Shown here: positions 1-64,000 of the stretch, in pieces
How positions within the stretch are numbered: the stretch's first letter is position 1
Layout: each line of letters opens with the position of its first letter
Source of the DNA: a phage
Length of the DNA stretch: 64,000 nt
Direction: 5' to 3' (one strand)
Sequence record: PZ809289.1
Position numbers and translations under genes: made by a program
Notes under the pieces: generated by a model
The model's input: the letters and a program-made list of their open reading frames with translations, nothing else
The model's database searches: none
What the model was told of the DNA's origin: nothing

Positions 1-123
1 GTCCCTAGTGATAAGCTTGCTAAATTGACTGGCTCTATCAATGAAAAAGGTGGCAAGGTCACGTTTTCTGCTGGCGGCATAGCCAATCTTAAAAAACTTT
101 TGAAAGCCGCTGGCGCTGAATAA
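1..123 (+). CDS. 3' end of an upstream gene (5'-truncated by window edge)
   Basis: Open frame from position 1 ending TAA at 121-123; directly precedes an internal-protein-like gene. Confidence 0.3.
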   Translation, partial: VPSDKLAKLTGSINEKGGKVTFSAGGIANLKKLLKAAGAE

Positions 124-124
124 A

Positions 125-397
125 ATGAAATCATACCAAGAATTTATCGCTGAATCTATTCTTAATGAGGAAGTAAAAATTAACAAATCTGTTAAGACTA
201 TGATTGATGATATAAATCATCTCTATAACATCGATTTGACTAATCACGTAACTTTAGGCAATAAGCGAAACTTTTTTGTTTTTGATACTTCAGAACTCGA
301 CCAGAATCAAATTAACAATATTGAACGTTTTGCTAATGAAAAAGGGTTGCGTCACGAAACAGCTGGTTATAAAAAGTATGCAATTTATCTAAAATAA
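125..397 (+). CDS. internal-protein-like protein with capsid targeting sequence
   Basis: N-terminus MKSYQEFIAES matches the T4 IP capsid-targeting sequence (MKTYQEFIAE); position upstream of tRNA cluster as for T4 ipI. Confidence 0.65.
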   Translation: MKSYQEFIAESILNEEVKINKSVKTMIDDINHLYNIDLTNHVTLGNKRNFFVFDTSELDQNQINNIERFANEKGLRHETAGYKKYAIYLK

Positions 398-464
398 TTG
401 TTTACAAGGTCTATAGGTGTGATACTATAGACCTATCAAAACAAATGAGTGATTGGAGAATAAA

Positions 465-650
465 ATGAAACGTTGTGAATTAATTAGAAATGTTACTGCA
501 CTGGTCGCCGTTACTGCTTTTGGCTTTAGTATGTTTGCAGGATTCATGCTCGATATGCTTTCAACTTCCGAGAATATAATCTCTTTAGTAGTGGCATTTT
601 TAATTGGTTCAATCTCTTTTGTTATGGATAAAATCTCTAAAGGTGAATAA
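465..650 (+). CDS. small hydrophobic membrane protein
   Basis: ATG 465 six nt after GGAG within promoter-cassette leader; track start 453 is TTG; hydrophobic 61 aa. Confidence 0.5.
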   Translation: MKRCELIRNVTALVAVTAFGFSMFAGFMLDMLSTSENIISLVVAFLIGSISFVMDKISKGE

Positions 651-1057
651 TGAACGTTGAATATTATGTATATGCGGATTATGAAAATAACCCGTCTAAA
701 GATGAAGATAACCGTTTAGGTGTAGATGCTTTTGAATCCCCTTCTGCAGCTTGGCAATGGGTTGAAAGTACTGATATCCCTTATCGTTATATTGAAGTGG
801 TAGACCAAGCAGGAAACAAGTATCCTAAGGAAGCATATGTTCCTTCTGGTAAAGTAAATTTCCTTCTGTTCGCAGGTGACAACTATTACCCACGTGGCGG
901 CTATACCGATTTAATCGCTAAAGCATTTTCTGAAGACGAACTACGTGATATTATTAACGAAAATGAGAAAAAGCCTCGTTACGGTTCTAATCGTTTTGAC
1001 TGTGACTGGTGGCAGATTGTTAATGCTAATACCCATACTATTGTAGACGAGGGTTAA
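650..1057 (+). CDS. hypothetical protein
   Basis: ATGA overlap with preceding gene; 135 aa ORF. Confidence 0.5.
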   Translation: MNVEYYVYADYENNPSKDEDNRLGVDAFESPSAAWQWVESTDIPYRYIEVVDQAGNKYPKEAYVPSGKVNFLLFAGDNYYPRGGYTDLIAKAFSEDELRDIINENEKKPRYGSNRFDCDWWQIVNANTHTIVDEG

Positions 1058-1348
1058 ATGCTATACGTTAAGGTTACTAATCCAGAGAATGGCTATAATT
1101 CAGACCAGGTTGCAGCAGAGCTACTGATTCGCAACTTTGGCAAAGGTGCTGTGCTTGATGTTCAACAGGTTAACATAGGTCGTAGTTCAAGCGATGTTAA
1201 ACTCAAAGTTAACAGCCATCGTTATAATTCTGTTAACTTTACTTTTTATACCGCAACTGAAAACGGATTGGTCGAATATGACATCTTTAAAAATCCTTTG
1301 AAGATTGCTTCTATTAAACTTGATTACATTAATATGTGGCCACAATGA
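1058..1348 (+). CDS. hypothetical protein
   Basis: ATG immediately after preceding stop with GAGGG upstream; 96 aa. Confidence 0.5.
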   Translation: MLYVKVTNPENGYNSDQVAAELLIRNFGKGAVLDVQQVNIGRSSSDVKLKVNSHRYNSVNFTFYTATENGLVEYDIFKNPLKIASIKLDYINMWPQ

Positions 1349-1527
1349 ATCAAATTTGACCAGACTATTCCTAAAAATAGTAATATGCTTTAAGAGTAAT
1401 GTGTTATTATTACTCTAACATTATTAAGTAACCCTCTATTACCAAAGGTTCTTCCCTCAAAGAACCTTTCATAATAGACAAGGTCTATTAATCAAACTTA
1501 CTTTACTTAATTTTATTTGAGGTGTTT

Positions 1528-1794
1528 ATGTTAGTATTAAAATTAGCTTTTTACGACCCAGAAACCAAGACAACAACTACCAAACGTTGTTCTATTTCAT
1601 ATGAATGTCAATTTGGCGAAGTTGAGACTGATGGCGAGCCCTTTATGGCAATTGCCGATAGCACATTCGCTAAACCAAAAATAATTCCACTAGTTAACGC
1701 TGCGGCTTATCTGGTTGCTCCTGAAGAAATGACTTATCATACAATTCAGCACATGGCTAAAGATGATAATGCTCCTGCTGGATTTGTAGTTTGA
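1528..1794 (+). CDS. hypothetical protein
   Basis: ATG 1528 after GAGGTG; ends 5 nt before tRNA; no recognisable motif. Confidence 0.35.
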   Translation: MLVLKLAFYDPETKTTTTKRCSISYECQFGEVETDGEPFMAIADSTFAKPKIIPLVNAAAYLVAPEEMTYHTIQHMAKDDNAPAGFVV

Positions 1795-1799
1795 TTTAA

Positions 1800-1870
1800 G
1801 GCCCTGTAGCTGGACGGTCGAGCGAGCGACTCATAATCGCTGGATGGTGGTTCGATTCCACCCAGGGCCA
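1800..1870 (+). tRNA. tRNA with CAT anticodon (Ile-lysidine type or Met)
   Basis: Cloverleaf by hand folding: acceptor GGCCCTG/CAGGGCC, anticodon stem AGCGA/TCGCT with loop CTCATAA, T-arm GGTGG-TTCGATT-CCACC; CCA not encoded. Confidence 0.75.
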
Positions 1871-1911
1871 TATTTTGAGAACATAAATACTCTTAGAAAT
1901 AGGAGATATTT

Positions 1912-2577
1912 ATGTTCCATTACACTTATAAAATAACAAACAAAATTAATAATAAAATCTATATAGGTGTCCATTCAACCGAAAATTTGAATGATGCATA
2001 TTTTGGTTCCGGTAAACTCTTGAAAAGGGCCCAGGCCAAATACGGTATAGAAAATTTCTCTAAAGAAATATTAGAGTTCTTTGACGATAAAATCTCTATG
2101 TTTGAGTCAGAAAAGAATATTGTGACTGAAGAGTTTTTAAAGCGCCCCGATGTTTATAATTTGAAATTAGGCGGTGAAGGTGGTTGGGACCATTTAAACA
2201 CCGAAGAATATTTAGATAAAAAGAAAGAAGCTTCCTTAAAAGGAGTTGCTGCTTTTAAAACCAGATTTGAGAACGACCCAGACCTTAAAGAAAAATATCG
2301 TAAAATGGGTTCAGAAAGGTTTAAACAACTTTGGGATAATCCTAAGTATAGAGAGAAATTTTCAAATACTAAATCTTTCTTGGGTAAGACCCATTCAGAT
2401 GAAACCAAAAATAAAATTAAAGAATCTCACGCCAGAAATAAACACCAACAAGGTGAAAATAATTCCGGATATGGAAAAATGTGGATTCATTCTTTAGAAG
2501 AAAAAGTTTCTAAACGTATTAACAAAACGGATATTATTCCTGAAGGTTGGAATAAAGGCCGTAAAATAAAATTTTGA
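1912..2577 (+). CDS. segB: GIY-YIG family homing endonuclease (segB-like, within tRNA cluster)
   Basis: N-terminal YTYKITNKINNKIYIGVHST (GIY..YIG), basic C-terminal DNA-binding repeats; sits between two tRNA genes as T4 segB does; SD AGGAG. Confidence 0.75.
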   Translation: MFHYTYKITNKINNKIYIGVHSTENLNDAYFGSGKLLKRAQAKYGIENFSKEILEFFDDKISMFESEKNIVTEEFLKRPDVYNLKLGGEGGWDHLNTEEYLDKKKEASLKGVAAFKTRFENDPDLKEKYRKMGSERFKQLWDNPKYREKFSNTKSFLGKTHSDETKNKIKESHARNKHQQGENNSGYGKMWIHSLEEKVSKRINKTDIIPEGWNKGRKIKF

Positions 2578-2582
2578 ATTAC

Positions 2583-2657
2583 GTCCCGCTGGTGTAATGG
2601 ATAGCATACGATCCTTCTAAGTTTGCGGTCCTGGTTCGATCCCAGGGCGGGATACCA
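2583..2657 (+). tRNA. tRNA-Arg (anticodon TCT)
   Basis: Acceptor GTCCCGC/GCGGGAT with encoded CCA, anticodon loop CTTCTAA, T-arm CCTGG-TTCGATC-CCAGG. Confidence 0.8.
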
Positions 2658-2659
2658 AA

Positions 2660-3036
2660 TGAAGACTATTATATAGTCAAGCCGTCGTATGAAGACTGAT
2701 TACCAGCATTCACCGGCGCAACAAACAAGAAACCGGGTCGCTACCGGTAAGTCGTCGGACTGATGTTCCCTGAGTAAGGACTGGCATTAACAAATCTTTA
2801 CGATCTGTTAACGTCCCCTTACATCACAGCAGAAACGGCGCACCGAATTATCGATTCGAGGAAATATCTTTGCCGTAAGCCGAGTAGCGTTTTTGACGGA
2901 ACGTTCGGATATGGTCGAGATATGGCCTTTTAAAAATATTGAGTGGCGTCAACTACTTAATAACCGGGTTCGAATCCCGGCGTTTCGTACAAACACTTGC
3001 CTAGCAGGTGGAACCCCGACAAGGTTACCCTAGGTT
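2660..3036 (+). ncRNA. ORF-free structured region downstream of tRNA-Arg; candidate stable small RNAs (T4 species 1/2 RNA position)
   Basis: About 380 nt with no ORF in any frame, GC-rich paired segments, a T-arm-like CCGGG-TTCGAAT-CCCGG element, ends at a terminator. Confidence 0.3.
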
Positions 3037-3038
3037 AA

Positions 3039-3068
3039 AGGCCCTTCCGAAAGGTTGGGCCTTTTTTG
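3039..3068 (+). terminator. intrinsic terminator (hairpin plus T-run)
   Basis: GGCCCTTCC-GAAA-GGTTGGGCC followed by TTTTTT. Confidence 0.6.
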
Positions 3069-3076
3069 TATAAATA
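3069..3076 (+). promoter_or_regulatory. T4-type late promoter TATAAATA
   Basis: Exact TATAAATA about 28 nt upstream of ATG 3104. Confidence 0.45.
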
Positions 3077-3103
3077 TGTAGTTAAACTAACCTAGGAAAT
3101 AAT

Positions 3104-3658
3104 ATGAAACTTTTAAAATATTTGAGTTGGGTACTGTTGGTTCCTCTAGATTTTATCTCTATGGTTCTGGCTGTTATCCTTGCACCATTTGTGGTTCCTT
3201 TCCACAATAAAAAGACCGGTAAATTGCCTTATGGCTTTGATTGGATGATGACATACGATAATCCAATTGACGGTGACAAAGGTCATATTAAACGTTGGGC
3301 TAAAATCAGGAAAATGCCAGGTGGTGTTTATCTCCAGAGAGTAGCCTGGTTATGGCGAAATAAAGCTTATAACTTTGCTTATCATAAACTTGGACGCGAT
3401 TGTAGTTCGGAATTCCATTATCGTGGTAATCCTGACGTAGAATCAGGTTCTCCTGATAAAGCTCATCATGGGTGGCTATGGATGTGGAATGACGACGCCT
3501 GGGGTGTATTTGCTTCAGTTCCTTATCTTAAGGTTGGTGGAATCACATTTTACCTTCGAGTGTACTGTGGCTGGAAGCTTAAAAGTCTTTTGTCTCGTAA
3601 AATCCCTAAGGCTATGTTAGCCTTCCACATAAACCCATTCCGGTTCTACAAGAACTGA
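3104..3658 (+). CDS. membrane protein, unknown function
   Basis: SD AGGAAA; N-terminal hydrophobic segment; flanked on both sides by the same terminator sequence. Confidence 0.6.
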   Translation: MKLLKYLSWVLLVPLDFISMVLAVILAPFVVPFHNKKTGKLPYGFDWMMTYDNPIDGDKGHIKRWAKIRKMPGGVYLQRVAWLWRNKAYNFAYHKLGRDCSSEFHYRGNPDVESGSPDKAHHGWLWMWNDDAWGVFASVPYLKVGGITFYLRVYCGWKLKSLLSRKIPKAMLAFHINPFRFYKN

Positions 3659-3663
3659 TTCTA

Positions 3664-3693
3664 GGCCCTTCCGAAAGGTTGGGCCTTTTTTTG
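3664..3693 (+). terminator. intrinsic terminator (repeat of the 3039 terminator)
   Basis: Same GGCCCTTCCGAAAGGTTGGGCC hairpin followed by T7. Confidence 0.6.
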
Positions 3694-3716
3694 TTTCTAA
3701 AAGGTTTAAAAAAGAT

Positions 3717-3745
3717 GTTTACTCTTTCGTAGAACATGATACTAT
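3717..3745 (+). promoter_or_regulatory. early promoter cassette (GTTTAC-N17-TACTAT)
   Basis: GTTTAC 3717-3722, TACTAT 3740-3745, conserved AGACCTATCAA downstream. Confidence 0.6.
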
Positions 3746-3780
3746 AGACCTATCAAAACAACAGAGTGAAGGAGAGTAAA

Positions 3781-4044
3781 ATGGATAATTATGGTGAAGT
3801 GTTTAATTTCTTTATGAAATGCGTTCCTGAAGAATTTGGTGCTACTGTTAACGATATTAAAGTTATCGGCCCTGAACACCCGGTGTATGAAACCTATGCA
3901 GTAATGGGTAATGAAGATGGACAGTGGTATACAATTAAAGTTGTGATTAATATGTTCTCAGCTGAAGGTTACGCCAAATCGTCTACCAAAGTTTACCATG
4001 GTAATGATTTTGATGCAGAAAATTATTTCAATAATATGAAATAA
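3781..4044 (+). CDS. hypothetical protein
   Basis: ATG 3781 after GGAGAG; track start 3766 is GTG. Confidence 0.5.
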   Translation: MDNYGEVFNFFMKCVPEEFGATVNDIKVIGPEHPVYETYAVMGNEDGQWYTIKVVINMFSAEGYAKSSTKVYHGNDFDAENYFNNMK

Positions 4045-4047
4045 AAC

Positions 4048-4077
4048 GTTTACATGGGCTCATGATTAAGATATTAT
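4048..4077 (+). promoter_or_regulatory. early promoter with inverted repeat flanking -10
   Basis: GTTTAC 4048-4053, TATTAT 4072-4077, palindrome ATGGGCTCAT...ATGAGCCCAT. Confidence 0.5.
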
Positions 4078-4102
4078 GAGCCCATAATTTGAGGAGAACA
4101 TA

Positions 4103-4501
4103 ATGAATATCGAAGATAAAGAAATGCAAGAGTTGTATAATTCATTAACACCTGAACAACAAAAATATGCCAAAGAACTAGAGAAAGCTCTTACTTTCAA
4201 CTTGGCAAAAACTGATTGGGCCGCTATGTATGAAGAAAAAACTAGATTAGAACTTGAAGCCGTCGAAAGAAATGAATGGATTGTCGAAACCAAGATTTCT
4301 GATGGTGGTTGCTCTGTTGAGGTGTCAGCTGTAGTTAAAGGTACTCATGGTGAAAAATCATGGGGCTGGCATAATGAAGCAAACAAACATATTGTTCTCT
4401 CAACGTCAAAAACTTATGGCCAAAGGGCTCCTGTATCCAAAGCTATTATTAAGCAAGCTCAATGGGAAGCCAATGAAATTTGCCTCGCAAAAATGAAATA
4501 A
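4103..4501 (+). CDS. hypothetical protein
   Basis: SD GAGGAG 7 nt upstream; 132 aa. Confidence 0.55.
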   Translation: MNIEDKEMQELYNSLTPEQQKYAKELEKALTFNLAKTDWAAMYEEKTRLELEAVERNEWIVETKISDGGCSVEVSAVVKGTHGEKSWGWHNEANKHIVLSTSKTYGQRAPVSKAIIKQAQWEANEICLAKMK

Positions 4502-4504
4502 AAT

Positions 4505-4534
4505 GTTTACAAACCTCAGAGGACAGGGTATAAT
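4505..4534 (+). promoter_or_regulatory. early promoter (GTTTAC / TATAAT)
   Basis: GTTTAC 4505-4510, TATAAT 4529-4534 inside palindrome GAGGACA...TGTCCTC. Confidence 0.5.
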
Positions 4535-4577
4535 GTCCTCATGGATTACAAAACGTTAACCAACTGAAGGAAATACT

Positions 4578-5171
4578 ATGAACACTTTAAAGAAAATCGT
4601 TGAATTCATCCGTTCTAAACTGGGTACTGCAATGGCTCAGAACCTGTCAATCGAAGACCAGTATACTAAAGCTGCTTCTACCCTGATTGATAAAATCACT
4701 GAACTCCAGACTGCTCATGTTAAGTCTGTGAATGAAGAAAAACGTATTCGTGCGTTGGCTAATGAAAAAGACCAACTGGCTGCTTCTAAAGAACGTGAAA
4801 TTCGTAAACTGATTGCCGAAGGCGCTGATGTCCAGGTACATGCTAAACTTGGCCTCCTTTATCGTCGTACAGCTACTCAGCTTCGTAAGAAAGCTGATGA
4901 TTATATCGAAATGCGTAATGAAATTAAACTGAAGGTTAAGGAACTTGATGACTCTCGTCAGGAACTGGCTGTTAAGCTCGAGTACATCCGTGAAACTCGT
5001 AATATGGCTGCCCTTGGTATTGCTACTGCCGATGATGTTGTTGAAATCGCTGCACTGACTAAGATTGATATTGAAGACACCCTACTGCGTGTAGAAACGT
5101 TTAAAGGCCCGCAAGTTGGAATGGATACGACTTCTGCCGATATCGACGACTACATTAATTCACTTAAGTAA
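4578..5171 (+). CDS. coiled-coil protein (PspA/IM30-like architecture, speculative)
   Basis: 197 aa, heptad-rich Lys/Glu/Arg sequence throughout; SD GGAAA. Confidence 0.55.
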
Positions 5172-5178
5172 TGTTATT

Positions 5179-5201
5179 GGGAGACTTCGGTCTCCCTATT
5201 T
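5179..5201 (+). terminator. possible terminator or RNA stability hairpin
   Basis: GGGAGAC-TTCG-GTCTCCC followed by TATTT (weak T-run). Confidence 0.3.
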
Positions 5202-5219
5202 GGAGGAGAGGAGAATATT

Positions 5220-5756
5220 ATGAGTTTATATGATAACCTTATATCAAATATTGATTGGTTTAAAAATAGTGGTCTTTCCCATGAAACCAATGCAGTTCTT
5301 TATAGAATTCGCCAAGACCTAGGCTATTCAAACGATTTCTTAAGCAGAACATCTAGCCGTGGCGATACTACCAAATTACCTTTTATTTTTGCTTTAGCTG
5401 AAGACCTTTCTTTTGAAGATGCTTTGGAAATTATTGACGTAAATCTGGCTATTCAACGAGTGGAATTCGCTGGACTACGTTATTCAGTATATTCTTTAAA
5501 CGAGAGCGCTGATTGTGTGCTTCTTAATATGGCAGACGATGATTACCATTTAGTATGCTATGTAGCTTTAGAAAATGGTGATGTATTTGGAATGGTTGAC
5601 CGTCGCCCATCTTACTCTGATATTAAAAATTACGATAAAGATGAGCTTATTATTTTGGCTAATGAGTACACATTAGAAAGTCGTAAACAACAACGTAAGC
5701 TTAATCGTTTTATTGCTGAATGTCGCGAATACGCTAAAGAGGTTCAAAATGCATAA
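5220..5756 (+). CDS. hypothetical protein
   Basis: Strong SD GGAGGAGAGGAG; 178 aa; C-terminal region contains NRFIAECR motif shared with two other genes. Confidence 0.6.
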   Translation: MSLYDNLISNIDWFKNSGLSHETNAVLYRIRQDLGYSNDFLSRTSSRGDTTKLPFIFALAEDLSFEDALEIIDVNLAIQRVEFAGLRYSVYSLNESADCVLLNMADDDYHLVCYVALENGDVFGMVDRRPSYSDIKNYDKDELIILANEYTLESRKQQRKLNRFIAECREYAKEVQNA

Positions 5757-6102
5757 GCCTAGTAAAACCGACCCTGGTTACGCATTAGCAGATTACGATA
5801 TCTCTATTTCATTATTCCTCGGCATTGCTACTAGTATGACTGCAGGGATAATTGGATTTCTTGTCGGTGGGATTATTAATGGTATGCCTCGCCATCCGTT
5901 TGAAGATATGAGCCTCGCGTGGATTTGGGTTCCGGCTTTAATAGGATTTTTTATCCCATGGGTCTTTGATATTGCCCAAACTAATAAAATAAACAAGCCA
6001 CGTAAAAAGAGATATGCTTTAGCTATGGCTAATTATAATGAGTATGTAAAACAAACTAAACGTAATGACCTTGAAACCTTTATTAAGGAATGTAAATCAT
6101 GA
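5749..6102 (+). CDS. membrane protein
   Basis: ATG 5749 overlapping upstream stop, SD AAAGAGG; two hydrophobic helices; C-terminal ETFIKECKS. Confidence 0.5.
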   Translation: MHKPSKTDPGYALADYDISISLFLGIATSMTAGIIGFLVGGIINGMPRHPFEDMSLAWIWVPALIGFFIPWVFDIAQTNKINKPRKKRYALAMANYNEYVKQTKRNDLETFIKECKS

Positions 6103-6389
6103 ATAAAATTGAAATTGAAATCCCGGAACACAATGACGAGAAATCTGCAGAAAAGGCTATCTATGCTCTTCTGAATAAAGTGAATACCATCGAACATGAA
6201 TGTGAAGCTATTGCCGATAAGTATGGTATCCAATTCGGTACTGGTGATTATGGTTCAGGCCGTACATATTATCCTGTCGGTTATGAATGCTCCCAGTGGT
6301 TTAAAGATGAAATTGAAAACAACGGTGGTGAAGTTGAAAATGGCGTCGTTACAGTTGGTGCTTGGATCTCCTCTTCGGCAATGTGCTAA
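6099..6389 (+). CDS. small acidic protein, member 1 of a tandem paralog array ending in C-terminal Cys
   Basis: ATGA overlap; ends GAWISSSAMC; shares ADKYG core with next gene. Confidence 0.6.
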   Translation: MNKIEIEIPEHNDEKSAEKAIYALLNKVNTIEHECEAIADKYGIQFGTGDYGSGRTYYPVGYECSQWFKDEIENNGGEVENGVVTVGAWISSSAMC

Positions 6390-6398
6390 GGAAATTTT

Positions 6399-6680
6399 AT
6401 GATGAATGATTACCATAAAAATAAAGAGCTGGCTGACGCAGTAAATGATATCCACAAAGCTATTCGTCGTGCTGAGGAAATTGCTGACAAATATGAGACT
6501 CATTTTAATATATACCCTGCTCGCGGTATGGGCGGTGACTATTATTCTCCTGGCGCCTTGAAAGCCGACCTTGCCCACTGGGAAGAATACGGTGAAGCTC
6601 AGTACGCTATTGTAAACCAACATGATTACACTACCAGCCTAGAAAATGGTGGTTGGGTGTCCTCTTCTTCTGAATGTTAA
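6399..6680 (+). CDS. small acidic protein, paralog 2
   Basis: SD AAGGAAA; ends GGWVSSSSEC. Confidence 0.6.
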   Translation: MMNDYHKNKELADAVNDIHKAIRRAEEIADKYETHFNIYPARGMGGDYYSPGALKADLAHWEEYGEAQYAIVNQHDYTTSLENGGWVSSSSEC

Positions 6681-6689
6681 GGAAATAAA

Positions 6690-6902
6690 ATGACTATTGA
6701 TGAAATTGAAAACCAAATCCGTGAATTAGTACGTAAAGGCCAGTCTGTGGCTGACGAAACGGGTGAAGAGTTCCGTGTTTCTGGTCGTGGAGAATACATT
6801 TCTCCAAAGAACCCGGAATATGATGATTACGAATGGGTCCGTGATGACTACGGTATTCCGGAAGGTGAAGGTTTCTGGTTTACATCCTCTATGTCTTGCT
6901 AA
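6690..6902 (+). CDS. small acidic protein, paralog 3
   Basis: SD AAGGAAA; ends GFWFTSSMSC. Confidence 0.6.
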   Translation: MTIDEIENQIRELVRKGQSVADETGEEFRVSGRGEYISPKNPEYDDYEWVRDDYGIPEGEGFWFTSSMSC

Positions 6903-6913
6903 GGTGATAAAAA

Positions 6914-7138
6914 ATGTCTGATATTAATGAATTAGAAAAAGCTGCACTTGAACTGGCTGCACTGTATAAGAAAGTAAAAGATATGGCTTCTGCTCAAAGT
7001 TTTGGTGTTGAGCTCGACGATTATGACGGTGAAGTTCGTCTCGAAGATTGGCTGAATAGCTCGTGTTATGGCGAAGAAGCTGGTCGCACCTTCGTTGCTC
7101 GGGCCGATGGTAAAATCTGGTATCCGAGCTCATGCTAA
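6914..7138 (+). CDS. small acidic protein, paralog 4
   Basis: SD AAGGTGA; ends KIWYPSSC. Confidence 0.6.
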   Translation: MSDINELEKAALELAALYKKVKDMASAQSFGVELDDYDGEVRLEDWLNSSCYGEEAGRTFVARADGKIWYPSSC

Positions 7139-7359
7139 AATTAAAGAAAAGATACATTCGTAAAATAAATGGTCTTCGCGATTATGCCAAAGGTTGGCCG
7201 TTAAGTATTATTATGGCTGATAGACACCCGCGTTATAATACTGAGATGACTTATTACAAAAAGTACGATTCATATTGTCGGTCTAAAGCAGGTCGTTTAG
7301 ATGGTTCTTATGAAGACTATTTCGGTAAAAAACCTACTCGTATTTCGTTAGGAAAATAA
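7132..7359 (+). CDS. hypothetical basic protein
   Basis: ORF overlapping preceding stop; 75 aa. Confidence 0.4.
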   Translation: MLKLKKRYIRKINGLRDYAKGWPLSIIMADRHPRYNTEMTYYKKYDSYCRSKAGRLDGSYEDYFGKKPTRISLGK

Positions 7360-7389
7360 TTTAACCACATGGATGTGGTAGGAGGACTT

Positions 7390-7719
7390 ATGCATAAAGA
7401 TTCAGTATTCAAATATCTTTTGAAAACAAATAAAGAATTCTATATGAATGGACAGGCCTTCTTGTTCGTTCGTGGTAAACGTGAGATGTTTTACAAATGC
7501 GACCTCTCAATGCACCATCATATGTATCACACCCGCGGTGAGCCTATACTGGGGTTCTCTGGTGACGAGACTAGACACATAGCTATGTACTACGACCATT
7601 TTAAGCTCAATGATTGTGGTGACAACGCTTTGGTCTGGAACCCGTCTTGGCGTCGTTGGGATACAGTAGACAATGATAAATTATTTTTAGAATATTGCAG
7701 AAGTGATGTACAACTCTAG
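7390..7719 (+). CDS. hypothetical protein
   Basis: ATG 7390 four nt after GGAGG; His/Cys-rich. Confidence 0.5.
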   Translation: MHKDSVFKYLLKTNKEFYMNGQAFLFVRGKREMFYKCDLSMHHHMYHTRGEPILGFSGDETRHIAMYYDHFKLNDCGDNALVWNPSWRRWDTVDNDKLFLEYCRSDVQL

Positions 7720-7762
7720 AAAATCATGTTACTATTACCCTACACAAACATGAGGAGAACAT

Positions 7763-8002
7763 ATGTGGTATTACGCTCCGATGTCCGATAAGTCTAATGA
7801 ACCGGTACGCATTACTCGCGCCAAGTTTAAAAAGATTTATGGCTTCTCTTATAAGAAGTCTGATTACGGTGTTCGTTTTGAAGATGCCCACTGTATCAAT
7901 GACCCTTATGCTGAAGAAATCTCTAATGAGATAATTCCTATCATTAAGAATAATTCTGATGATATGTGGGAATTGCATAACGATTACGTCGCTGAAATTT
8001 AA
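7763..8002 (+). CDS. hypothetical protein
   Basis: SD GAGGAG; 79 aa. Confidence 0.5.
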   Translation: MWYYAPMSDKSNEPVRITRAKFKKIYGFSYKKSDYGVRFEDAHCINDPYAEEISNEIIPIIKNNSDDMWELHNDYVAEI

Positions 8003-8021
8003 GTTTACTGAGGAAAATATT

Positions 8022-8981
8022 ATGATGTTAGTTATTGGTTCTCGTGCACTGCACCACGCTGGTCTGATTGAAAGTAAGCATATCGAAAATTCTGATTGGG
8101 ATTTCATTGCCGACCAAGGCTCATGGAATCACTTTAAAGCACGTATGTTCGGCGCCCATGTACACGTTGACAATCCTGATGTCCAGGCTTTCAAATGTAT
8201 GCATAATGGTAAAGAAACCTATTTTGAAGCTTATATCGTTCGTGCTCTGACTAACGTACGAGAAATTACCGGTGAGCTTCAAGACGAAGATTTCACTTCA
8301 AGCTATCGTCTCCTGAAATATGCTGAAAATCATATTAAAAAGGACCGTCTTACTGGTTTCTATTGGGCCACCCCTGATATCTGTCTGGCTATCAAAACCT
8401 CTCATCGTTTCCTTAAGAATAATCCGTTCTTCTTGAAAACCATGTCCCACATCAAATACCTTCGTAATAAAGGTATCACCCTTAACGAAGAACTCCAGGA
8501 AATTATGTTGCAACGTCAAAAAGAAACGTTGAGCTATTCCCACCCTAAATTGGATGTAAACAAATCATCGTTCTTTAATGATACCATTTATACGCTGGAC
8601 CATGACTCTATTCATGAAGCAGTGGCATTGGCAGGGCGCCCTGCATATACCTTTTATATGAAGGAAGGTTCTGAAGTCATGACCTCTCGTGAGAAGTTCG
8701 AGGCTTTGCCTGAAGCTATTAAACTGGCTGGTGTATATGAAGAAACTTGTGTCCTGGCACTAGAACGTTCACAGGTTCCTAATGACTTCAATATTTCACC
8801 ATCATTAAGTTTTTATATGGCTCTTGAGAAAGTGTGTACCTCAATCACTTCAGGTTGGTTCCGCGAGTACGCCTGGGAAAACTACCAAGCTGTAGTGAAT
8901 ATGTATAAGACTTTAGGTGAAAACGACTACATTGAACGGTTTAAGCGTAACCAACATTTAATTCGTCCTTTCGAAAAATAA
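8022..8981 (+). CDS. putative nucleotidyltransferase-fold protein
   Basis: ATG 8022 after GAGGAAA; N-terminal IGSRALHHAGLIESKHIENSDWDFI resembles minimal NTase G-S...D-x-D motif, later HVHVD; about 320 aa. Confidence 0.45.
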   Translation: MMLVIGSRALHHAGLIESKHIENSDWDFIADQGSWNHFKARMFGAHVHVDNPDVQAFKCMHNGKETYFEAYIVRALTNVREITGELQDEDFTSSYRLLKYAENHIKKDRLTGFYWATPDICLAIKTSHRFLKNNPFFLKTMSHIKYLRNKGITLNEELQEIMLQRQKETLSYSHPKLDVNKSSFFNDTIYTLDHDSIHEAVALAGRPAYTFYMKEGSEVMTSREKFEALPEAIKLAGVYEETCVLALERSQVPNDFNISPSLSFYMALEKVCTSITSGWFREYAWENYQAVVNMYKTLGENDYIERFKRNQHLIRPFEK

Positions 8982-8993
8982 TTGCACAAAACA

Positions 8994-9022
8994 GTGTACA
9001 AGGTCTATAGGTGTGATACTAT
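8994..9022 (+). promoter_or_regulatory. early promoter cassette (near-identical copy of the 400-428 cassette)
   Basis: GTGTAC 8994-8999, TACTAT 9017-9022, palindrome AGGTCTATAG/CTATAGACCT. Confidence 0.55.
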
Positions 9023-9059
9023 AGACCTATCAAAACAACAGAGTGAAATGGAGAATAAA

Positions 9060-9272
9060 ATGAAACTTTCTAACCAAGCAATCAACATGTTAAACGAAGT
9101 TCGTGCAGCTGGTGCTAAATGCCTGATGGTTAACACTCGTGACGGTGACCTTCGTCAAGCATTTGGTGAATTGAAATCTGCTGACCTGGTTAAATGTTCA
9201 GTTGGTATTGGTAACGCACTTCGTGTATCCTTATCTCCTAAAGGTAAAATGTACTTTTTCAACAAAAAGTAA
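9060..9272 (+). CDS. hypothetical protein
   Basis: ATG 9060 six nt after GGAG; leader identical to the leader of gene 465-650. Confidence 0.5.
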   Translation: MKLSNQAINMLNEVRAAGAKCLMVNTRDGDLRQAFGELKSADLVKCSVGIGNALRVSLSPKGKMYFFNKK

Positions 9273-9286
9273 GTGAGGAAAATATT

Positions 9287-9973
9287 ATGAACGGTCCGAA
9301 AACTTTTAATTCTAAAGCTCGTGCAGTAGGTGGTTTTGCAGGTCATATTTCTAATGATGATATTAAAAACGAGCCTATGTTCTTTAACTGTGATTTGAAT
9401 TTTGCTGCACAAAATGGTGGTCCTATTACTCGTAGCTTTATTACTAATCTCCCTGATGAGTGGAAAGCCGTTGAATGCGTATTTGATTCCCGTGTACACA
9501 TGTTAATGCCCGGCTGGTACCCTGCAATTCCAGGCTTCCACCATGATGATGTACCCCGTCCGGATATTCCGGTTGGTCAACACTTTATTACCGCAGGGCA
9601 ACCTGATTATGATAATCCTCGATACCATTCTGAACATATTCTTGGTCTTGTTAACGCTGATGTGTGTCCTACTCATTTTGCAACCGGAACTGCCCAGTTC
9701 AGTCAGATTCCTGAAGGCGAACTTATCTATCGCCAGTGGCATAAAGAAGTTCTGGAAAAAATTGAGTCTAATGAATTAACTAAGTGGGATGCTCCTGACC
9801 GCACGTTGCTCCAGTTTGATTGGCAGACATGGCATACAGGTTCTCGTGCAGTAAGTAACGGTTGGCGCTGGTTTGGTCGTGTGTCTCGTAATACAGACCG
9901 TGTTAAAAAGATTACAAATGAAATCCGCGTTAATGCTCAAGTATATCTGGAATTTCCTATGGAGGGCTGGTAA
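9287..9973 (+). CDS. putative 2OG-Fe(II) oxygenase-like protein
   Basis: FHHDD (HxD), distal His in WHTGS and RWFGRVS (RxS) in the order expected for the 2-oxoglutarate dioxygenase fold; SD GAGGAAA. Confidence 0.45.
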   Translation: MNGPKTFNSKARAVGGFAGHISNDDIKNEPMFFNCDLNFAAQNGGPITRSFITNLPDEWKAVECVFDSRVHMLMPGWYPAIPGFHHDDVPRPDIPVGQHFITAGQPDYDNPRYHSEHILGLVNADVCPTHFATGTAQFSQIPEGELIYRQWHKEVLEKIESNELTKWDAPDRTLLQFDWQTWHTGSRAVSNGWRWFGRVSRNTDRVKKITNEIRVNAQVYLEFPMEGW

Positions 9974-10566
9974 TGGCCCTTTATGAACCTGGATGTATGG
10001 GTATTGATACAAACTTCATCCGTCGGTCGGAAAATGCCGGAATTATTATCCCAAGTGGTGAACATATGATTATTAAAAAGTCCTGGCGAAATATCGATGA
10101 CGGTGATGAAGGAATTTCAGCCAGTACAATAGATTGGTCAGGTTGTACTGCCGAAATGAAACAGCTTTTAATTGAGGAGTTCAGAATGGGTTATATCGTA
10201 AATGGTTGGCAACCGGTAAAGAAAATCACCCGCACTGACGATAAGTATATTTGTCTCCAAGATGGAAAGGCTAAGCTCATTGATACTGAATGGCTTACGT
10301 TCGGACGATATGTTGTAGCGTATTTTATTACTTTACTTCCAATGATAGTGTTGAGTTCATTTTTAATCGACGCCAATTGGAATGATGCGCTAGAACGAAC
10401 TATTATTGGTGCGGGATTAATGAACCTTTTCACCGCTGGAGCTGCTTTAAGTATTTGGTGCTTGGCTATTGAAATGCCATGGCGTTTACGTCGTCAACAA
10501 CGTCTTTACGACGAAGGTAAAAACAAACATAATTTAAATGAGTTTATTAAGGAATGCCGTAAATGA
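9973..10566 (+). CDS. membrane protein
   Basis: TAATG overlap; hydrophobic helices; C-terminal NLNEFIKECRK. Confidence 0.55.
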   Translation: MALYEPGCMGIDTNFIRRSENAGIIIPSGEHMIIKKSWRNIDDGDEGISASTIDWSGCTAEMKQLLIEEFRMGYIVNGWQPVKKITRTDDKYICLQDGKAKLIDTEWLTFGRYVVAYFITLLPMIVLSSFLIDANWNDALERTIIGAGLMNLFTAGAALSIWCLAIEMPWRLRRQQRLYDEGKNKHNLNEFIKECRK

Positions 10567-10799
10567 GTATTGCAATTTATATTAAATCTGAGTCATGTGA
10601 TTCTTATCTGTATTCCTATGATACCGGAACGTCAGAAGAGAAAATCAAAGAAGATTTAGAAAGCGACTTGGGTATGTTCTGTCCTATTGGTGACTATATG
10701 CTTCAAGTGTCTGATAGTGAAAGTCCATCATCAGAAAATAGACTTCAAATTATTATGCAAGATATTTTTAAACAATCATGGGAACGAGACGATGAGTAA
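10563..10799 (+). CDS. small acidic protein
   Basis: ATGA overlap; 78 aa. Confidence 0.4.
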   Translation: MSIAIYIKSESCDSYLYSYDTGTSEEKIKEDLESDLGMFCPIGDYMLQVSDSESPSSENRLQIIMQDIFKQSWERDDE

Positions 10800-11241
10800 G
10801 AAAGCTAAGGAATTATCGGCAGGTATTTTGTTCATGACCGTTGATAAAGAACTGGTCATGGGTCGTGTAACAGGCTCTCGTAATCCAGAGAACATGCGTC
10901 ATAAATGGGACATTCCTAAAGGCCATGTCGAACCAGGCGAAGAGCCTATTCAAGCGGCAATGCGCGAAACCGAAGAAGAGATTGGATTCACAGCATACGA
11001 TCCTGCATTCCTGAAAGACCTAGGTGAGTTCAAATATTCAAGCAATAAGAATCTACATCTGTTCTTATATACGGTGCCTGTGGAACACGAGCAGTTCAAG
11101 GATTGCAAATGTACGGCTTACCATACGTTCCCTGATGGTCGTACTATTCCTGAATTCGATGCTTTTGCCTTGATTAAACGTCCGCAATGGGAATATGTCA
11201 TGGGCCCGTCGATGTTTAAGGTTTTAGATTCGCTCTTTTGA
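10792..11241 (+). CDS. nudE: Nudix hydrolase NudE
   Basis: Nudix box GHVEPGEEPIQAAMRETEEEIG; immediately upstream of lysozyme e as T4 e.1; ATG 10792 chosen over track start. Confidence 0.8.
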   Translation: MSKKAKELSAGILFMTVDKELVMGRVTGSRNPENMRHKWDIPKGHVEPGEEPIQAAMRETEEEIGFTAYDPAFLKDLGEFKYSSNKNLHLFLYTVPVEHEQFKDCKCTAYHTFPDGRTIPEFDAFALIKRPQWEYVMGPSMFKVLDSLF

Positions 11242-11249
11242 TATAAATA
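11242..11249 (+). promoter_or_regulatory. late promoter TATAAATA upstream of lysozyme gene
   Basis: TATAAATA followed by hairpin ACCTCCT...AGGAGGT that contains the SD of e. Confidence 0.6.
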
Positions 11250-11271
11250 CCTCCTATACTCAGGAGGTATT

Positions 11272-11766
11272 ATGGATATTTTTGATATGTTACGCCTTGA
11301 TGAAGGCTGTAAATTAGACTTATATAAGGATACTGAGGGATACTATACTATTGGTATTGGCCAATTGATTACTAAGAATCCTTCTAAAGATGTTGCTCGG
11401 GCTGAACTTGATAAGCTTATGGGCCGGGTTTGTAACGGACGTATTACTATGGCTGAAGCCGAACAACTTTTTAACAGGTCGGTTGAAAATGCTCGTAGAG
11501 CTATTCTGCGTAATCCTAAATTGAAACCTGTTTATGATGTACTGGACGAAGTTCGTCGTTGTGCTTTAATTAACATGGTATTCCAAATGGGTGAAGCAGG
11601 TGTAGCTGGGTTCACTAACTCTTTACGTATGCTCCAACAGAAACGTTGGAATGATGCGGCAGTTAACCTGGCTCAATCCCGTTGGTATAAACAAACCCCT
11701 AATCGTGCTAAGCGCGTGATTTCTACATTTAAAACAGGTACTTGGAAAGCATATGAAAACTTATAA
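11272..11766 (+). CDS. e: T4-type lysozyme (endolysin) e
   Basis: 164 aa, near-colinear with T4 lysozyme ([22 protein letters not shown]..., catalytic E11/D20/T26 region conserved). Confidence 0.95.
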
Positions 11767-12151
11767 TGAATTTATCGCAGAGAATGTAATTCCTGCATCT
11801 AAAGAACTTTTGGCAATGTTCGAATCTGAAGAGTTCACTGAAGAACTGAATGAGAATCTGACCCAGGCCACTCCTCAGGTTATTCGCGTTCGTAATGCCC
11901 TTCAGACAGGCATGCAGGCTCGCGTCTCTAAGACTATGAAGCTGGCCTTCACCACTTCTAAAAATGAAGACTACGGTGATGGTATTGCAATGAACACTGG
12001 ACAGTATTATGTTGAGTGGAATGGCGAAACCGGTACTGCTAAGATTCGCCAAACCAGAGCAGCGGGTGGTAAAATGTTGGACATTAAACTGAACGTTAAA
12101 GAGAAAGACGTCGCGGCTTTGTTCAAGAATTGGATGAAGACCTATAAATAA
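11753..12151 (+). CDS. internal-protein-like protein with capsid targeting sequence
   Basis: Starts [11 protein letters not shown]; position of T4 ipIII; start overlaps stop of e. Confidence 0.7.
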
Positions 12152-12180
12152 GTTTACATCTCCTAGAATTGTGATAGTAT
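12143..12180 (+). promoter_or_regulatory. tandem late (TATAAATA) and early (GTTTAC...TAGTAT) promoters
   Basis: TATAAATA 12143-12150 immediately followed by GTTTAC 12152-12157 and a -10-like TAGTAT. Confidence 0.5.
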
Positions 12181-12233
12181 ATCTACAGTTACTTGAACAG
12201 ACCAATTAAAATATTTTCCTTTAAGGAACCCGT

Positions 12234-12830
12234 ATGAAAACGTATAAAGAATTTATCGCCGAAGCTTCTGTAGGAAAGGTCCAAGGCATTAATAAAGATG
12301 AGTGGACTTACAAAGGAAACGGCGTTGACAACCCAGGAAACGGTTTTGACGCTAAAACAGCTCCTATTGAACGGTACTTGGCTACAAAAGCTTCCGACTT
12401 TAAAGCTTTCGCCTGGGAAGGACTTCGCTGGCGTAACGACCTAAATATTGAAGCTGATGGACTTAAATTTGCCCATATCCAAGATGTTGTTGCTAGTAAC
12501 TTGGACGCAGCTTTTGTTAAAGCTGACGGTGACCTTCGTCGCTGGAATTTAAAACTGTTCTCTAAACAGAAAGGTCCTGTATTTGTACCTAAAGCAGGTA
12601 AATGGACTATTGATAATAAATTGGCTAAAGCAGTTAACTTCGCTGGTCTTGAATTTGCCAAGCATAAATCCGCATGGAAAGGTCTTGATGCAATGACTTT
12701 CCGTAAAGAATTTGCCGATGTTATGGCTAAAGGCGGCTTTAAGGCAGAAATAGATACCTCTAAAGGTACGTTTAAAGACGCTAATATTCAGTACGCTTAC
12801 GCCGTTGCTAATGCAGCCCGTGGTAATTAA
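12234..12830 (+). CDS. internal-protein-like protein with capsid targeting sequence
   Basis: Starts MKTYKEFIAEAS; 198 aa, Lys/Ala-rich; between e and denV like T4 ipII/ipIII. Confidence 0.7.
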   Translation: MKTYKEFIAEASVGKVQGINKDEWTYKGNGVDNPGNGFDAKTAPIERYLATKASDFKAFAWEGLRWRNDLNIEADGLKFAHIQDVVASNLDAAFVKADGDLRRWNLKLFSKQKGPVFVPKAGKWTIDNKLAKAVNFAGLEFAKHKSAWKGLDAMTFRKEFADVMAKGGFKAEIDTSKGTFKDANIQYAYAVANAARGN

Positions 12831-12854
12831 TAAAGCCGATACTTGATAAAAGTT

Positions 12855-12883
12855 GTTTACATCTCCTGTAGTCATGATACTAT
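12855..12883 (+). promoter_or_regulatory. early promoter cassette with flanking inverted repeat
   Basis: GTTTAC 12855-12860, TACTAT 12878-12883; ATCTCCTGTAG 12861-12871 pairs with CTACAGGAGAT 12895-12905 (contains SD). Confidence 0.6.
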
Positions 12884-12910
12884 AGACCTATCAACTACAG
12901 GAGATTAAAA

Positions 12911-13318
12911 ATGACTCGTATCAACCTTACCTTAGTATCTGAATTGGCTGACCAACACTTAATGGCTGAATATCGTGAATTACCACGTGTTTTCGGTGCA
13001 GTTCGTGAACGTATTGCCAAAGGGCAAGGCTTCTCTGATATCCCTAAAGACTTCCGCCTTGGTTCAGGGCACGTCAAGTTCTTTTATGACAAAATTGGTT
13101 TTTTGTTCTTGCGACAAAATGCAATAATTGAGGAACTTCTGAAGCGTGGTTACCAGATTCAAAATACCCATGTAGACGTAGCGGATATTCCATTACGGCT
13201 TATGAACGATTTCACTCCAACCGAAGCTGATATAGCTTTAAGCCAAGCTCGTCTGGATGAAAAAATTGCACAGCGTCCTACCTGGTACAAACATTATGGC
13301 AAGGCTATTTACGCTTAA
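12911..13318 (+). CDS. denV: endonuclease V (pyrimidine dimer DNA glycosylase) DenV
   Basis: Starts [32 protein letters not shown], essentially the T4 DenV N-terminus; C-terminal [15 protein letters not shown]. Confidence 0.95.
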
Positions 13319-13361
13319 TTAAATCCGTGATAGAATACTTCTATCAACTTAAGGAATAACA

Positions 13362-13661
13362 ATGAAAACTTATCAAGAATTTATCACAGAAGCCAAAGCT
13401 CCTAAAGCATTTCAAATTGGAGTTCAAGGCAATTTAGACCAAGAATATGTTGATGCTATTGTAGCAAGCCTCGGTAAACAGGGCGTACAAGTCGATTTTG
13501 TTGATTTTACCAAAGGTAATACTTTTAATATTGTTACATCTAAAGGTTCTTTAGCTAAAGTTAAAAAGGCCTTTGGCGTAGCACAAGCATATGAAATCGA
13601 CCACTCCGAATTAGAAAATAAAGGTCGCCAGAACACAATTAGAGGTTCTGGTTCTTTCTAA
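13362..13661 (+). CDS. internal-protein-like protein with capsid targeting sequence
   Basis: Starts MKTYQEFITEA; 99 aa. Confidence 0.65.
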   Translation: MKTYQEFITEAKAPKAFQIGVQGNLDQEYVDAIVASLGKQGVQVDFVDFTKGNTFNIVTSKGSLAKVKKAFGVAQAYEIDHSELENKGRQNTIRGSGSF

Positions 13662-13765
13662 TAAAGGCAAGCCGGCCCTCTCCTCATGAACGTCTAGTCC
13701 TCTGGGTGATGAACCCAAGGATGAATTATGTGCCAAGGATTAGTCCATAACTTAAAGAGTCAAAA

Positions 13766-14125
13766 ATGAAAACATATCAGCAATTTATTACTGAATCTAC
13801 CCAACGTATTAACGAAGCTATGTCGCCTGAACAGTTGGCTAAAGCTAAAGAAGGCCTGAACCCATCTGAAGTTTTTAAAGTTACAGGTAAAGACTTTGCT
13901 TCTATGGCCACTAACCAAAGCCTGGCTAAAGAACTTAAATCTAAATCTAACTTCATTCATGCTACATGGAATGGTGATTCTCTTACTTCAATAAGTGTGT
14001 ACAATAAAAAAGGTCTCCTTAAGAGTTCTTATGGCGCGGATGCCATCCGTGTTTCTAAATCAGATTGGCATAAAAACACTACTAAAGCAGAAAAACCTCA
14101 TAACCCGGCACTAGACCATCTTTAA
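13766..14125 (+). CDS. internal-protein-like protein with capsid targeting sequence
   Basis: Starts MKTYQQFITEST; 119 aa. Confidence 0.65.
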   Translation: MKTYQQFITESTQRINEAMSPEQLAKAKEGLNPSEVFKVTGKDFASMATNQSLAKELKSKSNFIHATWNGDSLTSISVYNKKGLLKSSYGADAIRVSKSDWHKNTTKAEKPHNPALDHL

Positions 14126-14133
14126 GGCTTAAT

Positions 14134-14391
14134 ATGAAAACTTACCAAGAATTTATTACAGAATCCACTTTAGTTTCTAAACGTTGGAATATGATTGTAA
14201 ACGTTAAACCTTCCGGCACTGAAGTTTCTATGGCCGACCCTAATGATGACGAACTTGAGCACGCTTTTAGCTCTAAAGAAACTGACGAGAAAGTGGTTAA
14301 GCAACTGGTTGCTGATGCAGATCAACTTCGTAAAGTAGCAGATGTTGTTAAGCTGTTTACTAAGAAAGGTTTTAAACACGAAGAACGTTAA
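14134..14391 (+). CDS. internal-protein-like protein with capsid targeting sequence
   Basis: Starts MKTYQEFITEST; 85 aa. Confidence 0.65.
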   Translation: MKTYQEFITESTLVSKRWNMIVNVKPSGTEVSMADPNDDELEHAFSSKETDEKVVKQLVADADQLRKVADVVKLFTKKGFKHEER

Positions 14392-14540
14392 TTAGCATTT
14401 TAAATGGGAGCAACCTGGACCTCACAATTCTGTGAGGGACTCCCGCCAACCTGTAATAAGGTCGAGCCCAAGTGCGGTAATGGGTAAATGCAGAAAGGGA
14501 CGAATTAATGTGCCAAGGAACGGCCCTCAAAGGAAATACT

Positions 14541-15068
14541 ATGAAATTTTTAACCCCTATTTATCTAACCTTAATGCACGCCTTCGCTGAACGCGCCATT
14601 GAACGTTTAGACTCAGACCAATATACCTGGTATGAACCTACTTCACGAATGCAAGAGTTTGGTACTCTTCGTCTTGATGGCGGTCGACAAACGGGTAAAA
14701 CAAGTGCCATTGCGCAGTTTGCTGCGGATTGGGTTTCCAAAGGTAATGATGTGATTGTTATGTCGAGTTCTTCGCATCGCTCGCGAGAAATTTGTAATAT
14801 AATAAAACAGGTTTCTAAGGCACACCCACATCTCCAAGTCGAAGGTCCCGGTTTTGTTGTCTATGATACCGTGCGCAGTTTCCTTGATGAAGACAATTTC
14901 CATAAGTATCGTGGACTATCTGTTACTCGATTATTGATTATTATCGAAGAGCCAATGCGCCTTCCAACGATGGATAAGTTCTATGAAGCTTACCAGGTAA
15001 TGATTAATAAATTTATGTGCCAAGGCGACAAGCCTTTGCCTCTGTTCTTTGTGATAGGAATGCAATGA
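14541..15068 (+). CDS. small P-loop NTPase
   Basis: Walker A GGRQTGKTS and Walker B-like RLLIIIEEP; start uncertain (ATG 14508 or 14541). Confidence 0.45.
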   Translation: MKFLTPIYLTLMHAFAERAIERLDSDQYTWYEPTSRMQEFGTLRLDGGRQTGKTSAIAQFAADWVSKGNDVIVMSSSSHRSREICNIIKQVSKAHPHLQVEGPGFVVYDTVRSFLDEDNFHKYRGLSVTRLLIIIEEPMRLPTMDKFYEAYQVMINKFMCQGDKPLPLFFVIGMQ

Positions 15069-15361
15069 TGACCGATGAAGAACTTTTTGAGTTCTGTTAT
15101 TTCTCACGTAAGGTCCGAAGAGAGGACCTTACTGCAAATTTCGAATATGCTTATTTCTACCCACTAGAATACGTGTTCATGACAGGGCCCTTTAAGGGCT
15201 CTCGTTTTAGATGTCATGCTCCTAGTATCCGATTAATGAAACAGGTTCCTTACTTCACTCTCGAGTTCATCTCAGGGCCTTGTAAGGGTATTATTACTCG
15301 TAGTCTCTTGACTTATGACCAAGAGATTCATATGATTTCTGACTGGAAAAAATATGTCTAA
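15065..15361 (+). CDS. hypothetical protein
   Basis: ATGA overlap with preceding gene; 98 aa. Confidence 0.4.
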   Translation: MMTDEELFEFCYFSRKVRREDLTANFEYAYFYPLEYVFMTGPFKGSRFRCHAPSIRLMKQVPYFTLEFISGPCKGIITRSLLTYDQEIHMISDWKKYV

Positions 15362-15572
15362 ATTGACAATTGAAGGCTCTGATGAAGCTCTGAAGATGTT
15401 TGTTGACTGGTTCCATGAACAAGGCGAGCATGGCTTTATGGAATGTTGGGATGGCGGACAATGGAATGGTAAAGAAACCGTTTATCCTAGCACATATATC
15501 TCTGTTCGTGGTGGATATGATGGGATTCATTTAGTTGAATATGATATTGCATCTGATGAGGAAGTGAAATGA
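15354..15572 (+). CDS. small acidic protein
   Basis: 72 aa ORF overlapping neighbours. Confidence 0.45.
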   Translation: MSKLTIEGSDEALKMFVDWFHEQGEHGFMECWDGGQWNGKETVYPSTYISVRGGYDGIHLVEYDIASDEEVK

Positions 15573-15847
15573 TTGAAGATATCAAGGGTTATAAACCGCA
15601 TACCGACGATAAAATCGGTAAAGTGAATGCTATCAAAGATGCTGAAGTTCGTCTTGGGTTAATGTTTAAAGCTCTAGAAGAAGAACATGTTACCTATTAT
15701 ATGAACTTAGATACCGAAGAGGTTTCTGAACAAGAACTAGACCAGGCTCATGAACGCATTACCCAGATTCGTAATGCAATTGACCGTCTTAAAGAAGCTA
15801 GTATGTGGGCTTGTCGCTCTGTGTTCCAACCAGAAGAAAAGTACTAA
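15569..15847 (+). CDS. small acidic protein
   Basis: ATGA overlap; 92 aa. Confidence 0.45.
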   Translation: MIEDIKGYKPHTDDKIGKVNAIKDAEVRLGLMFKALEEEHVTYYMNLDTEEVSEQELDQAHERITQIRNAIDRLKEASMWACRSVFQPEEKY

Positions 15848-15851
15848 AGCA

Positions 15852-15880
15852 GTTTACATCTCCTGTAGGTATGATACTAT
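15852..15880 (+). promoter_or_regulatory. early promoter cassette with flanking inverted repeat
   Basis: GTTTAC 15852-15857, TACTAT 15875-15880, arms ATCTCCTGTAG / CTACAGGAGAT. Confidence 0.6.
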
Positions 15881-15908
15881 AAACCTATCAACTACAGGAG
15901 ATTACAAA

Positions 15909-16367
15909 ATGTCAGAAATTAATTCAGAAGTATTCATCCGCCGCAACAAATTACGTCGTCAGTTCGAAACCGAATTCCGTGAACTGAATGCGTCCATCAA
16001 AAAAGCCGCCATTAAGAGCGGAGTCCCAGCCTTCTTTATTAAGTACTCTAATCACTTGTTGGACCGTGCTATCCAACGTGAAATCGACGAAAAATACGTT
16101 TTTGCTTTATTCAAGCAACTCCATAACCATGTTAAAGAAATTCATGAATTTTTAATCCAGGAACCTCTACCTGATGTAGAATCCGAAATTGTCCCTGGTA
16201 AAGTGTATCGTCCATTGCGTCTCGAAATTACCGATAAAACCTTATGGCTAGGTATGACAGTAGACCGTAAACATCCTGATAAAGGATACTCATTAAAATG
16301 TCGTATGGCATTTGTTAACTCTAAACGTTTAGAAGGTAAAACCAGCACGAAAGTAATCTATCTTTAA
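15909..16367 (+). CDS. regB: RegB endoribonuclease
   Basis: 152 aa; EVFIRRNKLRRQFETEFR...HLLDRAIQREIDE...RPLRLEITD matches my recollection of T4 RegB; ATG 15909 after GGAG, far downstream of track start. Confidence 0.8.
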   Translation: MSEINSEVFIRRNKLRRQFETEFRELNASIKKAAIKSGVPAFFIKYSNHLLDRAIQREIDEKYVFALFKQLHNHVKEIHEFLIQEPLPDVESEIVPGKVYRPLRLEITDKTLWLGMTVDRKHPDKGYSLKCRMAFVNSKRLEGKTSTKVIYL

Positions 16368-16379
16368 TAATGAGGTCTC

Positions 16380-16919
16380 ATGAAAAAAGTATTAGCCACT
16401 TTACTATTGACAGTTAGTATGTCTGCCTATAGCGTAGAGCCTACTTTCAACAGTGAGCAACTCGACAATTTGCATTATGCATATGCTTTCGGTGAACAAT
16501 ACCAAAAGTCGGGAAAGTTCAAAGAAACCCCTAATCAAAAAGGATTAGGATATATTATGGCCGGATTACTATGGCAGGAATCATCCGCCGGAATTAATCA
16601 AGGTTTAAATAAAGATAAGCACCATGCTTATGGCATGTTCCAAAATTACTTGCCTACGTTAAGAAGTCGTGTTCAACAGGTAGGTTGGAAGATGTCTGAC
16701 AAAGAAATAATTCGTATGGTCCAAAAACGACAGAACAGTGCCTCTTGGGCCTACATTGAGCTGTCTTATTGGATTGATGTTCACAAAGGTGACCTGAGAA
16801 AAGCGATTGCTTCTTATAATGCGGGCTGGAACGTCAAAGCAGGCAGTAAATATGCTTCTGAAGTTCTAGAAAAGGCCAATTATCTAAAATCTAAAAAGAT
16901 GTTTGAGGCGGTGTATTAA
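16380..16919 (+). CDS. secreted lytic transglycosylase-like protein (T4 vs.1 position)
   Basis: Signal peptide; SLT-type motifs E-S (LWQESSAG), GMFQ, YNAGW. Confidence 0.6.
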   Translation: MKKVLATLLLTVSMSAYSVEPTFNSEQLDNLHYAYAFGEQYQKSGKFKETPNQKGLGYIMAGLLWQESSAGINQGLNKDKHHAYGMFQNYLPTLRSRVQQVGWKMSDKEIIRMVQKRQNSASWAYIELSYWIDVHKGDLRKAIASYNAGWNVKAGSKYASEVLEKANYLKSKKMFEAVY

Positions 16920-17276
16920 ATGATTAAGCAGATGACTATAGCGCTTATGTTGATTGCTCCGGGAGTATTAGCGTCACAAGTTGGTGATAGTAATAATTCA
17001 ATTGTCGAGTATGCTACCCGTACAGCAAAAGATTATTGTCATCCGAGCAATACTGAATGCATTATCGAATTCAGTTCAAAAATCACAGCTGCTTTTAAAG
17101 ATGGCCAGAACGACGTAGAGCATCGCCGAATGAAAGAGAAAACTCTTTCTAAAAGATACGAGCAACGTCTAAACGTTACTGAATGTATTCCATCTGATAA
17201 AAAGTACAAAGAAATGTGCGCGTCTATGGTAGACAGACTCGTTGACTCATACAACCGAGGATTAAACTCTAAATGA
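16920..17276 (+). CDS. secreted/periplasmic protein (T4 vs position)
   Basis: N-terminal signal peptide, Cys-containing mature part. Confidence 0.45.
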   Translation: MIKQMTIALMLIAPGVLASQVGDSNNSIVEYATRTAKDYCHPSNTECIIEFSSKITAAFKDGQNDVEHRRMKEKTLSKRYEQRLNVTECIPSDKKYKEMCASMVDRLVDSYNRGLNSK

Positions 17277-17740
17277 TTATTGATTATATTAAGGGCGATA
17301 TCGTCGCCCTGTTTCTTCAAGGTAATAATGTTGCACACGGGTGCAACTGTTTCCACACAATGGGTTCAGGTGTAGCTGGGCAATTGGCTAAGGCTTATCC
17401 GCCTATTCTCGCTATCGATAAAACTACTTATTTAGGCAATTTGGCAAAACTTGGCACGTTTACTCAAGCTACAGGTAATAATGGCCAAATTTGCTATAAT
17501 TTATATACCCAATACGAACCAGGCCCTAATCTTGATTATGGTGCTTTAGTAAACTGTATGATAGAATTAAATCAACAAGCAAAAGGTCTTTTGTTTAAAC
17601 CAAGAATTTATATCCCTCGCATTGGTTGTGGTATTGCTGGTGGTGATTGGGACAAGGTTTATCAATTGATTAATTTGTTTACTCCTGATATTAATTTAGT
17701 GGTGGTAGATTATGAAAGCCCATTACCCGCATCCGTTTGA
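17273..17740 (+). CDS. macro-domain protein (putative ADP-ribose binding/hydrolase)
   Basis: VAHGCNC...GSGVAGQLA and GCGIAGG resemble macro-domain NAAN...GGGVAGAI and G-x-G motifs; ATGA overlap. Confidence 0.55.
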   Translation: MIIDYIKGDIVALFLQGNNVAHGCNCFHTMGSGVAGQLAKAYPPILAIDKTTYLGNLAKLGTFTQATGNNGQICYNLYTQYEPGPNLDYGALVNCMIELNQQAKGLLFKPRIYIPRIGCGIAGGDWDKVYQLINLFTPDINLVVVDYESPLPASV

Positions 17741-17924
17741 CCCTAAAAACAAAGCGGAAATTATTCGACGCTGGACCGAAACACGAGTAACTAAATGCCC
17801 TATAAAAAGTCAACACAACACCGATAAATGGTATATTGGTGAATATGTTGAATATACTTTTATAGATAAAAATAAACGTAAACAGCATGTAGAAGAATAT
17901 TGCTTAAAGGTGCAATGGTTATGA
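17712..17924 (+). CDS. hypothetical protein
   Basis: SD GGTGG; 70 aa. Confidence 0.4.
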   Translation: MKAHYPHPFDPKNKAEIIRRWTETRVTKCPIKSQHNTDKWYIGEYVEYTFIDKNKRKQHVEEYCLKVQWL

Positions 17925-18106
17925 GTCTGAGTAAAGAACAGAAAGATAAATTGTTTGAGCTTATCCATGAACTTCTAGATGAGCATGCAGAAGCAAATTC
18001 TTTTTATGATGAATATGGCCCGCTATCTCCCGAACATCAGGAAGAATTTGTCAATCGATTTGATGAGAAAGAAAACGAATTAATAGCTTATGTGAATACG
18101 CTTTAA
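17921..18106 (+). CDS. small acidic protein
   Basis: ATGA overlap at 17921; 61 aa. Confidence 0.4.
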   Translation: MSLSKEQKDKLFELIHELLDEHAEANSFYDEYGPLSPEHQEEFVNRFDEKENELIAYVNTL

Positions 18107-18115
18107 GAAGGTAAT

Positions 18116-18853
18116 ATGGCAAAGGAATTCCATTATAATTACTTGACTGTAATAAAAACCCATAAGGCAAATTATTACTATGTAGGTAAACACTCCACTG
18201 ATAATCTTTCAGACGGGTATTATGGAAGTGGTACGGTAGTTAAAAATATTTGTAAAAAGCATCCTTATAAAACTCGTATATTAGAATTCTTCGAATCTGA
18301 AGAAGAGGCGTATGCCGCCGAAATTCCTTTAGTTGAAAAGGCTAAATTAAAATATGGTAAGCATTCTTTAAATTTTGCTGATGGCGGAAGAGGTAAAAAG
18401 AAAGGAACCAAATTATCTAATTTAACTAAACAGAAAATGTCTAGGTCTAGAAAAGGAGTTAAATGGAGCAAAGCCAGAATAGAAGCTTCTAAATTCACCA
18501 CTTCTAATAAAGGTTTAAACCATTATTCCAATAGAATAGGATTTAGTGATGAGCATAAAGCTAAAATAGGATTAGCCTCTAAAAAATTAAAAGGATTTAA
18601 ACATAGCGCTGAAACCATAGAAAATATGAGTAACGCCAAAAAGGGCAAAAAGAATCCCATGTACGGTAAAAAGGGCGCTATGGCAGGAAAACCTTCTCCT
18701 ATAAGAAACGAATCTTGGAAATTTTACGATGAATTAAAACTCTTATGGGAAGAATCCAATAAGCCTTCAGCATATATGTTTAAAAAGATAGCTATAAGCA
18801 AAGGTTATCCTAATTGCTCTTATAGAGGAGTTGTATTTAAATGGCAAGCTTGA
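18116..18853 (+). CDS. GIY-YIG family homing endonuclease
   Basis: N-terminal YNYLTVIKTHKANYYYVGKHST, C-terminal repeated basic K/G-rich DNA-binding modules; overlaps start of tk. Confidence 0.7.
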   Translation: MAKEFHYNYLTVIKTHKANYYYVGKHSTDNLSDGYYGSGTVVKNICKKHPYKTRILEFFESEEEAYAAEIPLVEKAKLKYGKHSLNFADGGRGKKKGTKLSNLTKQKMSRSRKGVKWSKARIEASKFTTSNKGLNHYSNRIGFSDEHKAKIGLASKKLKGFKHSAETIENMSNAKKGKKNPMYGKKGAMAGKPSPIRNESWKFYDELKLLWEESNKPSAYMFKKIAISKGYPNCSYRGVVFKWQA

Positions 18854-19413
18854 TGTTTCACTATGCGGCGATGAATTCCGGGAAAACCGCTTCATTGCTA
18901 ACGGCAGCTCATAACTACAAAGAACGTGGTATGGGCGTACTCCTTTTAAAGCCTGCGATAGACAATAGAGAATCAAGCCATAGCATTTCGTCTCGTATAG
19001 GGATTAGTCAAGAGGCTAATGCCGTGACTCCGGATATGGACCTATACGAGTTCTATCGTTGGGCTGAATCTCAAAAAGATATCCACTGTGTATTTGTGGA
19101 TGAAGCACAGTTCTTAGAACCTGCACAGATAAAACAACTGGCAAAGATAGTAGACAATTATAATGTTCCGGTTATGTGCTATGGACTAAGAACTGATTTT
19201 CAGGGTAAACTGTTTCCTGGCTCTGCTGAATTACTCGCTACAGCAGATAAACTCGTTGAGTACAAAGGTGTGTGCCATTGCGGCCGTAAAGCTACTATGA
19301 CGGCTCGTATCCAGGATGGTATCGCAATTAAGGACGGCGCCCAAGTTTCTATAGGTGGCAACGATTCTTACGTGTCATTGTGCAGGAAGCACTGGATAGA
19401 AATAACGAGTTGA
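18841..19413 (+). CDS. tk: thymidine kinase
   Basis: MASLMFHYAAMNSGKTASLL P-loop, VFVDEAQFL, CHCGRKA zinc motif; colinear with T4 Tk. Confidence 0.95.
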   Translation: MASLMFHYAAMNSGKTASLLTAAHNYKERGMGVLLLKPAIDNRESSHSISSRIGISQEANAVTPDMDLYEFYRWAESQKDIHCVFVDEAQFLEPAQIKQLAKIVDNYNVPVMCYGLRTDFQGKLFPGSAELLATADKLVEYKGVCHCGRKATMTARIQDGIAIKDGAQVSIGGNDSYVSLCRKHWIEITS

Positions 19414-19420
19414 GGGTATT

Positions 19421-19699
19421 ATGGACCTAAATTCAAAGATTTTAATTCTAGCGTTCGCTGTGGCCATTTCTTATATTGTTCTTTCGCCTATCATGGATGA
19501 TGTGGCTTACAAAAGAGAGATAGAGGTTGTAGCAGCGACGTATAATGCTAATAATAAAGAGTGTCCTAATAAAAATGGGATGGATTTAATTAAAGCGCAT
19601 TATATGCTTTCCATTACCTCGCCTATACAGAGGAATTGGGTTGAATATAATTTTAACGACGTGTTCTATTCTTATTGTCGTAAGCTTAAAAAGCTATAA
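19421..19699 (+). CDS. small membrane protein (T4 rI.1 position)
   Basis: N-terminal transmembrane segment; SD GAGGG. Confidence 0.45.
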   Translation: MDLNSKILILAFAVAISYIVLSPIMDDVAYKREIEVVAATYNANNKECPNKNGMDLIKAHYMLSITSPIQRNWVEYNFNDVFYSYCRKLKKL

Positions 19700-19702
19700 A
19701 TA
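19695..19702 (+). promoter_or_regulatory. late promoter TATAAATA
   Basis: Exact TATAAATA in intergenic region upstream of rI-like gene. Confidence 0.4.
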
Positions 19703-19791
19703 ATAATACTAACCGTAGAGCTTTAGCTTTTGGTAATCGCTATCGGTTAAGGCCGAAAGGCAAATAGTATAAAACAACAAAGGACTTTTGT

Positions 19792-20085
19792 ATGGATATT
19801 TTCCGTACAGCGGCTTGTATCCTTATGGCGGGATGTTTAAGCCCTACAGTTTCACTAGCAAATAATACCAATGATAAATTGATGGATGCATTTGCTAGTA
19901 GTGCGATGCCTGTTTATGCGCAAATGAGTAGACCCAGCGTAAAGGCCTCCGAAGACTATTGGGCCTATGTTACGGCTTCCTGGAAGATTTCAAGTTGTCG
20001 GACTATAGAAGCGTGCTCAATTGAAGGTCGGGCCATCGGAGAGCGTTATGTAAAACTAATGAAGGTGGAAGATGAAGTTCAATGA
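19792..20085 (+). CDS. rI: RI-like lysis-inhibition antiholin
   Basis: 97 aa, N-terminal signal-anchor, Cys-containing periplasmic domain; adjacent to tk as in T4. Confidence 0.55.
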   Translation: MDIFRTAACILMAGCLSPTVSLANNTNDKLMDAFASSAMPVYAQMSRPSVKASEDYWAYVTASWKISSCRTIEACSIEGRAIGERYVKLMKVEDEVQ

Positions 20086-20455
20086 TTTCGTACCCGGTCG
20101 AGGGTCTGAAGTGGATTCTTATATTGGTTGGCTACTGGTTTCTTTAGCCTATTTTAAGTCAGCCCATTTAGAAACCAAAAGCTATGCAAGACACAAAGCG
20201 TATGACTTCTATTATGTAGAAGTTCAAGGACCGCTGGACCAATTTAGTGAGCAATATCTTGGGTTCAGTGGCAAAGAATATAAAGCATCATTACCGTCTG
20301 CTTCAGACTTGCCTAAGGACCCGGTAGATTTTCTTGACGAGCTTCTTAAAGCATCTGATAAAATCTATGACACCCTTCCTAAGGCCATCCAGTCGACTTT
20401 GGACGATATCACTGGCGTCTTTTACCAGACTAAGTATTTGCTGACGTTAGAATAA
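20072..20455 (+). CDS. hypothetical protein (T4 rI.-1 position)
   Basis: 127 aa ORF overlapping rI stop. Confidence 0.45.
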   Translation: MKFNDFVPGRGSEVDSYIGWLLVSLAYFKSAHLETKSYARHKAYDFYYVEVQGPLDQFSEQYLGFSGKEYKASLPSASDLPKDPVDFLDELLKASDKIYDTLPKAIQSTLDDITGVFYQTKYLLTLE

Positions 20456-20460
20456 TCAAA

Positions 20461-20487
20461 GGTCTCACTTCGGTGGGACCTTTTTTC
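20461..20487 (+). terminator. intrinsic terminator
   Basis: GGTCTCAC-TTCG-GTGGGACC followed by TTTTTT. Confidence 0.65.
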
Positions 20488-20495
20488 GTTTAGGT

Positions 20496-20524
20496 GTTTA
20501 CATCCTCTAGGAACATGATACTAT
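20496..20524 (+). promoter_or_regulatory. early promoter cassette
   Basis: GTTTAC 20496-20501, TACTAT 20519-20524, AGACCTATCAA. Confidence 0.6.
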
Positions 20525-20552
20525 AGACCTATCAACTAATGAGGAGAACAGT

Positions 20553-20789
20553 ATGAAACTTACAAGTACTACGGTTTCATTAGAATATGAAATCAACGGT
20601 CGTATCCTTGAGATTAAGATATTCGACGACCGAAGTATCTTCGCTGATTATCGAGGATACAGAATTCGTCTAGAAAAGGACGAGCTCAAGGAACCGTGGC
20701 TCCTTAAAGACACATTAAAGGGTTGTGGATGTAAACTGAATACTACTCAAGCCCAAGAATTAATTTCTACTATCAACAAATACTGGTGA
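20553..20789 (+). CDS. hypothetical protein
   Basis: SD GAGGAG; 78 aa. Confidence 0.5.
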   Translation: MKLTSTTVSLEYEINGRILEIKIFDDRSIFADYRGYRIRLEKDELKEPWLLKDTLKGCGCKLNTTQAQELISTINKYW

Positions 20790-20793
20790 TATT

Positions 20794-20976
20794 ATGTTAA
20801 CTACTGAACAGATTGAACAAATCCTTAAACTAGCTACTGCTATTGAACGTGATTCTTATGATAGTGCAGTAGAACATTGCGAAGGCTATTCATATTCCGC
20901 AATAGAGCAGTGTAAACGAGATTTGGATAACTCTAAAGCGGCATTGGTTGAGTATCTTAATGAGTTGAAAGCATAA
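20794..20976 (+). CDS. hypothetical protein
   Basis: 60 aa ORF 4 nt after preceding stop. Confidence 0.4.
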   Translation: MLTTEQIEQILKLATAIERDSYDSAVEHCEGYSYSAIEQCKRDLDNSKAALVEYLNELKA

Positions 20977-20995
20977 TGGCTGATGGCACAGGAAC

Positions 20996-21097
20996 ATGAA
21001 GATGATTTATTACTTAGAACCCTGGGCTTGGTCAACAATGATTATAGGCCCTATTTTAATCGGTTTATTCTTTTCATGGTTAGTGAGGAAATTGTAA
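20996..21097 (+). CDS. small hydrophobic peptide (33 aa)
   Basis: Not in ORF track (under 60 aa); fills gap, single transmembrane helix, stop abuts next start. Confidence 0.3.
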   Translation: MKMIYYLEPWAWSTMIIGPILIGLFFSWLVRKL

Positions 21098-21295
21098 ATG
21101 TTATACGATCCAAATGGTTGTTCTGAAGATGGTGTGATTGCCCTTTTAGCAGATGTTGAAGAATCTGACGATGACGTCTTTGTTAAAGATTGGGAAGAAA
21201 AAGGTGGAATCACGCTCCAACAAGAAAATGATATGATTTGTCTGAATGCAGACCAAGTCGAAGAGCTTTATAGTATTTTAAAACATAACCGTTGA
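21098..21295 (+). CDS. small acidic protein
   Basis: SD GAGGAAA; 65 aa. Confidence 0.45.
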   Translation: MLYDPNGCSEDGVIALLADVEESDDDVFVKDWEEKGGITLQQENDMICLNADQVEELYSILKHNR

Positions 21296-21305
21296 GGAAT
21301 AGAAA

Positions 21306-21866
21306 ATGATTATTGAAACAACTGAATTGTTTGGCGAACTGTCCGCTGAAGTAGTTAATAACGCAATTGAGCTTTCACAAGAAGACGATAAAATCGTACT
21401 GACTATCGCTGATATTAAACCGCTTTATGATTTAATGGTTTTAGATAGACACGATTATCTTAACGGTCGGGCTAGTGCTCCTATCGATATCAATGATGAT
21501 ATGTTTGCCTATATCTATAAAAATGAAACCGGGTTTAATCTGGAAAATGGTATTGAATGTCTGAGCATCAGCGATTCTGATAAATTCTTTGATTGTATTT
21601 TCAAACTGTTCCAGGAAGAATGCAAGCCGGAAGTTGAATGGAAAGTCCCTGGCCAAGATGCCGTGATTCGTTCTAGTGAAACCTTTGAAGGTGATGAAGA
21701 AGAACTGAATTATGATACTGAATTAACCGTGTATCAACATCAGGGCCGTGATTTGTTATCCTTGACCCAAAGACACGATGGTGAAAGTGAAGTGGTATTT
21801 ACTAAAGACGAACTAAAAGTTTTAGTCTCTTATCTGAACTCTGTTATCCCAACTATGAACTCTTAA
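21306..21866 (+). CDS. acidic hypothetical protein
   Basis: 186 aa ORF with upstream GAGGAA. Confidence 0.5.
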   Translation: MIIETTELFGELSAEVVNNAIELSQEDDKIVLTIADIKPLYDLMVLDRHDYLNGRASAPIDINDDMFAYIYKNETGFNLENGIECLSISDSDKFFDCIFKLFQEECKPEVEWKVPGQDAVIRSSETFEGDEEELNYDTELTVYQHQGRDLLSLTQRHDGESEVVFTKDELKVLVSYLNSVIPTMNS

Positions 21867-21876
21867 GGAAAATATT

Positions 21877-22329
21877 ATGATTATCAATGCAAACTCTTGG
21901 CACGCTAAACTTCATGACCGTTTTTATGACAGTCATTCTCGACCGCACTCTTTATGTGCTTACTTCTGGAAAATGGTTTGGGCTTGTTTTGCTTGTGCTG
22001 TTGTTGCAGGTAGTACGCTTTTTGGATTAACTGTTGCAGGTGTTGGTGTATTAGAGCATTTCTTTGTATTAAGTACCCCTGTTCTGTTGAGTCTAGGGTT
22101 TGTTTTAGGATTGGTTGCAATAGCTCTTATTATTGCGCTATCCATTGGTTTGGCATTAGGTGTGATGAATTTACACGCATGGTATGATGCACGTAGAGAA
22201 GAAAAGGAATGGCAACGTATTCAAGCTGAGCGTGAAGGCCGAGAAACTAAAGAAAATATCGTTATTCAATACATTAAAGCTCGTAAATCTAAGGTCTGTC
22301 CGGTAATCCACTTCGAGGACAAAGAATGA
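21877..22329 (+). CDS. membrane protein
   Basis: Several hydrophobic helices; SD AAGGAAA. Confidence 0.5.
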   Translation: MIINANSWHAKLHDRFYDSHSRPHSLCAYFWKMVWACFACAVVAGSTLFGLTVAGVGVLEHFFVLSTPVLLSLGFVLGLVAIALIIALSIGLALGVMNLHAWYDARREEKEWQRIQAEREGRETKENIVIQYIKARKSKVCPVIHFEDKE

Positions 22330-23336
22330 GAACAGTTATGAAAGGCTACTTCGGTAGCCACCTTTATGGAACAAGTACTCCGGAATCTGACGTCGATTTT
22401 AAAGAAATCTTTGTTCCACATCCGCGTGATATTCTGTTAGGTACGGCTATGAACCATACCAACCTGAATACGAATAACACTGCTTCCAAAAACACTAAAG
22501 ATGATGTTGACCATGAGCTTTACAGCCTGAAATATTTCTTTAAACTAGCGGCTGAAGGCGAAACCGTTGCTCTGGACATGATTCATACTCCACCTGAACT
22601 GGTGGTTAAATCTGATTTACCTGATGTATGGAAATTTATCCAAGACAATCGTTCTCGGTTCTATACGACTAACATGAAAGCCTATTTAGGGTACGTCCGT
22701 AAGCAAGCTTCTAAATATGGTGTTAAGGGTTCTCGACTAGCTGCACTGCGTGGTGTACTGGCTATTGTTAACCAGATTCCTGAACAGTGGGTCGATTATC
22801 AAGAAGATGGTTCGACTAAACAACGTCGTACTAAGGTAGAAGATATTAAACATCGACTCCCTGAAAATGAGTTCTGTGAATGGGTATTCCATAACCATGA
22901 GAAAACAGGCCCTCAAACGTTCTATACTGTTCTAGGACGTAAGTACCAAACTACTTTGTCTTTAATCGAGCTCAAGCAATCTCTGAATAAGCTTGATGCT
23001 GAATATGGCGAACGTGCTCGTAAGGCTGAAGCTAATGAAGGTATTGACTGGAAAGCTCTGAGCCATGCTTATCGGGCTGGATATCAATTGTTGGAAATCT
23101 ACCAAACAGGCGACCTGGTATTCCCATTGCGCGAAGCCTCTATCATTAAGCTGATTAAGGCCGGTGAACTTCCATTTAAAGAGGTCCAAGAACTTCTTGA
23201 AGACACTGTTGATTTAGTCGAAGTACTGGCTATCCAGGCTCATAAGAACGGTATGCCTGCTAAGGTAGATATGAAGTTCTGGGACAAGTTTGTTGAAGAG
23301 GTATACCTTGACAACCACAACTCTTATTATCGATAA
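22326..23336 (+). CDS. Pol-beta-superfamily nucleotidyltransferase (cGAS/OAS/PAP-like motif)
   Basis: N-terminal GSHLYGTSTPESDVDF = G-S-x3-G-T-x4-S-D-h-D-h, later DDVDHE; 336 aa; ATGA overlap. Confidence 0.6.
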   Translation: MRTVMKGYFGSHLYGTSTPESDVDFKEIFVPHPRDILLGTAMNHTNLNTNNTASKNTKDDVDHELYSLKYFFKLAAEGETVALDMIHTPPELVVKSDLPDVWKFIQDNRSRFYTTNMKAYLGYVRKQASKYGVKGSRLAALRGVLAIVNQIPEQWVDYQEDGSTKQRRTKVEDIKHRLPENEFCEWVFHNHEKTGPQTFYTVLGRKYQTTLSLIELKQSLNKLDAEYGERARKAEANEGIDWKALSHAYRAGYQLLEIYQTGDLVFPLREASIIKLIKAGELPFKEVQELLEDTVDLVEVLAIQAHKNGMPAKVDMKFWDKFVEEVYLDNHNSYYR

Positions 23337-23343
23337 CGAAGAA

Positions 23344-23532
23344 ATGAAGGTCTTTTTATCATATGGAAGACCCCATAAAACCCGACGTTGGTATCTTGAA
23401 GCTGTCTGTAAAGAAACCGGACGTCGAGTCAATATCAAGTACGTGTGCAAACCTACGCCTAAACAGACAAGACAATTTGTTAACTGGGCTATAAATGATA
23501 TACGCTTCCATAATTTTTGGAGCGCAATTTAG
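23344..23532 (+). CDS. small basic protein
   Basis: ATG 23344 after GAAGAAATG; 62 aa; followed by terminator. Confidence 0.4.
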   Translation: MKVFLSYGRPHKTRRWYLEAVCKETGRRVNIKYVCKPTPKQTRQFVNWAINDIRFHNFWSAI

Positions 23533-23554
23533 GAACCTTCGGGTTCCTTTTTTG
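23531..23554 (+). terminator. intrinsic terminator
   Basis: AGGAACC-TTCG-GGTTCCT followed by T-run; identical hairpin recurs at 58538. Confidence 0.65.
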
Positions 23555-23573
23555 GGTTTAGTGCAAAAAAAGA

Positions 23574-23602
23574 GTTTACACCTTCGTAGAGCATGTTATT
23601 AT
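23574..23602 (+). promoter_or_regulatory. early promoter cassette
   Basis: GTTTAC 23574-23579, TATTAT 23597-23602. Confidence 0.55.
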
Positions 23603-23639
23603 GGACCTATCAAATCTACTGAGTGAAATGGAGAATATA

Positions 23640-24620
23640 ATGTTAACTATCAAAATCAACAAAGGTATCTATCGCGGTAATGTAATCTCCGGTACGTTCA
23701 TGAGTTCAGGTAAAACCTGGTTCCCTAATAAAATTCATGAATCCGAAGCTCACCTCGGTGATGGTAAGGTATTTGTACAGATTGATGGTGTTGAACGTGG
23801 TGTATGGGTGTTCAAATGTGACGTTGAAATGGAAGGTGCTGAAGCTCCTGCAGTTGTTACTGAATCCGCTGAAGAAATGAAACATCGCATTAACAAACGT
23901 TTTAAAGTAATGAACATGATGACTAGTGGAATCATCGATGGTAAAATTCGTTCCCTTATCATCTCTGGTGCCGCAGGTATTGGTAAAACATATTCTTTGG
24001 ATAAAGCATTACAGAATGCCCACGAAAATGAAACTATCGAATATAAATCAATCAACGGAAAGATTAGTGGAATCGGTCTTTACGAGCAGCTTTGGAATAA
24101 CCGCGGCCCTAATAGTGTTCTTCTTATTGATGATGTTGATGTATTCTCTGATATGGATATCCTGAACCTGTTAAAAGCAGCATTGGATACTGGTGAAAAA
24201 CGTAAGGTGTGCTGGAGCACTTCAAGTTCTTATCTTGATGATAAAAATATCGATAAAGAATTTGAGTATGAAGGCACCATCGTGTTCATCACCAACGTTG
24301 ATATTGACCGTGAATTAGAGCGTGGAACTAAACTTGCTCCACACCTCCAGGCTTTAGTATCTCGTTCAGTTTACTTAGACCTCGGAGTTCACTCTAACGA
24401 AGAGATTATGGTTCGTGTTGAAGACGTTATCCTGTCCACTGATATGATGCAAAACCGTGGTCTGACTGATGCCGAGACTTACCAAGCTTTAGCATGGATG
24501 AAGGCTAATGTATCTCGTCTTCGTAACGTATCATTACGTACAGCTCTTTATCTGGCGGACTTCATTGCCACCGATAAAAATGACTGGAGCGAAATCGCTG
24601 AAGTTACACTTCTGAAATAA
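23640..24620 (+). CDS. AAA+-type ATPase
   Basis: Walker A SGAAGIGKTY, Walker B VLLIDDVDVF, sensor-1-like FITNVD; ATG 23640 after GGAGAA. Confidence 0.65.
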   Translation: MLTIKINKGIYRGNVISGTFMSSGKTWFPNKIHESEAHLGDGKVFVQIDGVERGVWVFKCDVEMEGAEAPAVVTESAEEMKHRINKRFKVMNMMTSGIIDGKIRSLIISGAAGIGKTYSLDKALQNAHENETIEYKSINGKISGIGLYEQLWNNRGPNSVLLIDDVDVFSDMDILNLLKAALDTGEKRKVCWSTSSSYLDDKNIDKEFEYEGTIVFITNVDIDRELERGTKLAPHLQALVSRSVYLDLGVHSNEEIMVRVEDVILSTDMMQNRGLTDAETYQALAWMKANVSRLRNVSLRTALYLADFIATDKNDWSEIAEVTLLK

Positions 24621-24629
24621 GGGTGAATT

Positions 24630-24971
24630 ATGTTTGAACAATTTAGTTATGACCTTATAAAAGCAGAGTTGAAGTACTCTAATGCCGTGAAACAGTCCGT
24701 CGAGGACTATGATAAAGAACTTATCGATGGATATACTAATAGAGTTTATAAAACTGATTGTGAAGAAGGAGACTACAAGAGACTGCTCTTGGCCGCGAAG
24801 ACCCAGGCCTTAATAAATCTAGACCGCAAGCAGGTAAAGTTGGCAGGCGACTTCCGAGATGAACTCTGCGCCATCAGGAATGAATATCGCATTCGTATTG
24901 AACACCAACGGAAAGAGAACACCCAATCCGCCTGGTTTAGTGGTCAAGCCGGTGAAAAAAGTTTCTATTAG
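24630..24971 (+). CDS. hypothetical protein
   Basis: SD AAGGGTGA; 113 aa. Confidence 0.5.
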   Translation: MFEQFSYDLIKAELKYSNAVKQSVEDYDKELIDGYTNRVYKTDCEEGDYKRLLLAAKTQALINLDRKQVKLAGDFRDELCAIRNEYRIRIEHQRKENTQSAWFSGQAGEKSFY

Positions 24972-24973
24972 TT

Positions 24974-25002
24974 GTTTACATCTCCAGTAGAAATGATACT
25001 AT
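24974..25002 (+). promoter_or_regulatory. early promoter cassette with flanking inverted repeat
   Basis: GTTTAC 24974-24979, TACTAT 24997-25002, arms ATCTCCAGTAG / CTACTGGAGG. Confidence 0.6.
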
Positions 25003-25028
25003 AGACCTATCAACTACTGGAGGTTAAC

Positions 25029-25553
25029 ATGAACGCTAAAGATATTTTTTCACTCATCAATTATAACAATGGTAATTTCAAATCCGAAAAACAAAGCAAG
25101 TTCTTTAACGACGTTGCTTGTGGTAATGAGATTACTGTATCTGGAGGAGAGATTTACAAAAGCCGTTGGAACTGGATTGTTGTCATCGATTCAGTTGGTA
25201 TTGTAGAGCTCTATAAAAACACTAACAAAAAACGTACTCTTCACTGGAGTCGTGAAACCAATCAAGCTTATCAAGCTGAACGTAACAAACGTTTAATGCC
25301 TACCGAATCTGACCTGGCAAACGTTAAATCTGATATCGCTTATTTCGATAATCTGATTGCTGAACAACAAGCAGTTATTGATAAGTTTGACGAAATCAAA
25401 GCTTGTAAAGAGATTCCTGAATTTATGCGGGAATCAGTAAACGAACAGTACGCCCTCACTTCAGGTCGTATCGAGCAGTACAAATCACAACGAGCTGAAC
25501 GCCAAGCTCTGCTTCATAAATTTGAAGAGCGTTTAAAGACGGTTCTCGCATAA
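25029..25553 (+). CDS. hypothetical protein with C-terminal coiled coil
   Basis: 174 aa ORF; SD GGAGG. Confidence 0.5.
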   Translation: MNAKDIFSLINYNNGNFKSEKQSKFFNDVACGNEITVSGGEIYKSRWNWIVVIDSVGIVELYKNTNKKRTLHWSRETNQAYQAERNKRLMPTESDLANVKSDIAYFDNLIAEQQAVIDKFDEIKACKEIPEFMRESVNEQYALTSGRIEQYKSQRAERQALLHKFEERLKTVLA

Positions 25554-25616
25554 ACGCTTTATACCAAGGATGGTATAATGGTTCTAGGTTCTTAATTACT
25601 TACTGAGGAAATTATT

Positions 25617-26459
25617 ATGTCACAGGCAATTAATCAAATTCGTTCTGAAGTTAAAAAAGTTATTAAATTTGGTCGTATTCCACTGAATAAAGAAGTGGTT
25701 GAAAAGGTTTTGGCCATGATGTGGGAAAAGTTTGAAGTTTGTATTTCTGTAGATGAATTCACTAAAATATTTGACAAGACTAAAGGTTTGTTTACGTTAG
25801 AAGACCGAGTCATGAAATCTCTTCACAGGGCCGGTATGTTGACTCGTGCTAACGCCAGAATTATTCTTAGAAATTATAACAAAGGCTATGACCTCTATGG
25901 TCGTTTAATTCCAGCGATGTCATTTGATGAAGTTGTTAAAGACCTTCGTACTAACCAACGTCGTTTACTAGCACTGGGTGCTCGCCTTGCAAAAGGTCAA
26001 GATAAGCAAATGCCATTTAAGACTAATGGTTCAGGCGATTGGATTATCTTTAATATTGTCAACCAACCAGGTAACGAAAACGAGTATCTTACTTCAACTT
26101 TTAGTGGTTGTCAATATGACAACTGGAAATTCCATCTTCGATTGGCTTTGTCCGAACTCGAACGTAGTGGTATTCTTACCTTCGATAATGTTAATACCAG
26201 TACAGGCTGGCGTATTAAACTTGTTAAGCCAGGTAATGATGTTAAGAGTCATTCAGAAGCTCCTAAACCGGAACCTGTACCAGTGCGCAGCAATGAGAAG
26301 CACCAAGCTCAAATCGAGTATTTTAGCAATTTGCTTACTTGTCTTAATGTTACAATTCAACAACAAGATGATGAGATTTTCCGACTCTCTGGTCTGAATG
26401 CTAAAGCCAAGGCTGAACGTCAAAAATATATCGATATCCTAAATCTTCTTAAGGATTAA
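25617..26459 (+). CDS. hypothetical protein with C-terminal coiled coil
   Basis: SD GAGGAAA; N-terminus MSQAIN shared with gene 32737. Confidence 0.55.
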   Translation: MSQAINQIRSEVKKVIKFGRIPLNKEVVEKVLAMMWEKFEVCISVDEFTKIFDKTKGLFTLEDRVMKSLHRAGMLTRANARIILRNYNKGYDLYGRLIPAMSFDEVVKDLRTNQRRLLALGARLAKGQDKQMPFKTNGSGDWIIFNIVNQPGNENEYLTSTFSGCQYDNWKFHLRLALSELERSGILTFDNVNTSTGWRIKLVKPGNDVKSHSEAPKPEPVPVRSNEKHQAQIEYFSNLLTCLNVTIQQQDDEIFRLSGLNAKAKAERQKYIDILNLLKD

Positions 26460-26461
26460 TT

Positions 26462-26677
26462 ATGGAAATTATTGGTTTTATTCTTGCTTATCTTGTGATA
26501 GGATTTATTACTGCTTTGATTGCGCATAAAACAGGCGCGTGGAACCCGGTTAAAATTGAATCAAGCTATGATGCGGTATTCATTACATTTGTATGGCCAG
26601 TATTTTGCTTTGCCTGGTTATGTATGCTAATTCTGTGGCCTATCGCTAAACTCTATGAAAAATTATTTGGACTCTGA
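26462..26677 (+). CDS. small membrane protein
   Basis: Two hydrophobic helices; 71 aa. Confidence 0.5.
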   Translation: MEIIGFILAYLVIGFITALIAHKTGAWNPVKIESSYDAVFITFVWPVFCFAWLCMLILWPIAKLYEKLFGL

Positions 26678-26678
26678 T

Positions 26679-27548
26679 ATGAACATTAAAACACGTAAAG
26701 AATATTCCATCTATGACCATGACACGACTCGTCGTATCGCTATCGATCGGCTGGCAGACTTTGGCCATATTTGTAATGGTAATTATACTTATGGTGTAGG
26801 TCGTAAAGGGACTTATATTAGTTCTTTGAACGATTATTGCCGTTGCCCTGCTCATTTATTTGGTGCAACACTGCGAGCTAATATCAAAGACCTCTTGGCT
26901 ACCGCAGGACGTATTTCTACGGTTCCTGTCAATATCAAGAATATTAATTTTACGGCTCGTAACCTAGTCATTAATATTCTGCCTGACGGTATTCAAGTTC
27001 GTTTCCGTCCTACCTCAAAAGGTAATAAGGCCCTTCGTGAAGCATTCGAAACCTTATTCAGAGAGGCAATGACCCGTATTAAGGCAGTAGAATCATATAA
27101 AGTTACAACCGATGAATATGCTGATTGTTTTGAGCGGGCTGATGCAGTGTATTTTAATGTTAAACTAACTCGTGAATATCTTTTGTCTTATGCCCCTTAT
27201 CAATCCCAACAAAAGGACCCACAAATGGAACGTCGTATCTCTACCGCATCATATGGGCCCGTAGGCCAGTATGCAGCCTATGACAAATTCAAAACCACTG
27301 CTGTACCAAGCCCATTCAATTCCGAACCGTATCATTGGAAAATTAAACCCGAGAATTCTTTGGTGGTTACTAACCCTACGATGAAACCTATCGAGAAGTA
27401 TCATGAGGACCACCTCCAGGAATCAATCCACCGTTTAAACGGTCAGATCGAAGATGAGAAAAAGAGTATCCAAGACGTATTGATTCGCATCAAGAACATG
27501 GAACTCCAGCGTGACAAGCTCCGCGCGGCAGTATTAGCTCTAAAATAA
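26679..27548 (+). CDS. hypothetical protein with C-terminal coiled coil
   Basis: Start uncertain (26655 or 26679); about 290 aa. Confidence 0.5.
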   Translation: MNIKTRKEYSIYDHDTTRRIAIDRLADFGHICNGNYTYGVGRKGTYISSLNDYCRCPAHLFGATLRANIKDLLATAGRISTVPVNIKNINFTARNLVINILPDGIQVRFRPTSKGNKALREAFETLFREAMTRIKAVESYKVTTDEYADCFERADAVYFNVKLTREYLLSYAPYQSQQKDPQMERRISTASYGPVGQYAAYDKFKTTAVPSPFNSEPYHWKIKPENSLVVTNPTMKPIEKYHEDHLQESIHRLNGQIEDEKKSIQDVLIRIKNMELQRDKLRAAVLALK

Positions 27549-27605
27549 TGTTTACATCCAAGGATGGATGGAGTATAATCTTTTAAATCTACTGAGGAGA
27601 ATATC

Positions 27606-28616
27606 ATGACTCGTACTGAATACATCAATGCCTTTACTACGTATATCACTACCAACACCCCTCCGTTAACCCCATACGAGGTAATAGTTTCTAATATCAA
27701 TAAATGGGTCGACCAAATTGATGATGCATTATCGCGCTGTTTCAAAGCTGAAATCGAAAAGATTGCAGGCCGTTTGTGCATTCATGATATCATTAAAACA
27801 TTTAAAGGTTCTCGACTGCTTTCGCGCCTGGTCAATAAGGACATCCTTTCTGAGTTCGGTAAAGAGAAATATCCAGGTTCCAACCGTGTTGTTAACTACA
27901 AATGGTTTGGTGATACCATAAAAGGTTATATCAAAATTAAAGGTATGGACCCTAATAGTTTATTTCCGCAACGTTGGGTTAGCGAATTCAAGGCTAACTC
28001 TGCATTAATTCTCAAAGCGGCCTCTAAAACTATAGTTTCCGGTGATTGTCGTACTATTCACCCGATGGCTAATTGCATGATTAAAACAAATAGTTATAAA
28101 GGAAAAGCTATTATTTCTGTTATTTGGTCACCTAATAGGAAACCTAAAGATGATGTGGAAGTTGTAAAGTATCAAGATATTGCTTACGATACCTTGAATA
28201 CTATCGAACAAGCTTTAGCTCTGATGGATACCGTAGAGAAATATGAGACCCAAGAAGTTAAACACCACTTAGGCTGGAAAGGATATGAAGTCTTAGTAAC
28301 AGTCCGTGAAATCAAATGTACCGTTCCAAAAACTGATGCTGAAATTTACAAAGAAAAATGTGAGGAAATTGTGAACACTGATAAAGAGCCTGCTACATTA
28401 GAAGATTTGATTAACGACTTGAACAGCCCTATCATGGCCCCTACACCAATTACTAAATCCAAGTTACCGGAAGTCGTTGCCTTGGAAAAAGCGTATAAAG
28501 ACGCCCTTGCTATCAACAAAAAACTGGCCGGGCAATATACTGCTGCCAAGAAACTTTGGGAAGAGTCTACCAATCGTTTAGACCGTCTTGAACAAGCTCT
28601 GGAGCTGTTGAAATGA
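27606..28616 (+). CDS. hypothetical protein with C-terminal coiled coil
   Basis: SD GAGGAGAA; 336 aa. Confidence 0.55.
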   Translation: MTRTEYINAFTTYITTNTPPLTPYEVIVSNINKWVDQIDDALSRCFKAEIEKIAGRLCIHDIIKTFKGSRLLSRLVNKDILSEFGKEKYPGSNRVVNYKWFGDTIKGYIKIKGMDPNSLFPQRWVSEFKANSALILKAASKTIVSGDCRTIHPMANCMIKTNSYKGKAIISVIWSPNRKPKDDVEVVKYQDIAYDTLNTIEQALALMDTVEKYETQEVKHHLGWKGYEVLVTVREIKCTVPKTDAEIYKEKCEEIVNTDKEPATLEDLINDLNSPIMAPTPITKSKLPEVVALEKAYKDALAINKKLAGQYTAAKKLWEESTNRLDRLEQALELLK

Positions 28617-28834
28617 AATACCAATTAGCTGAAGATATTGACCAAACTATTCCTGATTGGAATGCCATTATTAAAATTGTCGAACGTCGTGAAAAAGCTT
28701 CTAAGAACGTTCCGAACTGTCCGGAATGTGGAACTGAACAGGTTCAATTGGTCCATTGGCAGACTAGTAATCTTCGTTACAAATGCCGCCATTGTAAACA
28801 TAAATTTGAGCGAGAAGAAAATGGCAAAGCGTAA
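28613..28834 (+). CDS. zinc-ribbon protein
   Basis: CPEC...CRHC four-Cys motif; ATGA overlap. Confidence 0.5.
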
Positions 28835-29057
28835 AGAATATGTAGAGGCTGCCGATAAGGCAGTCCGCGAACTTACTCTAGCTTATTATAAAGAGCACGG
28901 TAAATTTCCGGACAGTTATTCAGTATTGAAATCTGCTTTAACTCGCTCGTATAATAATATACTATCTGATGTGTATAATTTAAAATATGAGCACATGGAA
29001 AAATATGGAACAGAACTTGACCGTTCTGAAGCATTCAAACAAATATTAGGAATTTAA
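28821..29057 (+). CDS. hypothetical protein
   Basis: ATG 28821 after GAGAAGAAA; 78 aa. Confidence 0.45.
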
Positions 29058-29058
29058 A

Positions 29059-29322
29059 ATGTTTAAAGTTTATGGTTATGATTCAAATATTCACCGTTGT
29101 GTTTTCTGTGATAATGCCAAACGACTGCTTGATGTTAAGAAACAACCTTACGAATTCATTAACGTGATGCCGGAAAAAGGTGTATTTGATGATGAGAAGA
29201 TTGCTCAACTCCTGGCTGCGCTTGGTCGCGAATCTCAAATCGGTTTGACCATGCCGCAAGTATTTGCTCCGGACGGAACTTCTATTGGTGGCTTTGACCA
29301 ACTGCGAGCGTATTTCAAATGA
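29059..29322 (+). CDS. nrdC: glutaredoxin/thioredoxin NrdC
   Basis: MFKVYGYDSNIHRCVFCDNAKRLL...GLTMPQVFAPDG, near-identical in pattern to T4 NrdC. Confidence 0.9.
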   Translation: MFKVYGYDSNIHRCVFCDNAKRLLDVKKQPYEFINVMPEKGVFDDEKIAQLLAALGRESQIGLTMPQVFAPDGTSIGGFDQLRAYFK

Positions 29323-29480
29323 TTGAATTAATGTTGGTTGTTTTGTATCTTATCATCGGTATTGGTTATGCTAAGACCCTAGCTAAATTAGATGATTCAG
29401 GTGACTTTTGTTGGTGGTTGACGTCTATGATTTGTTGGCCTTTATTTCTGGTTGGTGCTTCATTCTGGAACTTCAAATGA
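29319..29480 (+). CDS. small membrane peptide (53 aa)
   Basis: ATGA overlap with nrdC stop; hydrophobic; shares ATGATTGAATTAA start with next gene. Confidence 0.35.
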   Translation: MIELMLVVLYLIIGIGYAKTLAKLDDSGDFCWWLTSMICWPLFLVGASFWNFK

Positions 29481-29785
29481 TTGAATTAAACGAACAAACC
29501 ATTTTTCTAGGTGATGGTACCGAAGATGACCTGGAATATAAACTATACGAATATATGGTTTGGTTGGCTAAAGCAGAAGGTATAGACTTTGCTGTAGCCC
29601 ATCCATATGGCGAGAACACTGTTGTAATCGGCGGCACCGCTTACGAAGTCCAATGGCAATACGTTGGCCTTGAATCTGAAGAATTTGAAGAAGATGAACA
29701 CGGTGATTGGCATCCAGTCGGTCCTTGGTACTGGGAACACGGTGAACCTGATTTTGAAGTAAGTAGTTGGTGGTGTGACCGTTAA
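29477..29785 (+). CDS. acidic Trp-rich hypothetical protein
   Basis: ATGA overlap; 102 aa. Confidence 0.45.
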   Translation: MIELNEQTIFLGDGTEDDLEYKLYEYMVWLAKAEGIDFAVAHPYGENTVVIGGTAYEVQWQYVGLESEEFEEDEHGDWHPVGPWYWEHGEPDFEVSSWWCDR

Positions 29786-29916
29786 GCCATGGTATGTCGC
29801 TCGGTGGGATACGATAGAACCTACCGAGCCAGAGGAACCCGTTTACAACGATTCCGAAATAGAGTATAATGAACCTTCAAACAATGATTTAATTGATATG
29901 GAATATGGGTTTTACT

Positions 29917-30102
29917 ATGAAAACTGAACTGATTTATACTGAAAAGTTAAATGGCGGTAAAGTCTGGAAACTTCTTATTAAAGGAAGTCCTACTGATCAG
30001 TTTATGGCCACTTGTGTAGGGTTATACACCCGTCCTACTAAAAAGATGATTCGTCAATTTAAACGGTTGCATCGCTCGTTTTATAGTACATTTGAAAAAT
30101 AA
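29917..30102 (+). CDS. hypothetical basic protein
   Basis: Start ambiguous (29905 or 29917). Confidence 0.35.
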   Translation: MKTELIYTEKLNGGKVWKLLIKGSPTDQFMATCVGLYTRPTKKMIRQFKRLHRSFYSTFEK

Positions 30103-30137
30103 TAAATACCCTTATCTAATAATGGTAAGGGTTTATT

Positions 30138-30611
30138 ATGTTGTTGACCGGCAAATTATACAAAGAAGAAAAACAAAAACTTTATGATGCACAATGTGGT
30201 AAGTGTTTGATTTGTAAACGTGAATTAAACCCTGATGTTCAAAGTAACCACCTTGACCACGACCATGAATTGAACGGGCCAAAAGCCGGTAAGGTTCGTG
30301 GTTTACTATGTAACCTGTGCAATGCTGCAGAAGGACAAATGAAGCATAAGTTCAACCGTTCTGGTCTTAAAGGTCAAAACGTTGACTACCTCGAATGGTT
30401 AGAGAATTTGCTGGTCTATCTGAAAGCTGATTATACTGAAAACAATATTCATCCTAATTTCGTTCCTGATAAAACCAAAGAGTTCAGCAGGTTGGGTAAG
30501 GAAGAAATGATTGCTGAAATGCTTTCACACGGAATGACTTATAATGAATCTGCCACTAAGAAACAAATGGTGGATTCATTCAAAAAACAACTGAGGAAAT
30601 CGCTTAAATGA
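30138..30611 (+). CDS. 49: endonuclease VII (Holliday junction resolvase), gene 49
   Basis: MLLTGKLYKEEKQK...HLDHDHELNGPKAGKVRGLLCNLCNAAEG, matches T4 endo VII zinc/H-N-H core. Confidence 0.95.
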   Translation: MLLTGKLYKEEKQKLYDAQCGKCLICKRELNPDVQSNHLDHDHELNGPKAGKVRGLLCNLCNAAEGQMKHKFNRSGLKGQNVDYLEWLENLLVYLKADYTENNIHPNFVPDKTKEFSRLGKEEMIAEMLSHGMTYNESATKKQMVDSFKKQLRKSLK

Positions 30612-30733
30612 TTAATTTTTATGGCTACACATTTTATGCTTTAGCCGAATCTCTGAATGATGCGGTGCGTATTATGGGTGTTGAGTATCCTGCTCAATGG
30701 TTATTTGTTGTAACTAACATGTGGGTTCTTTAA
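30608..30733 (+). CDS. small peptide (41 aa)
   Basis: ATGA overlap with gene 49 stop; stop overlaps next start. Confidence 0.3.
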   Translation: MINFYGYTFYALAESLNDAVRIMGVEYPAQWLFVVTNMWVL

Positions 30734-30948
30734 TGAATAAATTTCGTAATGCTGTTTCTGATATCCTGGCTAATATAACATTGGTTCTGTTTATCGTATG
30801 CCTTTTAATCCTGGCTATTCCGTTTGGATTGCTGTTCATGATTATTGGTGCTCTGAGTACTGAAAAAGGTCTTGAAGGGTCCGAGTTCGACAAACGAATC
30901 CAGGCTGTTCATAGTGTTATTGCAAAAATGATGAAGGTGAAAGAATGA
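30733..30948 (+). CDS. small membrane protein
   Basis: TAATG overlap; hydrophobic helix. Confidence 0.45.
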   Translation: MNKFRNAVSDILANITLVLFIVCLLILAIPFGLLFMIIGALSTEKGLEGSEFDKRIQAVHSVIAKMMKVKE

Positions 30949-31241
30949 AACGTTTTGAAGAATATGTAGCTTTGAATTGGACCGCTTGGGACAAGTTTGG
31001 TGATGATTGGTACTTCCATGACTGTGACCTGAACCCTGAATTCTTTAAAGGTAAGGAAGACGACCTCAAGGACATCTATGCTCTGTCAGAGATTCATGGT
31101 ATTAAACCTACTGTCTATTTCTCTTTTGATGATACCGGGTTCCTTATCCAGATTTACGTCCCATACGGAACTAATGAAGACGAAGTTCTAAAAACTTGGG
31201 ACTACCAAGGAGTTATTTCCTGTGGACCAAAAGTTAACTAA
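30945..31241 (+). CDS. hypothetical protein
   Basis: ATGA overlap; 98 aa. Confidence 0.5.
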   Translation: MKRFEEYVALNWTAWDKFGDDWYFHDCDLNPEFFKGKEDDLKDIYALSEIHGIKPTVYFSFDDTGFLIQIYVPYGTNEDEVLKTWDYQGVISCGPKVN

Positions 31242-31539
31242 AATTGAGATTTACGGTATCCCTGAGACAGTCATGCGCTGTCCAGGGTGCATTGCTGTTC
31301 TATCGCTCCTAAATTCCCTTTCTATCCCACATACTTTCTATCCTGTGATTAATCAGACGCCGTCAGGCGCAGTATATGACAAGCCTCTTATAGTATCATT
31401 GGCCAAACGTGCAGGCTTCAAGAGCTTAGCGATACGCTATCCTGTCATATTTGTCGATAATAAGAAAATAGAAAATATTCCTGCCTTCAAATCGCTTTTG
31501 ATTGAACTTGGTTATGACCAAGATTTAATTGAAGATTAG
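31222..31539 (+). CDS. thioredoxin-fold CxxC protein (NrdH/glutaredoxin-like)
   Basis: CPGC motif near N-terminus; only GTG start (31222) available. Confidence 0.5.
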   Translation: MDQKLTKIEIYGIPETVMRCPGCIAVLSLLNSLSIPHTFYPVINQTPSGAVYDKPLIVSLAKRAGFKSLAIRYPVIFVDNKKIENIPAFKSLLIELGYDQDLIED

Positions 31540-31598
31540 TATTTACTTCCTCTCCTCACGTGTTATAGTCTATCCTATCAACACATGAGGAGAACATT

Positions 31599-31781
31599 AT
31601 GACTATCCAAGATAAAGAAATTAAAGCCGACCAGTATTATTCAGTAAATGGCTACCCTGTTCAAGTAACAAAGGTAACAAATCTCGATGTATGGTATCAA
31701 CCTTTGACTCACCCTGATGCTCCATTGATGGTGTGTGACCGTTCTTTATTTTGTTCAGTAGCTAAGGAAATTAAATCATGA
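31599..31781 (+). CDS. hypothetical protein
   Basis: SD GAGGAGAA; 60 aa. Confidence 0.45.
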   Translation: MTIQDKEIKADQYYSVNGYPVQVTKVTNLDVWYQPLTHPDAPLMVCDRSLFCSVAKEIKS

Positions 31782-32032
31782 GTCTGAAATTACATTCAAT
31801 GAAAAATATCATTACCCTTAATCTGGATGATGAGCGCCTGATTTTTCTCACCGTCACTGATAAGAATATTGAAATTGCAAATGGTCCTAAGACTTATTGT
31901 TGCCCGGTGAAGAATTGGAAACATGTAACCTTTTTGACCCTGTGCGACCGTCTGAAAGATATTAAGTTAGATTTGGATGTCAAAGATGTCCAATACATTA
32001 AAAATCTTATTGGATACAAACTGCTGAGGTAA
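31778..32032 (+). CDS. hypothetical protein
   Basis: ATGA overlap; 84 aa. Confidence 0.45.
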   Translation: MSLKLHSMKNIITLNLDDERLIFLTVTDKNIEIANGPKTYCCPVKNWKHVTFLTLCDRLKDIKLDLDVKDVQYIKNLIGYKLLR

Positions 32033-32034
32033 CT

Positions 32035-32328
32035 ATGGGTAAAACTATTCGTCGTAAAGAATTGTCTGTAAAAGATTTTTATTATTCCGGACGTCGTAAA
32101 GCACCGGACGGCGTAAGTCAGGAACTGGTTGAAGAAAATATCTTCCGTTCCGACAAGTGGAAACGTATGCGCGGTGTTGATTCTGAAGTTAAGAACGAAA
32201 TGAACCGCCAGCTTCGTAAAGAAGTGAGAAAGCTGAAAAAAGATGTTTACAATGACGATGAACCTGATTACAATACTTCTCATCGAGTTGCAAAACGTAA
32301 ATCAAACGAATGTTATCGTTATAGCTGA
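32035..32328 (+). CDS. basic hypothetical protein
   Basis: Highly basic 97 aa. Confidence 0.45.
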   Translation: MGKTIRRKELSVKDFYYSGRRKAPDGVSQELVEENIFRSDKWKRMRGVDSEVKNEMNRQLRKEVRKLKKDVYNDDEPDYNTSHRVAKRKSNECYRYS

Positions 32329-32336
32329 GGAAAATA

Positions 32337-32467
32337 TGAATATCAAACGAATGCTTTTTAAGCAAGGACTATACACTTTAAATGTTAGTCCAAAGGGCGA
32401 TACAACCACGTGGTCAGTAAATGACTGGATTAAATTCATTGATAAACACGGAAACTGGAAAATTTAA
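32337..32467 (+). CDS. small protein (43 aa)
   Basis: ATG 32337 after GAGGAAAAT; track start far upstream. Confidence 0.35.
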
Positions 32468-32668
32468 ATGAATCCTGAATCTAAATTATCACAGCGAATT
32501 GCTGAAGCTCGTCGTCAGTTCTTTGAAAATATGATAGCCCAAGGTATTGATGACGAAGTTTTTCTGAACTGGTTTTGGAACCACAAATATTCAAGTTGTT
32601 CAGGCGCTTTATTAATTTCAGCTGCATCTATGTACGAAGGCTGGAAAGGTGCAATGAGTCAAAAATAG
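32468..32668 (+). CDS. hypothetical protein
   Basis: 66 aa ORF overlapping preceding stop. Confidence 0.4.
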   Translation: MNPESKLSQRIAEARRQFFENMIAQGIDDEVFLNWFWNHKYSSCSGALLISAASMYEGWKGAMSQK

Positions 32669-32736
32669 TTTACAAACTCTTGGGACCAGAGTATAATGGT
32701 CCTACGGATTATAACTTTAAAACTGAGGAAATTATT

Positions 32737-33066
32737 ATGTCACAAGCTATTAAAAACGTACTGAACTCTTTCGCTTTCGATAAAGTAAACGAACTGATGA
32801 AAACAGGTTTTGTAACTCCTCAGGTTCTTGACCAATGGGTTGCTGAACTGTTACCTATCATGCACTCTAAAGACCAGAAAATTGGTAAGAACGGTATTCG
32901 TGAAATCCTGGTTCAATATATCCTCGATGAATTCGATGTCGCTGCCTTTGGTGTAGAATCTAAAGCTTGGTGCCCTGGTGAAATCACGGATAAAACTATC
33001 CGTCGTATGAAAAACCAACGTAAGAAAAAATTCGTCGACCTGAAAATTGTTAAGGCAGCTAAATGA
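32737..33066 (+). CDS. hypothetical protein
   Basis: ATG 32737 after GAGGAAA behind GTTTAC/TATAAT promoter; N-terminus MSQAIK paralogous to gene 25617. Confidence 0.5.
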   Translation: MSQAIKNVLNSFAFDKVNELMKTGFVTPQVLDQWVAELLPIMHSKDQKIGKNGIREILVQYILDEFDVAAFGVESKAWCPGEITDKTIRRMKNQRKKKFVDLKIVKAAK

Positions 33067-33311
33067 ATAATTTGCCTGAGGGTGTATCGGTTATAATAGT
33101 CCTTAAAGCTTTAGCCGGGTTCCAACGTACACCCATGATGAATAATATTGAAACTATTATAAAAGCGGCTAAGATGCTAAGTGGAAGTCATCGTGATTTC
33201 AGGATATTTCCTATAAGCTCTAAAACCACTTATATGAAAATGCCTGACCCAAAAATAGCTTGGGATGAAGGCATGACATTAAATGAATTTGAGGATTATT
33301 TGAATGATTAA
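33063..33311 (+). CDS. hypothetical protein
   Basis: ATGA overlap. Confidence 0.45.
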   Translation: MNNLPEGVSVIIVLKALAGFQRTPMMNNIETIIKAAKMLSGSHRDFRIFPISSKTTYMKMPDPKIAWDEGMTLNEFEDYLND

Positions 33312-33570
33312 AATAAAACTCTCTAATTACGATAAAAACTTGGAAATGATTGCTATGAAAGAAGAACTCTTGAATGATGTCCGCTTTACCGGTTATGCAG
33401 TTCAATTTAATGGTGATGGGACTCTCCAGATTGAGGGTGACCACTTTATCATCGAATACGAATTTAAACAGTACTGGCTTTATGCGAAGGATGAAGTTGG
33501 CGGTGTTGATTACGTCGACGAGTTCGATAACCTAGATGACGCATTGGAAGGAGCTCGATTCCTACAATGA
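33304..33570 (+). CDS. hypothetical acidic protein
   Basis: 88 aa ORF overlapping neighbours. Confidence 0.45.
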   Translation: MIKIKLSNYDKNLEMIAMKEELLNDVRFTGYAVQFNGDGTLQIEGDHFIIEYEFKQYWLYAKDEVGGVDYVDEFDNLDDALEGARFLQ

Positions 33571-33830
33571 AACCCATATCCACCACCCTCGCCTACGAAG
33601 GTCTCGGATTTTTCTTAATAGATAACTGTATGGATGTTGAGTTTGTTTGTGGTGAGACTTCTTTAGTATGGAAGTCTCATATTTCCAAATACAACCATCG
33701 CGAATATCCAGGTCTTTTTAAAGAATTTTGTGGATATATGTCTGAACATGGATGTACTGATACAATTTCTTATTCCGAGTTCACACAAATCCTTGAAACC
33801 GTATTTCAGGCTTATTGCTTACTCCGTTGA
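33567..33830 (+). CDS. hypothetical protein
   Basis: ATGA overlap. Confidence 0.45.
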   Translation: MKPISTTLAYEGLGFFLIDNCMDVEFVCGETSLVWKSHISKYNHREYPGLFKEFCGYMSEHGCTDTISYSEFTQILETVFQAYCLLR

Positions 33831-33896
33831 TGCTTTAAAAGGGTCTTCAAATACTATGATATAATAGACCTATGATTTGAGTTATCTGAGGTAACA

Positions 33897-34454
33897 ATGA
33901 CCGAAATTAAACTGACTAAAAATAACTATGTAAATAATAAGGAGCTTCTGAAAGCTATCACCCAATGGAAAACAGAACTCAGAGAAAATACCGATCCTAA
34001 TAAAATAGTTCGCCAGAACGACGTTATCGGCTTGGCTATTATGCTCATTGCTGAAGGACTAAGTAAACGTTTCAACTTCTCAGGATATACCCAATCTTGG
34101 AAGCAAGAAATGATTGCTGATGGAATCGAAGCTTCGATTAAAGGTCTTCACAACTTCGACGAAACAAAATACGACAACCCACATGCATATATCACTATGG
34201 CTTGTTTTAATGCCTTCGTTCAGCGTATCAAAAAAGAACGTAAAGAAATGGCAAAGAAATATAGCTACTTCGTCCATAATGTCTATGACAGTAATGATGA
34301 CGACATGGTAGGTATTGCAGATGAAACCTTTATCCAAGATATCTACGACAAAATGACTCAGTATGAAACCTCTTTAACTAAAGCACCAGGGTCTGATAAG
34401 AGTGCCGAACCTAAAGTTGGTGAACTGGATTTTTTATATGGAACATCAGATTAA
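33897..34454 (+). CDS. 55: late-transcription sigma factor gp55
   Basis: 185 aa; [13 protein letters not shown]...[49 protein letters not shown] matches T4 gp55. Confidence 0.9.
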
Positions 34455-34668
34455 TATCACTCCACTTTTAGATGGAATGGAAGACTTCGAAGCACTCCCT
34501 TATTTTATTAAATTGATATTACGGGATGTTAAAGGTCTTCCTATTGATATTGACCCACTTAACGTCAGGAATATTGAATTCACTTCTCCTGACAATAACG
34601 TAGATTACCGTTATCATGTTGAGAACGCTAATTTCTACTTCACTATTGAATTGACTCCAAAGGATTAA
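34441..34668 (+). CDS. hypothetical protein
   Basis: ATG 34441 overlapping gp55 stop. Confidence 0.4.
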
Positions 34669-34669
34669 T

Positions 34670-34981
34670 ATGCAAAGCCATGACATTTCTCAATTGACTG
34701 ATGAGCAAATTGAAGAAGCCCAGCAACGTTTAGAAGAGCACAATATTAAAGAAGCTAATTCTCAAGCGGCTAAGATTCTTAAGAAGAATGCTCGTGAAAT
34801 CCGTCGTTTAAATCTCCATGCCCAAGGCGCTGTACTTGAAAACAACTTTGAAGCATATAAGTACGCTTTAATTAAATTACGTGGTATTTACCGTCAACCT
34901 GTTACTGATGAACTTGTTCAATTGATGTGGGAATCTACCCGCAAACAAATTTGGGAAATCGTCAATGGCCCTAGTAAATAA
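34670..34981 (+). CDS. hypothetical protein
   Basis: 103 aa ORF immediately after preceding stop. Confidence 0.5.
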   Translation: MQSHDISQLTDEQIEEAQQRLEEHNIKEANSQAAKILKKNAREIRRLNLHAQGAVLENNFEAYKYALIKLRGIYRQPVTDELVQLMWESTRKQIWEIVNGPSK

Positions 34982-35223
34982 ACCCTTTAAACGGCTTCTT
35001 ATTGGAGCCGCCTTTAGACTTCGCTCATACGGTAATATCTGTATTAAGCAGTCCGAAACCGAATATAAAATGGTCGGCCAGTATTCCGATGGAATTTTTC
35101 GGATTGAGCCCGTAGCCAAGGTTTGGGTAGATTCTCATCAACTTAAGAAATGGTGGCAACGATGATAACGTGGACAGGCGGCTAATGAAAGACGAATACG
35201 AAAAAGTTTAAGAGGTTGTATGA

Positions 35224-35397
35224 ATGACGAATTCGATGGATTTTGATAAGATTAAATCTGACAAAAATGAGATGATACTTCAATTTGAAGCCGCTCGTAT
35301 TAAAGCAGAAAATGAAGGTACTATTACCTATAAGCCTATCAAGTTCAGGTCTAATCACGAACCTCTGTACGGTGTATTAGTTGGTAAAGGAGCTTAG
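35224..35397 (+). CDS. small protein (57 aa)
   Basis: Not in track; SD AAGAGG 8 nt upstream; ends in terminator stem. Confidence 0.3.
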   Translation: MTNSMDFDKIKSDKNEMILQFEAARIKAENEGTITYKPIKFRSNHEPLYGVLVGKGA

Positions 35398-35409
35398 GCT
35401 CCTTTTTTG
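35388..35409 (+). terminator. intrinsic terminator
   Basis: AAGGAGC-TTA-GGCTCCTT followed by TTTTTT. Confidence 0.6.
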
Positions 35410-35437
35410 CTTTATATTCGGATGATAAAATAAATCT

Positions 35438-36055
35438 ATGAAATACATCACATACCTGACAATATATTCCGGGACTAAGCTTCCACCGTTTTATATAGGG
35501 TCTACCACTTTAGAGAAGCATTCAAAAGGATATCACGGGAGTGTCCTTTCTAAAGCATATAAAGAAATCTATAAAAATGAGCTTTTAGAGCATCCAGAAT
35601 TATTTGACTCATGTATTGTAAGTGAACACCCTACAAGAGAAGAGGCTTTAGAAGCTGAAAGAATGTACCAGTTAAGAACGGATGCGGCCCAAAATCCTCT
35701 ATTCTTTAATAGGGCTGTCGCAGCTCCTAAAGGATTCTTTGGGCTTTCGCTACCTAAAGAGCAACACCCTCTTTACGGCTCTCATAATGCTAAAGGGTAT
35801 ATTCATTCCTATAATCCTATTACATTAGAACAAACCTTTGCACCTACAGTCCCCGAAGGATATGTAGAAGGTCGTTCACCTAATTATAAAGCATCTAGTC
35901 ATAATAAGGGCAGGAAGTGGTATAATAACGGAATAGAACATAAACTGATTAACCCATCTAATATTCCTGATGGGTGGGTCAAAGGTAAACTTCCTGGCTC
36001 TGCTTCTAAAGCAGCCTCCAAAATGTGGGAACGGATACGTAATGAAAATTCTTAA
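35438..36055 (+). CDS. GIY-YIG family homing endonuclease
   Basis: N-terminal YITYLTIYSGTKLPPFYIGST; freestanding, 3' end overlaps start of gene 47. Confidence 0.65.
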   Translation: MKYITYLTIYSGTKLPPFYIGSTTLEKHSKGYHGSVLSKAYKEIYKNELLEHPELFDSCIVSEHPTREEALEAERMYQLRTDAAQNPLFFNRAVAAPKGFFGLSLPKEQHPLYGSHNAKGYIHSYNPITLEQTFAPTVPEGYVEGRSPNYKASSHNKGRKWYNNGIEHKLINPSNIPDGWVKGKLPGSASKAASKMWERIRNENS

Positions 36056-37064
36056 TACGGGTGACTGGCACCTTGGAGTGAAGAACGACGACCCTTGGGT
36101 GCAAAATATTCAATTGGCAGGCATTAAAGACGCCATCAATTATTCTAAAGCAAATGGTATCACTGTCTGGATTCAGTATGGTGATATTTTTGATGTTCGT
36201 AAAGCAATTACTCATAAGTGCATGGAATTTGCCAGACATATTTCAGATTTGCTTAAAGAAAATGGCATTACCATGTATACTGTTGTTGGTAACCATGATG
36301 CACACTACAAAAATACCTTGACACCGAACGCTGCTTCTGAAGTTCTGGGTAAATACGACCATATCAAGGTTATTGAGAAACCTACTACGGTTAATTTTGA
36401 TGGTACAGAAATTGATTTGATTCCATGGATGTGTGAAGAAAACACGACCGATATCATGGACCATATCAAAAATACTACTGCCGATTTCTGTATTGGCCAC
36501 TGGGAATTAAATGGTTTCTATTTCTATAAAGGAATGAAATCACATGGTTTAGAACCTGATTTCCTTAAGAAGTATAAGCAAGTATGGTCTGGTCACTTCC
36601 ACACCATTTCTGATGCAGCAAACGTCAAGTATATTGGTACGCCATGGACCCTGACTGCAGGTGATGAGAACGACCCTCGTGGCTTCTGGATTTTCGATAC
36701 AGAAACCCATAAAATGGATTTCATCATCAATGAAACTTGTTGGCATCGTAAGATTCATTATCCGAATGCGACTATCGATTACAAAGATTTTACAAATATT
36801 GCGGTTCGTGTTATAGTCGATAAAATTGATGACGGGCTTACCAAGTTCGAATCTGAACTTGAAAAGGTTGTTCACTCTTTACGTATTGTGTCTAAGGTAG
36901 ATAACAGTGTTGATATCGATGATTCTGAAGAGGAAGATGAAGTTAAGTCCCTCTTGGATATGATGTATGATTATATCGATGCCCTTCCTGATGGCCACAC
37001 TGAAGACGATGTTAAAGCCCTTAAGACTATGGCCGCACAACTTTATAATGAGGTTACACGATGA
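36042..37064 (+). CDS. 47: recombination nuclease subunit gp47 (Mre11-like)
   Basis: MKILNTGDWHLGV..., GNHD, GHWE, GHFH phosphoesterase motifs; ATG 36042 rather than track start. Confidence 0.9.
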   Translation: MKILNTGDWHLGVKNDDPWVQNIQLAGIKDAINYSKANGITVWIQYGDIFDVRKAITHKCMEFARHISDLLKENGITMYTVVGNHDAHYKNTLTPNAASEVLGKYDHIKVIEKPTTVNFDGTEIDLIPWMCEENTTDIMDHIKNTTADFCIGHWELNGFYFYKGMKSHGLEPDFLKKYKQVWSGHFHTISDAANVKYIGTPWTLTAGDENDPRGFWIFDTETHKMDFIINETCWHRKIHYPNATIDYKDFTNIAVRVIVDKIDDGLTKFESELEKVVHSLRIVSKVDNSVDIDDSEEEDEVKSLLDMMYDYIDALPDGHTEDDVKALKTMAAQLYNEVTR

Positions 37065-37324
37065 CTTTAGATGAATTCAAAAAATCAGGCCTTGAACTAG
37101 AACACGACTGCATCGTTATTGATGACGATAACCAAACGAATATCATTAAGTTCTGGTTTGAAGCCGTGAGCACTCGCGATACCAACGAGCTTATTAAAGT
37201 TTATGTTGCTACTGATTGGGCTGTGGAATTTAGCTTTAATGTAATGGTAGATGATACTCCAGAAACATTAATTCATATGGCTGAATCATGCATCAAGGAT
37301 GCTTATAATGATGAAAATGTATAA
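37061..37324 (+). CDS. hypothetical acidic protein
   Basis: ATGA overlap with gene 47. Confidence 0.5.
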   Translation: MTLDEFKKSGLELEHDCIVIDDDNQTNIIKFWFEAVSTRDTNELIKVYVATDWAVEFSFNVMVDDTPETLIHMAESCIKDAYNDENV

Positions 37325-37523
37325 ACATGATTTTCATATTGGCGATGGCTGGTTCGGTAATGTAGAATGGGACGTGGATGGTTCTTGGTATACCGGAACT
37401 ATGTATGTCACTTCTGAATATTCTGAAGGTGTTTCATGGGCCATGGAACTTGACGACGTGTTTGCTTCTTCCGAAGAAATGCTAGAATATGCTGAACAAA
37501 CAATTCGTGAGAACAATACATGA
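37317..37523 (+). CDS. hypothetical acidic protein
   Basis: Start ambiguous among ATGs 37299-37317. Confidence 0.4.
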   Translation: MYKHDFHIGDGWFGNVEWDVDGSWYTGTMYVTSEYSEGVSWAMELDDVFASSEEMLEYAEQTIRENNT

Positions 37524-39202
37524 AAACGTTTAAGTTAAAGAAAGTAACGTATAAAAATATTATGTCGGTAGGCCAGCAACCTATTACAATCCAACTTGAT
37601 AAGGTCCAAAAGACCTTAGTCACCGGTAAAAACGGCGCTGGTAAATCTACGTTCCTTGAAGCCGTTACATTTGCTCTGTTCGGTAAGCCTTTTCGTGATG
37701 TTAAGAAAGGGCAGTTGATTAACTCAAGTAATAAGAAAGACCTTTTGGTCGAACTGTGGATGGAATATGATGGCAAAGAATACTATATCAAGCGCGGGCA
37801 AAAACCCAATATTTTTGAAATCTCTTGTGGCGGTGAACGTCTTGATGAATCTGCCAGCAGTAAAGACTTCCAAGCAGAATTTGAACAGCTTATCGGAATG
37901 TCATATACCAGTTTCAAACAGATTGTCGTACTTGGTACAGCAGGGTATACCCCTTTCATGGGTTTGTCGACCCCTGCGCGCCGAAAGCTTGTGGAAGACC
38001 TCTTAGAGGTTTCTGTATTAGCGGATATGGACAAGTTGAACAAATCTTTGATTCGTGAGACTAATAGCCAAATCCAAGTAATCGACGTTAAACAGGATTC
38101 TATTATCCAGCAAATTAAAATTTATAATGACAACGAAGAACGTCAGCGTAAATTATCAGGTGAGAACGCAGCACGTCTACAAACAATGTACGATGAGCTC
38201 GTTAAAGAAGCCAGGACTGCGAAGGGCAATATAGAAAAACTGACTGATGAATTACTCAATGTCATCGTCGATGATGACCCTAGCAACTCTATGAGTGACC
38301 TGAGCAATAAAGGATTTGCAATCAAGAATGATATGGCAACCTTTACTAAGGTCGTGAAATTATACGAAACCGGTGGTAGTTGTCCTACATGTATGCAAGG
38401 ACTGGAAGAGCATGGAAATATCCTTACTAAAATTAAGGATAAGAACTTTGAGCTTCAAAAATCTTTGGATAAGATTAACGAACAGTACCAAGAACTCAAG
38501 CTCATTAAGGACCAAGTAACCGAACAACGTAATAAAGCTCTGGCTATTAAATCTCAGATAGCTACTCATAAGCAACAAGCCATTACTGCCGTAGAGAAAG
38601 CTAAAAAAGTTAAAGTATTAATCGACCAAGCAGCTGCTGAGTTCGTAAGTAATGCCGAAGAGATTGCCGCGCTTCAAGCAGAGCTTGATAAAATCGTCTC
38701 TACCAAATCGTCCTTGGTAATGGAAAAATACCATCGTGGAATTCTGACAGAAATGTTGAAGGATACTGGTATTAAAGGTTCCATTATTAAGAAATACATT
38801 CCTATCTTTAATAAGCAGATAAATTCTTATTTGAAGATTATGGAAGCGGACTACGTCTTTACACTAGACGAAGAGTTCAATGAGACGATTAAATCACGTG
38901 GACGTGAAGACTTTAGTTATGCTTCATTTTCACAGGGTGAGAAAGCACGTATTGATATCGCACTACTTTTTACATGGCGCGATATTGCTTCTAAGGTATC
39001 AGGTGTTAATATCAGCACGTTAATTCTTGATGAGGTATTTGACAGTGCTACTGACGCTGAAGGCGTTAAGACCATTGCAACCATCTTGAATAGCCTTGAG
39101 GATACGAACGTGTTCATTATCTCTCACCGAGACCATGACCCACAAGCTTATGGCCAACATCTTCAAATGAAGAAAGTTGGACGATTCACGGTGATGGAAT
39201 GA
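37520..39202 (+). CDS. 46: recombination ATPase gp46 (Rad50/SbcC-like)
   Basis: Walker A GKNGAGKST, long coiled coil, signature/Walker B LILDEVFDSA, H-loop IISHRD. Confidence 0.9.
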   Translation: MKTFKLKKVTYKNIMSVGQQPITIQLDKVQKTLVTGKNGAGKSTFLEAVTFALFGKPFRDVKKGQLINSSNKKDLLVELWMEYDGKEYYIKRGQKPNIFEISCGGERLDESASSKDFQAEFEQLIGMSYTSFKQIVVLGTAGYTPFMGLSTPARRKLVEDLLEVSVLADMDKLNKSLIRETNSQIQVIDVKQDSIIQQIKIYNDNEERQRKLSGENAARLQTMYDELVKEARTAKGNIEKLTDELLNVIVDDDPSNSMSDLSNKGFAIKNDMATFTKVVKLYETGGSCPTCMQGLEEHGNILTKIKDKNFELQKSLDKINEQYQELKLIKDQVTEQRNKALAIKSQIATHKQQAITAVEKAKKVKVLIDQAAAEFVSNAEEIAALQAELDKIVSTKSSLVMEKYHRGILTEMLKDTGIKGSIIKKYIPIFNKQINSYLKIMEADYVFTLDEEFNETIKSRGREDFSYASFSQGEKARIDIALLFTWRDIASKVSGVNISTLILDEVFDSATDAEGVKTIATILNSLEDTNVFIISHRDHDPQAYGQHLQMKKVGRFTVME

Positions 39203-39390
39203 GTGATTTTATAACAGGCCAGCATTTGTTGGCCGTTCCTGAACTAAAGCGGTATGTTTTAGTTAATAACTTCTCTGGAGACGAACATCTTGTTACTGAA
39301 GATTATCTCCGAAATGCTTTTAAGTCAGAGTATGATAGAATCATGTCGAACAGGAATCCTGCCTGGTTCGTTTATGAATACTTTGATTAA
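39199..39390 (+). CDS. hypothetical protein (T4 45.2 position)
   Basis: ATGA overlap; 63 aa. Confidence 0.45.
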   Translation: MSDFITGQHLLAVPELKRYVLVNNFSGDEHLVTEDYLRNAFKSEYDRIMSNRNPAWFVYEYFD

Positions 39391-39450
39391 ATTAAGTGCT
39401 TTAAAATATTGATTTATAATACATCTACCAACCAAATGAGAGAAAATATT

Positions 39451-39864
39451 ATGTTTGCTAACGCTATTACTGTTAAAGATATCCAAGTTAAAACCATTCG
39501 TACTGATTCCAACCCACATAATCAAAACCGTATCCGTAAATCATGGGTACTGAATATTGATACCGACTCTGCACGTCGTCTGCAGTCTCTTCCACAAGAA
39601 ACTAAGTTCATGCTCTACGGTATCATTGATAACGACGTATCCGATAAGTGGGTAGAAATTATGCGTCGCCACTATAATGATTCACTGGCCGCAGGTGCTA
39701 AACTGGTTATCGACCGTGATGGTTCTGAACGTCTCGAAGATGATTATTGCGTAGATTTTGACGAACAACTGCTTGAAGCCGGTGCTATTGTTGCTTCCCA
39801 GATTCCAGAGTATATTGAATCTCTGCCTGAATCCATTCGTAAACAAATGATCGTTATTGCTTAA
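39451..39864 (+). CDS. hypothetical protein at rpbA position
   Basis: ATG 39451 after GAGAAAAT; assigned only by position upstream of gene 45. Confidence 0.4.
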   Translation: MFANAITVKDIQVKTIRTDSNPHNQNRIRKSWVLNIDTDSARRLQSLPQETKFMLYGIIDNDVSDKWVEIMRRHYNDSLAAGAKLVIDRDGSERLEDDYCVDFDEQLLEAGAIVASQIPEYIESLPESIRKQMIVIA

Positions 39865-39888
39865 TTTTTGACTTGATAAGGAAACATT

Positions 39889-40587
39889 ATGAAATTCTCT
39901 AAAGAAACTCTGAACATTCTGAAAAACTTCTCCAGTATTAACCCAGGTATCATGCTTAAGCCTGGTAACACTATTCTAACTCGTTCAGTAACGGGTGCAA
40001 GTTATGGTGAAGCTACTGTAAGCGATACCTTTGATATCGAAGCCGCAATCTATGATTTGAACGGCTTCTTAAGTATTCTGTCATTGGTATCTGATAGTGC
40101 TGAAGTTTCGGTAAGTGAAGACCAAACCACCTTAATTATTAAAGACCAACGTTCAACTATTAAATGGCCTATTGCCGACCCAAGTACAATTGCATTCCCA
40201 AGCAAAGCTATTCCATTCCCGGTGGCTGAAGTTATTTTTGACCTTAAAGCCGAAGATTACCAACAGTTGATGCGTGTGTCCTCTGGATTGAGTATTGATA
40301 CATTTGCTATCACTGTAGACAACGGTAAAATTGTAATCAATGGCTACAAACAAGTTGATGATAAGGACCTGGCACGTCCATTGTATTCCTTAGTGGTTGC
40401 AGACCATGATGGTCCTGAATTCAAATTCATTATCAACAAAACTAATATGAAAATGATGCCTGCCGATTACCATGTATTGTTATGGGCTCGTGGTGAAGGT
40501 CAGGACGCTCGTTTCGCAGCCAAGTTTGAAGGTTCACAAGCTTCTTATGTATTGGCTATGGAAGCAGGCTCAAGCCACTCGTTCTAA
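39889..40587 (+). CDS. 45: sliding clamp gp45
   Basis: MKFSKETLNILKNFSSINPGIMLKPGN...; colinear with T4 gp45 including PIADPSTIAFPSK and FEG...YVLAMEA. Confidence 0.95.
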   Translation: MKFSKETLNILKNFSSINPGIMLKPGNTILTRSVTGASYGEATVSDTFDIEAAIYDLNGFLSILSLVSDSAEVSVSEDQTTLIIKDQRSTIKWPIADPSTIAFPSKAIPFPVAEVIFDLKAEDYQQLMRVSSGLSIDTFAITVDNGKIVINGYKQVDDKDLARPLYSLVVADHDGPEFKFIINKTNMKMMPADYHVLLWARGEGQDARFAAKFEGSQASYVLAMEAGSSHSF

Positions 40588-41165
40588 TGTATATATGTTA
40601 TCATAATACGATAACCAACACTAAAACCAAGTGTGTCTATCATTATTTTGGTAGACACCGTGTTACTGCTGAAGAATACTACGGTACAGGTAAGTTTGTT
40701 AAGAAATGCAAACGAGAAAATGCTATTACTCCAGGTCTTTGGGAGTTTTGTGTTGAAGTTATCCATACAGTGGATACGTTTAAAGAAGCCAAGATTATTG
40801 AAGAAGAGCTTGTTAAAGAAGGCATATCAAAATATGGTATCCTTTGTGTTAATAAGAATCCTGGTGGTGATGGCGGTGTGGATTACCACACCGAAGAATC
40901 TAAACGTAAAATGTCAGAAACTAGAACAGGAAAATCAAGAATATTTTCCGAAAGTCATAAAGAAAATTTAAGTAAACGAGCCAGAAAATACTCTGATGTT
41001 TGGTCCGAACCTGTATATTCAAATCTTAAAACCATTTGGCTGGAAACAGGTATGTTAAAACGCGGACGGTTTAGTACGCTTTTACAAAAATATGGGTATA
41101 ATTATTCTGCGAATGAATTGAATAAAATTGTTAAACATTTTAATGAGGAAAATAATAATGAGTAA
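40587..41165 (+). CDS. GIY-YIG-like homing endonuclease inserted between genes 45 and 44
   Basis: N-terminal YICYHNTITNTKTKCVYHYFGRH, YYGTGKF and GGDGG motifs shared with the segB-like protein; T4 has no gene here. Confidence 0.6.
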   Translation: MYICYHNTITNTKTKCVYHYFGRHRVTAEEYYGTGKFVKKCKRENAITPGLWEFCVEVIHTVDTFKEAKIIEEELVKEGISKYGILCVNKNPGGDGGVDYHTEESKRKMSETRTGKSRIFSESHKENLSKRARKYSDVWSEPVYSNLKTIWLETGMLKRGRFSTLLQKYGYNYSANELNKIVKHFNEENNNE

Positions 41166-42135
41166 AGTAGTAAATGGTTTAACTATTAATGAAAACGACT
41201 TCATGTGGGAACAGAAATATCGTCCAGGTACTTTATCTGAGTGTATTCTGCCTGCTCATGATAAAGAAACCCTCCAAGCCATTGTTAATAAGGGCCTAAT
41301 CCCTAACATTATCCTAGTCTCTGCTTCACCAGGCACAGGTAAAACTACCGTAGCTAAAGCATTGTGTGCTGATACAAATTCAGATATGCTTTTTGTTAAC
41401 GGTTCCGACTGCCGTATTGATTTCGTTCGTAATGAACTTACTCGTTTTGCATCTTCCAAATCTATCGAAGGTAAACGTAAGGTAATTGTTATCGACGAAT
41501 TCGACCGTGCTGGTGTTGCTGAAGCTCAACGTCACCTTCGTTCGTTCTTAGAAGCCTATTCCTCAAACTGTTCTGTAATTATTACAGCAAACAATATTGA
41601 TGGTATTATCGGCCCACTTCAATCCCGTTGTCGCGTTATTAAATTTGGTGAAGCCACTCCAGCTGACCAAACATCCATGATGAAAGAAATGATTCATCGT
41701 GCTGTAGCGATCTGTAAAAACGAAAATATCGAAGTCGAAGACCTTAAAGTTATTGCTGCTTTAGTTAAACAAAACTTTCCTGATTTCCGTAAAACAGTTA
41801 ACCAACTGGACCGTTACTCATCCAGTGGTAAAATCGATACAGGCATTTTGAGTATTGTAATGAATACCAATTCGCCTATCGATGAAGTAGTGGCTGCACT
41901 TAAAGATAAAAACTTTAAAGAACTCCGTGCATTAGCTCCACGCCATGTCAATGACTATTCCAACTTTATTATGACGCTGGCTAACGAACTCTATGGTAAA
42001 TTGCCTGGGCCAAGCATTGTTAGAATGTATGAAATTGTCGGTGAAAATAACCAATACCACGGTATTGCGGCTAACCCAGAAATTCACATGACTTATCTGT
42101 TCATCCAACTTGCTCTGGAGCTCCAATGGCTATAA
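41158..42135 (+). CDS. 44: clamp loader large subunit gp44
   Basis: WEQKYRPGTL, Walker A SPGTGKTT, DEFDR, SRC motif; ATG 41158. Confidence 0.95.
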   Translation: MSKVVNGLTINENDFMWEQKYRPGTLSECILPAHDKETLQAIVNKGLIPNIILVSASPGTGKTTVAKALCADTNSDMLFVNGSDCRIDFVRNELTRFASSKSIEGKRKVIVIDEFDRAGVAEAQRHLRSFLEAYSSNCSVIITANNIDGIIGPLQSRCRVIKFGEATPADQTSMMKEMIHRAVAICKNENIEVEDLKVIAALVKQNFPDFRKTVNQLDRYSSSGKIDTGILSIVMNTNSPIDEVVAALKDKNFKELRALAPRHVNDYSNFIMTLANELYGKLPGPSIVRMYEIVGENNQYHGIAANPEIHMTYLFIQLALELQWL

Positions 42136-42698
42136 GTCTTTTTGATGATGACGTTGAACTGAACGAACATGAAGTTGCTTGGAAATCACGTAACGACGCT
42201 GCAATTCAAGCCTTGGCCGATTCATTTAAAGAAAAGGCTGAAAACGAACTGTTCGCCATTATGAACGATATCACATATGGTAAGAACCAACGTAACTTGG
42301 CTCAGTCGGAAAACTACAATCAATTTTGGCTCGATAATAGTTTGAGCCAACATGTGGATTGTATTATGCAGGCTGCAATGGTTAACTGTCTGAAACTTGA
42401 TGACCAAAGTCATTTCAACTATCTTTTACACGCTGTTCCTAAGGGTAAGAGGTTTGGTAAATGGGCTAAGGCCCATGATGATGAAGTTAGTGTAGTTTTT
42501 ATTACTCGTTTATTGATGAAATACCATTCAATTAATAATGATGACGCTTATCGTTATCTCGAGACTTATAAAATTAAAGGCCATCTTCCTGCAGTGCTTA
42601 AGAAGATGAAAGGGTTGGTTACGGACGAATTCCTGAAATCCGTAACTAAAAATGTTAAAGAACAAAAAGACTTGAAAAAGAAAGCATTGGAATGGTAA
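42126..42698 (+). CDS. 62: clamp loader small subunit gp62
   Basis: 187-190 aa, colinear with T4 gp62 (KEQKDLKKKALEW C-terminus). Confidence 0.85.
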   Translation: MAISLFDDDVELNEHEVAWKSRNDAAIQALADSFKEKAENELFAIMNDITYGKNQRNLAQSENYNQFWLDNSLSQHVDCIMQAAMVNCLKLDDQSHFNYLLHAVPKGKRFGKWAKAHDDEVSVVFITRLLMKYHSINNDDAYRYLETYKIKGHLPAVLKKMKGLVTDEFLKSVTKNVKEQKDLKKKALEW

Positions 42699-42704
42699 AT
42701 TAAA

Positions 42705-43067
42705 ATGATTGAAATTACTCTGAAACAACCTGAAGACTTCTTGAAAGTTAAAGAGACCCTAACTCGTATGGGTATCGCTAATAATAAAGAAAAGAAACTA
42801 TATCAATCCTGCCACATTCTGCAAAAGCAAGGGCTGTATTATATCGTCCACTTTAAAGAGATGTTACGTATGGATGGCCGCCAAGTTGATATCGATGGTG
42901 AAGACTACCAACGTCGTGATTCAATTGCCCAGCTTCTTAAGGAGTGGGGACTGATTGATATAGTAGACGACTCTGAGCTGTTCGAAATCACTAATAATTT
43001 CCGTGTCATTTCCTTTAAGCAGAAAAATGACTGGGAACTACTGTCTAAGTATACCATTGGTAATTAA
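42705..43067 (+). CDS. regA: translational repressor RegA
   Basis: MIEITLKQPEDFLKVKETLTRMGIANNK...NNFRVISFKQK, near-identical pattern to T4 RegA. Confidence 0.95.
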   Translation: MIEITLKQPEDFLKVKETLTRMGIANNKEKKLYQSCHILQKQGLYYIVHFKEMLRMDGRQVDIDGEDYQRRDSIAQLLKEWGLIDIVDDSELFEITNNFRVISFKQKNDWELLSKYTIGN

Positions 43068-43068
43068 T

Positions 43069-43284
43069 ATGATTCTTGAAATTGAAACGTGTGAACGTCT
43101 TAAAGAGGTATACGGACTTTCTCCAACTCAAACGATTTTTGACCTTTCCGAAGAGCTCCAAATAGAATTTCAAAAGGACCTCCAAAAGTTACTACATCCT
43201 GGCCAGCAAGTCTTCCAGGCTATGATTAAAACTAAAGACGAAGATGGTAATTCAACTATTAAACGTCAGACAATAGAAATTTAA
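43069..43284 (+). CDS. hypothetical protein
   Basis: ATG 43069 right after regA stop; 71 aa. Confidence 0.45.
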   Translation: MILEIETCERLKEVYGLSPTQTIFDLSEELQIEFQKDLQKLLHPGQQVFQAMIKTKDEDGNSTIKRQTIEI

Positions 43285-43287
43285 GCA

Positions 43288-43309
43288 AAGGGACTTCGGT
43301 CCCTTTTGG
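43288..43309 (+). terminator. terminator/attenuator hairpin
   Basis: AAGGGAC-TTCG-GTCCCTT followed by TTTT. Confidence 0.5.
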
Positions 43310-43365
43310 AGTATAATGATTCATCAACAAACAAAAGACAATCACTCGTCTATAAAGGAAATGAA

Positions 43366-46077
43366 ATGCAAGAATTCTATTTGACAGTCGAACAAATCGG
43401 TGATAATATTCTCGAACGTTACATCGATAAAAATGGTAACGAACGTAGTCGTGAAGTTCCTTACAAGCCTACAATGTTTATGCATGCTAATCCAGAGCAA
43501 GCCGTAAAATACATTGATATCTATGGTAAGGGTTGTGTTAAGAAAGAATTCGATTCTATGCGTGATGCATCCCAATGGATGAAACGTATGGATGATATGG
43601 GTCTCGAAGCCCTGGGTATGGACGACTATAAATTAGCCTATTTGTCTGATACCTATCGTAAAGAAATCAGATATGATTCTTCTAAGATTCGTATTGCTAA
43701 CTTCGACATCGAGGTAACATCTCCTGATGGATTCCCTGAACCAGCTCAGGCTAAACATCCTATCGATGCCATTACCCACTACGACTCGATTGACGATAAA
43801 TTCTATGTATTCGACCTTTTAGTTTCGCCTTATGGTACTGTCGAAGAGTGGTCGATTAAAATCGCTGAGAAACTCCAAGACGAAGGCGGTGACGAAGTTC
43901 CACAAGAAATCATTGACAAAATCGTTTATCTTCCGTTTAATTCTGAAGAAGAAATGATGCTTGAGTACTTGAATTTCTGGCAACAGAAAACTCCTGTGAT
44001 TTTGACTGGATGGAACGTTGAGTCGTTTGACGTACCATACGTTTATAACCGTCTGAAAAATCTGTTCGGTGAGAACACTGCTAAGCGATTAAGCCCACAT
44101 CGTAAAACTCGTGTTAAAGTTATCGAGAACATGTACGGTGCTCGTGAAATCATTACATTGTTCGGTATCTCTGTTCTGGATTATATCGACCTGTATAAAA
44201 AATTCAGCTTTACCAACCAGCCTTCTTATTCTCTGGATTATGTTTCTGAATATGAATTGAAAGTAGGTAAGTTGAAATATGATGGCCCAATCTCCAAGTT
44301 ACGTGAGACGAACCACCAACGATATATTTCCTATAACATTATCGACGTATATCGTGTAGTGCAGATTGATATGAAGCGTCAGTTCATTCTTCTGAGTTTG
44401 GACATGGGTTATTATGCCAAGATGCAGATTCAGTCGGTGTTCAGCCCAATTAAGACTTGGGACGCTATTATCTTTAATAGCCTTAAAGAACAAGGCAAGG
44501 TAATTCCACAAGCTCGTTCGCACGTGGTCCAACCTTATCCTGGTGCTTTCGTTAAGGAACCGATTCCTAACGCTTACAAATATGTAATGAGTTTCGACCT
44601 TACATCTCTGTACCCGAGTATCATTAGACAAGTGAATATAAGCCCAGAGACCATCGCAGGGACATTCGCTAACGCACCGATACATGAATATATTGCCGGA
44701 ACAGCTCCGCGTCCTAGCGACACCTACAGTTGCTCTCCTAACGGCATGATGTATTATAAAGACCGTGAAGGTGTGATTCCGACAGAAATCACAAAGGTAT
44801 TCTTGCAGCGTAAAGAACATAAAGGTTACATGCTTGCAGCTCAACGTAATGGCGAGTTAATTAAAGAAGCATTGGAAAATCCTAATCTCTCAGTTGATAG
44901 TCCACTGGATATCGATTATCGTTTTGACTTCTCTGACGAAATCAAAGCCCAGATTAAAGCACTGTCAGCGCCTTCTTTAAGAGAAATGTTGAAGAAAGCC
45001 GAGCTCACTGAAGTTGCAGGTAACACTGCTCAGATTAACCGTAAGTTGCTTATCAACTCCCTTTATGGTGCACTTGGTAACGTATGGTTCCGTTACTATG
45101 ACCTCAGGAACGCAACTGCAATCACATTGTTTGGTCAAATGGCCCTCCAATGGATTGAACGTAAGGTTAACGAATATCTGAATAGCGTGTGTAAGACTGA
45201 AAACCAGAAGTTCGTGCTCTACGGTGATACTGACTCCATTTATGTTAAGGCAGATGCAATCATCAATAAAGTAGGCGAAGATAAATTCCGTGATACTAAC
45301 CACTGGGTCGACTTCTTAGATAAATTTGCACGTGAACGTATGGAACCAGCTATTGATGCAGGCTTCCGTGAGATGTGTGAGTACATGAACAACAAACAGC
45401 ACTTGATGTTCATGGACCGAGAAGCTATCGCAGGTCCTCCACTTGGTTCTAAAGGCCTTGGTGGATTCTGGACAGGCAAGAAACGTTATGCACTTAACGT
45501 TTGGGACATGGAAGGTACTCGTTATGCTGAACCACACTTGAAAATCATGGGTCTCGAAACTCAGAAATCAAGTACACCTAAAGCAGTTCAGAAAGCTCTG
45601 AAGGAATGTATCCGTCGTATGCTTCAGGAAGGCGAGGCATCTTTGCAAGAATATTTCAAACAGTTTAATAAGGAATTTAACGAACTCGATTATGTAAGCA
45701 TTGCAGCAGTATCCAGTGCTAACAACATCGAGAAATATAATGAAGGTGGATTCCCGGGTTCTAAATGTCCATACCACATCAAAGGTTGCTTAGCTTACAT
45801 GCGTGCTTCTGCAGGTGATTTGACTATGCCTCGCATCGTTGATGGTGAAAAGGTATATGTACTGCCACTTAAAGAAGGCAACCCGTTTGGTGAAGCTTGT
45901 ATGGCATGGCCGTCAGGTATTGAACTTCCGGTTCAGATTCGTGACCAAGTCCTCCGTTGGATGGACTACAACGTACTGTTCCAAAAGACCTTTATCAAAC
46001 CTCTGACCGGTTTTACTGAGTCTGCTAAAATCGACTACGAGAAAAAAGCAACATTATTTGATATGTTCGACTTTTAA
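43366..46077 (+). CDS. 43: DNA polymerase gp43 (family B, T4/RB69-type)
   Basis: Exo motifs FDIEV..., YGDTDS polymerase motif, KKRY; N-terminus MQEFYLTVEQIGD; ATG 43366 after AAGGAA. Confidence 0.97.
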   Translation: MQEFYLTVEQIGDNILERYIDKNGNERSREVPYKPTMFMHANPEQAVKYIDIYGKGCVKKEFDSMRDASQWMKRMDDMGLEALGMDDYKLAYLSDTYRKEIRYDSSKIRIANFDIEVTSPDGFPEPAQAKHPIDAITHYDSIDDKFYVFDLLVSPYGTVEEWSIKIAEKLQDEGGDEVPQEIIDKIVYLPFNSEEEMMLEYLNFWQQKTPVILTGWNVESFDVPYVYNRLKNLFGENTAKRLSPHRKTRVKVIENMYGAREIITLFGISVLDYIDLYKKFSFTNQPSYSLDYVSEYELKVGKLKYDGPISKLRETNHQRYISYNIIDVYRVVQIDMKRQFILLSLDMGYYAKMQIQSVFSPIKTWDAIIFNSLKEQGKVIPQARSHVVQPYPGAFVKEPIPNAYKYVMSFDLTSLYPSIIRQVNISPETIAGTFANAPIHEYIAGTAPRPSDTYSCSPNGMMYYKDREGVIPTEITKVFLQRKEHKGYMLAAQRNGELIKEALENPNLSVDSPLDIDYRFDFSDEIKAQIKALSAPSLREMLKKAELTEVAGNTAQINRKLLINSLYGALGNVWFRYYDLRNATAITLFGQMALQWIERKVNEYLNSVCKTENQKFVLYGDTDSIYVKADAIINKVGEDKFRDTNHWVDFLDKFARERMEPAIDAGFREMCEYMNNKQHLMFMDREAIAGPPLGSKGLGGFWTGKKRYALNVWDMEGTRYAEPHLKIMGLETQKSSTPKAVQKALKECIRRMLQEGEASLQEYFKQFNKEFNELDYVSIAAVSSANNIEKYNEGGFPGSKCPYHIKGCLAYMRASAGDLTMPRIVDGEKVYVLPLKEGNPFGEACMAWPSGIELPVQIRDQVLRWMDYNVLFQKTFIKPLTGFTESAKIDYEKKATLFDMFDF

Positions 46078-46139
46078 GTGTTTACATACCACAAGGAACG
46101 TGGTAGTATCCTTCCTATCAACTACATGAGGAAATTACA

Positions 46140-46376
46140 ATGGAAGCTTTAATCGTTAGTGCTGGTGTTTTAGGATTCGGTTCTCTGGTTATTATGTTCA
46201 TCGGTTACTTTTTACCATGGATTCTGGCTCTTCTGCGAGGCACTCGTAGTAATGTAGGAATTTTCTTCCTTAATCTCCTGTTAGGCTGGACGATGATTGG
46301 TTGGGTAGTGGCTTTAATCTGGGCTATCGTCGCTGAACGTAAATCAAACGCACAAATCATTATTGTTAAACAATGA
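46140..46376 (+). CDS. imm: superinfection immunity protein Imm-like
   Basis: 78 aa, two transmembrane helices, GWTMIGWVVALIWA motif; directly downstream of gene 43. Confidence 0.7.
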   Translation: MEALIVSAGVLGFGSLVIMFIGYFLPWILALLRGTRSNVGIFFLNLLLGWTMIGWVVALIWAIVAERKSNAQIIIVKQ

Positions 46377-46399
46377 AAATAATTGTTTTATTTCTTATA

Positions 46400-46510
46400 A
46401 TGGCTGCCTTTACCGTTTATTGGGCAGTGGCAATTCCGCCAATGATTCCGACACTCATCATTGGATGGATTATTCTTATAGCACAAATTAAGTATAACTG
46501 TTTTAATTGA
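46400..46510 (+). CDS. small hydrophobic peptide (36 aa)
   Basis: Not in track; single transmembrane helix; weak SD. Confidence 0.25.
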   Translation: MAAFTVYWAVAIPPMIPTLIIGWIILIAQIKYNCFN

Positions 46511-46517
46511 GGATATT

Positions 46518-47018
46518 ATGAAAAAGTTAATTATCGCAATGAGTATGCTCCTATCAGGTTGCGCGGTCCAATATGGTGATACAGTTTCGGCCGATGAAGT
46601 TGGTAAAGCTCGTATCGCAGCTGAACAGAAACAATTCGATGGCGAAATGAAATTCCGTGCAGGTTCTGGACTTGTGTACACCCGAGCTAATAATCAATGC
46701 GGTAATAACTGTGCAAAATATGCTCAACAAGAAATCGAATTCCAACGTGAACAAGAGTCCAAGCGTGAAGCGGTACTAGCCAAACACCAGGCAGAAATGA
46801 AGCGTCAAGATGATTTGTACAAAAAGCAGAAACTGTATGCGATGTGCGTAAACCATATCAATCTACAGATTTCCATCCACGAGGCTCGTTATTACGAAAT
46901 GCTCGAAACCGAGAGCTTCGGTAAAGCTCGTGATTATAAGAAACAAATCGATAAGCTCAAGACCAAAGTACCGGCGGCAATAGAACAGTGTATTGAAATC
47001 GGTAAAGATAAGATTTAA
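46518..47018 (+). CDS. lipoprotein
   Basis: Signal peptide with lipobox LLSGC; charged coiled-coil mature region. Confidence 0.6.
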   Translation: MKKLIIAMSMLLSGCAVQYGDTVSADEVGKARIAAEQKQFDGEMKFRAGSGLVYTRANNQCGNNCAKYAQQEIEFQREQESKREAVLAKHQAEMKRQDDLYKKQKLYAMCVNHINLQISIHEARYYEMLETESFGKARDYKKQIDKLKTKVPAAIEQCIEIGKDKI

Positions 47019-47078
47019 GCAATACCAATTTATTAAAAATAGTGTATAATGTACCTACATTCACTTGAGGAACAGATA

Positions 47079-48752
47079 ATGAAAAAGGTTGTTATTTTAG
47101 GCGCGGGTCTTGGCTCACGGTTGTATCCAATTACCAACGAAATCCCGAAGGTACTGGTTAACTACAAACAACATACTGTATTAAAACATTTGTATGATTT
47201 GTATAGTAATCAATCAGATGAAATTATTCTGGTTATTCACAGCAAATTTAACGACCTCGTTAAAGGCTATATTAAATCCATTAACATGATTAATAGTGAT
47301 AAGCCTAAATTCACTATTCGTAACGTTGATGTTGCCAATGGTTCGGCTCATGCTATCGATTGCATTGCTGAAGATATCATTGGGCACAATGTCTTGTTTA
47401 ACTGGTGTGATATTATTCCTGAAGGTCATAAAGTTGAGTGGGATACCGACTACTGTTATACCTATGGGACCGACTGTCGTTTTACATTTGAAGAACCGTA
47501 CTTGCGTGAAATTGGTACCGGTGGTGGCGTAGTTGGCTTGTATCAGGTGGCTAATTGGACAGGTTTCGACCGTTCTAATTATGGTGAAGACCTTGCTGAC
47601 AACCTGGATTCAATGGTCCATTTGACTGAACGTAAGTTAGACTTTGTAGTTGATGTTGGTGACAAACTGAAACTGGCTAAGGCCCATGAAGATTCTGAAA
47701 TTAACCGTGAATTTAATAAATTAGAGTTCACTGAGAATCTAGCTATTAAAGTACCTACAAACGAATTAGGTAAAGAAATCCAATCTAAAGAAATCAATTG
47801 GTACAATTCTATTGATTCTGAATTCGTTCCTAGCATTGTAGACTTTGCTCCAGGTGAATTCATTAAAATGGAACGTATCTTTGGTCGAACCATGGCAGAT
47901 GCCTACCGGTTTATGTCTAAAGAAACTAAAGTCCTAATGGTTTATAAGGTTATTAGTGCATTACGTTCGTTCGGTGGAACTATCGATAATCCGTCCGATG
48001 AGCAATGGTATTCTGATGTTAAGAAAGAAGTATTGGACAAGGTCCTTATTCGTAATGCTTCTATTGCCGGATTGATTGAAGGCTTTGCTCCACAGGGTAT
48101 TACCCATGTTAACGACTTCAAGGTAGGCGACCCAGAAAAACTTCTTCGTCACGCCTTAGAAATTCTGTCTGAACATAAAGAACCGTACCAACTTATTCAT
48201 GGCGACCCGCACTACAGTAATATTATGTTGTCGGACGAAGGTAATATTAAAATCATCGACCCACGTGGTTATTTTGGTAATAGTTCTAAAGGCCCTGCGA
48301 TTTATGATGAAGCTAAGGTGCTTTATTCTATCGATGGTTATGACAAATTTAACTCTGACCCTCTATGGGGTGGCTTAACTCGTAACGGAACTCGTGTATT
48401 CGTTGATATTGAAAAGGTTATGCCTTTAGATGATATTCCGATGTGTACATTTAAGCACAAGCTCTGGATTGCTGTTATCTGGATGGCATTGGCAGGTTAC
48501 TTTAAAAATAACCCTCTGAAAGCTCTGGGCGCTTATTACAATGGGCTATATCAACTGAGTGTGCTGCTGAAGCGGCATCCTCGTAAGCGTAAGCTTATCA
48601 CAGGTGAATTCGTTGATGAAGTTCGCGACCCTATCACGGCTCAAATTATCACTCGTTGTCCTGATAAGTGGGTTTTGCTTGACCAGGAAACTGGTGTAAA
48701 ATATAAACCTACAGGTTCTACCGAACTCCACAAACAATGGAAGAAAATTTAA
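47079..48752 (+). CDS. bifunctional sugar-1-phosphate nucleotidyltransferase / APH-fold kinase
   Basis: N-terminal ILGAGLGSRLYPITNEIPKVLV (RmlA/GlmU-type); C-terminal LIHGDPHYSNIML and IKIIDPRG (Brenner motif); ATG 47079 after GAGGAACAG. Confidence 0.7.
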   Translation: MKKVVILGAGLGSRLYPITNEIPKVLVNYKQHTVLKHLYDLYSNQSDEIILVIHSKFNDLVKGYIKSINMINSDKPKFTIRNVDVANGSAHAIDCIAEDIIGHNVLFNWCDIIPEGHKVEWDTDYCYTYGTDCRFTFEEPYLREIGTGGGVVGLYQVANWTGFDRSNYGEDLADNLDSMVHLTERKLDFVVDVGDKLKLAKAHEDSEINREFNKLEFTENLAIKVPTNELGKEIQSKEINWYNSIDSEFVPSIVDFAPGEFIKMERIFGRTMADAYRFMSKETKVLMVYKVISALRSFGGTIDNPSDEQWYSDVKKEVLDKVLIRNASIAGLIEGFAPQGITHVNDFKVGDPEKLLRHALEILSEHKEPYQLIHGDPHYSNIMLSDEGNIKIIDPRGYFGNSSKGPAIYDEAKVLYSIDGYDKFNSDPLWGGLTRNGTRVFVDIEKVMPLDDIPMCTFKHKLWIAVIWMALAGYFKNNPLKALGAYYNGLYQLSVLLKRHPRKRKLITGEFVDEVRDPITAQIITRCPDKWVLLDQETGVKYKPTGSTELHKQWKKI

Positions 48753-49111
48753 TGCATCTGTGTTTTGATATCGATAATACCATTACTCACTGGCAAGATG
48801 ACCGTGATTACGAAAACTTTAAACCGGACACCGAAATGGTGTCCATGATTAATAAGCTTTATGATGAAGGGTACGAGATTACCTTGTTCACTGCCCGTGG
48901 TATGACTTCATGCGGCCCGGGTCGAATCTTGGTTGAAGTAGTTCCTGCATTAGTTAAGAACCTTGAAAAGATTGGATTGAAATATCACAATCTGCTTACA
49001 CATAAGCCGAGTTATACTTTTATCATCGATGACCGAGCAATCCGTCCTGACCACTTTAAAGAAATGGTTCGTGAAGGAACTCTTGAAACCTATAAGGCAT
49101 ATCATCCGTGA
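48752..49111 (+). CDS. HAD-superfamily phosphatase
   Basis: Motif I FDIDNTIT (DxDxT) at N-terminus, downstream TARG and IIDD; TAATG overlap. Confidence 0.65.
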   Translation: MHLCFDIDNTITHWQDDRDYENFKPDTEMVSMINKLYDEGYEITLFTARGMTSCGPGRILVEVVPALVKNLEKIGLKYHNLLTHKPSYTFIIDDRAIRPDHFKEMVREGTLETYKAYHP

Positions 49112-49644
49112 AACCAAAAATCATTGTTATCGACGGCCCGGATAATTCCGGGAAGTCTACTTTAATTGAATCACTTTTATCTGATAAGAAATATCGTCTT
49201 ATTGATTTCCCTAAAAAGATTAATGGCAAATGCATTTCATTAGGGACTGATAATGACAAGGCTTTAGTCGAGACGTTGTATAAGTTTTTAGACCCTAATT
49301 TTGTCTACATCTTAGACCGTGGGTATCCTAGTAATATTGTTTACTCTGGATTCCTTCGTGGTGAAATGGACCCTTATGTAGAACTGGAAGATTGGAAAGG
49401 GTTTAAATCTGAATTCAATATTATTGAGGTTATTTTAACCCGTAATCCACTGGATAAAGACTTTGAAGATGACCTTATTAAATTAACCAAAGACGAGTTC
49501 AACCTAACTATCCGGCAATATGAAACATGTTTTGAAAACGTGTTTAAAATCTTAAATCACGACGGCCATAATAACTTGCTTAACGTCGATATGGTAGAAT
49601 TAAAACGTCTGAATGAATATATTGAAAATAAGGTGAATAAATGA
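49108..49644 (+). CDS. P-loop nucleotide kinase (dNMP/thymidylate-kinase-like)
   Basis: Walker A IVIDGPDNSGKST, DRG-Y motif; ATGA overlap. Confidence 0.6.
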   Translation: MKPKIIVIDGPDNSGKSTLIESLLSDKKYRLIDFPKKINGKCISLGTDNDKALVETLYKFLDPNFVYILDRGYPSNIVYSGFLRGEMDPYVELEDWKGFKSEFNIIEVILTRNPLDKDFEDDLIKLTKDEFNLTIRQYETCFENVFKILNHDGHNNLLNVDMVELKRLNEYIENKVNK

Positions 49645-50339
49645 AACACATTACCGCTGTTAGTTTTGAAAACGCGTTTAAGCAAATGAACGAAGAAATC
49701 CTGGAAGCCCCACAGTTTGCAGTTGATTCTCGTATCGGCCGTTGTTATGAAATTGGTTCTGCTTCGGTAGAAGTACTGGATGCAAGCACCTATAAATTCA
49801 CCGACCCTCGTATTAATCGTATCAACTATGATTATGCCGAATCTTTCTGGAAGTTTATGATTTCTGGTGGTACTGACGCCGCCGAAGCATTTAAGGAATA
49901 CCCTAATGTTGCTAAGTTCATTGATAAGCCGAAAAGTGACGTATTGCCTGCAAACTTCAACACTTTCTATGGACCTAGAATTGTGGCCCAACTCCCAGCC
50001 TTACTTAAAGAGCTTAAAGAGAAGCCTAACTCAAGACGAGTTGTGTTCCAAATTCTCCAAGAACAAGACCAAGCCCTCCTTGATTCTGACGAATCCTTAG
50101 AATATCCATGTACTGATTCAGTGACATATTATATTCGTGATGGACGTCTTTATGCACATACCCATATGCGTTCACAGAACTGTGCTATTGTTATGCAGCT
50201 GGATTTCTATCTGCAGGGTAAACTGATGGCCTTTATTGCTGAACAGTGTGGTGTTGGTCTGGGTACGTATTCCCATACTATGGTTAGTGCACACGTATTT
50301 GAACGTGATTTTGACTACGTTCGAGGATTCCTGAAATGA
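49641..50339 (+). CDS. 42: pyrimidine hydroxymethylase of thymidylate-synthase family (gp42-like)
   Basis: CTDSVTYYIRDGRLYAHTHMRSQNCAIVMQLDFY aligns with the T4 gp42 active-site region; ATGA overlap. Confidence 0.75.
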   Translation: MKHITAVSFENAFKQMNEEILEAPQFAVDSRIGRCYEIGSASVEVLDASTYKFTDPRINRINYDYAESFWKFMISGGTDAAEAFKEYPNVAKFIDKPKSDVLPANFNTFYGPRIVAQLPALLKELKEKPNSRRVVFQILQEQDQALLDSDESLEYPCTDSVTYYIRDGRLYAHTHMRSQNCAIVMQLDFYLQGKLMAFIAEQCGVGLGTYSHTMVSAHVFERDFDYVRGFLK

Positions 50340-51229
50340 GTTTGTTTATCGTTCCTATTTTCAGTATGCGTAGTTACGAAACAGGTGAATATGCCGTCCT
50401 TAAGGACGGCAATTTTCAACTCCATTTAAACCGTGCTTGCCCAGGTGATTATCTGGCTTATCCTAGAAATTCGAGCGATATCAAAGAATGCATTGAATTA
50501 TTTCCTGAACTGAATTTTGTACCTCTTTGGTATAAAGAAAATGCTTATGAAACTCGTAAACATTTTTGGTCTGAAAATGAGTTCGTTGTTGATTCGTTAA
50601 TCGAATACTATGACTGCTCAGGATTGGTAACCGATATCACAGGTTATGATGGTGCTCATACCGTACAATTCAACTTTAACATTACAATGGACCCTGAAGT
50701 TCCTCGTTATTACATCGATGAGTTTATTGATACCGACGTGGGTTCAGTTGAACGTTCGATTTATACTACAGTCTTGAATCAATGTCAGAAAGACGTCCTG
50801 GTGTCACGAGGTGCGTCCTCTGATAAGATTTTTGTAGACCAAAAGGTAATTAATCCGGCAGTAATTGAGCGTTACTCTGAAGGTCTAGCGCCTATTAAAA
50901 TTGATGGTATTTTCCATCCATTCCGTATCTCTGATAAATGTTATCAATTCGAAAGAGTTGTAGACCAAGCTGCGGCTGAAGGTTCTCGCCTTTATATCAC
51001 CGATCCGAATGATTCATTTAAGCGTGAAGACTATCGTCCTGATGTAGAGATTATTAAATTCAAACCGAGTAAGGTTGAATATTATCAGATTCTGAAATCA
51101 AGACCTCATATCATTTATCATGAGAATCCCGGTTTAGTATTCCATCCTGGTCTGGCTGAATTCATTTATTTCGGTGCCCACATCCATTCTGAGCACGAAA
51201 TGCCAAGTTATGAGGACGTGGTCCTTTAA
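50336..51229 (+). CDS. putative DNA glycosyltransferase (occupies beta-gt position, not beta-gt-like)
   Basis: 297 aa ORF between gp42-like gene and uvsX, ATGA coupled to gene 42; no motif recognised by eye. Confidence 0.4.
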   Translation: MSLFIVPIFSMRSYETGEYAVLKDGNFQLHLNRACPGDYLAYPRNSSDIKECIELFPELNFVPLWYKENAYETRKHFWSENEFVVDSLIEYYDCSGLVTDITGYDGAHTVQFNFNITMDPEVPRYYIDEFIDTDVGSVERSIYTTVLNQCQKDVLVSRGASSDKIFVDQKVINPAVIERYSEGLAPIKIDGIFHPFRISDKCYQFERVVDQAAAEGSRLYITDPNDSFKREDYRPDVEIIKFKPSKVEYYQILKSRPHIIYHENPGLVFHPGLAEFIYFGAHIHSEHEMPSYEDVVL

Positions 51230-51306
51230 CGCTGTAAATGTGAAGTGATATAATTACCCTATCTTAAAACGTGAGTAAAATATAATGATGCCTATGGAAA
51301 AATATA

Positions 51307-52479
51307 ATGTCTGATTTAAAATCCCGTTTGATTAAAGCTTCTACTTCTAAAATGACCGCCGACCTGACCAAATCTAAATTGTTTAATGGTCGTGACGAAG
51401 TTCCTACTCGTATCCCTATGCTGAATATTGCATTGGGCGGTGCGTTGAATGCAGGCTTACAATCAGGTTTGACAATCTTTGCTGCTCCATCTAAACACTT
51501 TAAAACGTTGTTTGGACTTACCATGGTTGCGGCATATATGAAGAAATATCCAGACGCAATTTGTTTGTTCTATGACTCTGAGTTTGGTGCTTCAGAATCT
51601 TATTTCCGTTCGATGGGTGTTGATTTGGAACGTGTGGTTCATACACCAATCCAGTCAGTCGAACAGCTTAAAGTTGATATGACCAACCAGTTAGAAGAAA
51701 TTACTCGTGGCGAAAAGGTTATTATCTTTATCGACTCCATTGGTAACACTGCTTCTAAGAAAGAAACCGAAGATGCTTTGAACGAGAAAGTTGTAGGTGA
51801 TATGACCCGTGCTAAGTCACTGAAATCTCTGTTCCGTATCGTAACACCTTATCTGACTATCAAAGATATCCCTTGTGTAGCAATCAACCACACGGCTATG
51901 GAAATTGGTGGAATGTACCCTAAAGAGATTATGGGTGGTGGTACTGGTATTCTGTACTCTGCTTCTACCGTGTTCTTTATCTCTAAACGTCAGGTTAAAG
52001 ATGGTACTGAGCTCACTGGTTATGACTTCACACTGAAGGCCGAGAAATCTCGTACGGTTAAAGAGAAATCAACGTTCCCGATTACAGTGAACTTCGAAGG
52101 TGGTATCGACCCATTCAGTGGATTGCTTGAAATGGCTACTGATATTGGCTTTGTCGTGAAACCTAAAGCTGGCTGGTATAATCGTGCATTCCTTGACGAA
52201 ACCACAGGCGAAATGGTTCAAGAAGAAAAAGCATGGCGTGCTAAAGCTACCGATTGTGTCGAGTTCTGGGGACCGCTGTTTAAACATGCCCCGTTCCGTG
52301 AAGCAATCGAGAATAAGTATAAGCTCGGTGCAATTAATTCTATTAAAGAAGTTGACGATGCAGTGAACGACCTTATTAACTCTCGTGTCTCTAAGAACGT
52401 TGCTGTTAAATTAGGTGGTAATGCCCAAAGCGCCGCTGATATCGAAAACGATTTGGAAGAGATGAATTTAGATGACTGA
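51307..52479 (+). CDS. uvsX: recombinase UvsX (RecA-like)
   Basis: MSDLKSRLIKASTSK..., Walker A region, FIDSIGN..., colinear with T4 UvsX. Confidence 0.95.
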   Translation: MSDLKSRLIKASTSKMTADLTKSKLFNGRDEVPTRIPMLNIALGGALNAGLQSGLTIFAAPSKHFKTLFGLTMVAAYMKKYPDAICLFYDSEFGASESYFRSMGVDLERVVHTPIQSVEQLKVDMTNQLEEITRGEKVIIFIDSIGNTASKKETEDALNEKVVGDMTRAKSLKSLFRIVTPYLTIKDIPCVAINHTAMEIGGMYPKEIMGGGTGILYSASTVFFISKRQVKDGTELTGYDFTLKAEKSRTVKEKSTFPITVNFEGGIDPFSGLLEMATDIGFVVKPKAGWYNRAFLDETTGEMVQEEKAWRAKATDCVEFWGPLFKHAPFREAIENKYKLGAINSIKEVDDAVNDLINSRVSKNVAVKLGGNAQSAADIENDLEEMNLDD

Positions 52480-52801
52480 TTTATCTGATTTAGATAATTT
52501 CGTTAAAGATACCGAAGAGGGTCCTAGTGACCCTCGTTATTATGAGAAATCATTAGATATAATCCGTAAGTCAATGGGTTCTGTTAAGCAGGAAATTATG
52601 CTTACTTTACCCGATGGCACTGCTCACATCGTTTATGTGATGAATATTGTTATTGAGAAAGATGGAAAAGTGTCGGTTGATTTCGGAACACCTTCCGAAG
52701 ACCGAAAAGAAGAGCTGGCGCTTCATGTAGAAAAATGTGTTACAATGCAAATACAAGAAGAACTGGATAAAATTAAATCTAAGAGGTGGTGGAAGTGGTA
52801 G
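52472..52801 (+). CDS. hypothetical protein at gene 40 position
   Basis: 109 aa ORF between uvsX and 41; assigned by synteny only. Confidence 0.45.
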   Translation: MTDLSDLDNFVKDTEEGPSDPRYYEKSLDIIRKSMGSVKQEIMLTLPDGTAHIVYVMNIVIEKDGKVSVDFGTPSEDRKEELALHVEKCVTMQIQEELDKIKSKRWWKW

Positions 52802-54225
52802 AAACTATTTTGGCTCAACTGCTAGGCAATAGTGATTATTTCACTAAGGTCTGGCCTTATATGAATGATTCTTATTTTGACCAGGGTCCTGCAAAGACCC
52901 TTTTCAAAGAAATTAAAAAACATGTCAATGAATATAATGCAGTGCCTTCTAAGAACGCATTGAGCATTGCATTAGATAACAGTACGCTTTCAGAAGTTGA
53001 ACACCAAGGCGCTAAAGAGCTTTTAAGTTCGCTGAATGCCGGACCTGAAGACCAAGAATGGTTGGTTAAAGAGACGGAGAAATACGTTCAGAAAGCAGCG
53101 ATGTATAATGCAACTTCAAAAATCATTGAAATCCAAACTAATGCCGACCTTCCGGTTGAGCAACAAAATAGAAAACTTCCAGGTATTGGTGCTATTCCAG
53201 ATATCATGCGTGATGCATTATCGATTTGTTTCGATTCTGAATTAGGTCATGACTGGATGGATGACTATGAAGAACGATTCAAAAGTTATTCTGATAAAGC
53301 ACGTAAGGTTCCATTCCGTCTTAATATTCTGAATAAGATTACCAAGGGTGGTGCTGAGTTTGGTACTGAAAACGTATTGTTGGCAGGAACAAACGTAGGT
53401 AAGTCTCTTGGTCTTTGTTCATTGGCTGCTGATTACCTTCAATCTGGTTACGATGTTCTTTATATCTCCATGGAGATGGCAGAGGAAGTATGTGCTAAGC
53501 GTATCGATGCCAACCTTCTGGACGTGTCGCTGGATGATATCGATGATGGTCACGTCTCGTGGCCTGAATATAAAGCTAAGATGGATAAATGGCGTTCAAC
53601 TGCTACTTTAGGTCGTTTAAAGATTAAACAGTATCCTACTGGCGGTGCTAATGCCGATACATTCCGTGCATTATTAAACGAATACAAGCTCAAACAAAAC
53701 TTTGTCCCTCAGGTTGTTATCGTTGACTACTTGGCTATCTGTGCATCGTCTCGTACGAAAGTTTTCTCTGAAAACAGTTACGGATTGATTAAGATGGTCG
53801 CCGAAGAACTACGTGGACTTGCAGTAGAGAAGAAATTATTGCTGTGGACAGCAGCCCAGACTACTCGTGGTGCGAACGTTGCAGCCGAAATCGATATGGC
53901 CGATATTGCTGAATCCTTTGGTATTGCACATACTGCAGACTTCATGTTAGGTGTGGTCGAGACAGAAGAATTTGCTCAAATGGGTATGCAGATGGTTAAG
54001 CAGCTTAAATCTCGTTATGGTGATAAGAGCTACTACAACAAATTTAAGATTGGTGTTAAGAAAGGAAATCAACGTTGGTATGAAGTTGAAGACGATTCCA
54101 ACCCAGGTCCAGTGAACACGGTACGTGAGGCTACAGGTGAGATGAATCGCCAAGCCGAGGTCAATCGACAGACGCGTGTTAATAGAAGTGATTTGGACGA
54201 TTTAGCAGCATCTATCAAATTTTAA
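52795..54225 (+). CDS. 41: replicative helicase gp41 (DnaB-like)
   Basis: GTNVGKSLGLCSLAADYLQSGYDVLYISMEMAEE, IVDYL, WTAAQ; GTG start 52795 (MVETIL) inferred from alignment to T4 MVEIIL, alternative GTG 52786. Confidence 0.9.
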   Translation: MVETILAQLLGNSDYFTKVWPYMNDSYFDQGPAKTLFKEIKKHVNEYNAVPSKNALSIALDNSTLSEVEHQGAKELLSSLNAGPEDQEWLVKETEKYVQKAAMYNATSKIIEIQTNADLPVEQQNRKLPGIGAIPDIMRDALSICFDSELGHDWMDDYEERFKSYSDKARKVPFRLNILNKITKGGAEFGTENVLLAGTNVGKSLGLCSLAADYLQSGYDVLYISMEMAEEVCAKRIDANLLDVSLDDIDDGHVSWPEYKAKMDKWRSTATLGRLKIKQYPTGGANADTFRALLNEYKLKQNFVPQVVIVDYLAICASSRTKVFSENSYGLIKMVAEELRGLAVEKKLLLWTAAQTTRGANVAAEIDMADIAESFGIAHTADFMLGVVETEEFAQMGMQMVKQLKSRYGDKSYYNKFKIGVKKGNQRWYEVEDDSNPGPVNTVREATGEMNRQAEVNRQTRVNRSDLDDLAASIKF

Positions 54226-54247
54226 GGAGCTTCGGCTCCTTTTTTGT
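54225..54247 (+). terminator. intrinsic terminator
   Basis: AGGAGC-TTCG-GCTCCT followed by TTTTTT. Confidence 0.65.
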
Positions 54248-54255
54248 TTTTAAGG

Positions 54256-54284
54256 GTTTACATCTCCTGTAGGTGTGATACTAT
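54256..54284 (+). promoter_or_regulatory. early promoter cassette
   Basis: GTTTAC 54256-54261, TACTAT 54279-54284, AGACCTATCAA. Confidence 0.6.
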
Positions 54285-54308
54285 AGACCTATCAACTTGG
54301 AGAACAAA

Positions 54309-54626
54309 ATGAAAACCATCGACTGTAAAGCAGAATATAAAGTGTATTATCACGGAAGTTGTAGTGTTGCTAATATCGGTAATATGCTTTGTCCTCCTGA
54401 GGAGACAGGAGTTCTGTCTGAAACTGGTCGTAAGAAAAACCTAAATCGTGTGTTCTTTACTGAAGATATTGGTTTGGCTAAGATTTATGCTGGACGTGCA
54501 GCTCGTTCAGTGGGAGGAGAACCCCGTCTTTATCGTGTAATTGCTCCGGTAGATGTGGTTTGTTTAAATGATACTAAAGGCGCTACGGTTTATCATGCTG
54601 AATGGGCCTTCTGTGAGGAAATCTAA
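54309..54626 (+). CDS. hypothetical protein
   Basis: ATG 54309 after GGAGAACAAA; 105 aa. Confidence 0.5.
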   Translation: MKTIDCKAEYKVYYHGSCSVANIGNMLCPPEETGVLSETGRKKNLNRVFFTEDIGLAKIYAGRAARSVGGEPRLYRVIAPVDVVCLNDTKGATVYHAEWAFCEEI

Positions 54627-54821
54627 ATGTCCAAATTGACTACGGTAAAATTTGTATGCTGTTTTAATAATGATGATACCACTACCAAAGAAGCTTCAGT
54701 ACCTGAAAATGATATTGTGTGGGTGGCTACTCAATTCGCTGAAGTCAATAACATTCTAGTCAAGGCCTATGTTGATGGCGTAGAAGTTTATGAACATGAT
54801 GCACGTATTAAGGAAATCTAA
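54627..54821 (+). CDS. Dmd-like protein (tandem paralog of dmd)
   Basis: 64 aa; V.F..CF.N......KE......DIVWVATQFAEVNNILVKAYVD pattern parallels adjacent dmd. Confidence 0.6.
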   Translation: MSKLTTVKFVCCFNNDDTTTKEASVPENDIVWVATQFAEVNNILVKAYVDGVEVYEHDARIKEI

Positions 54822-55025
54822 ATGCCTAAATTAGAGAAAGTAGTGTTTATTGGTTGGTTTGAAAATGGTAATATGTTTACCAAAGAAACCGTTCTAGATG
54901 TTAGTGACCAAAATATGATTGAATGGGTTACAGTGCAGTATGCAGAAGTGAATAATGCGCTGGTGAAAGCCTTTGTTGATGACAATAAAGTTTTTGAGTG
55001 TGATTATCGTTCTAACGAAAAATAA
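54822..55025 (+). CDS. dmd: Dmd antitoxin (inhibitor of RnlA/LsoA-type toxins)
   Basis: KVVFIGWFENGNMFTKETV...VQYAEVNNALVKAFVDDNKVFECDYR matches my recollection of T4 Dmd. Confidence 0.75.
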   Translation: MPKLEKVVFIGWFENGNMFTKETVLDVSDQNMIEWVTVQYAEVNNALVKAFVDDNKVFECDYRSNEK

Positions 55026-55085
55026 CAGTTTACATCAAAGGGGTAATGTAGTATATTACCCCTATCAACTACCGAGGAGAACATT

Positions 55086-55379
55086 ATGAAAAAGTTATTA
55101 ATCGCAGCAATCCTTACAGTAGCATCATGTGGCACAGCTCCAGTTACGGCTGGATTGGATAAAGACCTTTGTGAATGGTCTATGACTGCAGACCAAGAAT
55201 CGGTTGAACATCAGATTTATGCCGATATCATGAACATCACTAAACGCGACCGCCCTGATATGGCTAAAGAAGTGTCAGACCAATTAGCTTCAGGTGGTGT
55301 TATGCAATATAACCGGAATTTGTATTGTGATGCCAATTTCGATAACAAAAATATCGTTAAAGAGGTGACAGGTGAATAA
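55086..55379 (+). CDS. secreted lipoprotein-like protein (spackle position)
   Basis: 97 aa; signal peptide with ASCG lipobox-like motif; synteny with T4 sp, not confirmed by sequence. Confidence 0.5.
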   Translation: MKKLLIAAILTVASCGTAPVTAGLDKDLCEWSMTADQESVEHQIYADIMNITKRDRPDMAKEVSDQLASGGVMQYNRNLYCDANFDNKNIVKEVTGE

Positions 55380-55812
55380 GATTAACAGAAATTTAGTTAT
55401 CAAAAAACTTCGTTGTAAAAATCCAAATGCACAAGCATACAGGATGTTTTGGAGCGACGACCACCAATACCTGGGTTATTTTCTTGTTGATAGCGATGAT
55501 CGAATTACAATGGCTCATAAACTTCTTAACAGAGAATTAAACCATTGGCAAGAACTTATCGCGGTGAGGTCTAAATTATTTTCGTGCAATACAATGCACC
55601 AATTGGTTTATTTTTTCGCTGAAGGTATTCCTGACAAGGTTGAGTTTGATGGATTCGAATTTAAAGACATCCTCCCAGACAACGAATTGAACGACCGCGT
55701 TAATATGGACATCCCTAGCAAGTATATCAAAAACAGTCTGTTGAAAATTCTGGAAGCTCCGGTTTATTCAATAGATGACCAGATTTTTAATGCCTTTATG
55801 AATCGAGGTTAA
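55372..55812 (+). CDS. hypothetical protein
   Basis: GTG start 55372 overlapping preceding stop; 146 aa. Confidence 0.45.
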   Translation: MNKINRNLVIKKLRCKNPNAQAYRMFWSDDHQYLGYFLVDSDDRITMAHKLLNRELNHWQELIAVRSKLFSCNTMHQLVYFFAEGIPDKVEFDGFEFKDILPDNELNDRVNMDIPSKYIKNSLLKILEAPVYSIDDQIFNAFMNRG

Positions 55813-55813
55813 T

Positions 55814-56035
55814 ATGTTTGTCTTAACTCAATTCTCTAAAGCGGTGTATAGTTACTCTTGTCAGTGGGAAGTCTTTATCGATTCTCCTTCACCTAAGTAT
55901 GGTGTTTTTGGACGAGTAACTACTCAAGCTTATGTCGCACGGCCGACTAAGCGCCAGCTTCGTAAACTTAAAAAGGCCCATCGCCAACTGATTGAGAGAA
56001 GGGAACAATATGAGTGCAATGTGTACGGGCTCTAA
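55814..56035 (+). CDS. hypothetical basic protein
   Basis: SD GAGG; 73 aa. Confidence 0.45.
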   Translation: MFVLTQFSKAVYSYSCQWEVFIDSPSPKYGVFGRVTTQAYVARPTKRQLRKLKKAHRQLIERREQYECNVYGL

Positions 56036-56201
56036 GATTTCTGTATTCGAATTATTCGAAGAGTATGAAATCGTATCAAAGGACCAAGAAGCTATCCATA
56101 TTATTGCCGGTGATGGTGTGACTTGGATTATTCCACTTTACCACGAAGATACGTACGAAGTCACTGATGCAAATGGTGATAAAGCTATTTTCGTAATATA
56201 A
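56010..56201 (+). CDS. hypothetical protein
   Basis: ATG 56010 after GAAGGGAA; overlaps preceding ORF in another frame. Confidence 0.4.
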   Translation: MSAMCTGSKISVFELFEEYEIVSKDQEAIHIIAGDGVTWIIPLYHEDTYEVTDANGDKAIFVI

Positions 56202-56204
56202 ATA
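56197..56204 (+). promoter_or_regulatory. late promoter TATAAATA
   Basis: Exact TATAAATA 14 nt upstream of a 54-codon ORF. Confidence 0.5.
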
Positions 56205-56217
56205 AGGCCAGGAGCCT

Positions 56218-56382
56218 ATGAAATCTTTTAAAGAAGTTATGAACGAAGATATGGTCGCAGGCGATGCAGGTGGAAACCCATCTAATATTGCCTCCGGAAC
56301 TACCTCAGGCGCAGTCGTCAACAAAGGGCCTGAACAAATCCCATCTAAAAAGCGTAAAGAAAAATCCGAAAACGAATGATAT
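56218..56382 (+). CDS. small late protein (54 aa), Gly/Ser-rich
   Basis: Not in track; late promoter plus SD GGAGCC; MKSFKEVMNEDMVAGDAGGNP... Confidence 0.4.
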
Positions 56383-56417
56383 AATGGCTCTATTAATTTA
56401 GAGCCCAAGGAAAAATA

Positions 56418-57446
56418 ATGTCATATGTCGATAGAGAATTTGCTGTACGTGCCTTGAATTATCAACCTAAATTCAGACAAGTAACTGGTAGTGATTTTAA
56501 ATTAAACTGTCGTTGTCGTGTATGTGGCGACTCCCTAAAAGATGAGAACAAAGCTCGTTTTTGGGCCTATCCGGCCAATGACGGCTCCGTAATGCTGCAC
56601 TGTTTTAACTGTGACTATTCAGCAGGAATTAAGAAGTATCTATACGAATATGAGCCTGATTTATATCGAGAATATATTCTTGAGAAACATAAAGAGCAAT
56701 CGTTCGGGAGACAAGCTGCACCTAAGGTGGAGATATCAGAAAAGATTAAAGCCAAGATGCCTGTCATCGAAAAGCTTAATTTCTGTGAACGTCTGGATAG
56801 AATGCCAAAGGACCATCCTATTATCAAATATGTGACGTTACGCTGCATTCCTGAAAACAAATGGAACCGGCTGTGGTTTACTAAAGAATGGCCGGCATTG
56901 GTGAACTCTGTCAATCCAGGGACCTATTCTAAAGAAATGCCTGAGCCTCGTTTGGTTATTCCAATTTTCAATAAGAATAAACAAATTGAAAGTTTTCAGG
57001 GTCGAGCCTTACGTAAAGATGCTCCACAAAAATATATTACAATAAAAGCTCATGACCAAGCTACAAAAATATATGGAATGGATACAGTTGACGAACGTCA
57101 GTTGGTGTGGGTAATGGAAGGCCCTATTGACTCTTTGTTTGTTCCGAATGCAATAGCAATTACTGGCGGGTCGTTGGACTTGGCTATGGTTCCATGTAAA
57201 GAAACTCGTGCCTGGGTAATGGACAATGAACCCCGCCATCCTGACACAATTAAGCGTATGCAACGATTAGTTGATGCTGGCGAAAGGGTTCTATTCTGGG
57301 ACAAGGCTCCATGGCCTTCTAAAGATATAAATGATATGATTATGAAAGATAAAGCTGATATAAATGATGTACTGGCATATATGAAAGCTAATATAGCCCA
57401 AGGTTTAATGGCAAAAATGAGACTTTCAAAATATTCTAAAATTTAG
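56418..57446 (+). CDS. 61: DNA primase gp61
   Basis: Zinc ribbon CRCRVCGDS...HCFNC, TOPRIM-like EGPIDS, DNEPRHPD; colinear with T4 gp61. Confidence 0.95.
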   Translation: MSYVDREFAVRALNYQPKFRQVTGSDFKLNCRCRVCGDSLKDENKARFWAYPANDGSVMLHCFNCDYSAGIKKYLYEYEPDLYREYILEKHKEQSFGRQAAPKVEISEKIKAKMPVIEKLNFCERLDRMPKDHPIIKYVTLRCIPENKWNRLWFTKEWPALVNSVNPGTYSKEMPEPRLVIPIFNKNKQIESFQGRALRKDAPQKYITIKAHDQATKIYGMDTVDERQLVWVMEGPIDSLFVPNAIAITGGSLDLAMVPCKETRAWVMDNEPRHPDTIKRMQRLVDAGERVLFWDKAPWPSKDINDMIMKDKADINDVLAYMKANIAQGLMAKMRLSKYSKI

Positions 57447-57643
57447 GCAGGAACTCCGCTAAAGAATCCAATTATGCTTAATACGTGTTCCATTGTAACC
57501 GCTGGTAAAATTATCCCTTGGCTAGCGGCTACAGGGACTACTAGAAGATTCCAAAGGAATACGTCTAGCGCAAGAAAACCTAACATCATTTTCTTGTCTT
57601 TCTTTTCAGCCAATTTCCAGATTTGGTAAAAAATACTGCCCAT
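57443..57643 (-). CDS. small membrane protein on the opposite strand
   Basis: Minus-strand ATG preceded by AGGAGG at 5 nt spacing; 66 aa with hydrophobic helices; convergent with gene 61. Confidence 0.5.
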   Translation of the reverse strand: MGSIFYQIWKLAEKKDKKMMLGFLALDVFLWNLLVVPVAASQGIILPAVTMEHVLSIIGFFSGVPA

Positions 57644-57734
57644 GTTATCCTCCTGTTAAAATAATATTTATTCGCTTTAATCTAACAGTTTATAATTATC
57701 TAACTTACTAATGAATTGAAAAGGAAAAAATATA

Positions 57735-58256
57735 ATGGCACACTTTAACGAATGCTCACAACTTATTGCTGGTGTTGATAAAGCTGAGGAAGCTTATTTT
57801 AATGCTCTGATTCACGAAGATAAAGACCCTCTGCAGGTTATGCTTGATATGCAGAAATCATTACAAGTCCGTTTGGCTAAAGATAAACCTGAATATAACC
57901 GTCATCCTGATGACTTGGCTACTGCAGGTGAAGTTGTTGATTGGTTGCGCAATCAGAAAGATTATATTGATGATGAATTCCGCGAACTTCTGACTTCTCT
58001 TGGTGGCATGAGCAATGGCGAAAAAGATGCGAGCGCTGTATGGAAGCCTTGGAAAGCTCAACATGCTGAACGTCGTGAAACCCTGATTAACGATTTGTCT
58101 CCTGAAGACCAGCTCGAAATTAAATTCGAAATGATTGATATTCTGCACTTTGTTCTGAATATGTTCCAAGGTCTTGGACTGACTGCTGAAGAAATCTTTA
58201 AACTGTATTACCTGAAAAATGCCGAGAACTTTGCTCGCCAGGACCGAGGTTATTAA
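57735..58256 (+). CDS. 56: dCTPase gp56-like (all-alpha NTP pyrophosphatase)
   Basis: 173 aa; synteny between 61 and soc; acidic helical sequence as expected for the MazG-like fold. Confidence 0.6.
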   Translation: MAHFNECSQLIAGVDKAEEAYFNALIHEDKDPLQVMLDMQKSLQVRLAKDKPEYNRHPDDLATAGEVVDWLRNQKDYIDDEFRELLTSLGGMSNGEKDASAVWKPWKAQHAERRETLINDLSPEDQLEIKFEMIDILHFVLNMFQGLGLTAEEIFKLYYLKNAENFARQDRGY

Positions 58257-58258
58257 GT

Positions 58259-58266
58259 TATAAATA
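58259..58266 (+). promoter_or_regulatory. late promoter TATAAATA upstream of soc
   Basis: Exact TATAAATA about 30 nt upstream of soc ATG. Confidence 0.6.
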
Positions 58267-58297
58267 CACCTGTAATTAAACAACAAAGGAGTTAATT

Positions 58298-58531
58298 ATG
58301 GGTGGTTTCGTTAATATCAAAACCTTTACGCATCCGGCTGGTGAAGGTAAAGAAGTTAAAGGTGTTGAAGTATCTGTCCCGTTTGAAATCTATTCAAACG
58401 AGCATCGTATTGCGAATGCACACTATCAGACATTTCCTTCTGAAAAGGCGGCATACACTACTGTAGTAACTGATGCAGCCGATTGGCGAACTAAGAACGC
58501 GGCGATGTTTACGCCTACCCCAGTAGTTTAA
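58298..58531 (+). CDS. soc: small outer capsid protein Soc
   Basis: VNIKTF...HYQTFPSEKAAYTTV matches T4 Soc; late promoter upstream. Confidence 0.85.
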   Translation: MGGFVNIKTFTHPAGEGKEVKGVEVSVPFEIYSNEHRIANAHYQTFPSEKAAYTTVVTDAADWRTKNAAMFTPTPVV

Positions 58532-58537
58532 TTATAA

Positions 58538-58561
58538 GGAACCTTCGGGTTCCTTTTTTGG
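58538..58561 (+). terminator. intrinsic terminator (same hairpin as 23531)
   Basis: AGGAACC-TTCG-GGTTCCT followed by TTTTTT. Confidence 0.65.
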
Positions 58562-58625
58562 TTTTAAGGGTTTACTTTCTAAGAAGGTTATGTTAAGATG
58601 GTCTTATCTTATAGAGGAGAATGCT

Positions 58626-58835
58626 ATGTTAAATCGTTGGATTAAACCAAATAAAACTTTAGATGAAATTATCGCTAACCACGTATTGAAAAAGTACTTT
58701 TATACGCCTTGGTATACCGAAGTTATTGTCCATTCATTTATGATGCATGAAGACGGTTCTATCGAATTTAATGCCGAAATCCGTCACGAGACTGATGATA
58801 TTGATAAAGTTGAATTTAAACGAGGTTTCCTATGA
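58626..58835 (+). CDS. hypothetical protein
   Basis: ATG 58626 after GGAGAATGCT. Confidence 0.45.
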   Translation: MLNRWIKPNKTLDEIIANHVLKKYFYTPWYTEVIVHSFMMHEDGSIEFNAEIRHETDDIDKVEFKRGFL

Positions 58836-59155
58836 TTCGTTGGCTTAAGAATTTTTTCAAGACCAAACCTGGTGAAGGGGTGGTTCCTATCTCAGGTCTG
58901 AAGGAATATGTTTATGTGGGCGATGGTATGATGGAAGAAGTTATCCGTCAACCTGAAAAAGCCGGTAATGTAGGCCCGGGTGCCCTTCCTTTGAATTCTA
59001 AAAAGTTTAAAGAGCATCTAGAAGCTCGTCGCACAAGCCATATTGATACTACTCCTATTATGGTTGCGGCTGCTGTCAGTTCTTGGACTGGTGATTCTTC
59101 TTATTCGTCTTATGACTCAGGAAGCTGTGACTCATCGTCCGGCTCGTGTGATTAA
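58832..59155 (+). CDS. hypothetical protein with Ser/Cys-rich C-terminal tail
   Basis: ATGA overlap; tail SSWTGDSSYSSYDSGSCDSSSGSCD. Confidence 0.5.
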   Translation: MIRWLKNFFKTKPGEGVVPISGLKEYVYVGDGMMEEVIRQPEKAGNVGPGALPLNSKKFKEHLEARRTSHIDTTPIMVAAAVSSWTGDSSYSSYDSGSCDSSSGSCD

Positions 59156-59355
59156 TGAAACCTTTATCATGGCTTAAAGATTGGCTGGACCGTCCTGGTG
59201 ATTATCTTGATGACGGGTGGTTGGACCAAGCTAATGCAGAAATGAAACGCGAGTCCGAAGAATGGATTCTTAAAGGTATCCGTGAAGAACGCGAAAAGAA
59301 ATTAGAACGCGAAGCTCTTAGAATTATGCGTGACATCTATGGGGATAAATCATGA
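59155..59355 (+). CDS. hypothetical protein
   Basis: TAATG overlap; 66 aa. Confidence 0.45.
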
Positions 59356-59519
59356 CTACTGAAGAGGCCGAAAAACAAGCTAAAGAGGCACTGGATTTGC
59401 TTCTTAAAATTGGTAGTAAAATGATGGAAGAAAACGAGAAATACATCCAAGAAAATAAAATTCCGGATGGTCCTTTAGTAGGTAAACTAAAAAGAGGAAA
59501 ACATAATGAAAGTCTATGA
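59352..59519 (+). CDS. small protein (55 aa)
   Basis: Not in track; ATGA overlap with preceding stop. Confidence 0.3.
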
Positions 59520-59994
59520 ACTCGAATTCTTTGTTCGTGATTCTGCCGGACAAACGCGACCTTATGATGCTACAGTGGGTCTTATCTTTGTCGACAATGG
59601 TACGAATTCTATAACCCAGCTAGAAACACGATTAAAAGATATTAAGCCACCAGAAAATATTCTAATGAAGGCATATCATAATAAAAATGTTGATGTTGCT
59701 GAGGGTTGTCCTTTTAGCCTGGCTGAAGCATTACATATCAAGGGTTATCGCCATCCGGACCCGTATGGCGAAGGAACAATGGACATTTTCTATAAAGATA
59801 CCGATAGAATGTCCAACGAACGTCTTAAAGGTCGTACTTATCTGATTTCCGCTACCGAAGGCCTTATTGAAGTTGAACGTCAGATTTGGAAGCACTTTGA
59901 TATTGGATTGCGCTTTACCATGACTGAAGACGCTATTCGTGATGCTAAGGCGAGAGCTCGTATGTATGGCTATGGTCCTATCGGTGGTTACTAA
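59506..59994 (+). CDS. hypothetical protein
   Basis: SD AAGAGGAAA; 162 aa. Confidence 0.55.
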
Positions 59995-60182
59995 TGGACT
60001 TGTTTGATATGTTTGTCATTCCGGACCCTGAGCCTGAAACAACTCAGGAGCCGCCTGTTGACCTTGTCAACGAACTTGATATGATTATACAGAAGCACGG
60101 TTTTAAGTTGCCTAAAGAGGTCCTTAGTGACCTTGCTTCTTATTACTTAGACCCTCCACCTTGGGCTCCTTGGGTAAAATAA
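59994..60182 (+). CDS. small acidic protein
   Basis: TAATG overlap. Confidence 0.4.
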   Translation: MDLFDMFVIPDPEPETTQEPPVDLVNELDMIIQKHGFKLPKEVLSDLASYYLDPPPWAPWVK

Positions 60183-60415
60183 TGAATTGGCTAACTAATA
60201 TACCTACATCGGCGTTGGATATCGACCGTAAACAGGCTCGTAATGAAATCGAGCAAAAAAATATTCAGGCGAAAGCCCCTAAGATTGAAGCTGAGAAGCC
60301 AGAAACAAAAAGCTCGTATGAATCAAAAAGCTCCTATACTTCATATACCCAATCCTCATTAGGCATGGCTGCTGACATTGCAGTGTTTGGCGTCCCACTT
60401 GGTGTGTTTAAGTAG
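60181..60415 (+). CDS. hypothetical protein
   Basis: ATG 60181 overlapping preceding stop; C-terminal hydrophobic segment. Confidence 0.4.
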
Positions 60416-60467
60416 TTTACACCTCCTCCCTTCATGTTATAATGACCTCTAAATCGCTGGAGGTCAT

Positions 60468-61037
60468 ATGAACATCGAACAAAAATGTCTTTATCAAGAC
60501 CGAATCAATTCCAAATTTTCAAAATCTGAACAAGCCTTGTTAGAGAAATGTCTGGATGCCAAAAAAGACCCTAACTTCCATTACGACCTTGACAAACTGG
60601 TTCGTAAGCATGTTACTTCGGCCGTTCCTGTAGAGCTTTATCGCGGGATTACCGCCAGAGAACTTGAGCAATTAGAGCTCCTTTCAGTAGGATGTCAATG
60701 GTCTCCTGGTCGAGTTACTTCTTTTAGTACACAATACTCTCAGGCTCGTCAGTTTGCAGGGGCATGGGAATATGGAACCAAAACCATTTTAAGTCTCAGG
60801 AATGCACCGTTCATTTTCGACTACTACAATCATGCTATCGACCTTGTTCTTGCTGGGAATGTAGACGCCCTTGAAATTGATGAAACTCGTATTGATCTCT
60901 ATGATATGGTCGAAACTGAATGTGAGTTCATGGTCTCTAGCCAATCGCGATTTGAGATTGTTGCAATCGAAACCGTCAAAAGAGACCCATATGAAATCGA
61001 GTACAAAACAATTCATTTAAAAATGTTGGATTTTTAG
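60468..61037 (+). CDS. ADP-ribosyltransferase (ModA/ModB family)
   Basis: R-S-EXE triad: LYRG, SFSTQ, ECEF; 189 aa; SD GGAGG. Confidence 0.75.
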   Translation: MNIEQKCLYQDRINSKFSKSEQALLEKCLDAKKDPNFHYDLDKLVRKHVTSAVPVELYRGITARELEQLELLSVGCQWSPGRVTSFSTQYSQARQFAGAWEYGTKTILSLRNAPFIFDYYNHAIDLVLAGNVDALEIDETRIDLYDMVETECEFMVSSQSRFEIVAIETVKRDPYEIEYKTIHLKMLDF

Positions 61038-61091
61038 TTTACAGGCAAGGAAGCTTGTGGTACTATCTTTCTATCAACTGAGGAGAATAAT

Positions 61092-61706
61092 ATGTTATAT
61101 CCGAGCCATAAATTAGCAGAATTTATCAACAATGCCAAATGCGATGATTTCCGTGAGAATACTCAGATAGAAATTGATGAAGTGTATTCTGATTTAGAAC
61201 AGAGTACCCTCTGGCAGTGCATGGAAAATAAACCAGATTGTATCCAGGAAACTCTGAACAAAATCATCCGTAAGAACCTGACTTCTGTAGTGCCTGATAA
61301 GCTCTATCGCGGCATATCTAAAAAGACTATGAAGTATCTAGAGTCCACAATGTGTGTAGGTGCGGTAATTGAATTCGACCGCGTGATGAGCTTCTCTAAA
61401 GACTTCAACGTGGCAAGGAATTTCGCATCTTATAACTTCTACGGCACATTTAATATCTTTTGTATTAATGATGCACCATTTGTGTACAATTATCAGGAAG
61501 AAATCTTTAAAATGTTATGTGCTGCGCCCCCTGAAGAGTTCCCAGGAGCATTTCCTGAATCTACCCGTGTAGCAAACTTACAATTAATCAATGATGAAGA
61601 TGAGATGATGTTCCCTGCGGGAACTACGCTGCGCGTAGACTCTATTGAGAGAAATCCTAAATGGAATAATTACACCATTTGGAATCTTTCCGTTCTTTCT
61701 TACTGA
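61092..61706 (+). CDS. ADP-ribosyltransferase (ModA/ModB family), second copy
   Basis: LYRG, SFSKDF, EDEMMF; 204 aa; SD GAGGAG. Confidence 0.75.
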   Translation: MLYPSHKLAEFINNAKCDDFRENTQIEIDEVYSDLEQSTLWQCMENKPDCIQETLNKIIRKNLTSVVPDKLYRGISKKTMKYLESTMCVGAVIEFDRVMSFSKDFNVARNFASYNFYGTFNIFCINDAPFVYNYQEEIFKMLCAAPPEEFPGAFPESTRVANLQLINDEDEMMFPAGTTLRVDSIERNPKWNNYTIWNLSVLSY

Positions 61707-61774
61707 ACCACCCGGTTTAATTGAAAGGCAAAGTCCTTGATTCATTATACCGTCGAAAATTTAAAGCAAAAAGT

Positions 61775-61803
61775 GTTTACTTTACCGAGCAACATGATAC
61801 TAT
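61775..61803 (+). promoter_or_regulatory. early promoter cassette
   Basis: GTTTAC 61775-61780, TACTAT 61798-61803, AGACCTATCAG. Confidence 0.6.
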
Positions 61804-61843
61804 AGACCTATCAGCTAATCGTCCGTAAGATGAGAAAAATATT

Positions 61844-62593
61844 ATGCCTACTATTAAAACTAACGATGAATTTGAGTTAAAGGTTTACAAACGTCGCGAA
61901 CACACTAAAGCCTCTGCCAAAAAACGTGGTAAGGACTTTAACCTGTCTAGTAAGTACGTTCGTAGACTTCTTGAACAAAAAGTGTGTGCATATTCAGGCG
62001 AGCGCTTTGATGAGAATTCAGATAAAGATAAGATTTCGTTTGAACGCTTTAACAACGATATAGGTTATATCGAAGGTAATGTAATCCCGGTTAAAGTTAA
62101 GTACAACGGGTTGCGAGCTGATTTGTCTTTAGATGAATTGAAACGTGCACAGACTCGTTTAGCGTCCCGTATTTCAGGTGGTTCTAAAATGCCTAATAGT
62201 TTTAAAGTTACCCCAGATAATTATTATAAAATTCGTAAAATAGTTAAAAATATTAAAGATACCCAAAGAGGTCTTAAAAAGCGTGAAAAACGTCTTAAGG
62301 ACCTTATTAAATCAGGAGCCACTGATAATACCCCTTCTGTCATCGCGGTTAAGGCCCGTATCCATGGTTCTAACGCTTCAATAGGTACTATGGAAAAGGG
62401 TCTTAAATCTTTAATTGGTGGGCCTGATTGGCGTGTCAAGTTTAAATTGTCTGAAGCAGAAACGCGTTACGATATGTATGATAAAATTATTCAAGGTCTG
62501 GAGCGTTTAGAACACCTTTCTTTTATTGACAAAATGAAGTTGAAAAAAGGTCTTCCGCTGAATGCTTCAATTTTTTCACTGATTAGAGGTTAA
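61844..62593 (+). CDS. HNH-like (Mob-type) homing endonuclease-related protein
   Basis: CAYSG...ISFERFNNDIGYIEGNV resembles the HNH core with His positions substituted; basic C-terminus. Confidence 0.4.
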   Translation: MPTIKTNDEFELKVYKRREHTKASAKKRGKDFNLSSKYVRRLLEQKVCAYSGERFDENSDKDKISFERFNNDIGYIEGNVIPVKVKYNGLRADLSLDELKRAQTRLASRISGGSKMPNSFKVTPDNYYKIRKIVKNIKDTQRGLKKREKRLKDLIKSGATDNTPSVIAVKARIHGSNASIGTMEKGLKSLIGGPDWRVKFKLSEAETRYDMYDKIIQGLERLEHLSFIDKMKLKKGLPLNASIFSLIRG

Positions 62594-62597
62594 CGTG

Positions 62598-62894
62598 ATG
62601 TACTATGCATACGTATTAGTTCACAAGGACAAAGACGGGTACGAAATTCCATTAGAAGAGGCCGGTGAAGTGACTTTGTATTCGACAAAGATTGGAGCCG
62701 ATACCGCTCTATCCGTTTATGAAATGTCAACAAAAAGATATCTTCGGCTTGGACGCCTTGAAACGGTGTGCACACCTAGAAAATGGTGGTTTGATAAGTG
62801 GGAAACTAAAACAGTATATCCTACCGAAGAACGAGCCCGAGAACTTAAATTAGTTTTAGACACTTTATATGTTAAGCGAGTAAAATTGGCATGA
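62598..62894 (+). CDS. hypothetical protein (dda.1 position)
   Basis: ATG 62598; 98 aa. Confidence 0.45.
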   Translation: MYYAYVLVHKDKDGYEIPLEEAGEVTLYSTKIGADTALSVYEMSTKRYLRLGRLETVCTPRKWWFDKWETKTVYPTEERARELKLVLDTLYVKRVKLA

Positions 62895-64000
62895 TTACAT
62901 TTGAAGACTTGAACATCGGCCAGAGGACGGCCTTTAAAGAAATCATTGAAGCTATTAAACGACGTAAGGGCGAATGGATTACATTGAACGGCCCTGCTGG
63001 TACGGGTAAAACAACCCTTACCAAATTTATTCTTGACCATCTAGTCAAGAATGGTGAACTCGGAGTTATTTTGACTGCACCTACCCATGCGGCCAAAAAG
63101 GTGCTGTCGAAACTCGCAGGTCAAGAAGCATCAACAATTCATAGAATTCTAAAAATTAACCCTACTACGTACGAAGACCAGGACATCTTTGAACAACGCG
63201 AAGCTCCTGACTTGAGCAAATGCAATGTGTTAGTTGTTGATGAAGGCTCGATGATTGACGGTAAGCTGTTTAAGATTATTGAATCCTCCGTGCCACCATG
63301 GTGTACTGTATTAGGGATTGGCGACAGAGCTCAGCTACAGCCAGTGGAACCTGGAAGTGATGGTAGCCCTCAGTTGTCTCCATTCTTTACACATCCAAAA
63401 ATCAAACAATTACATTTGACTGAAGTGATGCGTAGTAATGCTCCTATCATTGAGGTGGCTACTGAAATCCGTAATGGTGGGTGGTTTAGAGATTGTGTAT
63501 TCGAAGGACATGGTGTCCATGGTTTTAAATCCCAAACAGCATTAAAAGATTTTATGATGAATTATTTTTCCATTGTAAAAGATGCTGATGCCCTGTTTGA
63601 GAATAGGATGTTTGCTTATACCAATAAATCGGTTGAAAAGCTGAATAGCATTATTCGTAAAAAGCTTTATGAAACCGATGCACCTTATATCAAGGGCGAA
63701 ATCCTGGTGATGCAAGAGCCTTTTATGAAGGAACTTGAATACGACGGTAAGAAATTCTCTGAAACTATTTTTAATAACGGACAAATGGTTCGTATTCTGG
63801 ATGTGAACCACACCTCATTGTTCTTGTCTGCCAAGGATGTAGGCACTCGACAAATGATTAATTACTGGGACCTGCAAGTAGAATCTATCGATGAAGACGA
63901 TGAGTATTACGTAGAGCATTTAAAGGTTATTGATGAGGCTTCAGTCGAGAAGTTCCATTATTTCTTGGCTAAGGTTGCTACCGAGTACAAAGCCATGCGT
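62891..64000 (+). CDS. dda: Dda helicase (SF1), 3'-truncated by window edge
   Basis: TLNGPAGTGKTTLTKFI, APTHAAKK, VVDEGSM, colinear with T4 Dda; ORF runs to position 64000. Confidence 0.9.
   Translation, partial: MITFEDLNIGQRTAFKEIIEAIKRRKGEWITLNGPAGTGKTTLTKFILDHLVKNGELGVILTAPTHAAKKVLSKLAGQEASTIHRILKINPTTYEDQDIFEQREAPDLSKCNVLVVDEGSMIDGKLFKIIESSVPPWCTVLGIGDRAQLQPVEPGSDGSPQLSPFFTHPKIKQLHLTEVMRSNAPIIEVATEIRNGGWFRDCVFEGHGVHGFKSQTALKDFMMNYFSIVKDADALFENRMFAYTNKSVEKLNSIIRKKLYETDAPYIKGEILVMQEPFMKELEYDGKKFSETIFNNGQMVRILDVNHTSLFLSAKDVGTRQMINYWDLQVESIDEDDEYYVEHLKVIDEASVEKFHYFLAKVATEYKAMR

Follow-up and report, generated by a model that had tools for sequence, protein, structure and literature searches.

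The Seg proteins of phage T4, SegA to SegG, are "intronless homing" endonucleases, with SegF at gene 56 and SegG at gene 32 as examples. The seg genes of T4 usually lie between other genes and are oriented like their neighbours, and 7 of its 12 freestanding endonuclease genes are promoterless cassettes (PMC2988022). T4 SegB is an experimentally proven homing endonuclease whose inheritance in T4 x T2L crosses is nearly 100%; its consensus is GGTTCRANTCC...CCAR and its preferred cleavage site lies in the tRNA-Asn gene type (PMC2330249).

The window analysed here is a stretch of 64,000 nucleotides (PZ809289.1), a genome segment of a Dhakavirus, that is, of a T-even (T4-like) coliphage of the JS98 group. 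The original prediction placed five homing-endonuclease genes in this window, four of the GIY-YIG type and a fifth that is HNH-like. All five open reading frames lie where they were predicted, on the plus strand, and encode 221 (O1), 245 (O2), 205 (O3), 192 (O4), and 249 (O5) amino acids. The count of five was wrong: four of the genes are of the Seg type and O5 is srd. With a probability of roughly 0.85, the window represents a dhakavirus carrying four Seg-type GIY-YIG homing-endonuclease genes, with O5 as the ordinary, non-mobile early gene srd. The four genes are a known kind of element, and most of these particular members are new.

Assignment of O1–O4 to the GIY-YIG type, as originally proposed, holds by two routes. 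O1 exceeds the Pfam cutoff for PF01541 (24.4 bits, cutoff 22.6), whereas O2, O3, and O4 fall under it (E 0.72, 0.056, and no match, respectively). O1 to O4 all match one shared region of PHROG 314 ("homing endonuclease"), with E-values of 8e-48, 2e-27, 3e-16, and 9e-17, respectively. The proteins are also linked to each other by BLASTP (O1–O2, 3e-12; O2–O4, 3e-7; O2–O3, 7e-5), and hhalign joins the O4 family to O1 with 77% probability (E 2e-5). These matches point to a GIY-YIG domain directly in O1 and, through profile and transitive homology, in O2–O4. Two Tyr-containing motifs and a conserved Glu and Asn align across all four proteins, as does a Y-x-G-[ST]-G element, which in O3 reads Y-H-G-S; the conserved Asn is followed by G-G in O1, O2, and O4 but not in O3. 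The O4 family gave no significant alignment to I-TevI, and no Arg corresponding to I-TevI R27 could be assigned with confidence in the O1–O4 alignment. Two NUMOD3 motifs were detected in O2 (E 3.9e-13), while O1 scored just below the cutoff (19.1 against 20.4), O4 weakly (17.0), and O3 not at all in the Pfam scan. O3 and SegB share a C-terminal IP[ED]GW.KG motif, and O2 is about 29% identical to T4 SegA.

segB and the tRNA cluster

O1 (1912..2577, plus strand) encodes a freestanding homing endonuclease with a GIY-YIG domain and a probable NUMOD3 element and is an ortholog of T4 segB. It is 90% identical in amino acids, and about 91% in DNA, to the annotated SegB of the T4-like phage PP01, and its slot between tRNA(CAT) and tRNA-Arg is that of segB in T4. 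The predicted position between tRNA-Ile and tRNA-Arg is confirmed by a tRNA gene with the anticodon CAT on the left (1800..1870, plus strand; called Met(CAT) by ARAGORN and equivalent to "tRNA-Ile" of the T4 table) and by tRNA-Arg(TCT) on the right (2583..2657, plus strand). The latter shows no sequence relationship to the tRNA-Arg genes of JS98 and PP01. Unlike PP01, which has eight tRNA genes here, the window has only two.

O1 lies within a Tequatrovirus-like patch (1798..3082, plus strand). Identity to PP01 is 91–94% over 1798–2583 and 2722–3082 but only 69–81% in the flanking genes, and the intervening tRNA-Arg region (2583–2721) has no PP01 match. This patch is probably an imported segB tract, and the presence of segB in a T4-like patch suggests transfer between genera. 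The O1 region is full-length in five records, which represent four distinct Dhakaviruses.

O1 is missing from JS98, in which tRNA-Asn and tRNA-Arg occupy the place of window positions 1871–2721. The tRNA-Asn gene at this empty site contains GGTTCGAATCC...CCAA; the JS98 tRNA-Asn sequence (GGTTCGAATCCATGCATGTCCGCCAAA) matches the SegB consensus given above. If the 27-bp site starts at GGTTC, a numbering that we inferred, it carries all five "preferred-site" bases (G6, A16, G18, A26, and A27). In the window, the SegB core motif GGTTCGATTCC occurs at 1849, inside the tRNA(CAT) gene to the left of segB.

Seg-like genes beside tk, gene 47, and gene 44

The remaining three genes resemble the T4 Seg family in several respects: they have an N-terminal Seg-type GIY-YIG domain (PHROG 314), lie between conserved genes of replication or nucleotide metabolism, run in the same direction as the adjacent genes, and are distributed sporadically, with co-converted flanking sequence. 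Their sites (the tk start, 47.1/47, and 45/44) differ from the twelve freestanding sites of T4 (PMC2988022). O2 and O4 also differ from the T4 family in that they overlap and re-encode the first codons and the ribosome-binding site of an essential downstream gene.

O2 (18116..18853, plus strand) encodes a GIY-YIG-like N-domain, recognised by profile homology, together with its two NUMOD3 motifs, and is inserted at the start of tk, the thymidine kinase gene (18841..19413, plus strand). The original description of this gene as upstream of and overlapping tk is accurate, the O2 stop codon overlapping the tk start at 18841. O2 has captured the original ribosome-binding site and ATGGC of tk, while O2 provides tk with a new GAGGAG site and a new ATG, so that the N-terminus of thymidine kinase changes from MAQLY to MASLM. 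Besides these rewritten codons, about 170 nt of the upstream flank show raised divergence. Full-length coverage of the O2 region was found in 4 of the 526 records that matched it.

O4 (40587..41165, plus strand; assigned by PHROG 314 and hhalign) is a rare gene in the spacer between genes 45 and 44, in keeping with the claim that T4 has no gene there; the T4 spacer is 50 nt. It replaces a 61-nt spacer of JS98 and QL01. Its ATG overlaps the gene 45 stop codon (TAATG), and at its 3' end it provides a GAGG ribosome-binding site and runs into the start of gene 44, the clamp loader gene (41158..42135, plus strand), whose N-terminus is altered from MLTVNNNEFMWEQ to MSKVVNGLTINENDFMWEQ. Only the junctions of the O4 flanks are rewritten, and identity to WG01 falls more broadly over approximately 39500–43500. 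Of the 204 records that match the O4 region, 9 cover it in full. O4 is very rare, occurring in 26 phage records and with 4 relatives among 5.8 billion proteins, and is annotated only as hypothetical.

O3 (35438..36055, plus strand; PHROG 314 match) lies directly upstream of gene 47, which is Mre11-like, and occupies the place of gene 47.1 in WG01, JS98, and T4. The proposed overlap with gene 47 is real, as gene 47 truly begins at 36042 and shares the final 14 nt of O3. Among 109 records with a match to the O3 region, 10 contain it at full length. The window is 100% identical to WG01 over 34500–35400 and 36350–39500, and comparison with WG01 delimits a divergent gene 47 allele in the first 282 nt of the gene (36042..36323, plus strand), with 52 substitutions in 40 differing codons, 32 of which are synonymous. 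This 5' allele is 93–100% identical in four other O3-plus genomes and 82–83% identical in four O3-minus genomes, while the next 320 nt of gene 47 show no such split. The patch is thus strictly linked to O3 among these five plus and four minus genomes, and occurs in carriers only. We interpret it as a textbook co-conversion tract of O3, and nucleotides 1–282 of gene 47 are the probable location of the O3 target.

O2, O3, and O4 are each full-length in only 4–10 of about 62 comparable Dhakavirus records, and all three are missing from JS98, WG01, and T4. The distributions of O1–O4 are independent and patchy, with presence/absence polymorphism at identical sites among genomes that are 92–99% identical. 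No database genome has all four genes; IME540 has O1–O3 without O4. Homologs of O2 (53–60% identity) adjoin tk in phages of Klebsiella and Citrobacter, and homologs of O3 (57–67%) adjoin gene 47 in Klebsiella phages, which indicates site fidelity across genera. O2–O4 are joined to their neighbours through overlapping start and stop codons, and O1–O4 have the same orientation as their neighbours.

Alternatively, O2–O4 could be decaying remnants that have lost activity, or DNA-binding proteins that have been domesticated, with a patchiness that results from ancient insertion and repeated deletion rather than from continued homing; a sporadic distribution by itself could also arise through repeated deletion. 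Such decay would fit the Pfam scores below the family cutoff and the O4 allele of phage 005, which covers just 83% of the protein (residues 1–160) and indicates that some O4 copies may be decaying; moreover, activity has never been shown for many T4 seg and mob genes (Table 1, PMC2988022). However, the Tyr pair, YxG, Glu, and Asn-x-x-GG are invariant among O4 homologs of only 60–80% identity, and near-identical copies of O2 (100%), O3 (99%), and O4 (100%) exist in other Dhakavirus genomes. The empty sites carry intact alternatives (gene 47.1, tRNA-Asn, and normal spacers) instead of deletion scars. The window is itself a mosaic, with its closest relative changing from IME540 at O2 to QL01 at O3, Bp7 at O4, and WG01 at srd. 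Finally, the sharp borders of the gene 47 patch, its mostly synonymous changes, and its 100% identical background indicate a recent exchange event. We therefore consider the remnant explanation unlikely and favour mobile Seg-type genes, while any endonuclease copy in the window could be inactive.

By analogy with T4 SegB, for which alone the mechanism is experimentally shown (PMC2330249), we infer homing for O2–O4. During mixed infection, the endonuclease would cut the gene-less allele of a related phage in or near the neighbouring conserved gene, and the break would be repaired by recombination with the endonuclease-carrying genome. Repair would copy the endonuclease gene with its flanks, and as these flanks differ at the target, the carrier would be protected. 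The likely target of SegB is a tRNA T-psi-C arm, and that of O3 would lie in the opening ~300 nt of gene 47. For O2 the target may be the region where tk starts, and for O4 it may be the junction of genes 45 and 44 or the 5' end of gene 44; these two positions are guesses because the divergent flanks there are short. By holding the ribosome-binding site and first codons of an essential downstream gene, O2 and O4 should discourage their own loss.

srd and its HNH-like domain

O5 (61844..62593, plus strand) was originally read as a fifth freestanding homing-endonuclease gene, of the HNH (mob-like) type, in a set that would then comprise all five genes. The HNH-like scaffold lacking the usual His is real, and the caveat that the protein may be "inactive or a variant" was a sound one. 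However, the best family of O5 is Srd (PHROG 1400, E 7e-93), with 50% full-length identity to T4 Srd (E 4e-75). Its direct neighbours are modA and dda.1, and not the modB-like gene and dda as had been stated; the order modA-srd-dda.1-dda is shared with T4 and with both Dhakavirus genomes examined (JS98 and WG01). A full-length srd region is present in 62 of the 85 records that match it, and the window aligns with JS98 across O5 without a break. Comparison of insertion sites with related genomes thus separates the two groups, O1–O4 being missing from the same sites in relatives and O5 being present at the same site, contrary to the presence/absence polymorphism expected of it. The Srd homology, the conserved position, and the missing catalytic His led us to reject O5 as a homing endonuclease, and five such genes in the window would be very improbable.

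T4 Srd was formerly described as a "putative anti-sigma factor". It is reported to bind RNase E, in the N-terminal half of that enzyme, and to accelerate the decay of host mRNA (Qi et al. 2015, cited in PMC13232886). Nothing functional sets O5 apart from T4 Srd.

A degenerate HNH (beta-beta-alpha) domain is predicted for residues 1–112 of O5, and helical hairpins for residues 120–249. Similarity to HNH nucleases has an E-value of 0.062, which is marginal alone. When compared with HNH/beta-beta-alpha-Me nucleases (PacI, the Gme HNH nicking endonuclease 4h9d, McrA, Hpy99I, and the Cas9 HNH domain), O5 has kept only Asn residues. Arg68 aligns with the catalytic His of 4h9d and is invariant in 16 Srd homologs and 10 distant N-domain relatives. 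Cys48 alone is kept of the four zinc-ligand Cys residues; the second Cys of the CxxC is Ser and the C-terminal CxxC is gone, and the loss of three of these four positions extends through the Srd family. A search with the Srd profile matched 6,692 proteins at E <= 1e-3, with many small proteins that align with the N-domain only among the top-listed matches. All ten of the N-domain relatives inspected keep C-x-Y-[ST]-G ... [DE]-R-x-D ... G-Y-x-x-[GS]-N ... N, and no Pfam domain was found in the ten scanned. Srd may be built on an exapted, catalytically dead HNH domain, with the invariant Arg and lost zinc ligands, that belongs to a very large phage-associated family, a proposal to which we give even odds. 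The literature searched contained no mention of an HNH fold in the Srd N-domain. If the proposal is true, HNH-like modules with this His-to-Arg replacement would be widespread, would serve in a non-nuclease (or unconventional) role to bind nucleic acid or protein, and could account for the way Srd makes contact with RNase E or its RNA substrates.

Significance for T-even phages

In T-even phages, freestanding homing endonucleases are familiar elements, and O1 is no more than SegB. The value of these observations is modest and comes from three seg lineages that are uncharacterised and tied to specific essential genes (tk, gene 47, and gene 44/45). The co-conversion tract of O3 is unusually clean, and the narrowing of the probable target to 282 nt makes mapping of the cleavage site straightforward. 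The dead HNH fold predicted in the Srd N-domain may serve as a structural starting point for the mechanism of RNase E activation. O2 and O4 may become hard to lose through their re-encoding of the downstream translation start. Taken together, O1–O4 show selfish genes driving mosaicism among otherwise near-identical therapeutic-type coliphages.

Four Seg-type genes in a mosaic genome

The original prediction named five homing-endonuclease genes, and all five ORFs were found exactly at the predicted coordinates, on the plus strand: O1 (1912-2577, 221 aa), O2 (18116-18853, 245 aa), O3 (35438-36055, 205 aa), O4 (40587-41165, 192 aa), and O5 (61844-62593, 249 aa). Judged by sequence, O1-O4 are four genuine Seg-type freestanding homing-endonuclease genes, and the fifth is the conserved gene srd. 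Megablast against 50,697 phage records assigned the window to the JS98 group of T-even phages, genus Dhakavirus, and showed it to be a mosaic in which no one database genome is best throughout: the closest genome is IME540 around O2 (98.9%), QL01 around O3 (99.8%), Bp7 around O4 (98.9%), and WG01 around O5 (99.7%). The region 58000-60500, on the modA.2-modB side, is only 88-93% identical to WG01 within a background of 97-100%. As no endonuclease gene of the window lies nearby, we regard this region as another exchanged or fast-evolving patch.

Domain searches differed in strength among the four genes. The GIY-YIG domain of O1 scored above Pfam's own threshold, with NUMOD3 just short of it; O2 contains two strong NUMOD3 matches and a weak GIY-YIG score, and Pfam was weak or silent for O3 and O4. 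For O1, NCBIfam contributed no more than a group I intron endonuclease match below threshold, and a PDB sequence search returned no match. O1-O4 all match the same region of PHROG 314, 'homing endonuclease' (E 8e-48 to 3e-16), and are linked by BLASTP (O1-O2, 3e-12; O2-O4, 3e-7; O2-O3, 7e-5), while SegB aligned with a small profile of O4 homologs over 157 columns (77% probability, E 2e-5). When the four proteins are aligned, two Tyr motifs, a Y-x-G-[ST]-G element (Y-H-G-S in O3), a Glu, and an Asn line up in all of them, and the Asn is followed by Gly-Gly in O1, O2, and O4. These residues are invariant in the O4 family, although its homologs are just 60-80% identical overall. The catalytic Arg of the GIY-YIG motif found no placement in this alignment, and hhalign of the O4 family with I-TevI was not significant. 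Several lines of evidence still link O2-O4 to the GIY-YIG fold. The best PHROG for O3 is 10820, labeled 'HNH endonuclease', which is probably a misannotation given the GIY-YIG-like sequence.

No further copies of O1-O4 were found in the window by tblastn. Other Dhakavirus genomes contain more seg-like genes that are missing from or outside the window: for example, one adjoins uvsY in IME08, IME281, and FB, ABTNLS3 and FB have one at about 37-39 kb, and Bp7 encodes a paralog of the O3 N-domain. The endonuclease complement varies among genomes.

Polymorphic insertions and a probable co-conversion tract

The full-length region was found in 4 records for O2, 10 for O3, and 9 for O4, and in 62 for srd. 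O2, O3, and O4 are all missing from JS98 and WG01, the presence/absence difference among relatives that had been anticipated, and four of the five gaps of at least 600 nt between the window and JS98 are the four endonuclease loci. Genome comparison therefore marks O2-O4 as polymorphic insertions.

One other sizeable block missing from JS98, 13716-15038, was rejected as an endonuclease block; its genes are internal-protein-like and, having no JS98 counterpart, it is read as a hypervariable internal-protein cassette. At 13362-14391, three small ORFs in a row (99, 119, and 85 aa) start with MKTYQEFITE or MKTYQQFITE, which resembles the capsid-targeting leader of T4 internal proteins. Smaller gaps relative to JS98 lie at 2848-2991, 10217-10521 (within a 197-aa ORF), 23331-23557, and 33071-33302.

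O2 is inserted at the start of tk and now uses tk's original ribosome-binding site and ATGGC. The final codons of O2 provide tk with a new GAGGAG site and start; the tk protein now begins with MASLM instead of MAQLY, and the pentamer ATGGC is present on both flanks of the insert. O3 replaces the small gene 47.1, present in WG01, JS98, and T4, and overlaps gene 47 by 14 nt, the true start of which is at 36042. O4 replaces a 61-nt spacer between genes 45 and 44, a junction that in T4 indeed contains no gene, as had been noted. The start of O4 overlaps the stop codon of gene 45 (TAATG), and O4 contains the GAGG site of gene 44 and rewrites the gp44 N-terminus. Published descriptions of T4 seg genes agree with these features: such genes are intergenic, oriented as their neighbors, often promoterless and riding on host transcripts, and sometimes kept for carrying their neighbors' expression signals (PMC2988022).

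Relatives of O2 adjacent to tk (53-60% identity) occur in Klebsiella and Citrobacter phages, and relatives of O3 adjacent to gene 47 (57-67%) in Klebsiella phages; O3 relatives at about 60% identity are found in many T4-like phages. O4 is rare, occurring in 26 phage records, nowhere among which is it annotated as an endonuclease.

Sequence evidence that favors homing over simple indels lies beside O3. WG01 is 100% identical to the window over 34500-35400 and 36350-39500, and the first 282 nt of gene 47 differ by 52 substitutions affecting 40 codons (32 synonymous, 8 non-synonymous). The four other O3-carrying genomes tested match this 5' allele at 93-100% identity, against 82-83% for the four O3-less genomes, and the following 320 nt of gene 47 show no such partition. 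The divergent patch has the signature expected of co-conversion during double-strand-break repair, which would place the O3 target within gene 47 nt 1-282. A shorter tract accompanies O2 (~170 nt, 84-90% identical where the baseline is 98%), and around O4 (~39500-43500) the window is 96-97% identical to WG01, down from 100%. It could be proposed that repeated deletion alone caused the patchy distribution. This was rejected, since intact alternative sequence is found at the empty sites and the divergent patch linked to O3 is bounded.

A GC-rich hairpin with a trailing T-run (GGAGCTTAGGCTCC TTTTTT) lies at 35389-35408, 30 nt 5' of O3, and overlaps the a-gt.2 homolog's stop. It is identical in WG01, and divergence from WG01 starts just 3' of it (~35419). 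If this hairpin acts as a terminator, a promoter of its own would be required for O3; an exact TATAAATA late-promoter motif is not present upstream of O3. In LQ5, KIT01, SHP1, and 005 the gene 47 site holds a different, longer insert (span ~2250 nt vs 2001 nt; 78-82% of the query covered), 005 encodes an O3 variant that is 84% identical, and a search of LQ5 for the gene 47 start motif found none. A second allele of the O3 cassette seems to exist.

SegB at the tRNA locus

At the protein level O1 is 90% identical to SegB as annotated in T4-like phage PP01, and it occupies the T4 segB slot between two tRNA genes (1800-1870 and 2583-2657), the only elements found by an Rfam scan. The first, with anticodon CAT, is called tRNA-Met by ARAGORN, and its earlier designation as tRNA-Ile follows T4 naming; the second is tRNA-Arg (TCT). 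DNA identity to PP01 is 91% over 1798-2583 and 94% over 2722-3082, compared with just 69-81% in neighboring homologous genes, and the segB cassette thus looks like a recent arrival from a T4-like phage. Because tRNA-Met, tRNA-Asn, and tRNA-Arg are consecutive in segB-less JS98, segB occupies the tRNA-Asn position. The preferred SegB site lies within the tRNA-Asn gene of segB-less T2L, RB1, and RB3 and consists of the core GGTTCRANTCC plus 3' CCAR (PMC2330249); the JS98 tRNA-Asn sequence is GGTTCGAATCCATGCATGTCCGCCAAA. [quoted passage not shown]

The tRNA-Arg of the window also occurs in LHE83 and IME540. JS98 and PP01 have mutually similar tRNA-Arg genes in this position, unrelated in sequence to that of the window, so the locus alternates between two different tRNA-Arg genes. 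The non-coding region 3' of the window's tRNA-Arg (2722-3082), 94% identical to PP01 and 81% to JS98, is possibly the region of the T4 stable RNA species. Within it, a 144-nt piece (2848-2991) is present in the window, LHE83, and PP01 and missing from JS98 and IME540. ARAGORN and Rfam found no gene in this piece, and its tRNA-like GGTTCGAATCC arm at 2967 fits the SegB core motif.

Srd and its HNH-like N-domain

O5 matches PHROG 1400 'Srd' (E 7e-93) and is 50% identical to T4 Srd over its whole length. The order modA-srd-dda.1-dda is the same in T4, JS98, and WG01, and the alignment of the window with JS98 is continuous across O5. Srd homology, conserved gene order, and presence of the full-length region at the same site in relatives identify O5 as a misassigned conserved gene, srd, and not a homing endonuclease; judged by the refuting condition given with the original prediction, its claim for O5 fails. 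According to Qi et al. 2015, as cited in PMC13232886, T4 Srd is a stimulator of host RNA decay that binds to the N-terminal half of RNase E.

The HNH scaffold that had been noticed in O5 is nevertheless correct. Sixteen Srd homologs share the invariant pattern C48-A-Y-S ... E67-R68 ... N71 ... G74-Y75 ... G78-N79-V-I ... Y87-N88. PDB sequence searching with O5 returned no match and Pfam recognized no domain in O5 or its N-domain alone; the best PDB sequence match of an N-domain profile was the HNH endonuclease 4h9d, at a marginal E of 0.062. In that alignment Arg68 stands at the catalytic His and Ser51 at the second Cys of CxxC. Matches of the C-terminal half to coiled coils and helical bundles dominated the fold searches made with the full-length model, and interpretable HNH matches came from the N-domain model only. 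Among 1.84 billion proteins, an Srd profile gave 6,692 matches at E <= 1e-3, and many of the top-listed ones are small proteins aligned to the N-domain only (61844-62180). The His-to-Arg motif C-x-Y-[ST]-G ... [DE]-R-x-D ... G-Y-x-x-[GS]-N ... N is kept in all ten relatives inspected; Pfam found a domain in none of ten distant relatives, largely a different set. No link between Srd and HNH was found in the literature searched, an absence that is no proof of novelty.

The original observation is thus confirmed, and its interpretation supported, in part. The endonuclease genes of the window are a known kind of element: O1 is SegB, whose biology is already known and which here occurs in a new host genus, and O2-O4 are new seg members at new sites. 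Of the new leads, the cleanest are the co-conversion tract of O3 and gene 47 and the predicted dead-HNH architecture of Srd.

Follow-up and report, generated by a model that had tools for sequence, protein, structure and literature searches.

A DUF7338 gene cassette of a Dhakavirus phage is probably gained, lost and relocated by recombination within a dispersed transcription terminator

In the 64-kb stretch of phage DNA analysed here (hereafter the window), a single gene of the DUF7338 family lies between two copies of the same transcription terminator, and the presence/absence boundaries of the gene among related phages fall exactly on this repeat. This supports the suggestion of the first-pass annotation that the repeats mark a module that was inserted, or can be lost, by recombination between them. 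The exact repeat, alleles that differ by precisely one unit, a second locus in Mosigvirus, a parallel case in Tequatrovirus and the mosaic pattern of phage LF82-2 all count for this reading, and we consider it probable that the cassette is gained, lost and relocated by short-homology recombination within a dispersed terminator and that it represents a self-contained, insulated late unit. The direction of the individual events, the recombination chemistry (strand exchange or slippage) and any circular intermediate are what we infer from the sequences.

The phage of the window is a T4-like, JS98-like coliphage of the genus Dhakavirus, and the nearest records identified by BLAST were LHE83, LQ5 and PSD9 at about 97% identity. 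The stretch from 2400 to 4400 was read closely and its open reading frames were listed; all features of the cassette region are located on the plus strand. Upstream of the cassette by some 500 bp, a gene for a SegB-like GIY-YIG/NUMOD3 homing endonuclease (1912-2577, plus strand; domain and phrog profile matches) is placed between tRNA-Met and tRNA-Arg as in T4, and JS98, JS10 and IME08 possess a tRNA-Asn at this tRNA site instead of the SegB-like gene. The tRNA-Arg(tct) (2583-2657, ARAGORN and Rfam) is the last of the phage tRNA cluster and is followed by homologues of the T4 small stable RNAs, an rnaD-like segment (about 2728-2850) and rnaC (2851-2989), which were assigned by T4 alignment and the annotations of BLAST hits. 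The window rnaC reached an alignment score of 135/139 against annotated T4 rnaC. At gathering thresholds, Rfam returned only two tRNAs and no family for rnaC, rnaD or the terminator hairpin. The transcription unit formed by the tRNAs, rnaD and rnaC ends at the first terminator copy. On the other side, the cassette is followed by a T4-early-type promoter (GTTTAC-17 nt-TACTAT, 3717-3745; consensus from PMC4122927) belonging to a repeat family, D1, with 11 copies in the window, and by the homologue of e.8 as the first downstream gene (3781-4047; phrog_2678; annotated as e.8 in JS98, T4 and QL01).

The small-RNA segment is, by sequence comparison, itself mosaic among Dhakaviruses. A T4-like rnaD/rnaC segment (94% identical to T4) is present in the window, QL01 and ABTNLS3; rnaC is wholly missing in JS98, JS10 and IME08 (loci L001-L003, about 1500-1670), in which the rnaD-like segment has diverged. 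In addition, a segment of about 66 nt that is absent from T4 occurs between tRNA-Arg and the rnaD-like RNA (2658-2727) and contains a 9-nt direct repeat, ATGAAGACT, at 2659-2667 and 2689-2697.

The terminator repeat consists of an exact 28-nt direct repeat, GGCCCTTCCGAAAGGTTGGGCCTTTTTT, at 3040-3067 and 3664-3691, with a start-to-start distance of 624 bp. These two were the only matches in the 64 kb even when three mismatches were allowed, and the sequence did not occur in any of 100 dinucleotide-preserving shuffles. The same terminator thus stands at both cassette ends, as had been claimed, except for the quoted AAAGG start: AAA precedes the first copy only, and the bases before the second are tcta. 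Copy 1 (3040-3067) reads GGCCCTTCC-GAAA-GGTTGGGCC plus six T residues, and in copy 2 (3664-3692) the run comprises seven. Both fold into a hairpin capped by a GAAA tetraloop, below which lie a CC/GG step, a tandem U.U internal loop and a 6-bp G+C stem; U6-7 comes next, and the free energies are -16 to -18 kcal/mol (-17.9 kcal/mol for copy 1, -16 kcal/mol for copy 2; z about -3). The predicted structure, a G+C-rich hairpin directly before a U-run, is that of an intrinsic (Rho-independent) terminator; homologous sites have been labelled as terminators by other depositors, including several Tequatrovirus records after rnaC, and the outer stem covaries in unrelated contigs bearing an identical hairpin tip. 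A simple terminator/promoter scan identified neither terminator copy nor the e.8 early promoter, and the two terminators were missed because of the internal loop in the hairpin. Terminators and early promoter were identified by folding, repeat families and orthology instead.

Copy 1 is the resident one and orthologous to the rnaC terminator of T4, which possesses its counterpart, GCCCCGACCGAAAGGTTGGGGCTTTTTG, at the same site after rnaC and behind the same conserved upstream spacer. The two are alike in position, upstream flank, 3' arm and loop but differ in two bases of the 5' arm (GA in T4, TT in copy 1), which creates the tandem U.U loop. As copy 1 occupies the position of the T4 rnaC terminator, copy 2 is the additional one. 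In T4 a single terminator copy and no cassette is found, with about 150 nt of other sequence ahead of the e.8 promoter.

Directly behind copy 1, the T4 late-promoter consensus TATAAATA occurs at 3069-3076 (plus strand), 27 nt upstream of the start codon. The motif reported in the first-pass annotation is thus present, and its designation as a late promoter draws on the motif and its conservation: it is kept in the Dhakavirus, Mosigvirus and Tequatrovirus cassettes. Within the window the motif was found six times compared to 7.2 expected, which is not above chance, and all six are on the plus strand. We infer late timing of cassette expression from this motif. A Shine-Dalgarno-like AGGAA is located at 3094-3098 (plus strand), 6 nt before the ATG.

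The cargo gene (3104-3658, plus strand) is an intact open reading frame for a 184-aa protein of DUF7338 (PF24027, phrog_2143). The Pfam match is full-length (E = 3.8e-63, 212.9 bits at a cutoff of 27, residues 1-183 of 184), and the match to phrog_2143 has an E value of 1.2e-79. A strongly hydrophobic N-terminal helix (residues ~2-33) is predicted to be transmembrane, so that the earlier description as a single membrane-protein gene was confirmed with respect to the gene and is a reasonable prediction with respect to the location. No match to the predicted fold was found among solved structures. Homologues of the protein form 39 clusters, mainly from virulent enterobacterial phages and metagenomes, and their invariant motifs include T.DNP.DGD, WLWRN.AYNF and R.Y.GWK.K. 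The DUF7338 gene is the sole open reading frame of the unit and has no nuclease domain, which sets the unit apart from a free-standing homing-endonuclease cassette. As a working guess, the product may be a late-made, membrane-anchored accessory protein, and it would be dispensable in the laboratory, as natural deletions exist.

DUF7338 genes were repeatedly observed inside or adjoining tRNA clusters of unrelated lineages, namely in Felix O1-like, rV5-like, Karamvirus, Gelderlandvirus, Dhakavirus and jumbo phages. In a scan of 44 IMG/VR loci, tRNA genes were present at no more than 2.5 kb from the DUF7338 gene in 24, the neighbour often being tRNA-Arg(tct). Such loci include L008 (Felix O1), L009 (PG7), L007/L062 (Gelderlandvirus), L027-L029, L038, L039, L042, L059, L085, L092, L097 and L098. 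In Felix O1, an HNH endonuclease is located near the DUF7338 gene. We could not tell whether a functional link lies behind the proximity to tRNA genes or whether the genes simply share a plastic region.

Among Dhakaviruses, six arrangements were found between the rnaC terminator and the e.8 early promoter. In the following, T denotes the terminator after rnaC, Pe the e.8 early promoter, Pl the late-type promoter TATAAATA, and T' and T'' unrelated terminators. The empty site, T-Pe, occurs in vB_SalD_ABTNLS3 and vB_EcoM_FB. The arrangement of the window, T-Pl-DUF7338-T-Pe, is shared with JS10, LQ5, PSD9 and LHE83. IME08, dhaeg, dhabil, CLB_P2, SHP1 and C6 carry a gene for a 206-aa protein in this position, T-Pl-orf129-T'-Pe, and a tandem arrangement, T-Pl-DUF7338-T-Pl-orf135-T'-Pe, was identified in JS98, KIT01, NC-G, AnYang, IME281, UP19 and others. 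In QL01, WG01 and 04086 the order is T-Pl-154-aa ORF-T''-DUF7338-T-Pe; a different terminator stands ahead of the DUF7338 gene, which has no TATAAATA of its own. The sixth arrangement, that of PSD2002, corresponds to the QL01 type, but an internal deletion has left only a remnant of the DUF7338 gene. An absence of variation among relatives, the outcome that was to speak against a mobile module, is not what was observed: the relatives vary, by empty, replacement and tandem alleles at the rnaC site as well as by filled and empty alleles at the Mosigvirus rI locus described below.

At the empty junction of ABTNLS3 and FB, a single terminator joins the left flank of copy 1 to the right flank of copy 2, behind which the early promoter and e.8 follow. 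On the sequence level, this allele is the exact product predicted for recombination between the two copies of the window. Compared with the window, ABTNLS3 is 100% identical in the rnaC segment and 97% identical downstream, and given this near-identity of the flanks the empty allele is most simply explained as a recent deletion. In the JS98-type alleles the repeat extends to about 37 nt and takes in TATAAATA, and JS98-type and IME08-type alleles differ by 622-623 bp. Within Dhakavirus, identity is 90-94% for the cassette and 91-97% for the flanks. The similar divergence of cassette and flanks indicates a mostly vertical history in this genus, for which few independent events are needed.

PSD2002 lost the DUF7338 gene by an internal deletion that did not involve the repeats. 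Its remnant (L019, about 1335-1400) consists of the first 17 nt of the gene joined to the last ~60 nt at a short TAAAAT-like microhomology, indicating that loss of the gene also proceeds independently of the terminator repeats. In 04086 (L014, 760-1000), a stretch of NNN is accompanied by a 209-bp local duplication including the terminator and the start of the next open reading frame, which is probably an assembly problem rather than biology. Assembly artefact or duplication as a general explanation was rejected, as the arrangement recurs in many independent genomes and 04086 was the only suspicious one. A further observation concerns a family of small open reading frames with a conserved 5' end, ATGAAAACTTATAATGAATTTAT (protein MK(T/S)Y.EF...), which occurs in the window at 123-153, 11751-11781, 12232-12262, 13360-13390, 13764-13794, 14132-14162 and 56216-56246. 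The alternative cassette genes at the rnaC site (orf129/135/137 and the 154-aa ORF) start in the same manner, and such conserved gene starts could provide further recombination substrates.

A tblastn search with the cargo protein identified homologues in Mosigvirus phages such as LF82-2, PTK, PHB12 and PTE-Eco05. Here, the gene directly follows the lysis-inhibition gene rI, a locus unrelated to the rnaC site. The cassettes of Mosigvirus and the window are 72.5% identical in nucleotides and about 75% identical in amino acids, homology can also be recognised in the TATAAATA leader, and the Mosigvirus cassette is bracketed by two copies of the genus's own terminator variant, GCCCCTTCCGAAAGGTTGGGGC / GCCCCTTCCGAAAGGTTGGGGCTTTTT. 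A search with the rI locus identified about 23 Mosigvirus records with the cassette and roughly 130 without, the latter being 623 bp shorter. The empty site, as in JK36 and SA79RD, contains exactly one terminator copy followed by the same early promoter, and the terminator at the empty SA79RD site was annotated independently by its depositors. The flanks of LF82-2 (filled) are 98.9% and 96.5% identical to those of the empty JK36, and 96.4% and 95.5% identical to those of the filled PTK, and the cassettes of LF82-2 and PTK are 98.4% identical. Such mosaicism agrees with an exchange of the cassette as such.

Across 863 phage records, the terminator proved to be a dispersed repeat with one to four sites in each genome. 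Between uvsY.-2 and uvsW, Dhakavirus relatives carry an exact third copy of the Dhakavirus version, and at the Mosigvirus tRNA locus the same terminator as at rI follows rnaC, succeeded by a late-type promoter, a 154-aa ORF and a loop-variant terminator. Ectopic targets thus exist. A search of viral contigs with the T4 form of the hairpin tip revealed a parallel arrangement with different cargo: in ZN18-like Tequatrovirus contigs, TATAAATA and a 154-aa ORF beginning MKSY..F come after the rnaC terminator GCCCCGACCGAAAGGTTGGGGC, and an identical second terminator lies 557-559 bp downstream of the first, both being of the T4 variant. Hence, the flanking terminator copies match within each genus but differ between the three genera, as would result from integration at, or conversion against, a resident terminator.

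We propose the following mechanism. The 624-bp unit would act as an insulated late transcription unit that comprises TATAAATA, the ribosome-binding site, the DUF7338 gene and a terminator and is set exactly between the terminator of the tRNA/rnaD/rnaC unit and the e.8 early promoter. Exchange would take place within the roughly 28-37 bp of terminator sequence that is a dispersed repeat in these genomes. Crossover or template switching between direct copies would delete the unit and leave one terminator. An excised or donor unit would carry one terminator copy, and its recombination with any resident copy of the same terminator would yield a terminator-cassette-terminator arrangement. As the junctions lie inside the terminator and upstream of the next promoter, neighbouring expression would remain undisturbed. 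Presumably, the general machinery of the phage performs the recombination. Against the mechanism it has to be considered that transfer between co-infecting relatives by a double crossover in the flanks needs no terminator repeat. The mainly vertical history in Dhakavirus, the QL01-type arrangement, the repeat-independent deletion in PSD2002 and the finding that the gene has no long flanking direct repeats outside Dhakavirus and Mosigvirus also count against it.

Several other readings of the locus were weighed against recombination within the terminator. The two terminators might be independent look-alikes of a favoured hairpin design around an ordinary, vertically inherited accessory gene, the repeat having no part in gain or loss. 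The same hairpin tip indeed occurs in many unrelated viral contigs, sometimes several times per genome, other identical pairs are located far apart in the window, and the divergence of the cassette in Dhakavirus resembles that of its flanks; with identical terminators elsewhere and a common hairpin design, the identity of the two terminators proves little alone. We nevertheless regard this reading as unlikely, as the difference between the alleles of relatives amounts to exactly one repeat unit and the junction retains a single intact terminator, at two unrelated loci, and as convergence predicts neither the match of the copies within a genome nor their difference between genera. Equally unlikely appears a reading in which the cassette is mainly a passenger of gene conversion driven by the SegB-like endonuclease, with the repeat being incidental: a cut in the tRNA region of a co-infecting phage would be repaired by copying flanking DNA including the cassette. 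The SegB-like gene just upstream fits this reading, SegB reportedly promotes preferential inheritance of the T4 tRNA region (Brok-Volchanskaya 2008, cited in PMC4122927), and several lineages have their DUF7338 genes within or next to tRNA clusters, with the HNH endonuclease nearby in Felix O1. SegB-driven conversion may contribute locally. However, it leaves indel boundaries exactly on the terminator unexplained, no endonuclease gene adjoins the cassette at the Mosigvirus rI locus, and many cassette-bearing Dhakaviruses, such as JS98 and JS10, have no segB at the site.

Direct repeats that flank or contain hairpins are classic substrates for replication slippage (compare Albertini 1982, cited in PMC4122927). 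Loss could accordingly occur by slippage (copy-choice) between the hairpin repeats rather than by strand exchange, and gain only by homologous exchange at the same locus with a donor already filled there, without any free cassette or ectopic integration. The deletion alleles are fully compatible with this reading, but the second-locus cassette of Mosigvirus is not readily accommodated: both of its junctions lie inside the resident terminator, so that at least one ectopic terminator event is needed. We therefore judge an exclusive role of slippage to be quite unlikely. A universal element with fixed ends was rejected as well, as no long direct repeat flanking the DUF7338 gene was found outside Dhakavirus and Mosigvirus. 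Very unlikely, finally, is the more far-reaching reading that the hairpin with its conserved tandem T.T/U.U mismatch and GAAA loop is an active structure-specific recombination site beyond passive homology, where the folded single-strand hairpin would stimulate template switching or serve as the recognition target of a phage factor. It was counted for an active site that viral contigs contain the mismatched tip CCCTTCCGAAAGGTTGGG several times more often than perfectly paired variants. If an active site were true, terminator cassettes would be the phage counterpart of integron attC cassettes and could move between any loci or genera having the shared terminator.

Recombination within the terminator, the reading we favour, has a close precedent. 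PeSLs (promoter-early stem-loops) are composite stem-loop/early-promoter motifs that flank open reading frames in hyperplastic regions of T4-type phages, and in RB49/phi1 inverse PCR revealed mini-circles excised between flanking regulatory repeats (Arbiol et al., 2010; PMC2839356). Subsequent work applied the concept to the pairs T4/PST and KVP40/nt-1 and added a middle-promoter version, PmSL (Comeau et al., 2014; PMC4122927). PeSLs and the cassette are alike in that short terminator/promoter motifs flank small accessory open reading frames and mark indel or replacement boundaries, and the mechanism proposed for PeSLs, excision and integration by recombination between motifs, is also the one proposed here. 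As in PeSLs, the motif is repeated in the genome (two exact copies in the window, a third in Dhakavirus relatives), and indel or replacement boundaries coincide with it at the rnaC and Mosigvirus rI loci. Copy 2 together with the e.8 early promoter (3664-3745) fits the PeSL definition, the stem-loop being followed by GTTTAC-17-TACTAT and then e.8, but copy 1 does not, as it is followed by the late-type TATAAATA and not by an early promoter. Furthermore, homology is confined here to the 28 nt of the terminator hairpin, and the cargo is a predicted late unit, whereas the published variants are of the early (PeSL) and middle (PmSL) type. In the published work the crossover was suggested to occur in the AT-rich promoter region, whereas the junctions observed here are in the terminator, and unlike published PeSLs the terminator family of the window is common to three genera, each with its own variant. 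Mini-circles have been shown for PeSLs in RB49/phi1, whereas the window cassette is known here from sequence comparison. Thus, PeSL-type modular shuffling is already known, and the new aspect is the late-promoter, terminator-centred variant, of which the locus is an unusually complete example. In this context, the early-promoter repeat of the window, GTTTAC..17..GATACTATAGACCTATCAA, occurs in eleven copies (394-456, 3711-3773, 8988-9050, 12849-12911, 15846-15908, 20490-20552, 24968-25030, 54250-54312, 61769-61831 and others), is conserved well past the -35/-10 hexamers and probably represents the phage's own family of PeSL-type promoters.

The cassette also resembles phage morons, which have their own promoter and terminator, lie between conserved genes and are present or absent among relatives. 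Morons have been described in temperate phages, where they are typically expressed from the prophage. The unit of the window differs from these in that it occurs in a virulent phage, has a late lytic promoter motif and involves a resident terminator at the point of insertion or duplication. A likeness to integron attC cassettes lies in single promoterless or simple open reading frames between imperfect hairpin repeats and in varied cassette arrays at one site; the rnaC-site cassettes of Dhakavirus encode proteins of 184, 154 and 206 aa. However, integron cassettes depend on an integrase, and the repeats here are transcription terminators; no integrase was annotated near the homologous locus in the relatives examined.

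As a natural record, the locus shows with unusual clarity how accessory genes are added, dropped and relocated in virulent T4-type phages with the neighbours undisturbed, since filled, empty, tandem and replaced alleles all occur at one locus and the same cassette occurs at a second locus in another genus. It would broaden the PeSL idea to units with a late promoter and, as a second extension, to exchange at the terminator hairpin. For phage engineering, it offers ready-made neutral insertion sites together with a removable cassette. In addition, DUF7338 is flagged as a widespread, dispensable, putative late membrane protein and a candidate for a role in host interaction or exclusion.

Further terminator pairs were observed tens of kb apart in the window, GGAACCTTCGGGTTCCTTTTTT at 23532-23553 and 58538-58559 and the near-identical pair GGAGCTT(A/C)GGCTCCTTTTTT at 35389-35408 and 54226-54245, both with no evident cassette role. 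More generally, unrelated phages commonly have a terminator built as the CCC..CCGAAAGG..GGG hairpin. Its U.U-mismatched tip CCCTTCCGAAAGGTTGGG was found in 63 viral-contig stretches from many unrelated lineages (IMG/VR loci L100-L191), with covarying outer stems and usually a T-run next, compared with 10 and 6 stretches for the perfectly paired forms and 15 for the GA form of T4. One 251-kb contig (L164/L184) contained seven such U.U-tip terminators within about 17 kb.

Follow-up and report, generated by a model that had tools for sequence, protein, structure and literature searches.

The DNA analysed here, which we call the window, is a stretch of 64,000 nucleotides (PZ809289.1) from a member of the Tevenvirinae that is JS98/Dhakavirus-like. 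Three of its genes, named P1, P2 and P3 in this work, encode small early proteins that are the counterparts of T4 e.5, e.3 and e.2, respectively, and that end in the same short peptide, hereafter the tag. The features at the locus are the following.

4578..5171, plus strand: e.6 homologue, a conserved helical protein of 197 aa (phrog_1203).
5220..5756, plus strand: P1, soluble protein of 178 aa, divergent T4 e.5 counterpart and first gene after e.6 (phrog_8788, E 5.8e-116).
5700..5726, plus strand: tag copy 1, L-N-R-F-I-A-E-C-R, followed by a 9-aa tail (read from the sequence).
5736..5742, plus strand: Shine-Dalgarno site of P2, AAAGAGG, in the P1 tail downstream of the tag (sequence and junction table).
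5749..6102, plus strand: P2, inner-membrane protein of 117 aa with two transmembrane (TM) helices, T4 e.3 orthologue (phrog_2330, E 1e-43).
6070..6096, plus strand: tag copy 2, L-E-T-F-I-K-E-C-K, one residue short of the stop (read from the sequence).
6085..6090, plus strand: Shine-Dalgarno site AAGGAA, made of the K-E codons of tag copy 2, serving the gene that starts at 6099.
9973..10566, plus strand: P3, protein of 197 aa, T4/T6 e.2 orthologue (phrog_2203, E 1.7e-69).
10534..10560, plus strand: tag copy 3, L-N-E-F-I-K-E-C-R, one residue short of the stop (read from the sequence).
10549..10554, plus strand: Shine-Dalgarno site AAGGAA, made of the K-E codons of tag copy 3, serving the gene that starts at 10563.

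Immediately before their stop codons, P1 reads ...RKLNRFIAECREYAKEVQNA, P2 ...NDLETFIKECKS and P3 ...HNLNEFIKECRK, so that the three C-terminal copies claimed in a preliminary description of this DNA are indeed where it placed them. The leading N-x-x-x that it included in the motif is out of register, since Asn lies at -2 in P1, -5 in P2 and -4/-2 in P3 relative to the Phe; the positions common to the three tags are L(-3), F(0), I(+1), E(+3), C(+4) and K/R(+5). The division into one soluble (P1) and two membrane proteins (P2 and P3) agrees with hydropathy counts and, for P3, with a model that places helices at 108-133 and 139-183. Each gene overlaps its downstream neighbour, as had been described, P1 and P2 by 8 nt and both P2 and P3 with their next genes in an ATGA. 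A six-frame translation of the window (127,996 codons) contains exactly three matches to F-I-x-E-C-[K/R], all of which terminate real genes, and a relaxed pattern returns the same three and no further match inside real genes. Residue frequencies predict 0.052 matches (Poisson P for at least three, 2e-5) and 60 first-order Markov simulations produced no copy of F-I-x-E-C-[KR]; with three copies against 0.052 expected, the motif is not due to chance.

P3 belongs to the e.2 family (phrog_2203) by alignment and synteny. Members of this family have an N-terminal domain with DDGD-G-I...DW..C, two TM helices, a basic patch and a C-terminal tail, and are encoded just upstream of nudE; in P3 itself, 45% identical to T6 e.2, the N-terminal domain is cytoplasmic and the tail, after the two TM helices, is charged. 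P2 falls by full-length similarity in the e.3 family (phrog_2330), characterized by a length of about 120 aa, an M-x-K-P N-terminus, two TM helices, RKK, a Y-N-x-Y segment and a tail, and it matches T4 e.3 over its full length (BLASTP, E 9e-11) and T4 e.4, a distant paralogue, at E 6e-4. P1 is assigned to its own phrog_8788 and matches the e.5 family phrog_2607 weakly (E 0.0058). Its last 15 residues match T4 e.5, whose position it also occupies. By hhalign, P1 reaches 66% over 38 columns with T4 e.5 and 81% probability over 158 columns with the e.5-position proteins of Karamvirus-like phages, Pectobacterium PM2 and Klebsiella F48-like phages, which in turn reach 97.5% with T4 e.5. P1 is thus probably a remote homologue of e.5, connected to it through intermediate sequences. 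Apart from the tag, P1 and e.5 have diverged beyond pairwise detection: the e.5-position protein evolves past recognition and retains the tag. Searches of Pfam-A and NCBIfam returned no match for P1, P2 or P3; the entry precomputed for P3 homologues is PF26896. That the three proteins are otherwise unrelated, as the preliminary description had it, is true at the profile level, where hhalign pairs only 12-17 tag columns between families.

The surroundings of these genes are those of T4, with the order e.8, e.6, block, nudE, e preserved in the window and the e.5-to-e.2 block situated between e.6 and nudE; the window has no e.4, and about 3.9 kb of other genes separate the e.3 and e.2 counterparts. 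The tag of the window is the same as that of T4 e.5, e.4, e.3 and e.2 (PHROGs 2607, 2604, 2330 and 2203), genes annotated as encoding "conserved hypothetical" or "predicted membrane" proteins. In all six frames of the 168,908 bp of T4, F[IV]x[ED]C[KR] is confined to e.5, e.3 and the e.2 frame, and e.4 carries the variant FVKESRCK. The e.2 gene of T4 is itself frameshifted, and at least one tagged member is therefore dispensable in the laboratory. The e.6 gene lies directly upstream of the first tagged gene in T4 and in every tag-positive locus that reaches that far, which is all of them but the cut locus L023. The same e.6 arrangement is present in Aeromonas phage CC2. The block often also encodes small proteins ending in ...SSSxxC.

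About 17 BLAST-level families of the e.5-to-e.2 block in T4-like phages of Enterobacterales bear the tag, roughly 10 of them two-TM membrane proteins and 6 soluble, with 3 to 5 copies per genome. Its hosts are Tequatro-, Mosig-, Dhaka-, Gapriver- and Karamvirus-like phages, Citrobacter phage Moon, Pectobacterium phage PM2 and Klebsiella F48-like phages. The consensus is hydrophobic-x-x-[F/W]-[I/V]-x-x-C-[R/K], located 1 to 16 residues ahead of the stop; the tag is short, with some six constrained positions. Relaxed-pattern matches lie at most 20 residues from a stop in 59 of 68 cases on the plus strand, compared with 6 of 16 on the minus strand. Sequence comparison thus shows the tag to be restricted to this block and common to families with no other detectable similarity. 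In the literature we found no published description of the motif.

The preliminary description had let its proposal depend on orthologues, and these, when checked, conserve the motif, so that the refutation it foresaw fails. The tag is unchanged in orthologues down to 42-50% identity, is retained in T4 and T6, and stays invariant where the remaining protein drops to 25-45% identity. No other 10-column window in the alignment of the P2 family is as conserved as tag copy 2, and LE[TI]FIKECKS shows as its sole change Thr or Ile at -1 among orthologues down to 50% identity. In the P3 family, tag copy 3 ranks second among the windows in conservation. Among 1.84 billion proteins searched, each e.2-family representative found at the 50% clustering level has the tag, and [F/W]-I-x-x-C-R ends all 13 full-length sequences of the family that were retrieved. 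These figures bear on the idea that the tag is a relic of common descent, the slowest-evolving piece of tandem duplicates or 3'-end fusions, with no shared function. Some of the families are indeed related: e.3 and e.4 are paralogous over their whole length (E 0.002), a Mosigvirus protein of 101 aa bears a weak resemblance to the half of e.2 that comprises the TM helices and the tail (phrog_2203, E 0.0015), and the e.5-position proteins form a single, very divergent family. Further, the block is a hyperplastic region, and shuffling is documented in such regions of T4-type phages (PMC2839356, PMC4122927). However, a neutral remnant would not stay near-invariant while the protein bodies diverge so far, in part past the limit of detection, and synonymous sites saturate, and the soluble and membrane families have nothing else in common. 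We therefore regard the relic explanation as very improbable; descent can account for the origin of the tag, not for its maintenance.

When 23 tags drawn from different families are aligned, the Cys is the only invariant column, and it is always followed by R or K. One could accordingly propose that the tag is centred on the cysteine, each chain contributing one thiol to an intersubunit metal site or disulfide, or the Cys being covalently or redox modified. A neighbouring R or K would lower the pKa of the thiol, TGT and TGC are used almost equally, as expected of selection on the residue, and each genome offers several tagged proteins, often with the ...SSSxxC proteins in the same block. Yet in the whole e.4-like family V, M, I or S takes its place (FIKEVR, FVMEMRK, FLKEMRK, FVKEIR, FVKESR), so the thiol is not required universally, and this pattern fits a buried hydrophobic position. 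The tag also lacks a second residue that could act as ligand, T4 has no co-occurring modifying enzyme, and the cytoplasmic location of the tag makes disulfides unlikely. A cysteine-centred role appears to us distinctly unlikely. Position +3 is acidic in all tags of T4, T6 and Mosig-, Dhaka- and Gaprivervirus-type genomes (19 counted) and non-acidic (G, Q, N, S, H, Y or L) in nearly all tags of Karamvirus-like phages, Moon, PM2 and F48-like phages, in several families together. This covariation within genomes fits a shared partner or contact between tags, but it may simply stem from gene conversion between paralogues or be the mark of only one or two phage lineages.

The preliminary description had also suggested a nucleotide-level signal, for example a translational coupling element, and in this reading the 3' ends would be kept as an initiation or coupling signal of the overlapping gene, or as a recombination junction, with the peptide as a by-product. 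At most of the listed junctions the next start codon does lie between 7 nt before and 28 nt after the tag end. The K-E or E-E codons (AAGGAA or GAGGAA) act as Shine-Dalgarno site for the downstream gene that overlaps, as in P3 orthologues with E-E, which have GAGGAA at that position, and where the tail is three residues long the R-K codons (AGGAAA) provide it instead; these hexamers stand 8-10 nt ahead of the overlapping start codon, and an in-tag AAAGG can also act in this way. Moreover, in phage moskry the tag-coding 3' end persists upstream of the next gene as a remnant after loss of the e.3 body, and P0070 is a natural chimera of an e.4 N-terminus and an e.2 C-terminus. The moskry remnant contains an early-promoter-like GTTTAC...TATAAT.

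The codons themselves largely refute the nucleotide-level reading. Among 73 distinct tag-coding sequences, Phe is encoded by TTT in 49 and TTC in 19, Ile by ATT in 36, ATC in 14 and ATA in 6, Cys by TGT in 34 and TGC in 32, and Arg by all six of its codons (CGT 21, AGA 16, AGG 13, CGA 7, CGC 7, CGG 4). Since synonymous codons are all used at conserved residues, both Arg codon families included, selection is on the peptide and not on the nucleotides, and on this evidence the purifying selection acting on the tag is at the amino-acid level. The alignment of the three gene ends that had been suggested as a check has only TTTATT...GAATG in common, which are preferred codons, and codons drift freely. 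The Shine-Dalgarno site shifts among tag codons while the peptide remains fixed. In tag copy 1 the corresponding codons are GCT GAA, of no Shine-Dalgarno use and 22 nt upstream of the P2 start codon; P2 has a site of its own in the P1 tail, so that copy 1 does not supply it. Over the listed junctions the distance from tag end to next ATG ranges from -7 to +245 nt, and tags are retained even with 99-230 nt to the next gene, as in moskry e.4 and Karamvirus-like e.2. As a coupling element the tag therefore failed, its synonymous sites being unconstrained and its distance to the start variable. Neither RNA structure (folding z = -0.44, +0.99 and +0.75 relative to shuffled controls) nor a promoter-early stem-loop (PeSL) cassette was found at the three window junctions; promoter-like matches are as numerous as in shuffles (27 against 27.1), no hairpin lies at the junctions and, as the genes overlap, there is no intergenic space for such a cassette. 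A nucleotide-level cause of the motif is, in our judgement, extremely improbable, and what survives of that suggestion is the embedded hexamer, to which the variable residues and the particular Arg codon used give rise, and which is the only part that behaves as a nucleotide signal. The overlay is a clear case of dual coding, in which the free positions of a selected peptide double as the ribosome-binding site of the next gene.

The protein-level part of the earlier suggestion, an interaction tag, thus holds as far as sequences can tell, and the interaction is what we infer from the following. In the membrane proteins the last TM helix and its basic patch give way to some 15-35 residues rich in K, R and E, at the end of which the tag stands; by the positive-inside rule the tag should be cytoplasmic, in the same compartment as the soluble e.5-type protein. 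The residues L(-3), F(0), I/V(+1) and C(+4) fall on the same face of an alpha-helix. The tag is helical in AF2 models, copy 1 within a predicted C-terminal helix of P1 (140-177) and copy 3 as a short terminal helix of P3 (188-196, after those at 108-133 and 139-183). Both models are of low confidence (mean pLDDT 44 and 57) and only their secondary structure is usable. Against PDB sequences the tag profile gave no hit above threshold (best E 0.11). Mimicry of the SecE amphipathic helix was considered and discarded: in the PDB search M. jannaschii SecE (EQLKEFIEECRR) reached an E of 0.15-0.3 only, and E. coli SecE scored -2.1 bits, inside the range of shuffled sequences.

A C-terminal, amphipathic helix flanked by K/R and present on soluble and membrane proteins of the same block might instead be a membrane-surface anchor, lying flat along the inner membrane like those of MinD and FtsA and needing no protein partner; such an anchor would recruit the e.5-type proteins, which are soluble, to the membrane and pin down the tails of those with two TM helices. 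The helical hydrophobic moment of the tags, 0.39-0.67, exceeds the 0.27 computed for a MinD targeting sequence. However, membrane-targeting helices are conserved by composition rather than by sequence, and the near-invariance of F, I/V, C and R/K in about 17 families is atypical of them. In addition, the hydrophobic face consists of just four residues, mean hydrophobicity is -0.01 to -0.50, acidic residues are frequent, and the lineage-specific covariation at +3 is unexpected for lipid binding. We consider an anchor unlikely, both as a mode of attachment and in the recruiting and pinning roles it would entail.

We propose that the tag is a protein-level docking helix that binds one common partner, or other tags, at the cytoplasmic face of the inner membrane, a reading to which we give about an even chance of being right. 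A varying repertoire of small early proteins would dock through it at that face, onto one partner or onto one another. A host protein is one candidate for that partner, and the product of the ever-adjacent e.6 is, by inference, another. By extension, and here we are doubtful, the tag could be a modular address label through which the changing soluble and membrane effectors of the hyperplastic block plug into one hub. The hub would be a host protein or e.6, and new effectors would join by gaining a junction composed of tag and ribosome-binding site. If true, such a modular system would provide one shared function for the orphan T4 genes e.2 to e.6, and the tag peptide could serve as bait in finding it.

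Few viruses have been studied as thoroughly as T4, yet about half of its genes, e.2 to e.8 included, have no known function. Four adjacent T4 genes and about 17 families of related phages carry this strictly conserved C-terminal peptide, which links them as one functional group and offers a direct experimental handle in the form of baits, point mutants and tag swaps.

Several known systems resemble the tag in part. The C-terminal helices of MinD and FtsA are likewise short, amphipathic and flanked by basic residues, but the tag is conserved residue by residue, contains Cys and acidic residues and has a low mean hydrophobicity. The in-tag hexamer 8-10 nt before the start is what is seen in ATGA-type coupling with a Shine-Dalgarno site in the upstream gene; here, however, no more than two of the nine codons of the tag are involved, and these differ between genes. 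PeSL cassettes mediate modular shuffling in the hyperplastic regions of T4-type phages (PMC2839356, PMC4122927). The tag is also a gene-boundary repeat in a hyperplastic region, but the window junctions have no above-background promoter or hairpin and the repeat is conserved as protein. Finally, the T4 capsid targeting sequence is a short peptide, N-terminal and cut off by the prohead protease, that is common to the unrelated IPI, IPII, IPIII and Alt and leads them to one destination. The ip genes are close neighbours of the tag block in T4. The tag differs in being C-terminal, in its sequence, in residing on early membrane or cytoplasmic proteins and in showing no sign of cleavage, yet in both cases one phage has a single short peptide on several small proteins that are unrelated, and the capsid targeting sequence is the closest analogy for the way in which the tag may act.

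Three proteins of the window, P1 (soluble), P2 (a membrane protein with two transmembrane, TM, helices) and P3 (an N-terminal domain followed by two TM helices), end in the same short peptide, as the preliminary description had proposed: P1 in RKLNRFIAECREYAKEVQNA, P2 in NDLETFIKECKS and P3 in HNLNEFIKECRK. The pattern F-I-x-E-C-[KR] has exactly three matches in all six frames of the 64-kb window, where 0.052 copies are expected from residue frequencies (Poisson P = 2e-5), and it had 0 copies in 60 Markov simulations. The longer form N-x-x-x-F-I-x-E-C-[KR] proposed at first stands only in this second part, the leading N-x-x-x being out of register; numbered from the Phe, the three tags truly agree at L(-3), F(0), I(+1), E(+3), C(+4) and K/R(+5). 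The overlap of each gene with its downstream neighbour was also correctly described (8 nt for P1, ATGA for P2 and P3). Escherichia phage vB_EcoM-E33 has 97.5% DNA identity to this region, which is close to JS98, VR5 and other Dhaka-/Gaprivervirus-type Tevenvirinae, and the local gene order is that of T4: e.8, e.6, the block of tag-bearing genes, nudE and lysozyme e.

Genes of the region, with their coordinates in the window
3766-4044, e.8
4578-5171, e.6
5220-5756, P1
5749-6102, P2
6099-6389, first tandem gene of PHROG 899
6399-6680, second tandem gene of PHROG 899
6690-6902, third tandem gene of PHROG 899
6914-7138, fourth tandem gene of PHROG 899
9287-9973, conserved 228-aa protein, phrog_1843
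9973-10566, P3
about 10792-11241, nudE
11272-11766, lysozyme e

P3 is the orthologue of T4 e.2 (phrog_2203; 45% identity with T6 e.2) and P2 that of e.3 (phrog_2330; BLASTP E 9e-11) as well as a distant paralogue of e.4. P1 holds the position of e.5 and, pairwise, has only its last 15 residues in common with T4 e.5 (L-x-x-F-[IV]-x-E-C-R-E-Y-x-K). Profile comparison matched it at 81%, over 158 columns, to the proteins that Karamvirus-like, PM2 and F48-like phages have in the e.5 position, and these matched T4 e.5 (97.5%), a link that identifies P1 as a putative fast-evolving e.5. T4 and T6 carry four adjacent tagged genes, ending in LLEKFVKECREYVKAITIPSK (e.5), IMKFVKESRCKSQS (e.4), MKEFVIDCRKIK (e.3) and LNNFITECRKLK (e.2), and no real gene beyond these four has the motif in the complete T4 genome. 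Relative to T6 and other phages, T4 e.2 (L001, MT984581.1, 6001-6488) is split: the annotated protein (102 aa) terminates after the first TM helix, and the second helix and the tag lie in another frame, in a 63-codon ORF overlapping the nudE start. P3 also has an N-terminal extension of 31 residues (9973-10065, MALYEPGCMG.D.NFIRRSENAGII...), which is absent from the e.2 of T4, T6 and Mosigvirus. Since it is conserved as protein in Dhaka-/Gaprivervirus-type orthologues, the long frame from 9973 on is probably real in that lineage.

We fetched loci of related phages using e.2 and the conserved 228-aa neighbour as anchors, and added annotated records. The motif is kept in the orthologues and occurs in further families of the block, in the relaxed form hydrophobic-x-x-[F/W]-[I/V]-x-x-C-[R/K]. 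About 17 BLAST-level families, defined with the tag removed, bear it, and a genome has 3-5 copies. About six families are soluble and about ten consist of membrane proteins with two TM helices; they fall into at least 8 different PHROGs, and hhalign between them aligns just the 12-17 columns of the tag. The phages are Tequatro-, Mosig-, Dhaka-, Gapriver- and Karamvirus-like, Citrobacter phage Moon, Pectobacterium phage PM2 and Klebsiella F48-like phages, with tags such as FIKQCRR, FVKGCRN, FVDQCRA, FINSCRI, FIENCKN, FIMQCRM and FINLCRD, or FIKNCRR, FIKSCRK, FINQCRR, FIKHCRE, FIKYCRG, WIKGCRK and WVKGCRK. Matches to the relaxed pattern lie 20 residues or fewer from the stop in 59 of 68 cases on the plus strand, versus 6 of 16 on the opposite strand. 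For the tag by itself, we estimated that a degenerate DNA pattern would have thousands of chance matches across the collection and that a 10-residue profile would score too few bits against 1.8 billion proteins, and the large search was made with the e.2 family instead. This HMMER profile search found only 18 e.2 relatives among 1.84 billion representative proteins; all 13 full-length relatives retrieved end in [F/W]-I-x-x-C-R, and their TM regions are unalignable. In Aeromonas phage CC2, e.6 is followed by two e.5-like proteins ending in S-F-V-[ND]-Y-C, which may be a distant variant of the tag. At 27 further, more distant loci fetched with the 228-aa protein as anchor the tag is absent, which is uninformative because most of them have nothing of the e.6-to-nudE context.

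The peptide might have been conserved for its protein or as a nucleotide signal at the gene junction, both of which had been suggested. When the three gene ends of the window are aligned as DNA, only TTTATT...GAATG is identical, and these are the preferred codons of F, I, E and the first two positions of C. The peptide is invariant in orthologues though identity drops to 50% in the P2 family and 42% in the P3 family, while its codons drift (TGT/TGC, CGT/CGC/AGA/AGG, CTT/TTA/CTA, ATT/ATC, GTT/GTG). Over the 73 distinct tag-coding sequences of all fetched loci, Phe is encoded by TTT 49 and TTC 19 times, Ile by ATT 36, ATC 14 and ATA 6, Cys by TGT 34 and TGC 32, and Arg by CGT 21, AGA 16, AGG 13, CGA 7, CGC 7 and CGG 4. 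The junctions of the window have no RNA structure beyond that of shuffled sequences, and no promoter or terminator cassette was found at them. Selection thus acts on amino acids, and a purely nucleotide-level junction signal is largely refuted; an unselected relic is inconsistent with how strongly the tag is conserved. We conclude that the tag is a real, block-specific C-terminal peptide under protein-level selection, common to otherwise dissimilar proteins.

What survives of the nucleotide-level reading is a Shine-Dalgarno overlay, a ribosome-binding site for the downstream gene encoded in the free positions of the tag. Where the tag ends one residue before the stop, the codons of x(+2)-E(+3) read AAGGAA or GAGGAA (AAAGG in K-G tags), about 9 nt 5' of the overlapping ATG; with a three-residue tail, as in e.3 and e.2 of T4/T6, the site is AGGAAA and comes from the R-K codons. 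The tag of P1, with GCT GAA at these positions, is 22 nt away from the start codon of P2 on the upstream side, and P2 has its own AAAGAGG.

In the membrane proteins the last TM helix and its basic patch precede a segment, about 15-35 residues long and strongly charged, that ends with the tag; by the positive-inside rule the tag is predicted to be cytoplasmic. Its distance from the last TM helix is not constant (about 15 to 38 residues in clean cases). AF2 models of P1 and P3 (mean pLDDT 44 and 57) were too poor for fold comparison and were used for secondary structure only; they place the tag within a predicted helix, 140-177, in P1, and as the predicted terminal helix, 188-196, after TM helices 108-133 and 139-183, in P3. 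L(-3), F(0), I(+1) and C(+4) are spaced i, i+3, i+4, i+7, as on a single face of a helix, and the tag has a hydrophobic moment of 0.39-0.67. We infer that the tag would be a docking helix by which small early proteins, in a set that varies, gather on one common partner or on one another at the cytoplasmic side of the membrane; candidate partners would be a host protein or e.6, which is always adjacent. A rival reading of such an amphipathic helix is that of a lipid-binding anchor, and another is that the function lies in cysteine-centred chemistry. The Cys is invariant among 23 tags of different families, and the e.4-like family has V, M, I or S in its place, which suggests that the position is buried and favours Cys without depending on its chemistry. 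Position +3 is acidic in all T4/T6/Mosig/Dhaka/Gapriver tags and non-acidic in nearly all Karam/Moon/PM2/F48 tags, so that the same change occurred in several families of the same genomes. I-x-E is a prohead-protease site; we rejected this function for the tag, as conservation of the Glu is limited to the T4/Mosig/Dhaka clade and the proteins are early cytoplasmic or membrane proteins.

The block belongs to the hyperplastic regions of T4-type phages (PMC2839356, PMC4122927), and its junctions recombine, as two cases show. Mosigvirus moskry (L019, 961-1090) retains an e.3 remnant consisting of the first 16 codons (MQKPELNL...) and, in a different frame, a 25-codon mini-ORF (MISYNELLARRENETIENFIKECRK), with an early-promoter-like GTTTAC...TATAAT between them; the tag-coding end still provides an AAGGAA site for the next gene, so a free tag peptide might be made. 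The protein P0070 is a natural chimera in which the N-terminal 30 residues of e.4 (MSKPSLYLPSEPVKYELKRQLIPTDVLIGP) are joined to the second half of e.2, with its TM helices and ...NNFITECRKLK, indicating deletion or recombination inside the block. Phages VR25, VR20 and VR26 (L013, L017 and L018) have an e.4-like gene (119-125 aa, ending in AEEFIKEVRNGTA) between the homologues of P1 and P2. The window phage has lost it; P1 directly overlaps P2 there, and the e.4 start codon within the E-Y codons of e.5 (GAATATG) has mutated to GAATAC.

The two top sigma-70-type matches of the region, TTTACA-17-TATAAT (4506-4534, 11/12) upstream of e.6 and TTTACA-17-TATTAT (4049-4077, 10/12) upstream of a gene at 4103, resemble T4 early promoters, and e.6-P1-P2 may be a single early transcription unit. 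Between e.6 and P1, just 5' of the P1 ribosome-binding region GGAGGAGAGGAG, lies a GC-rich hairpin with 7 perfect base pairs and a UUCG loop, followed by TATTT (5179-5196, GGGAGAC-TTCG-GTCTCCC); it was not called by a consensus terminator scan, and it could act as an attenuating terminator or stabilise the mRNA. Downstream of P2, at 6099-7138, the tandem PHROG 899 genes encode small soluble proteins that have W-x-[ST]-S-S-x-x-C at the C-terminus and close with its Cys (WISSSAMC, WVSSSSEC, WFTSSMSC and WYPSSC). The family is absent from T4 and T6 and is present in 2-5 copies in Mosigvirus moskry, Enterobacter phage MY742, Klebsiella F48-like phages and Aeromonas phage CC2; with a leader, a Ser/Cys-rich C-terminus and several copies, these genes might be likened to peptide-precursor genes. 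The 228-aa protein is unusually conserved (80-88% identity across Dhaka-like, Mosigvirus and Enterobacter phages, where the C-terminal ...VYLEFPMEGW does not vary) and has no Pfam or NCBIfam match; at 48-75% identity it is found on about 27 viral contigs, most entirely without e.6/nudE/e neighbours.

Searches of Pfam, NCBIfam and PDB sequences gave nothing above noise for P1, P2, P3, their T4 homologues or e.6. The only near-match of the tag profile in the PDB was the amphipathic helix of M. jannaschii SecE (EQLKEFIEECRR, E 0.15-0.3); SecE mimicry was discarded as chance, since the host E. coli SecE scored no better than shuffled sequences. A full-text literature search with the gene names (e.2 to e.6, nudE) and the tag peptides found no description of the tag. 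In kind the tag counts as a new short linear motif, and its specific sequence, its distribution and the link it makes between T4 e.2 and e.5 appear undescribed. For T4 specialists the result would be a modest surprise, and the tag gives a direct way to test the function of the orphan genes of the block.
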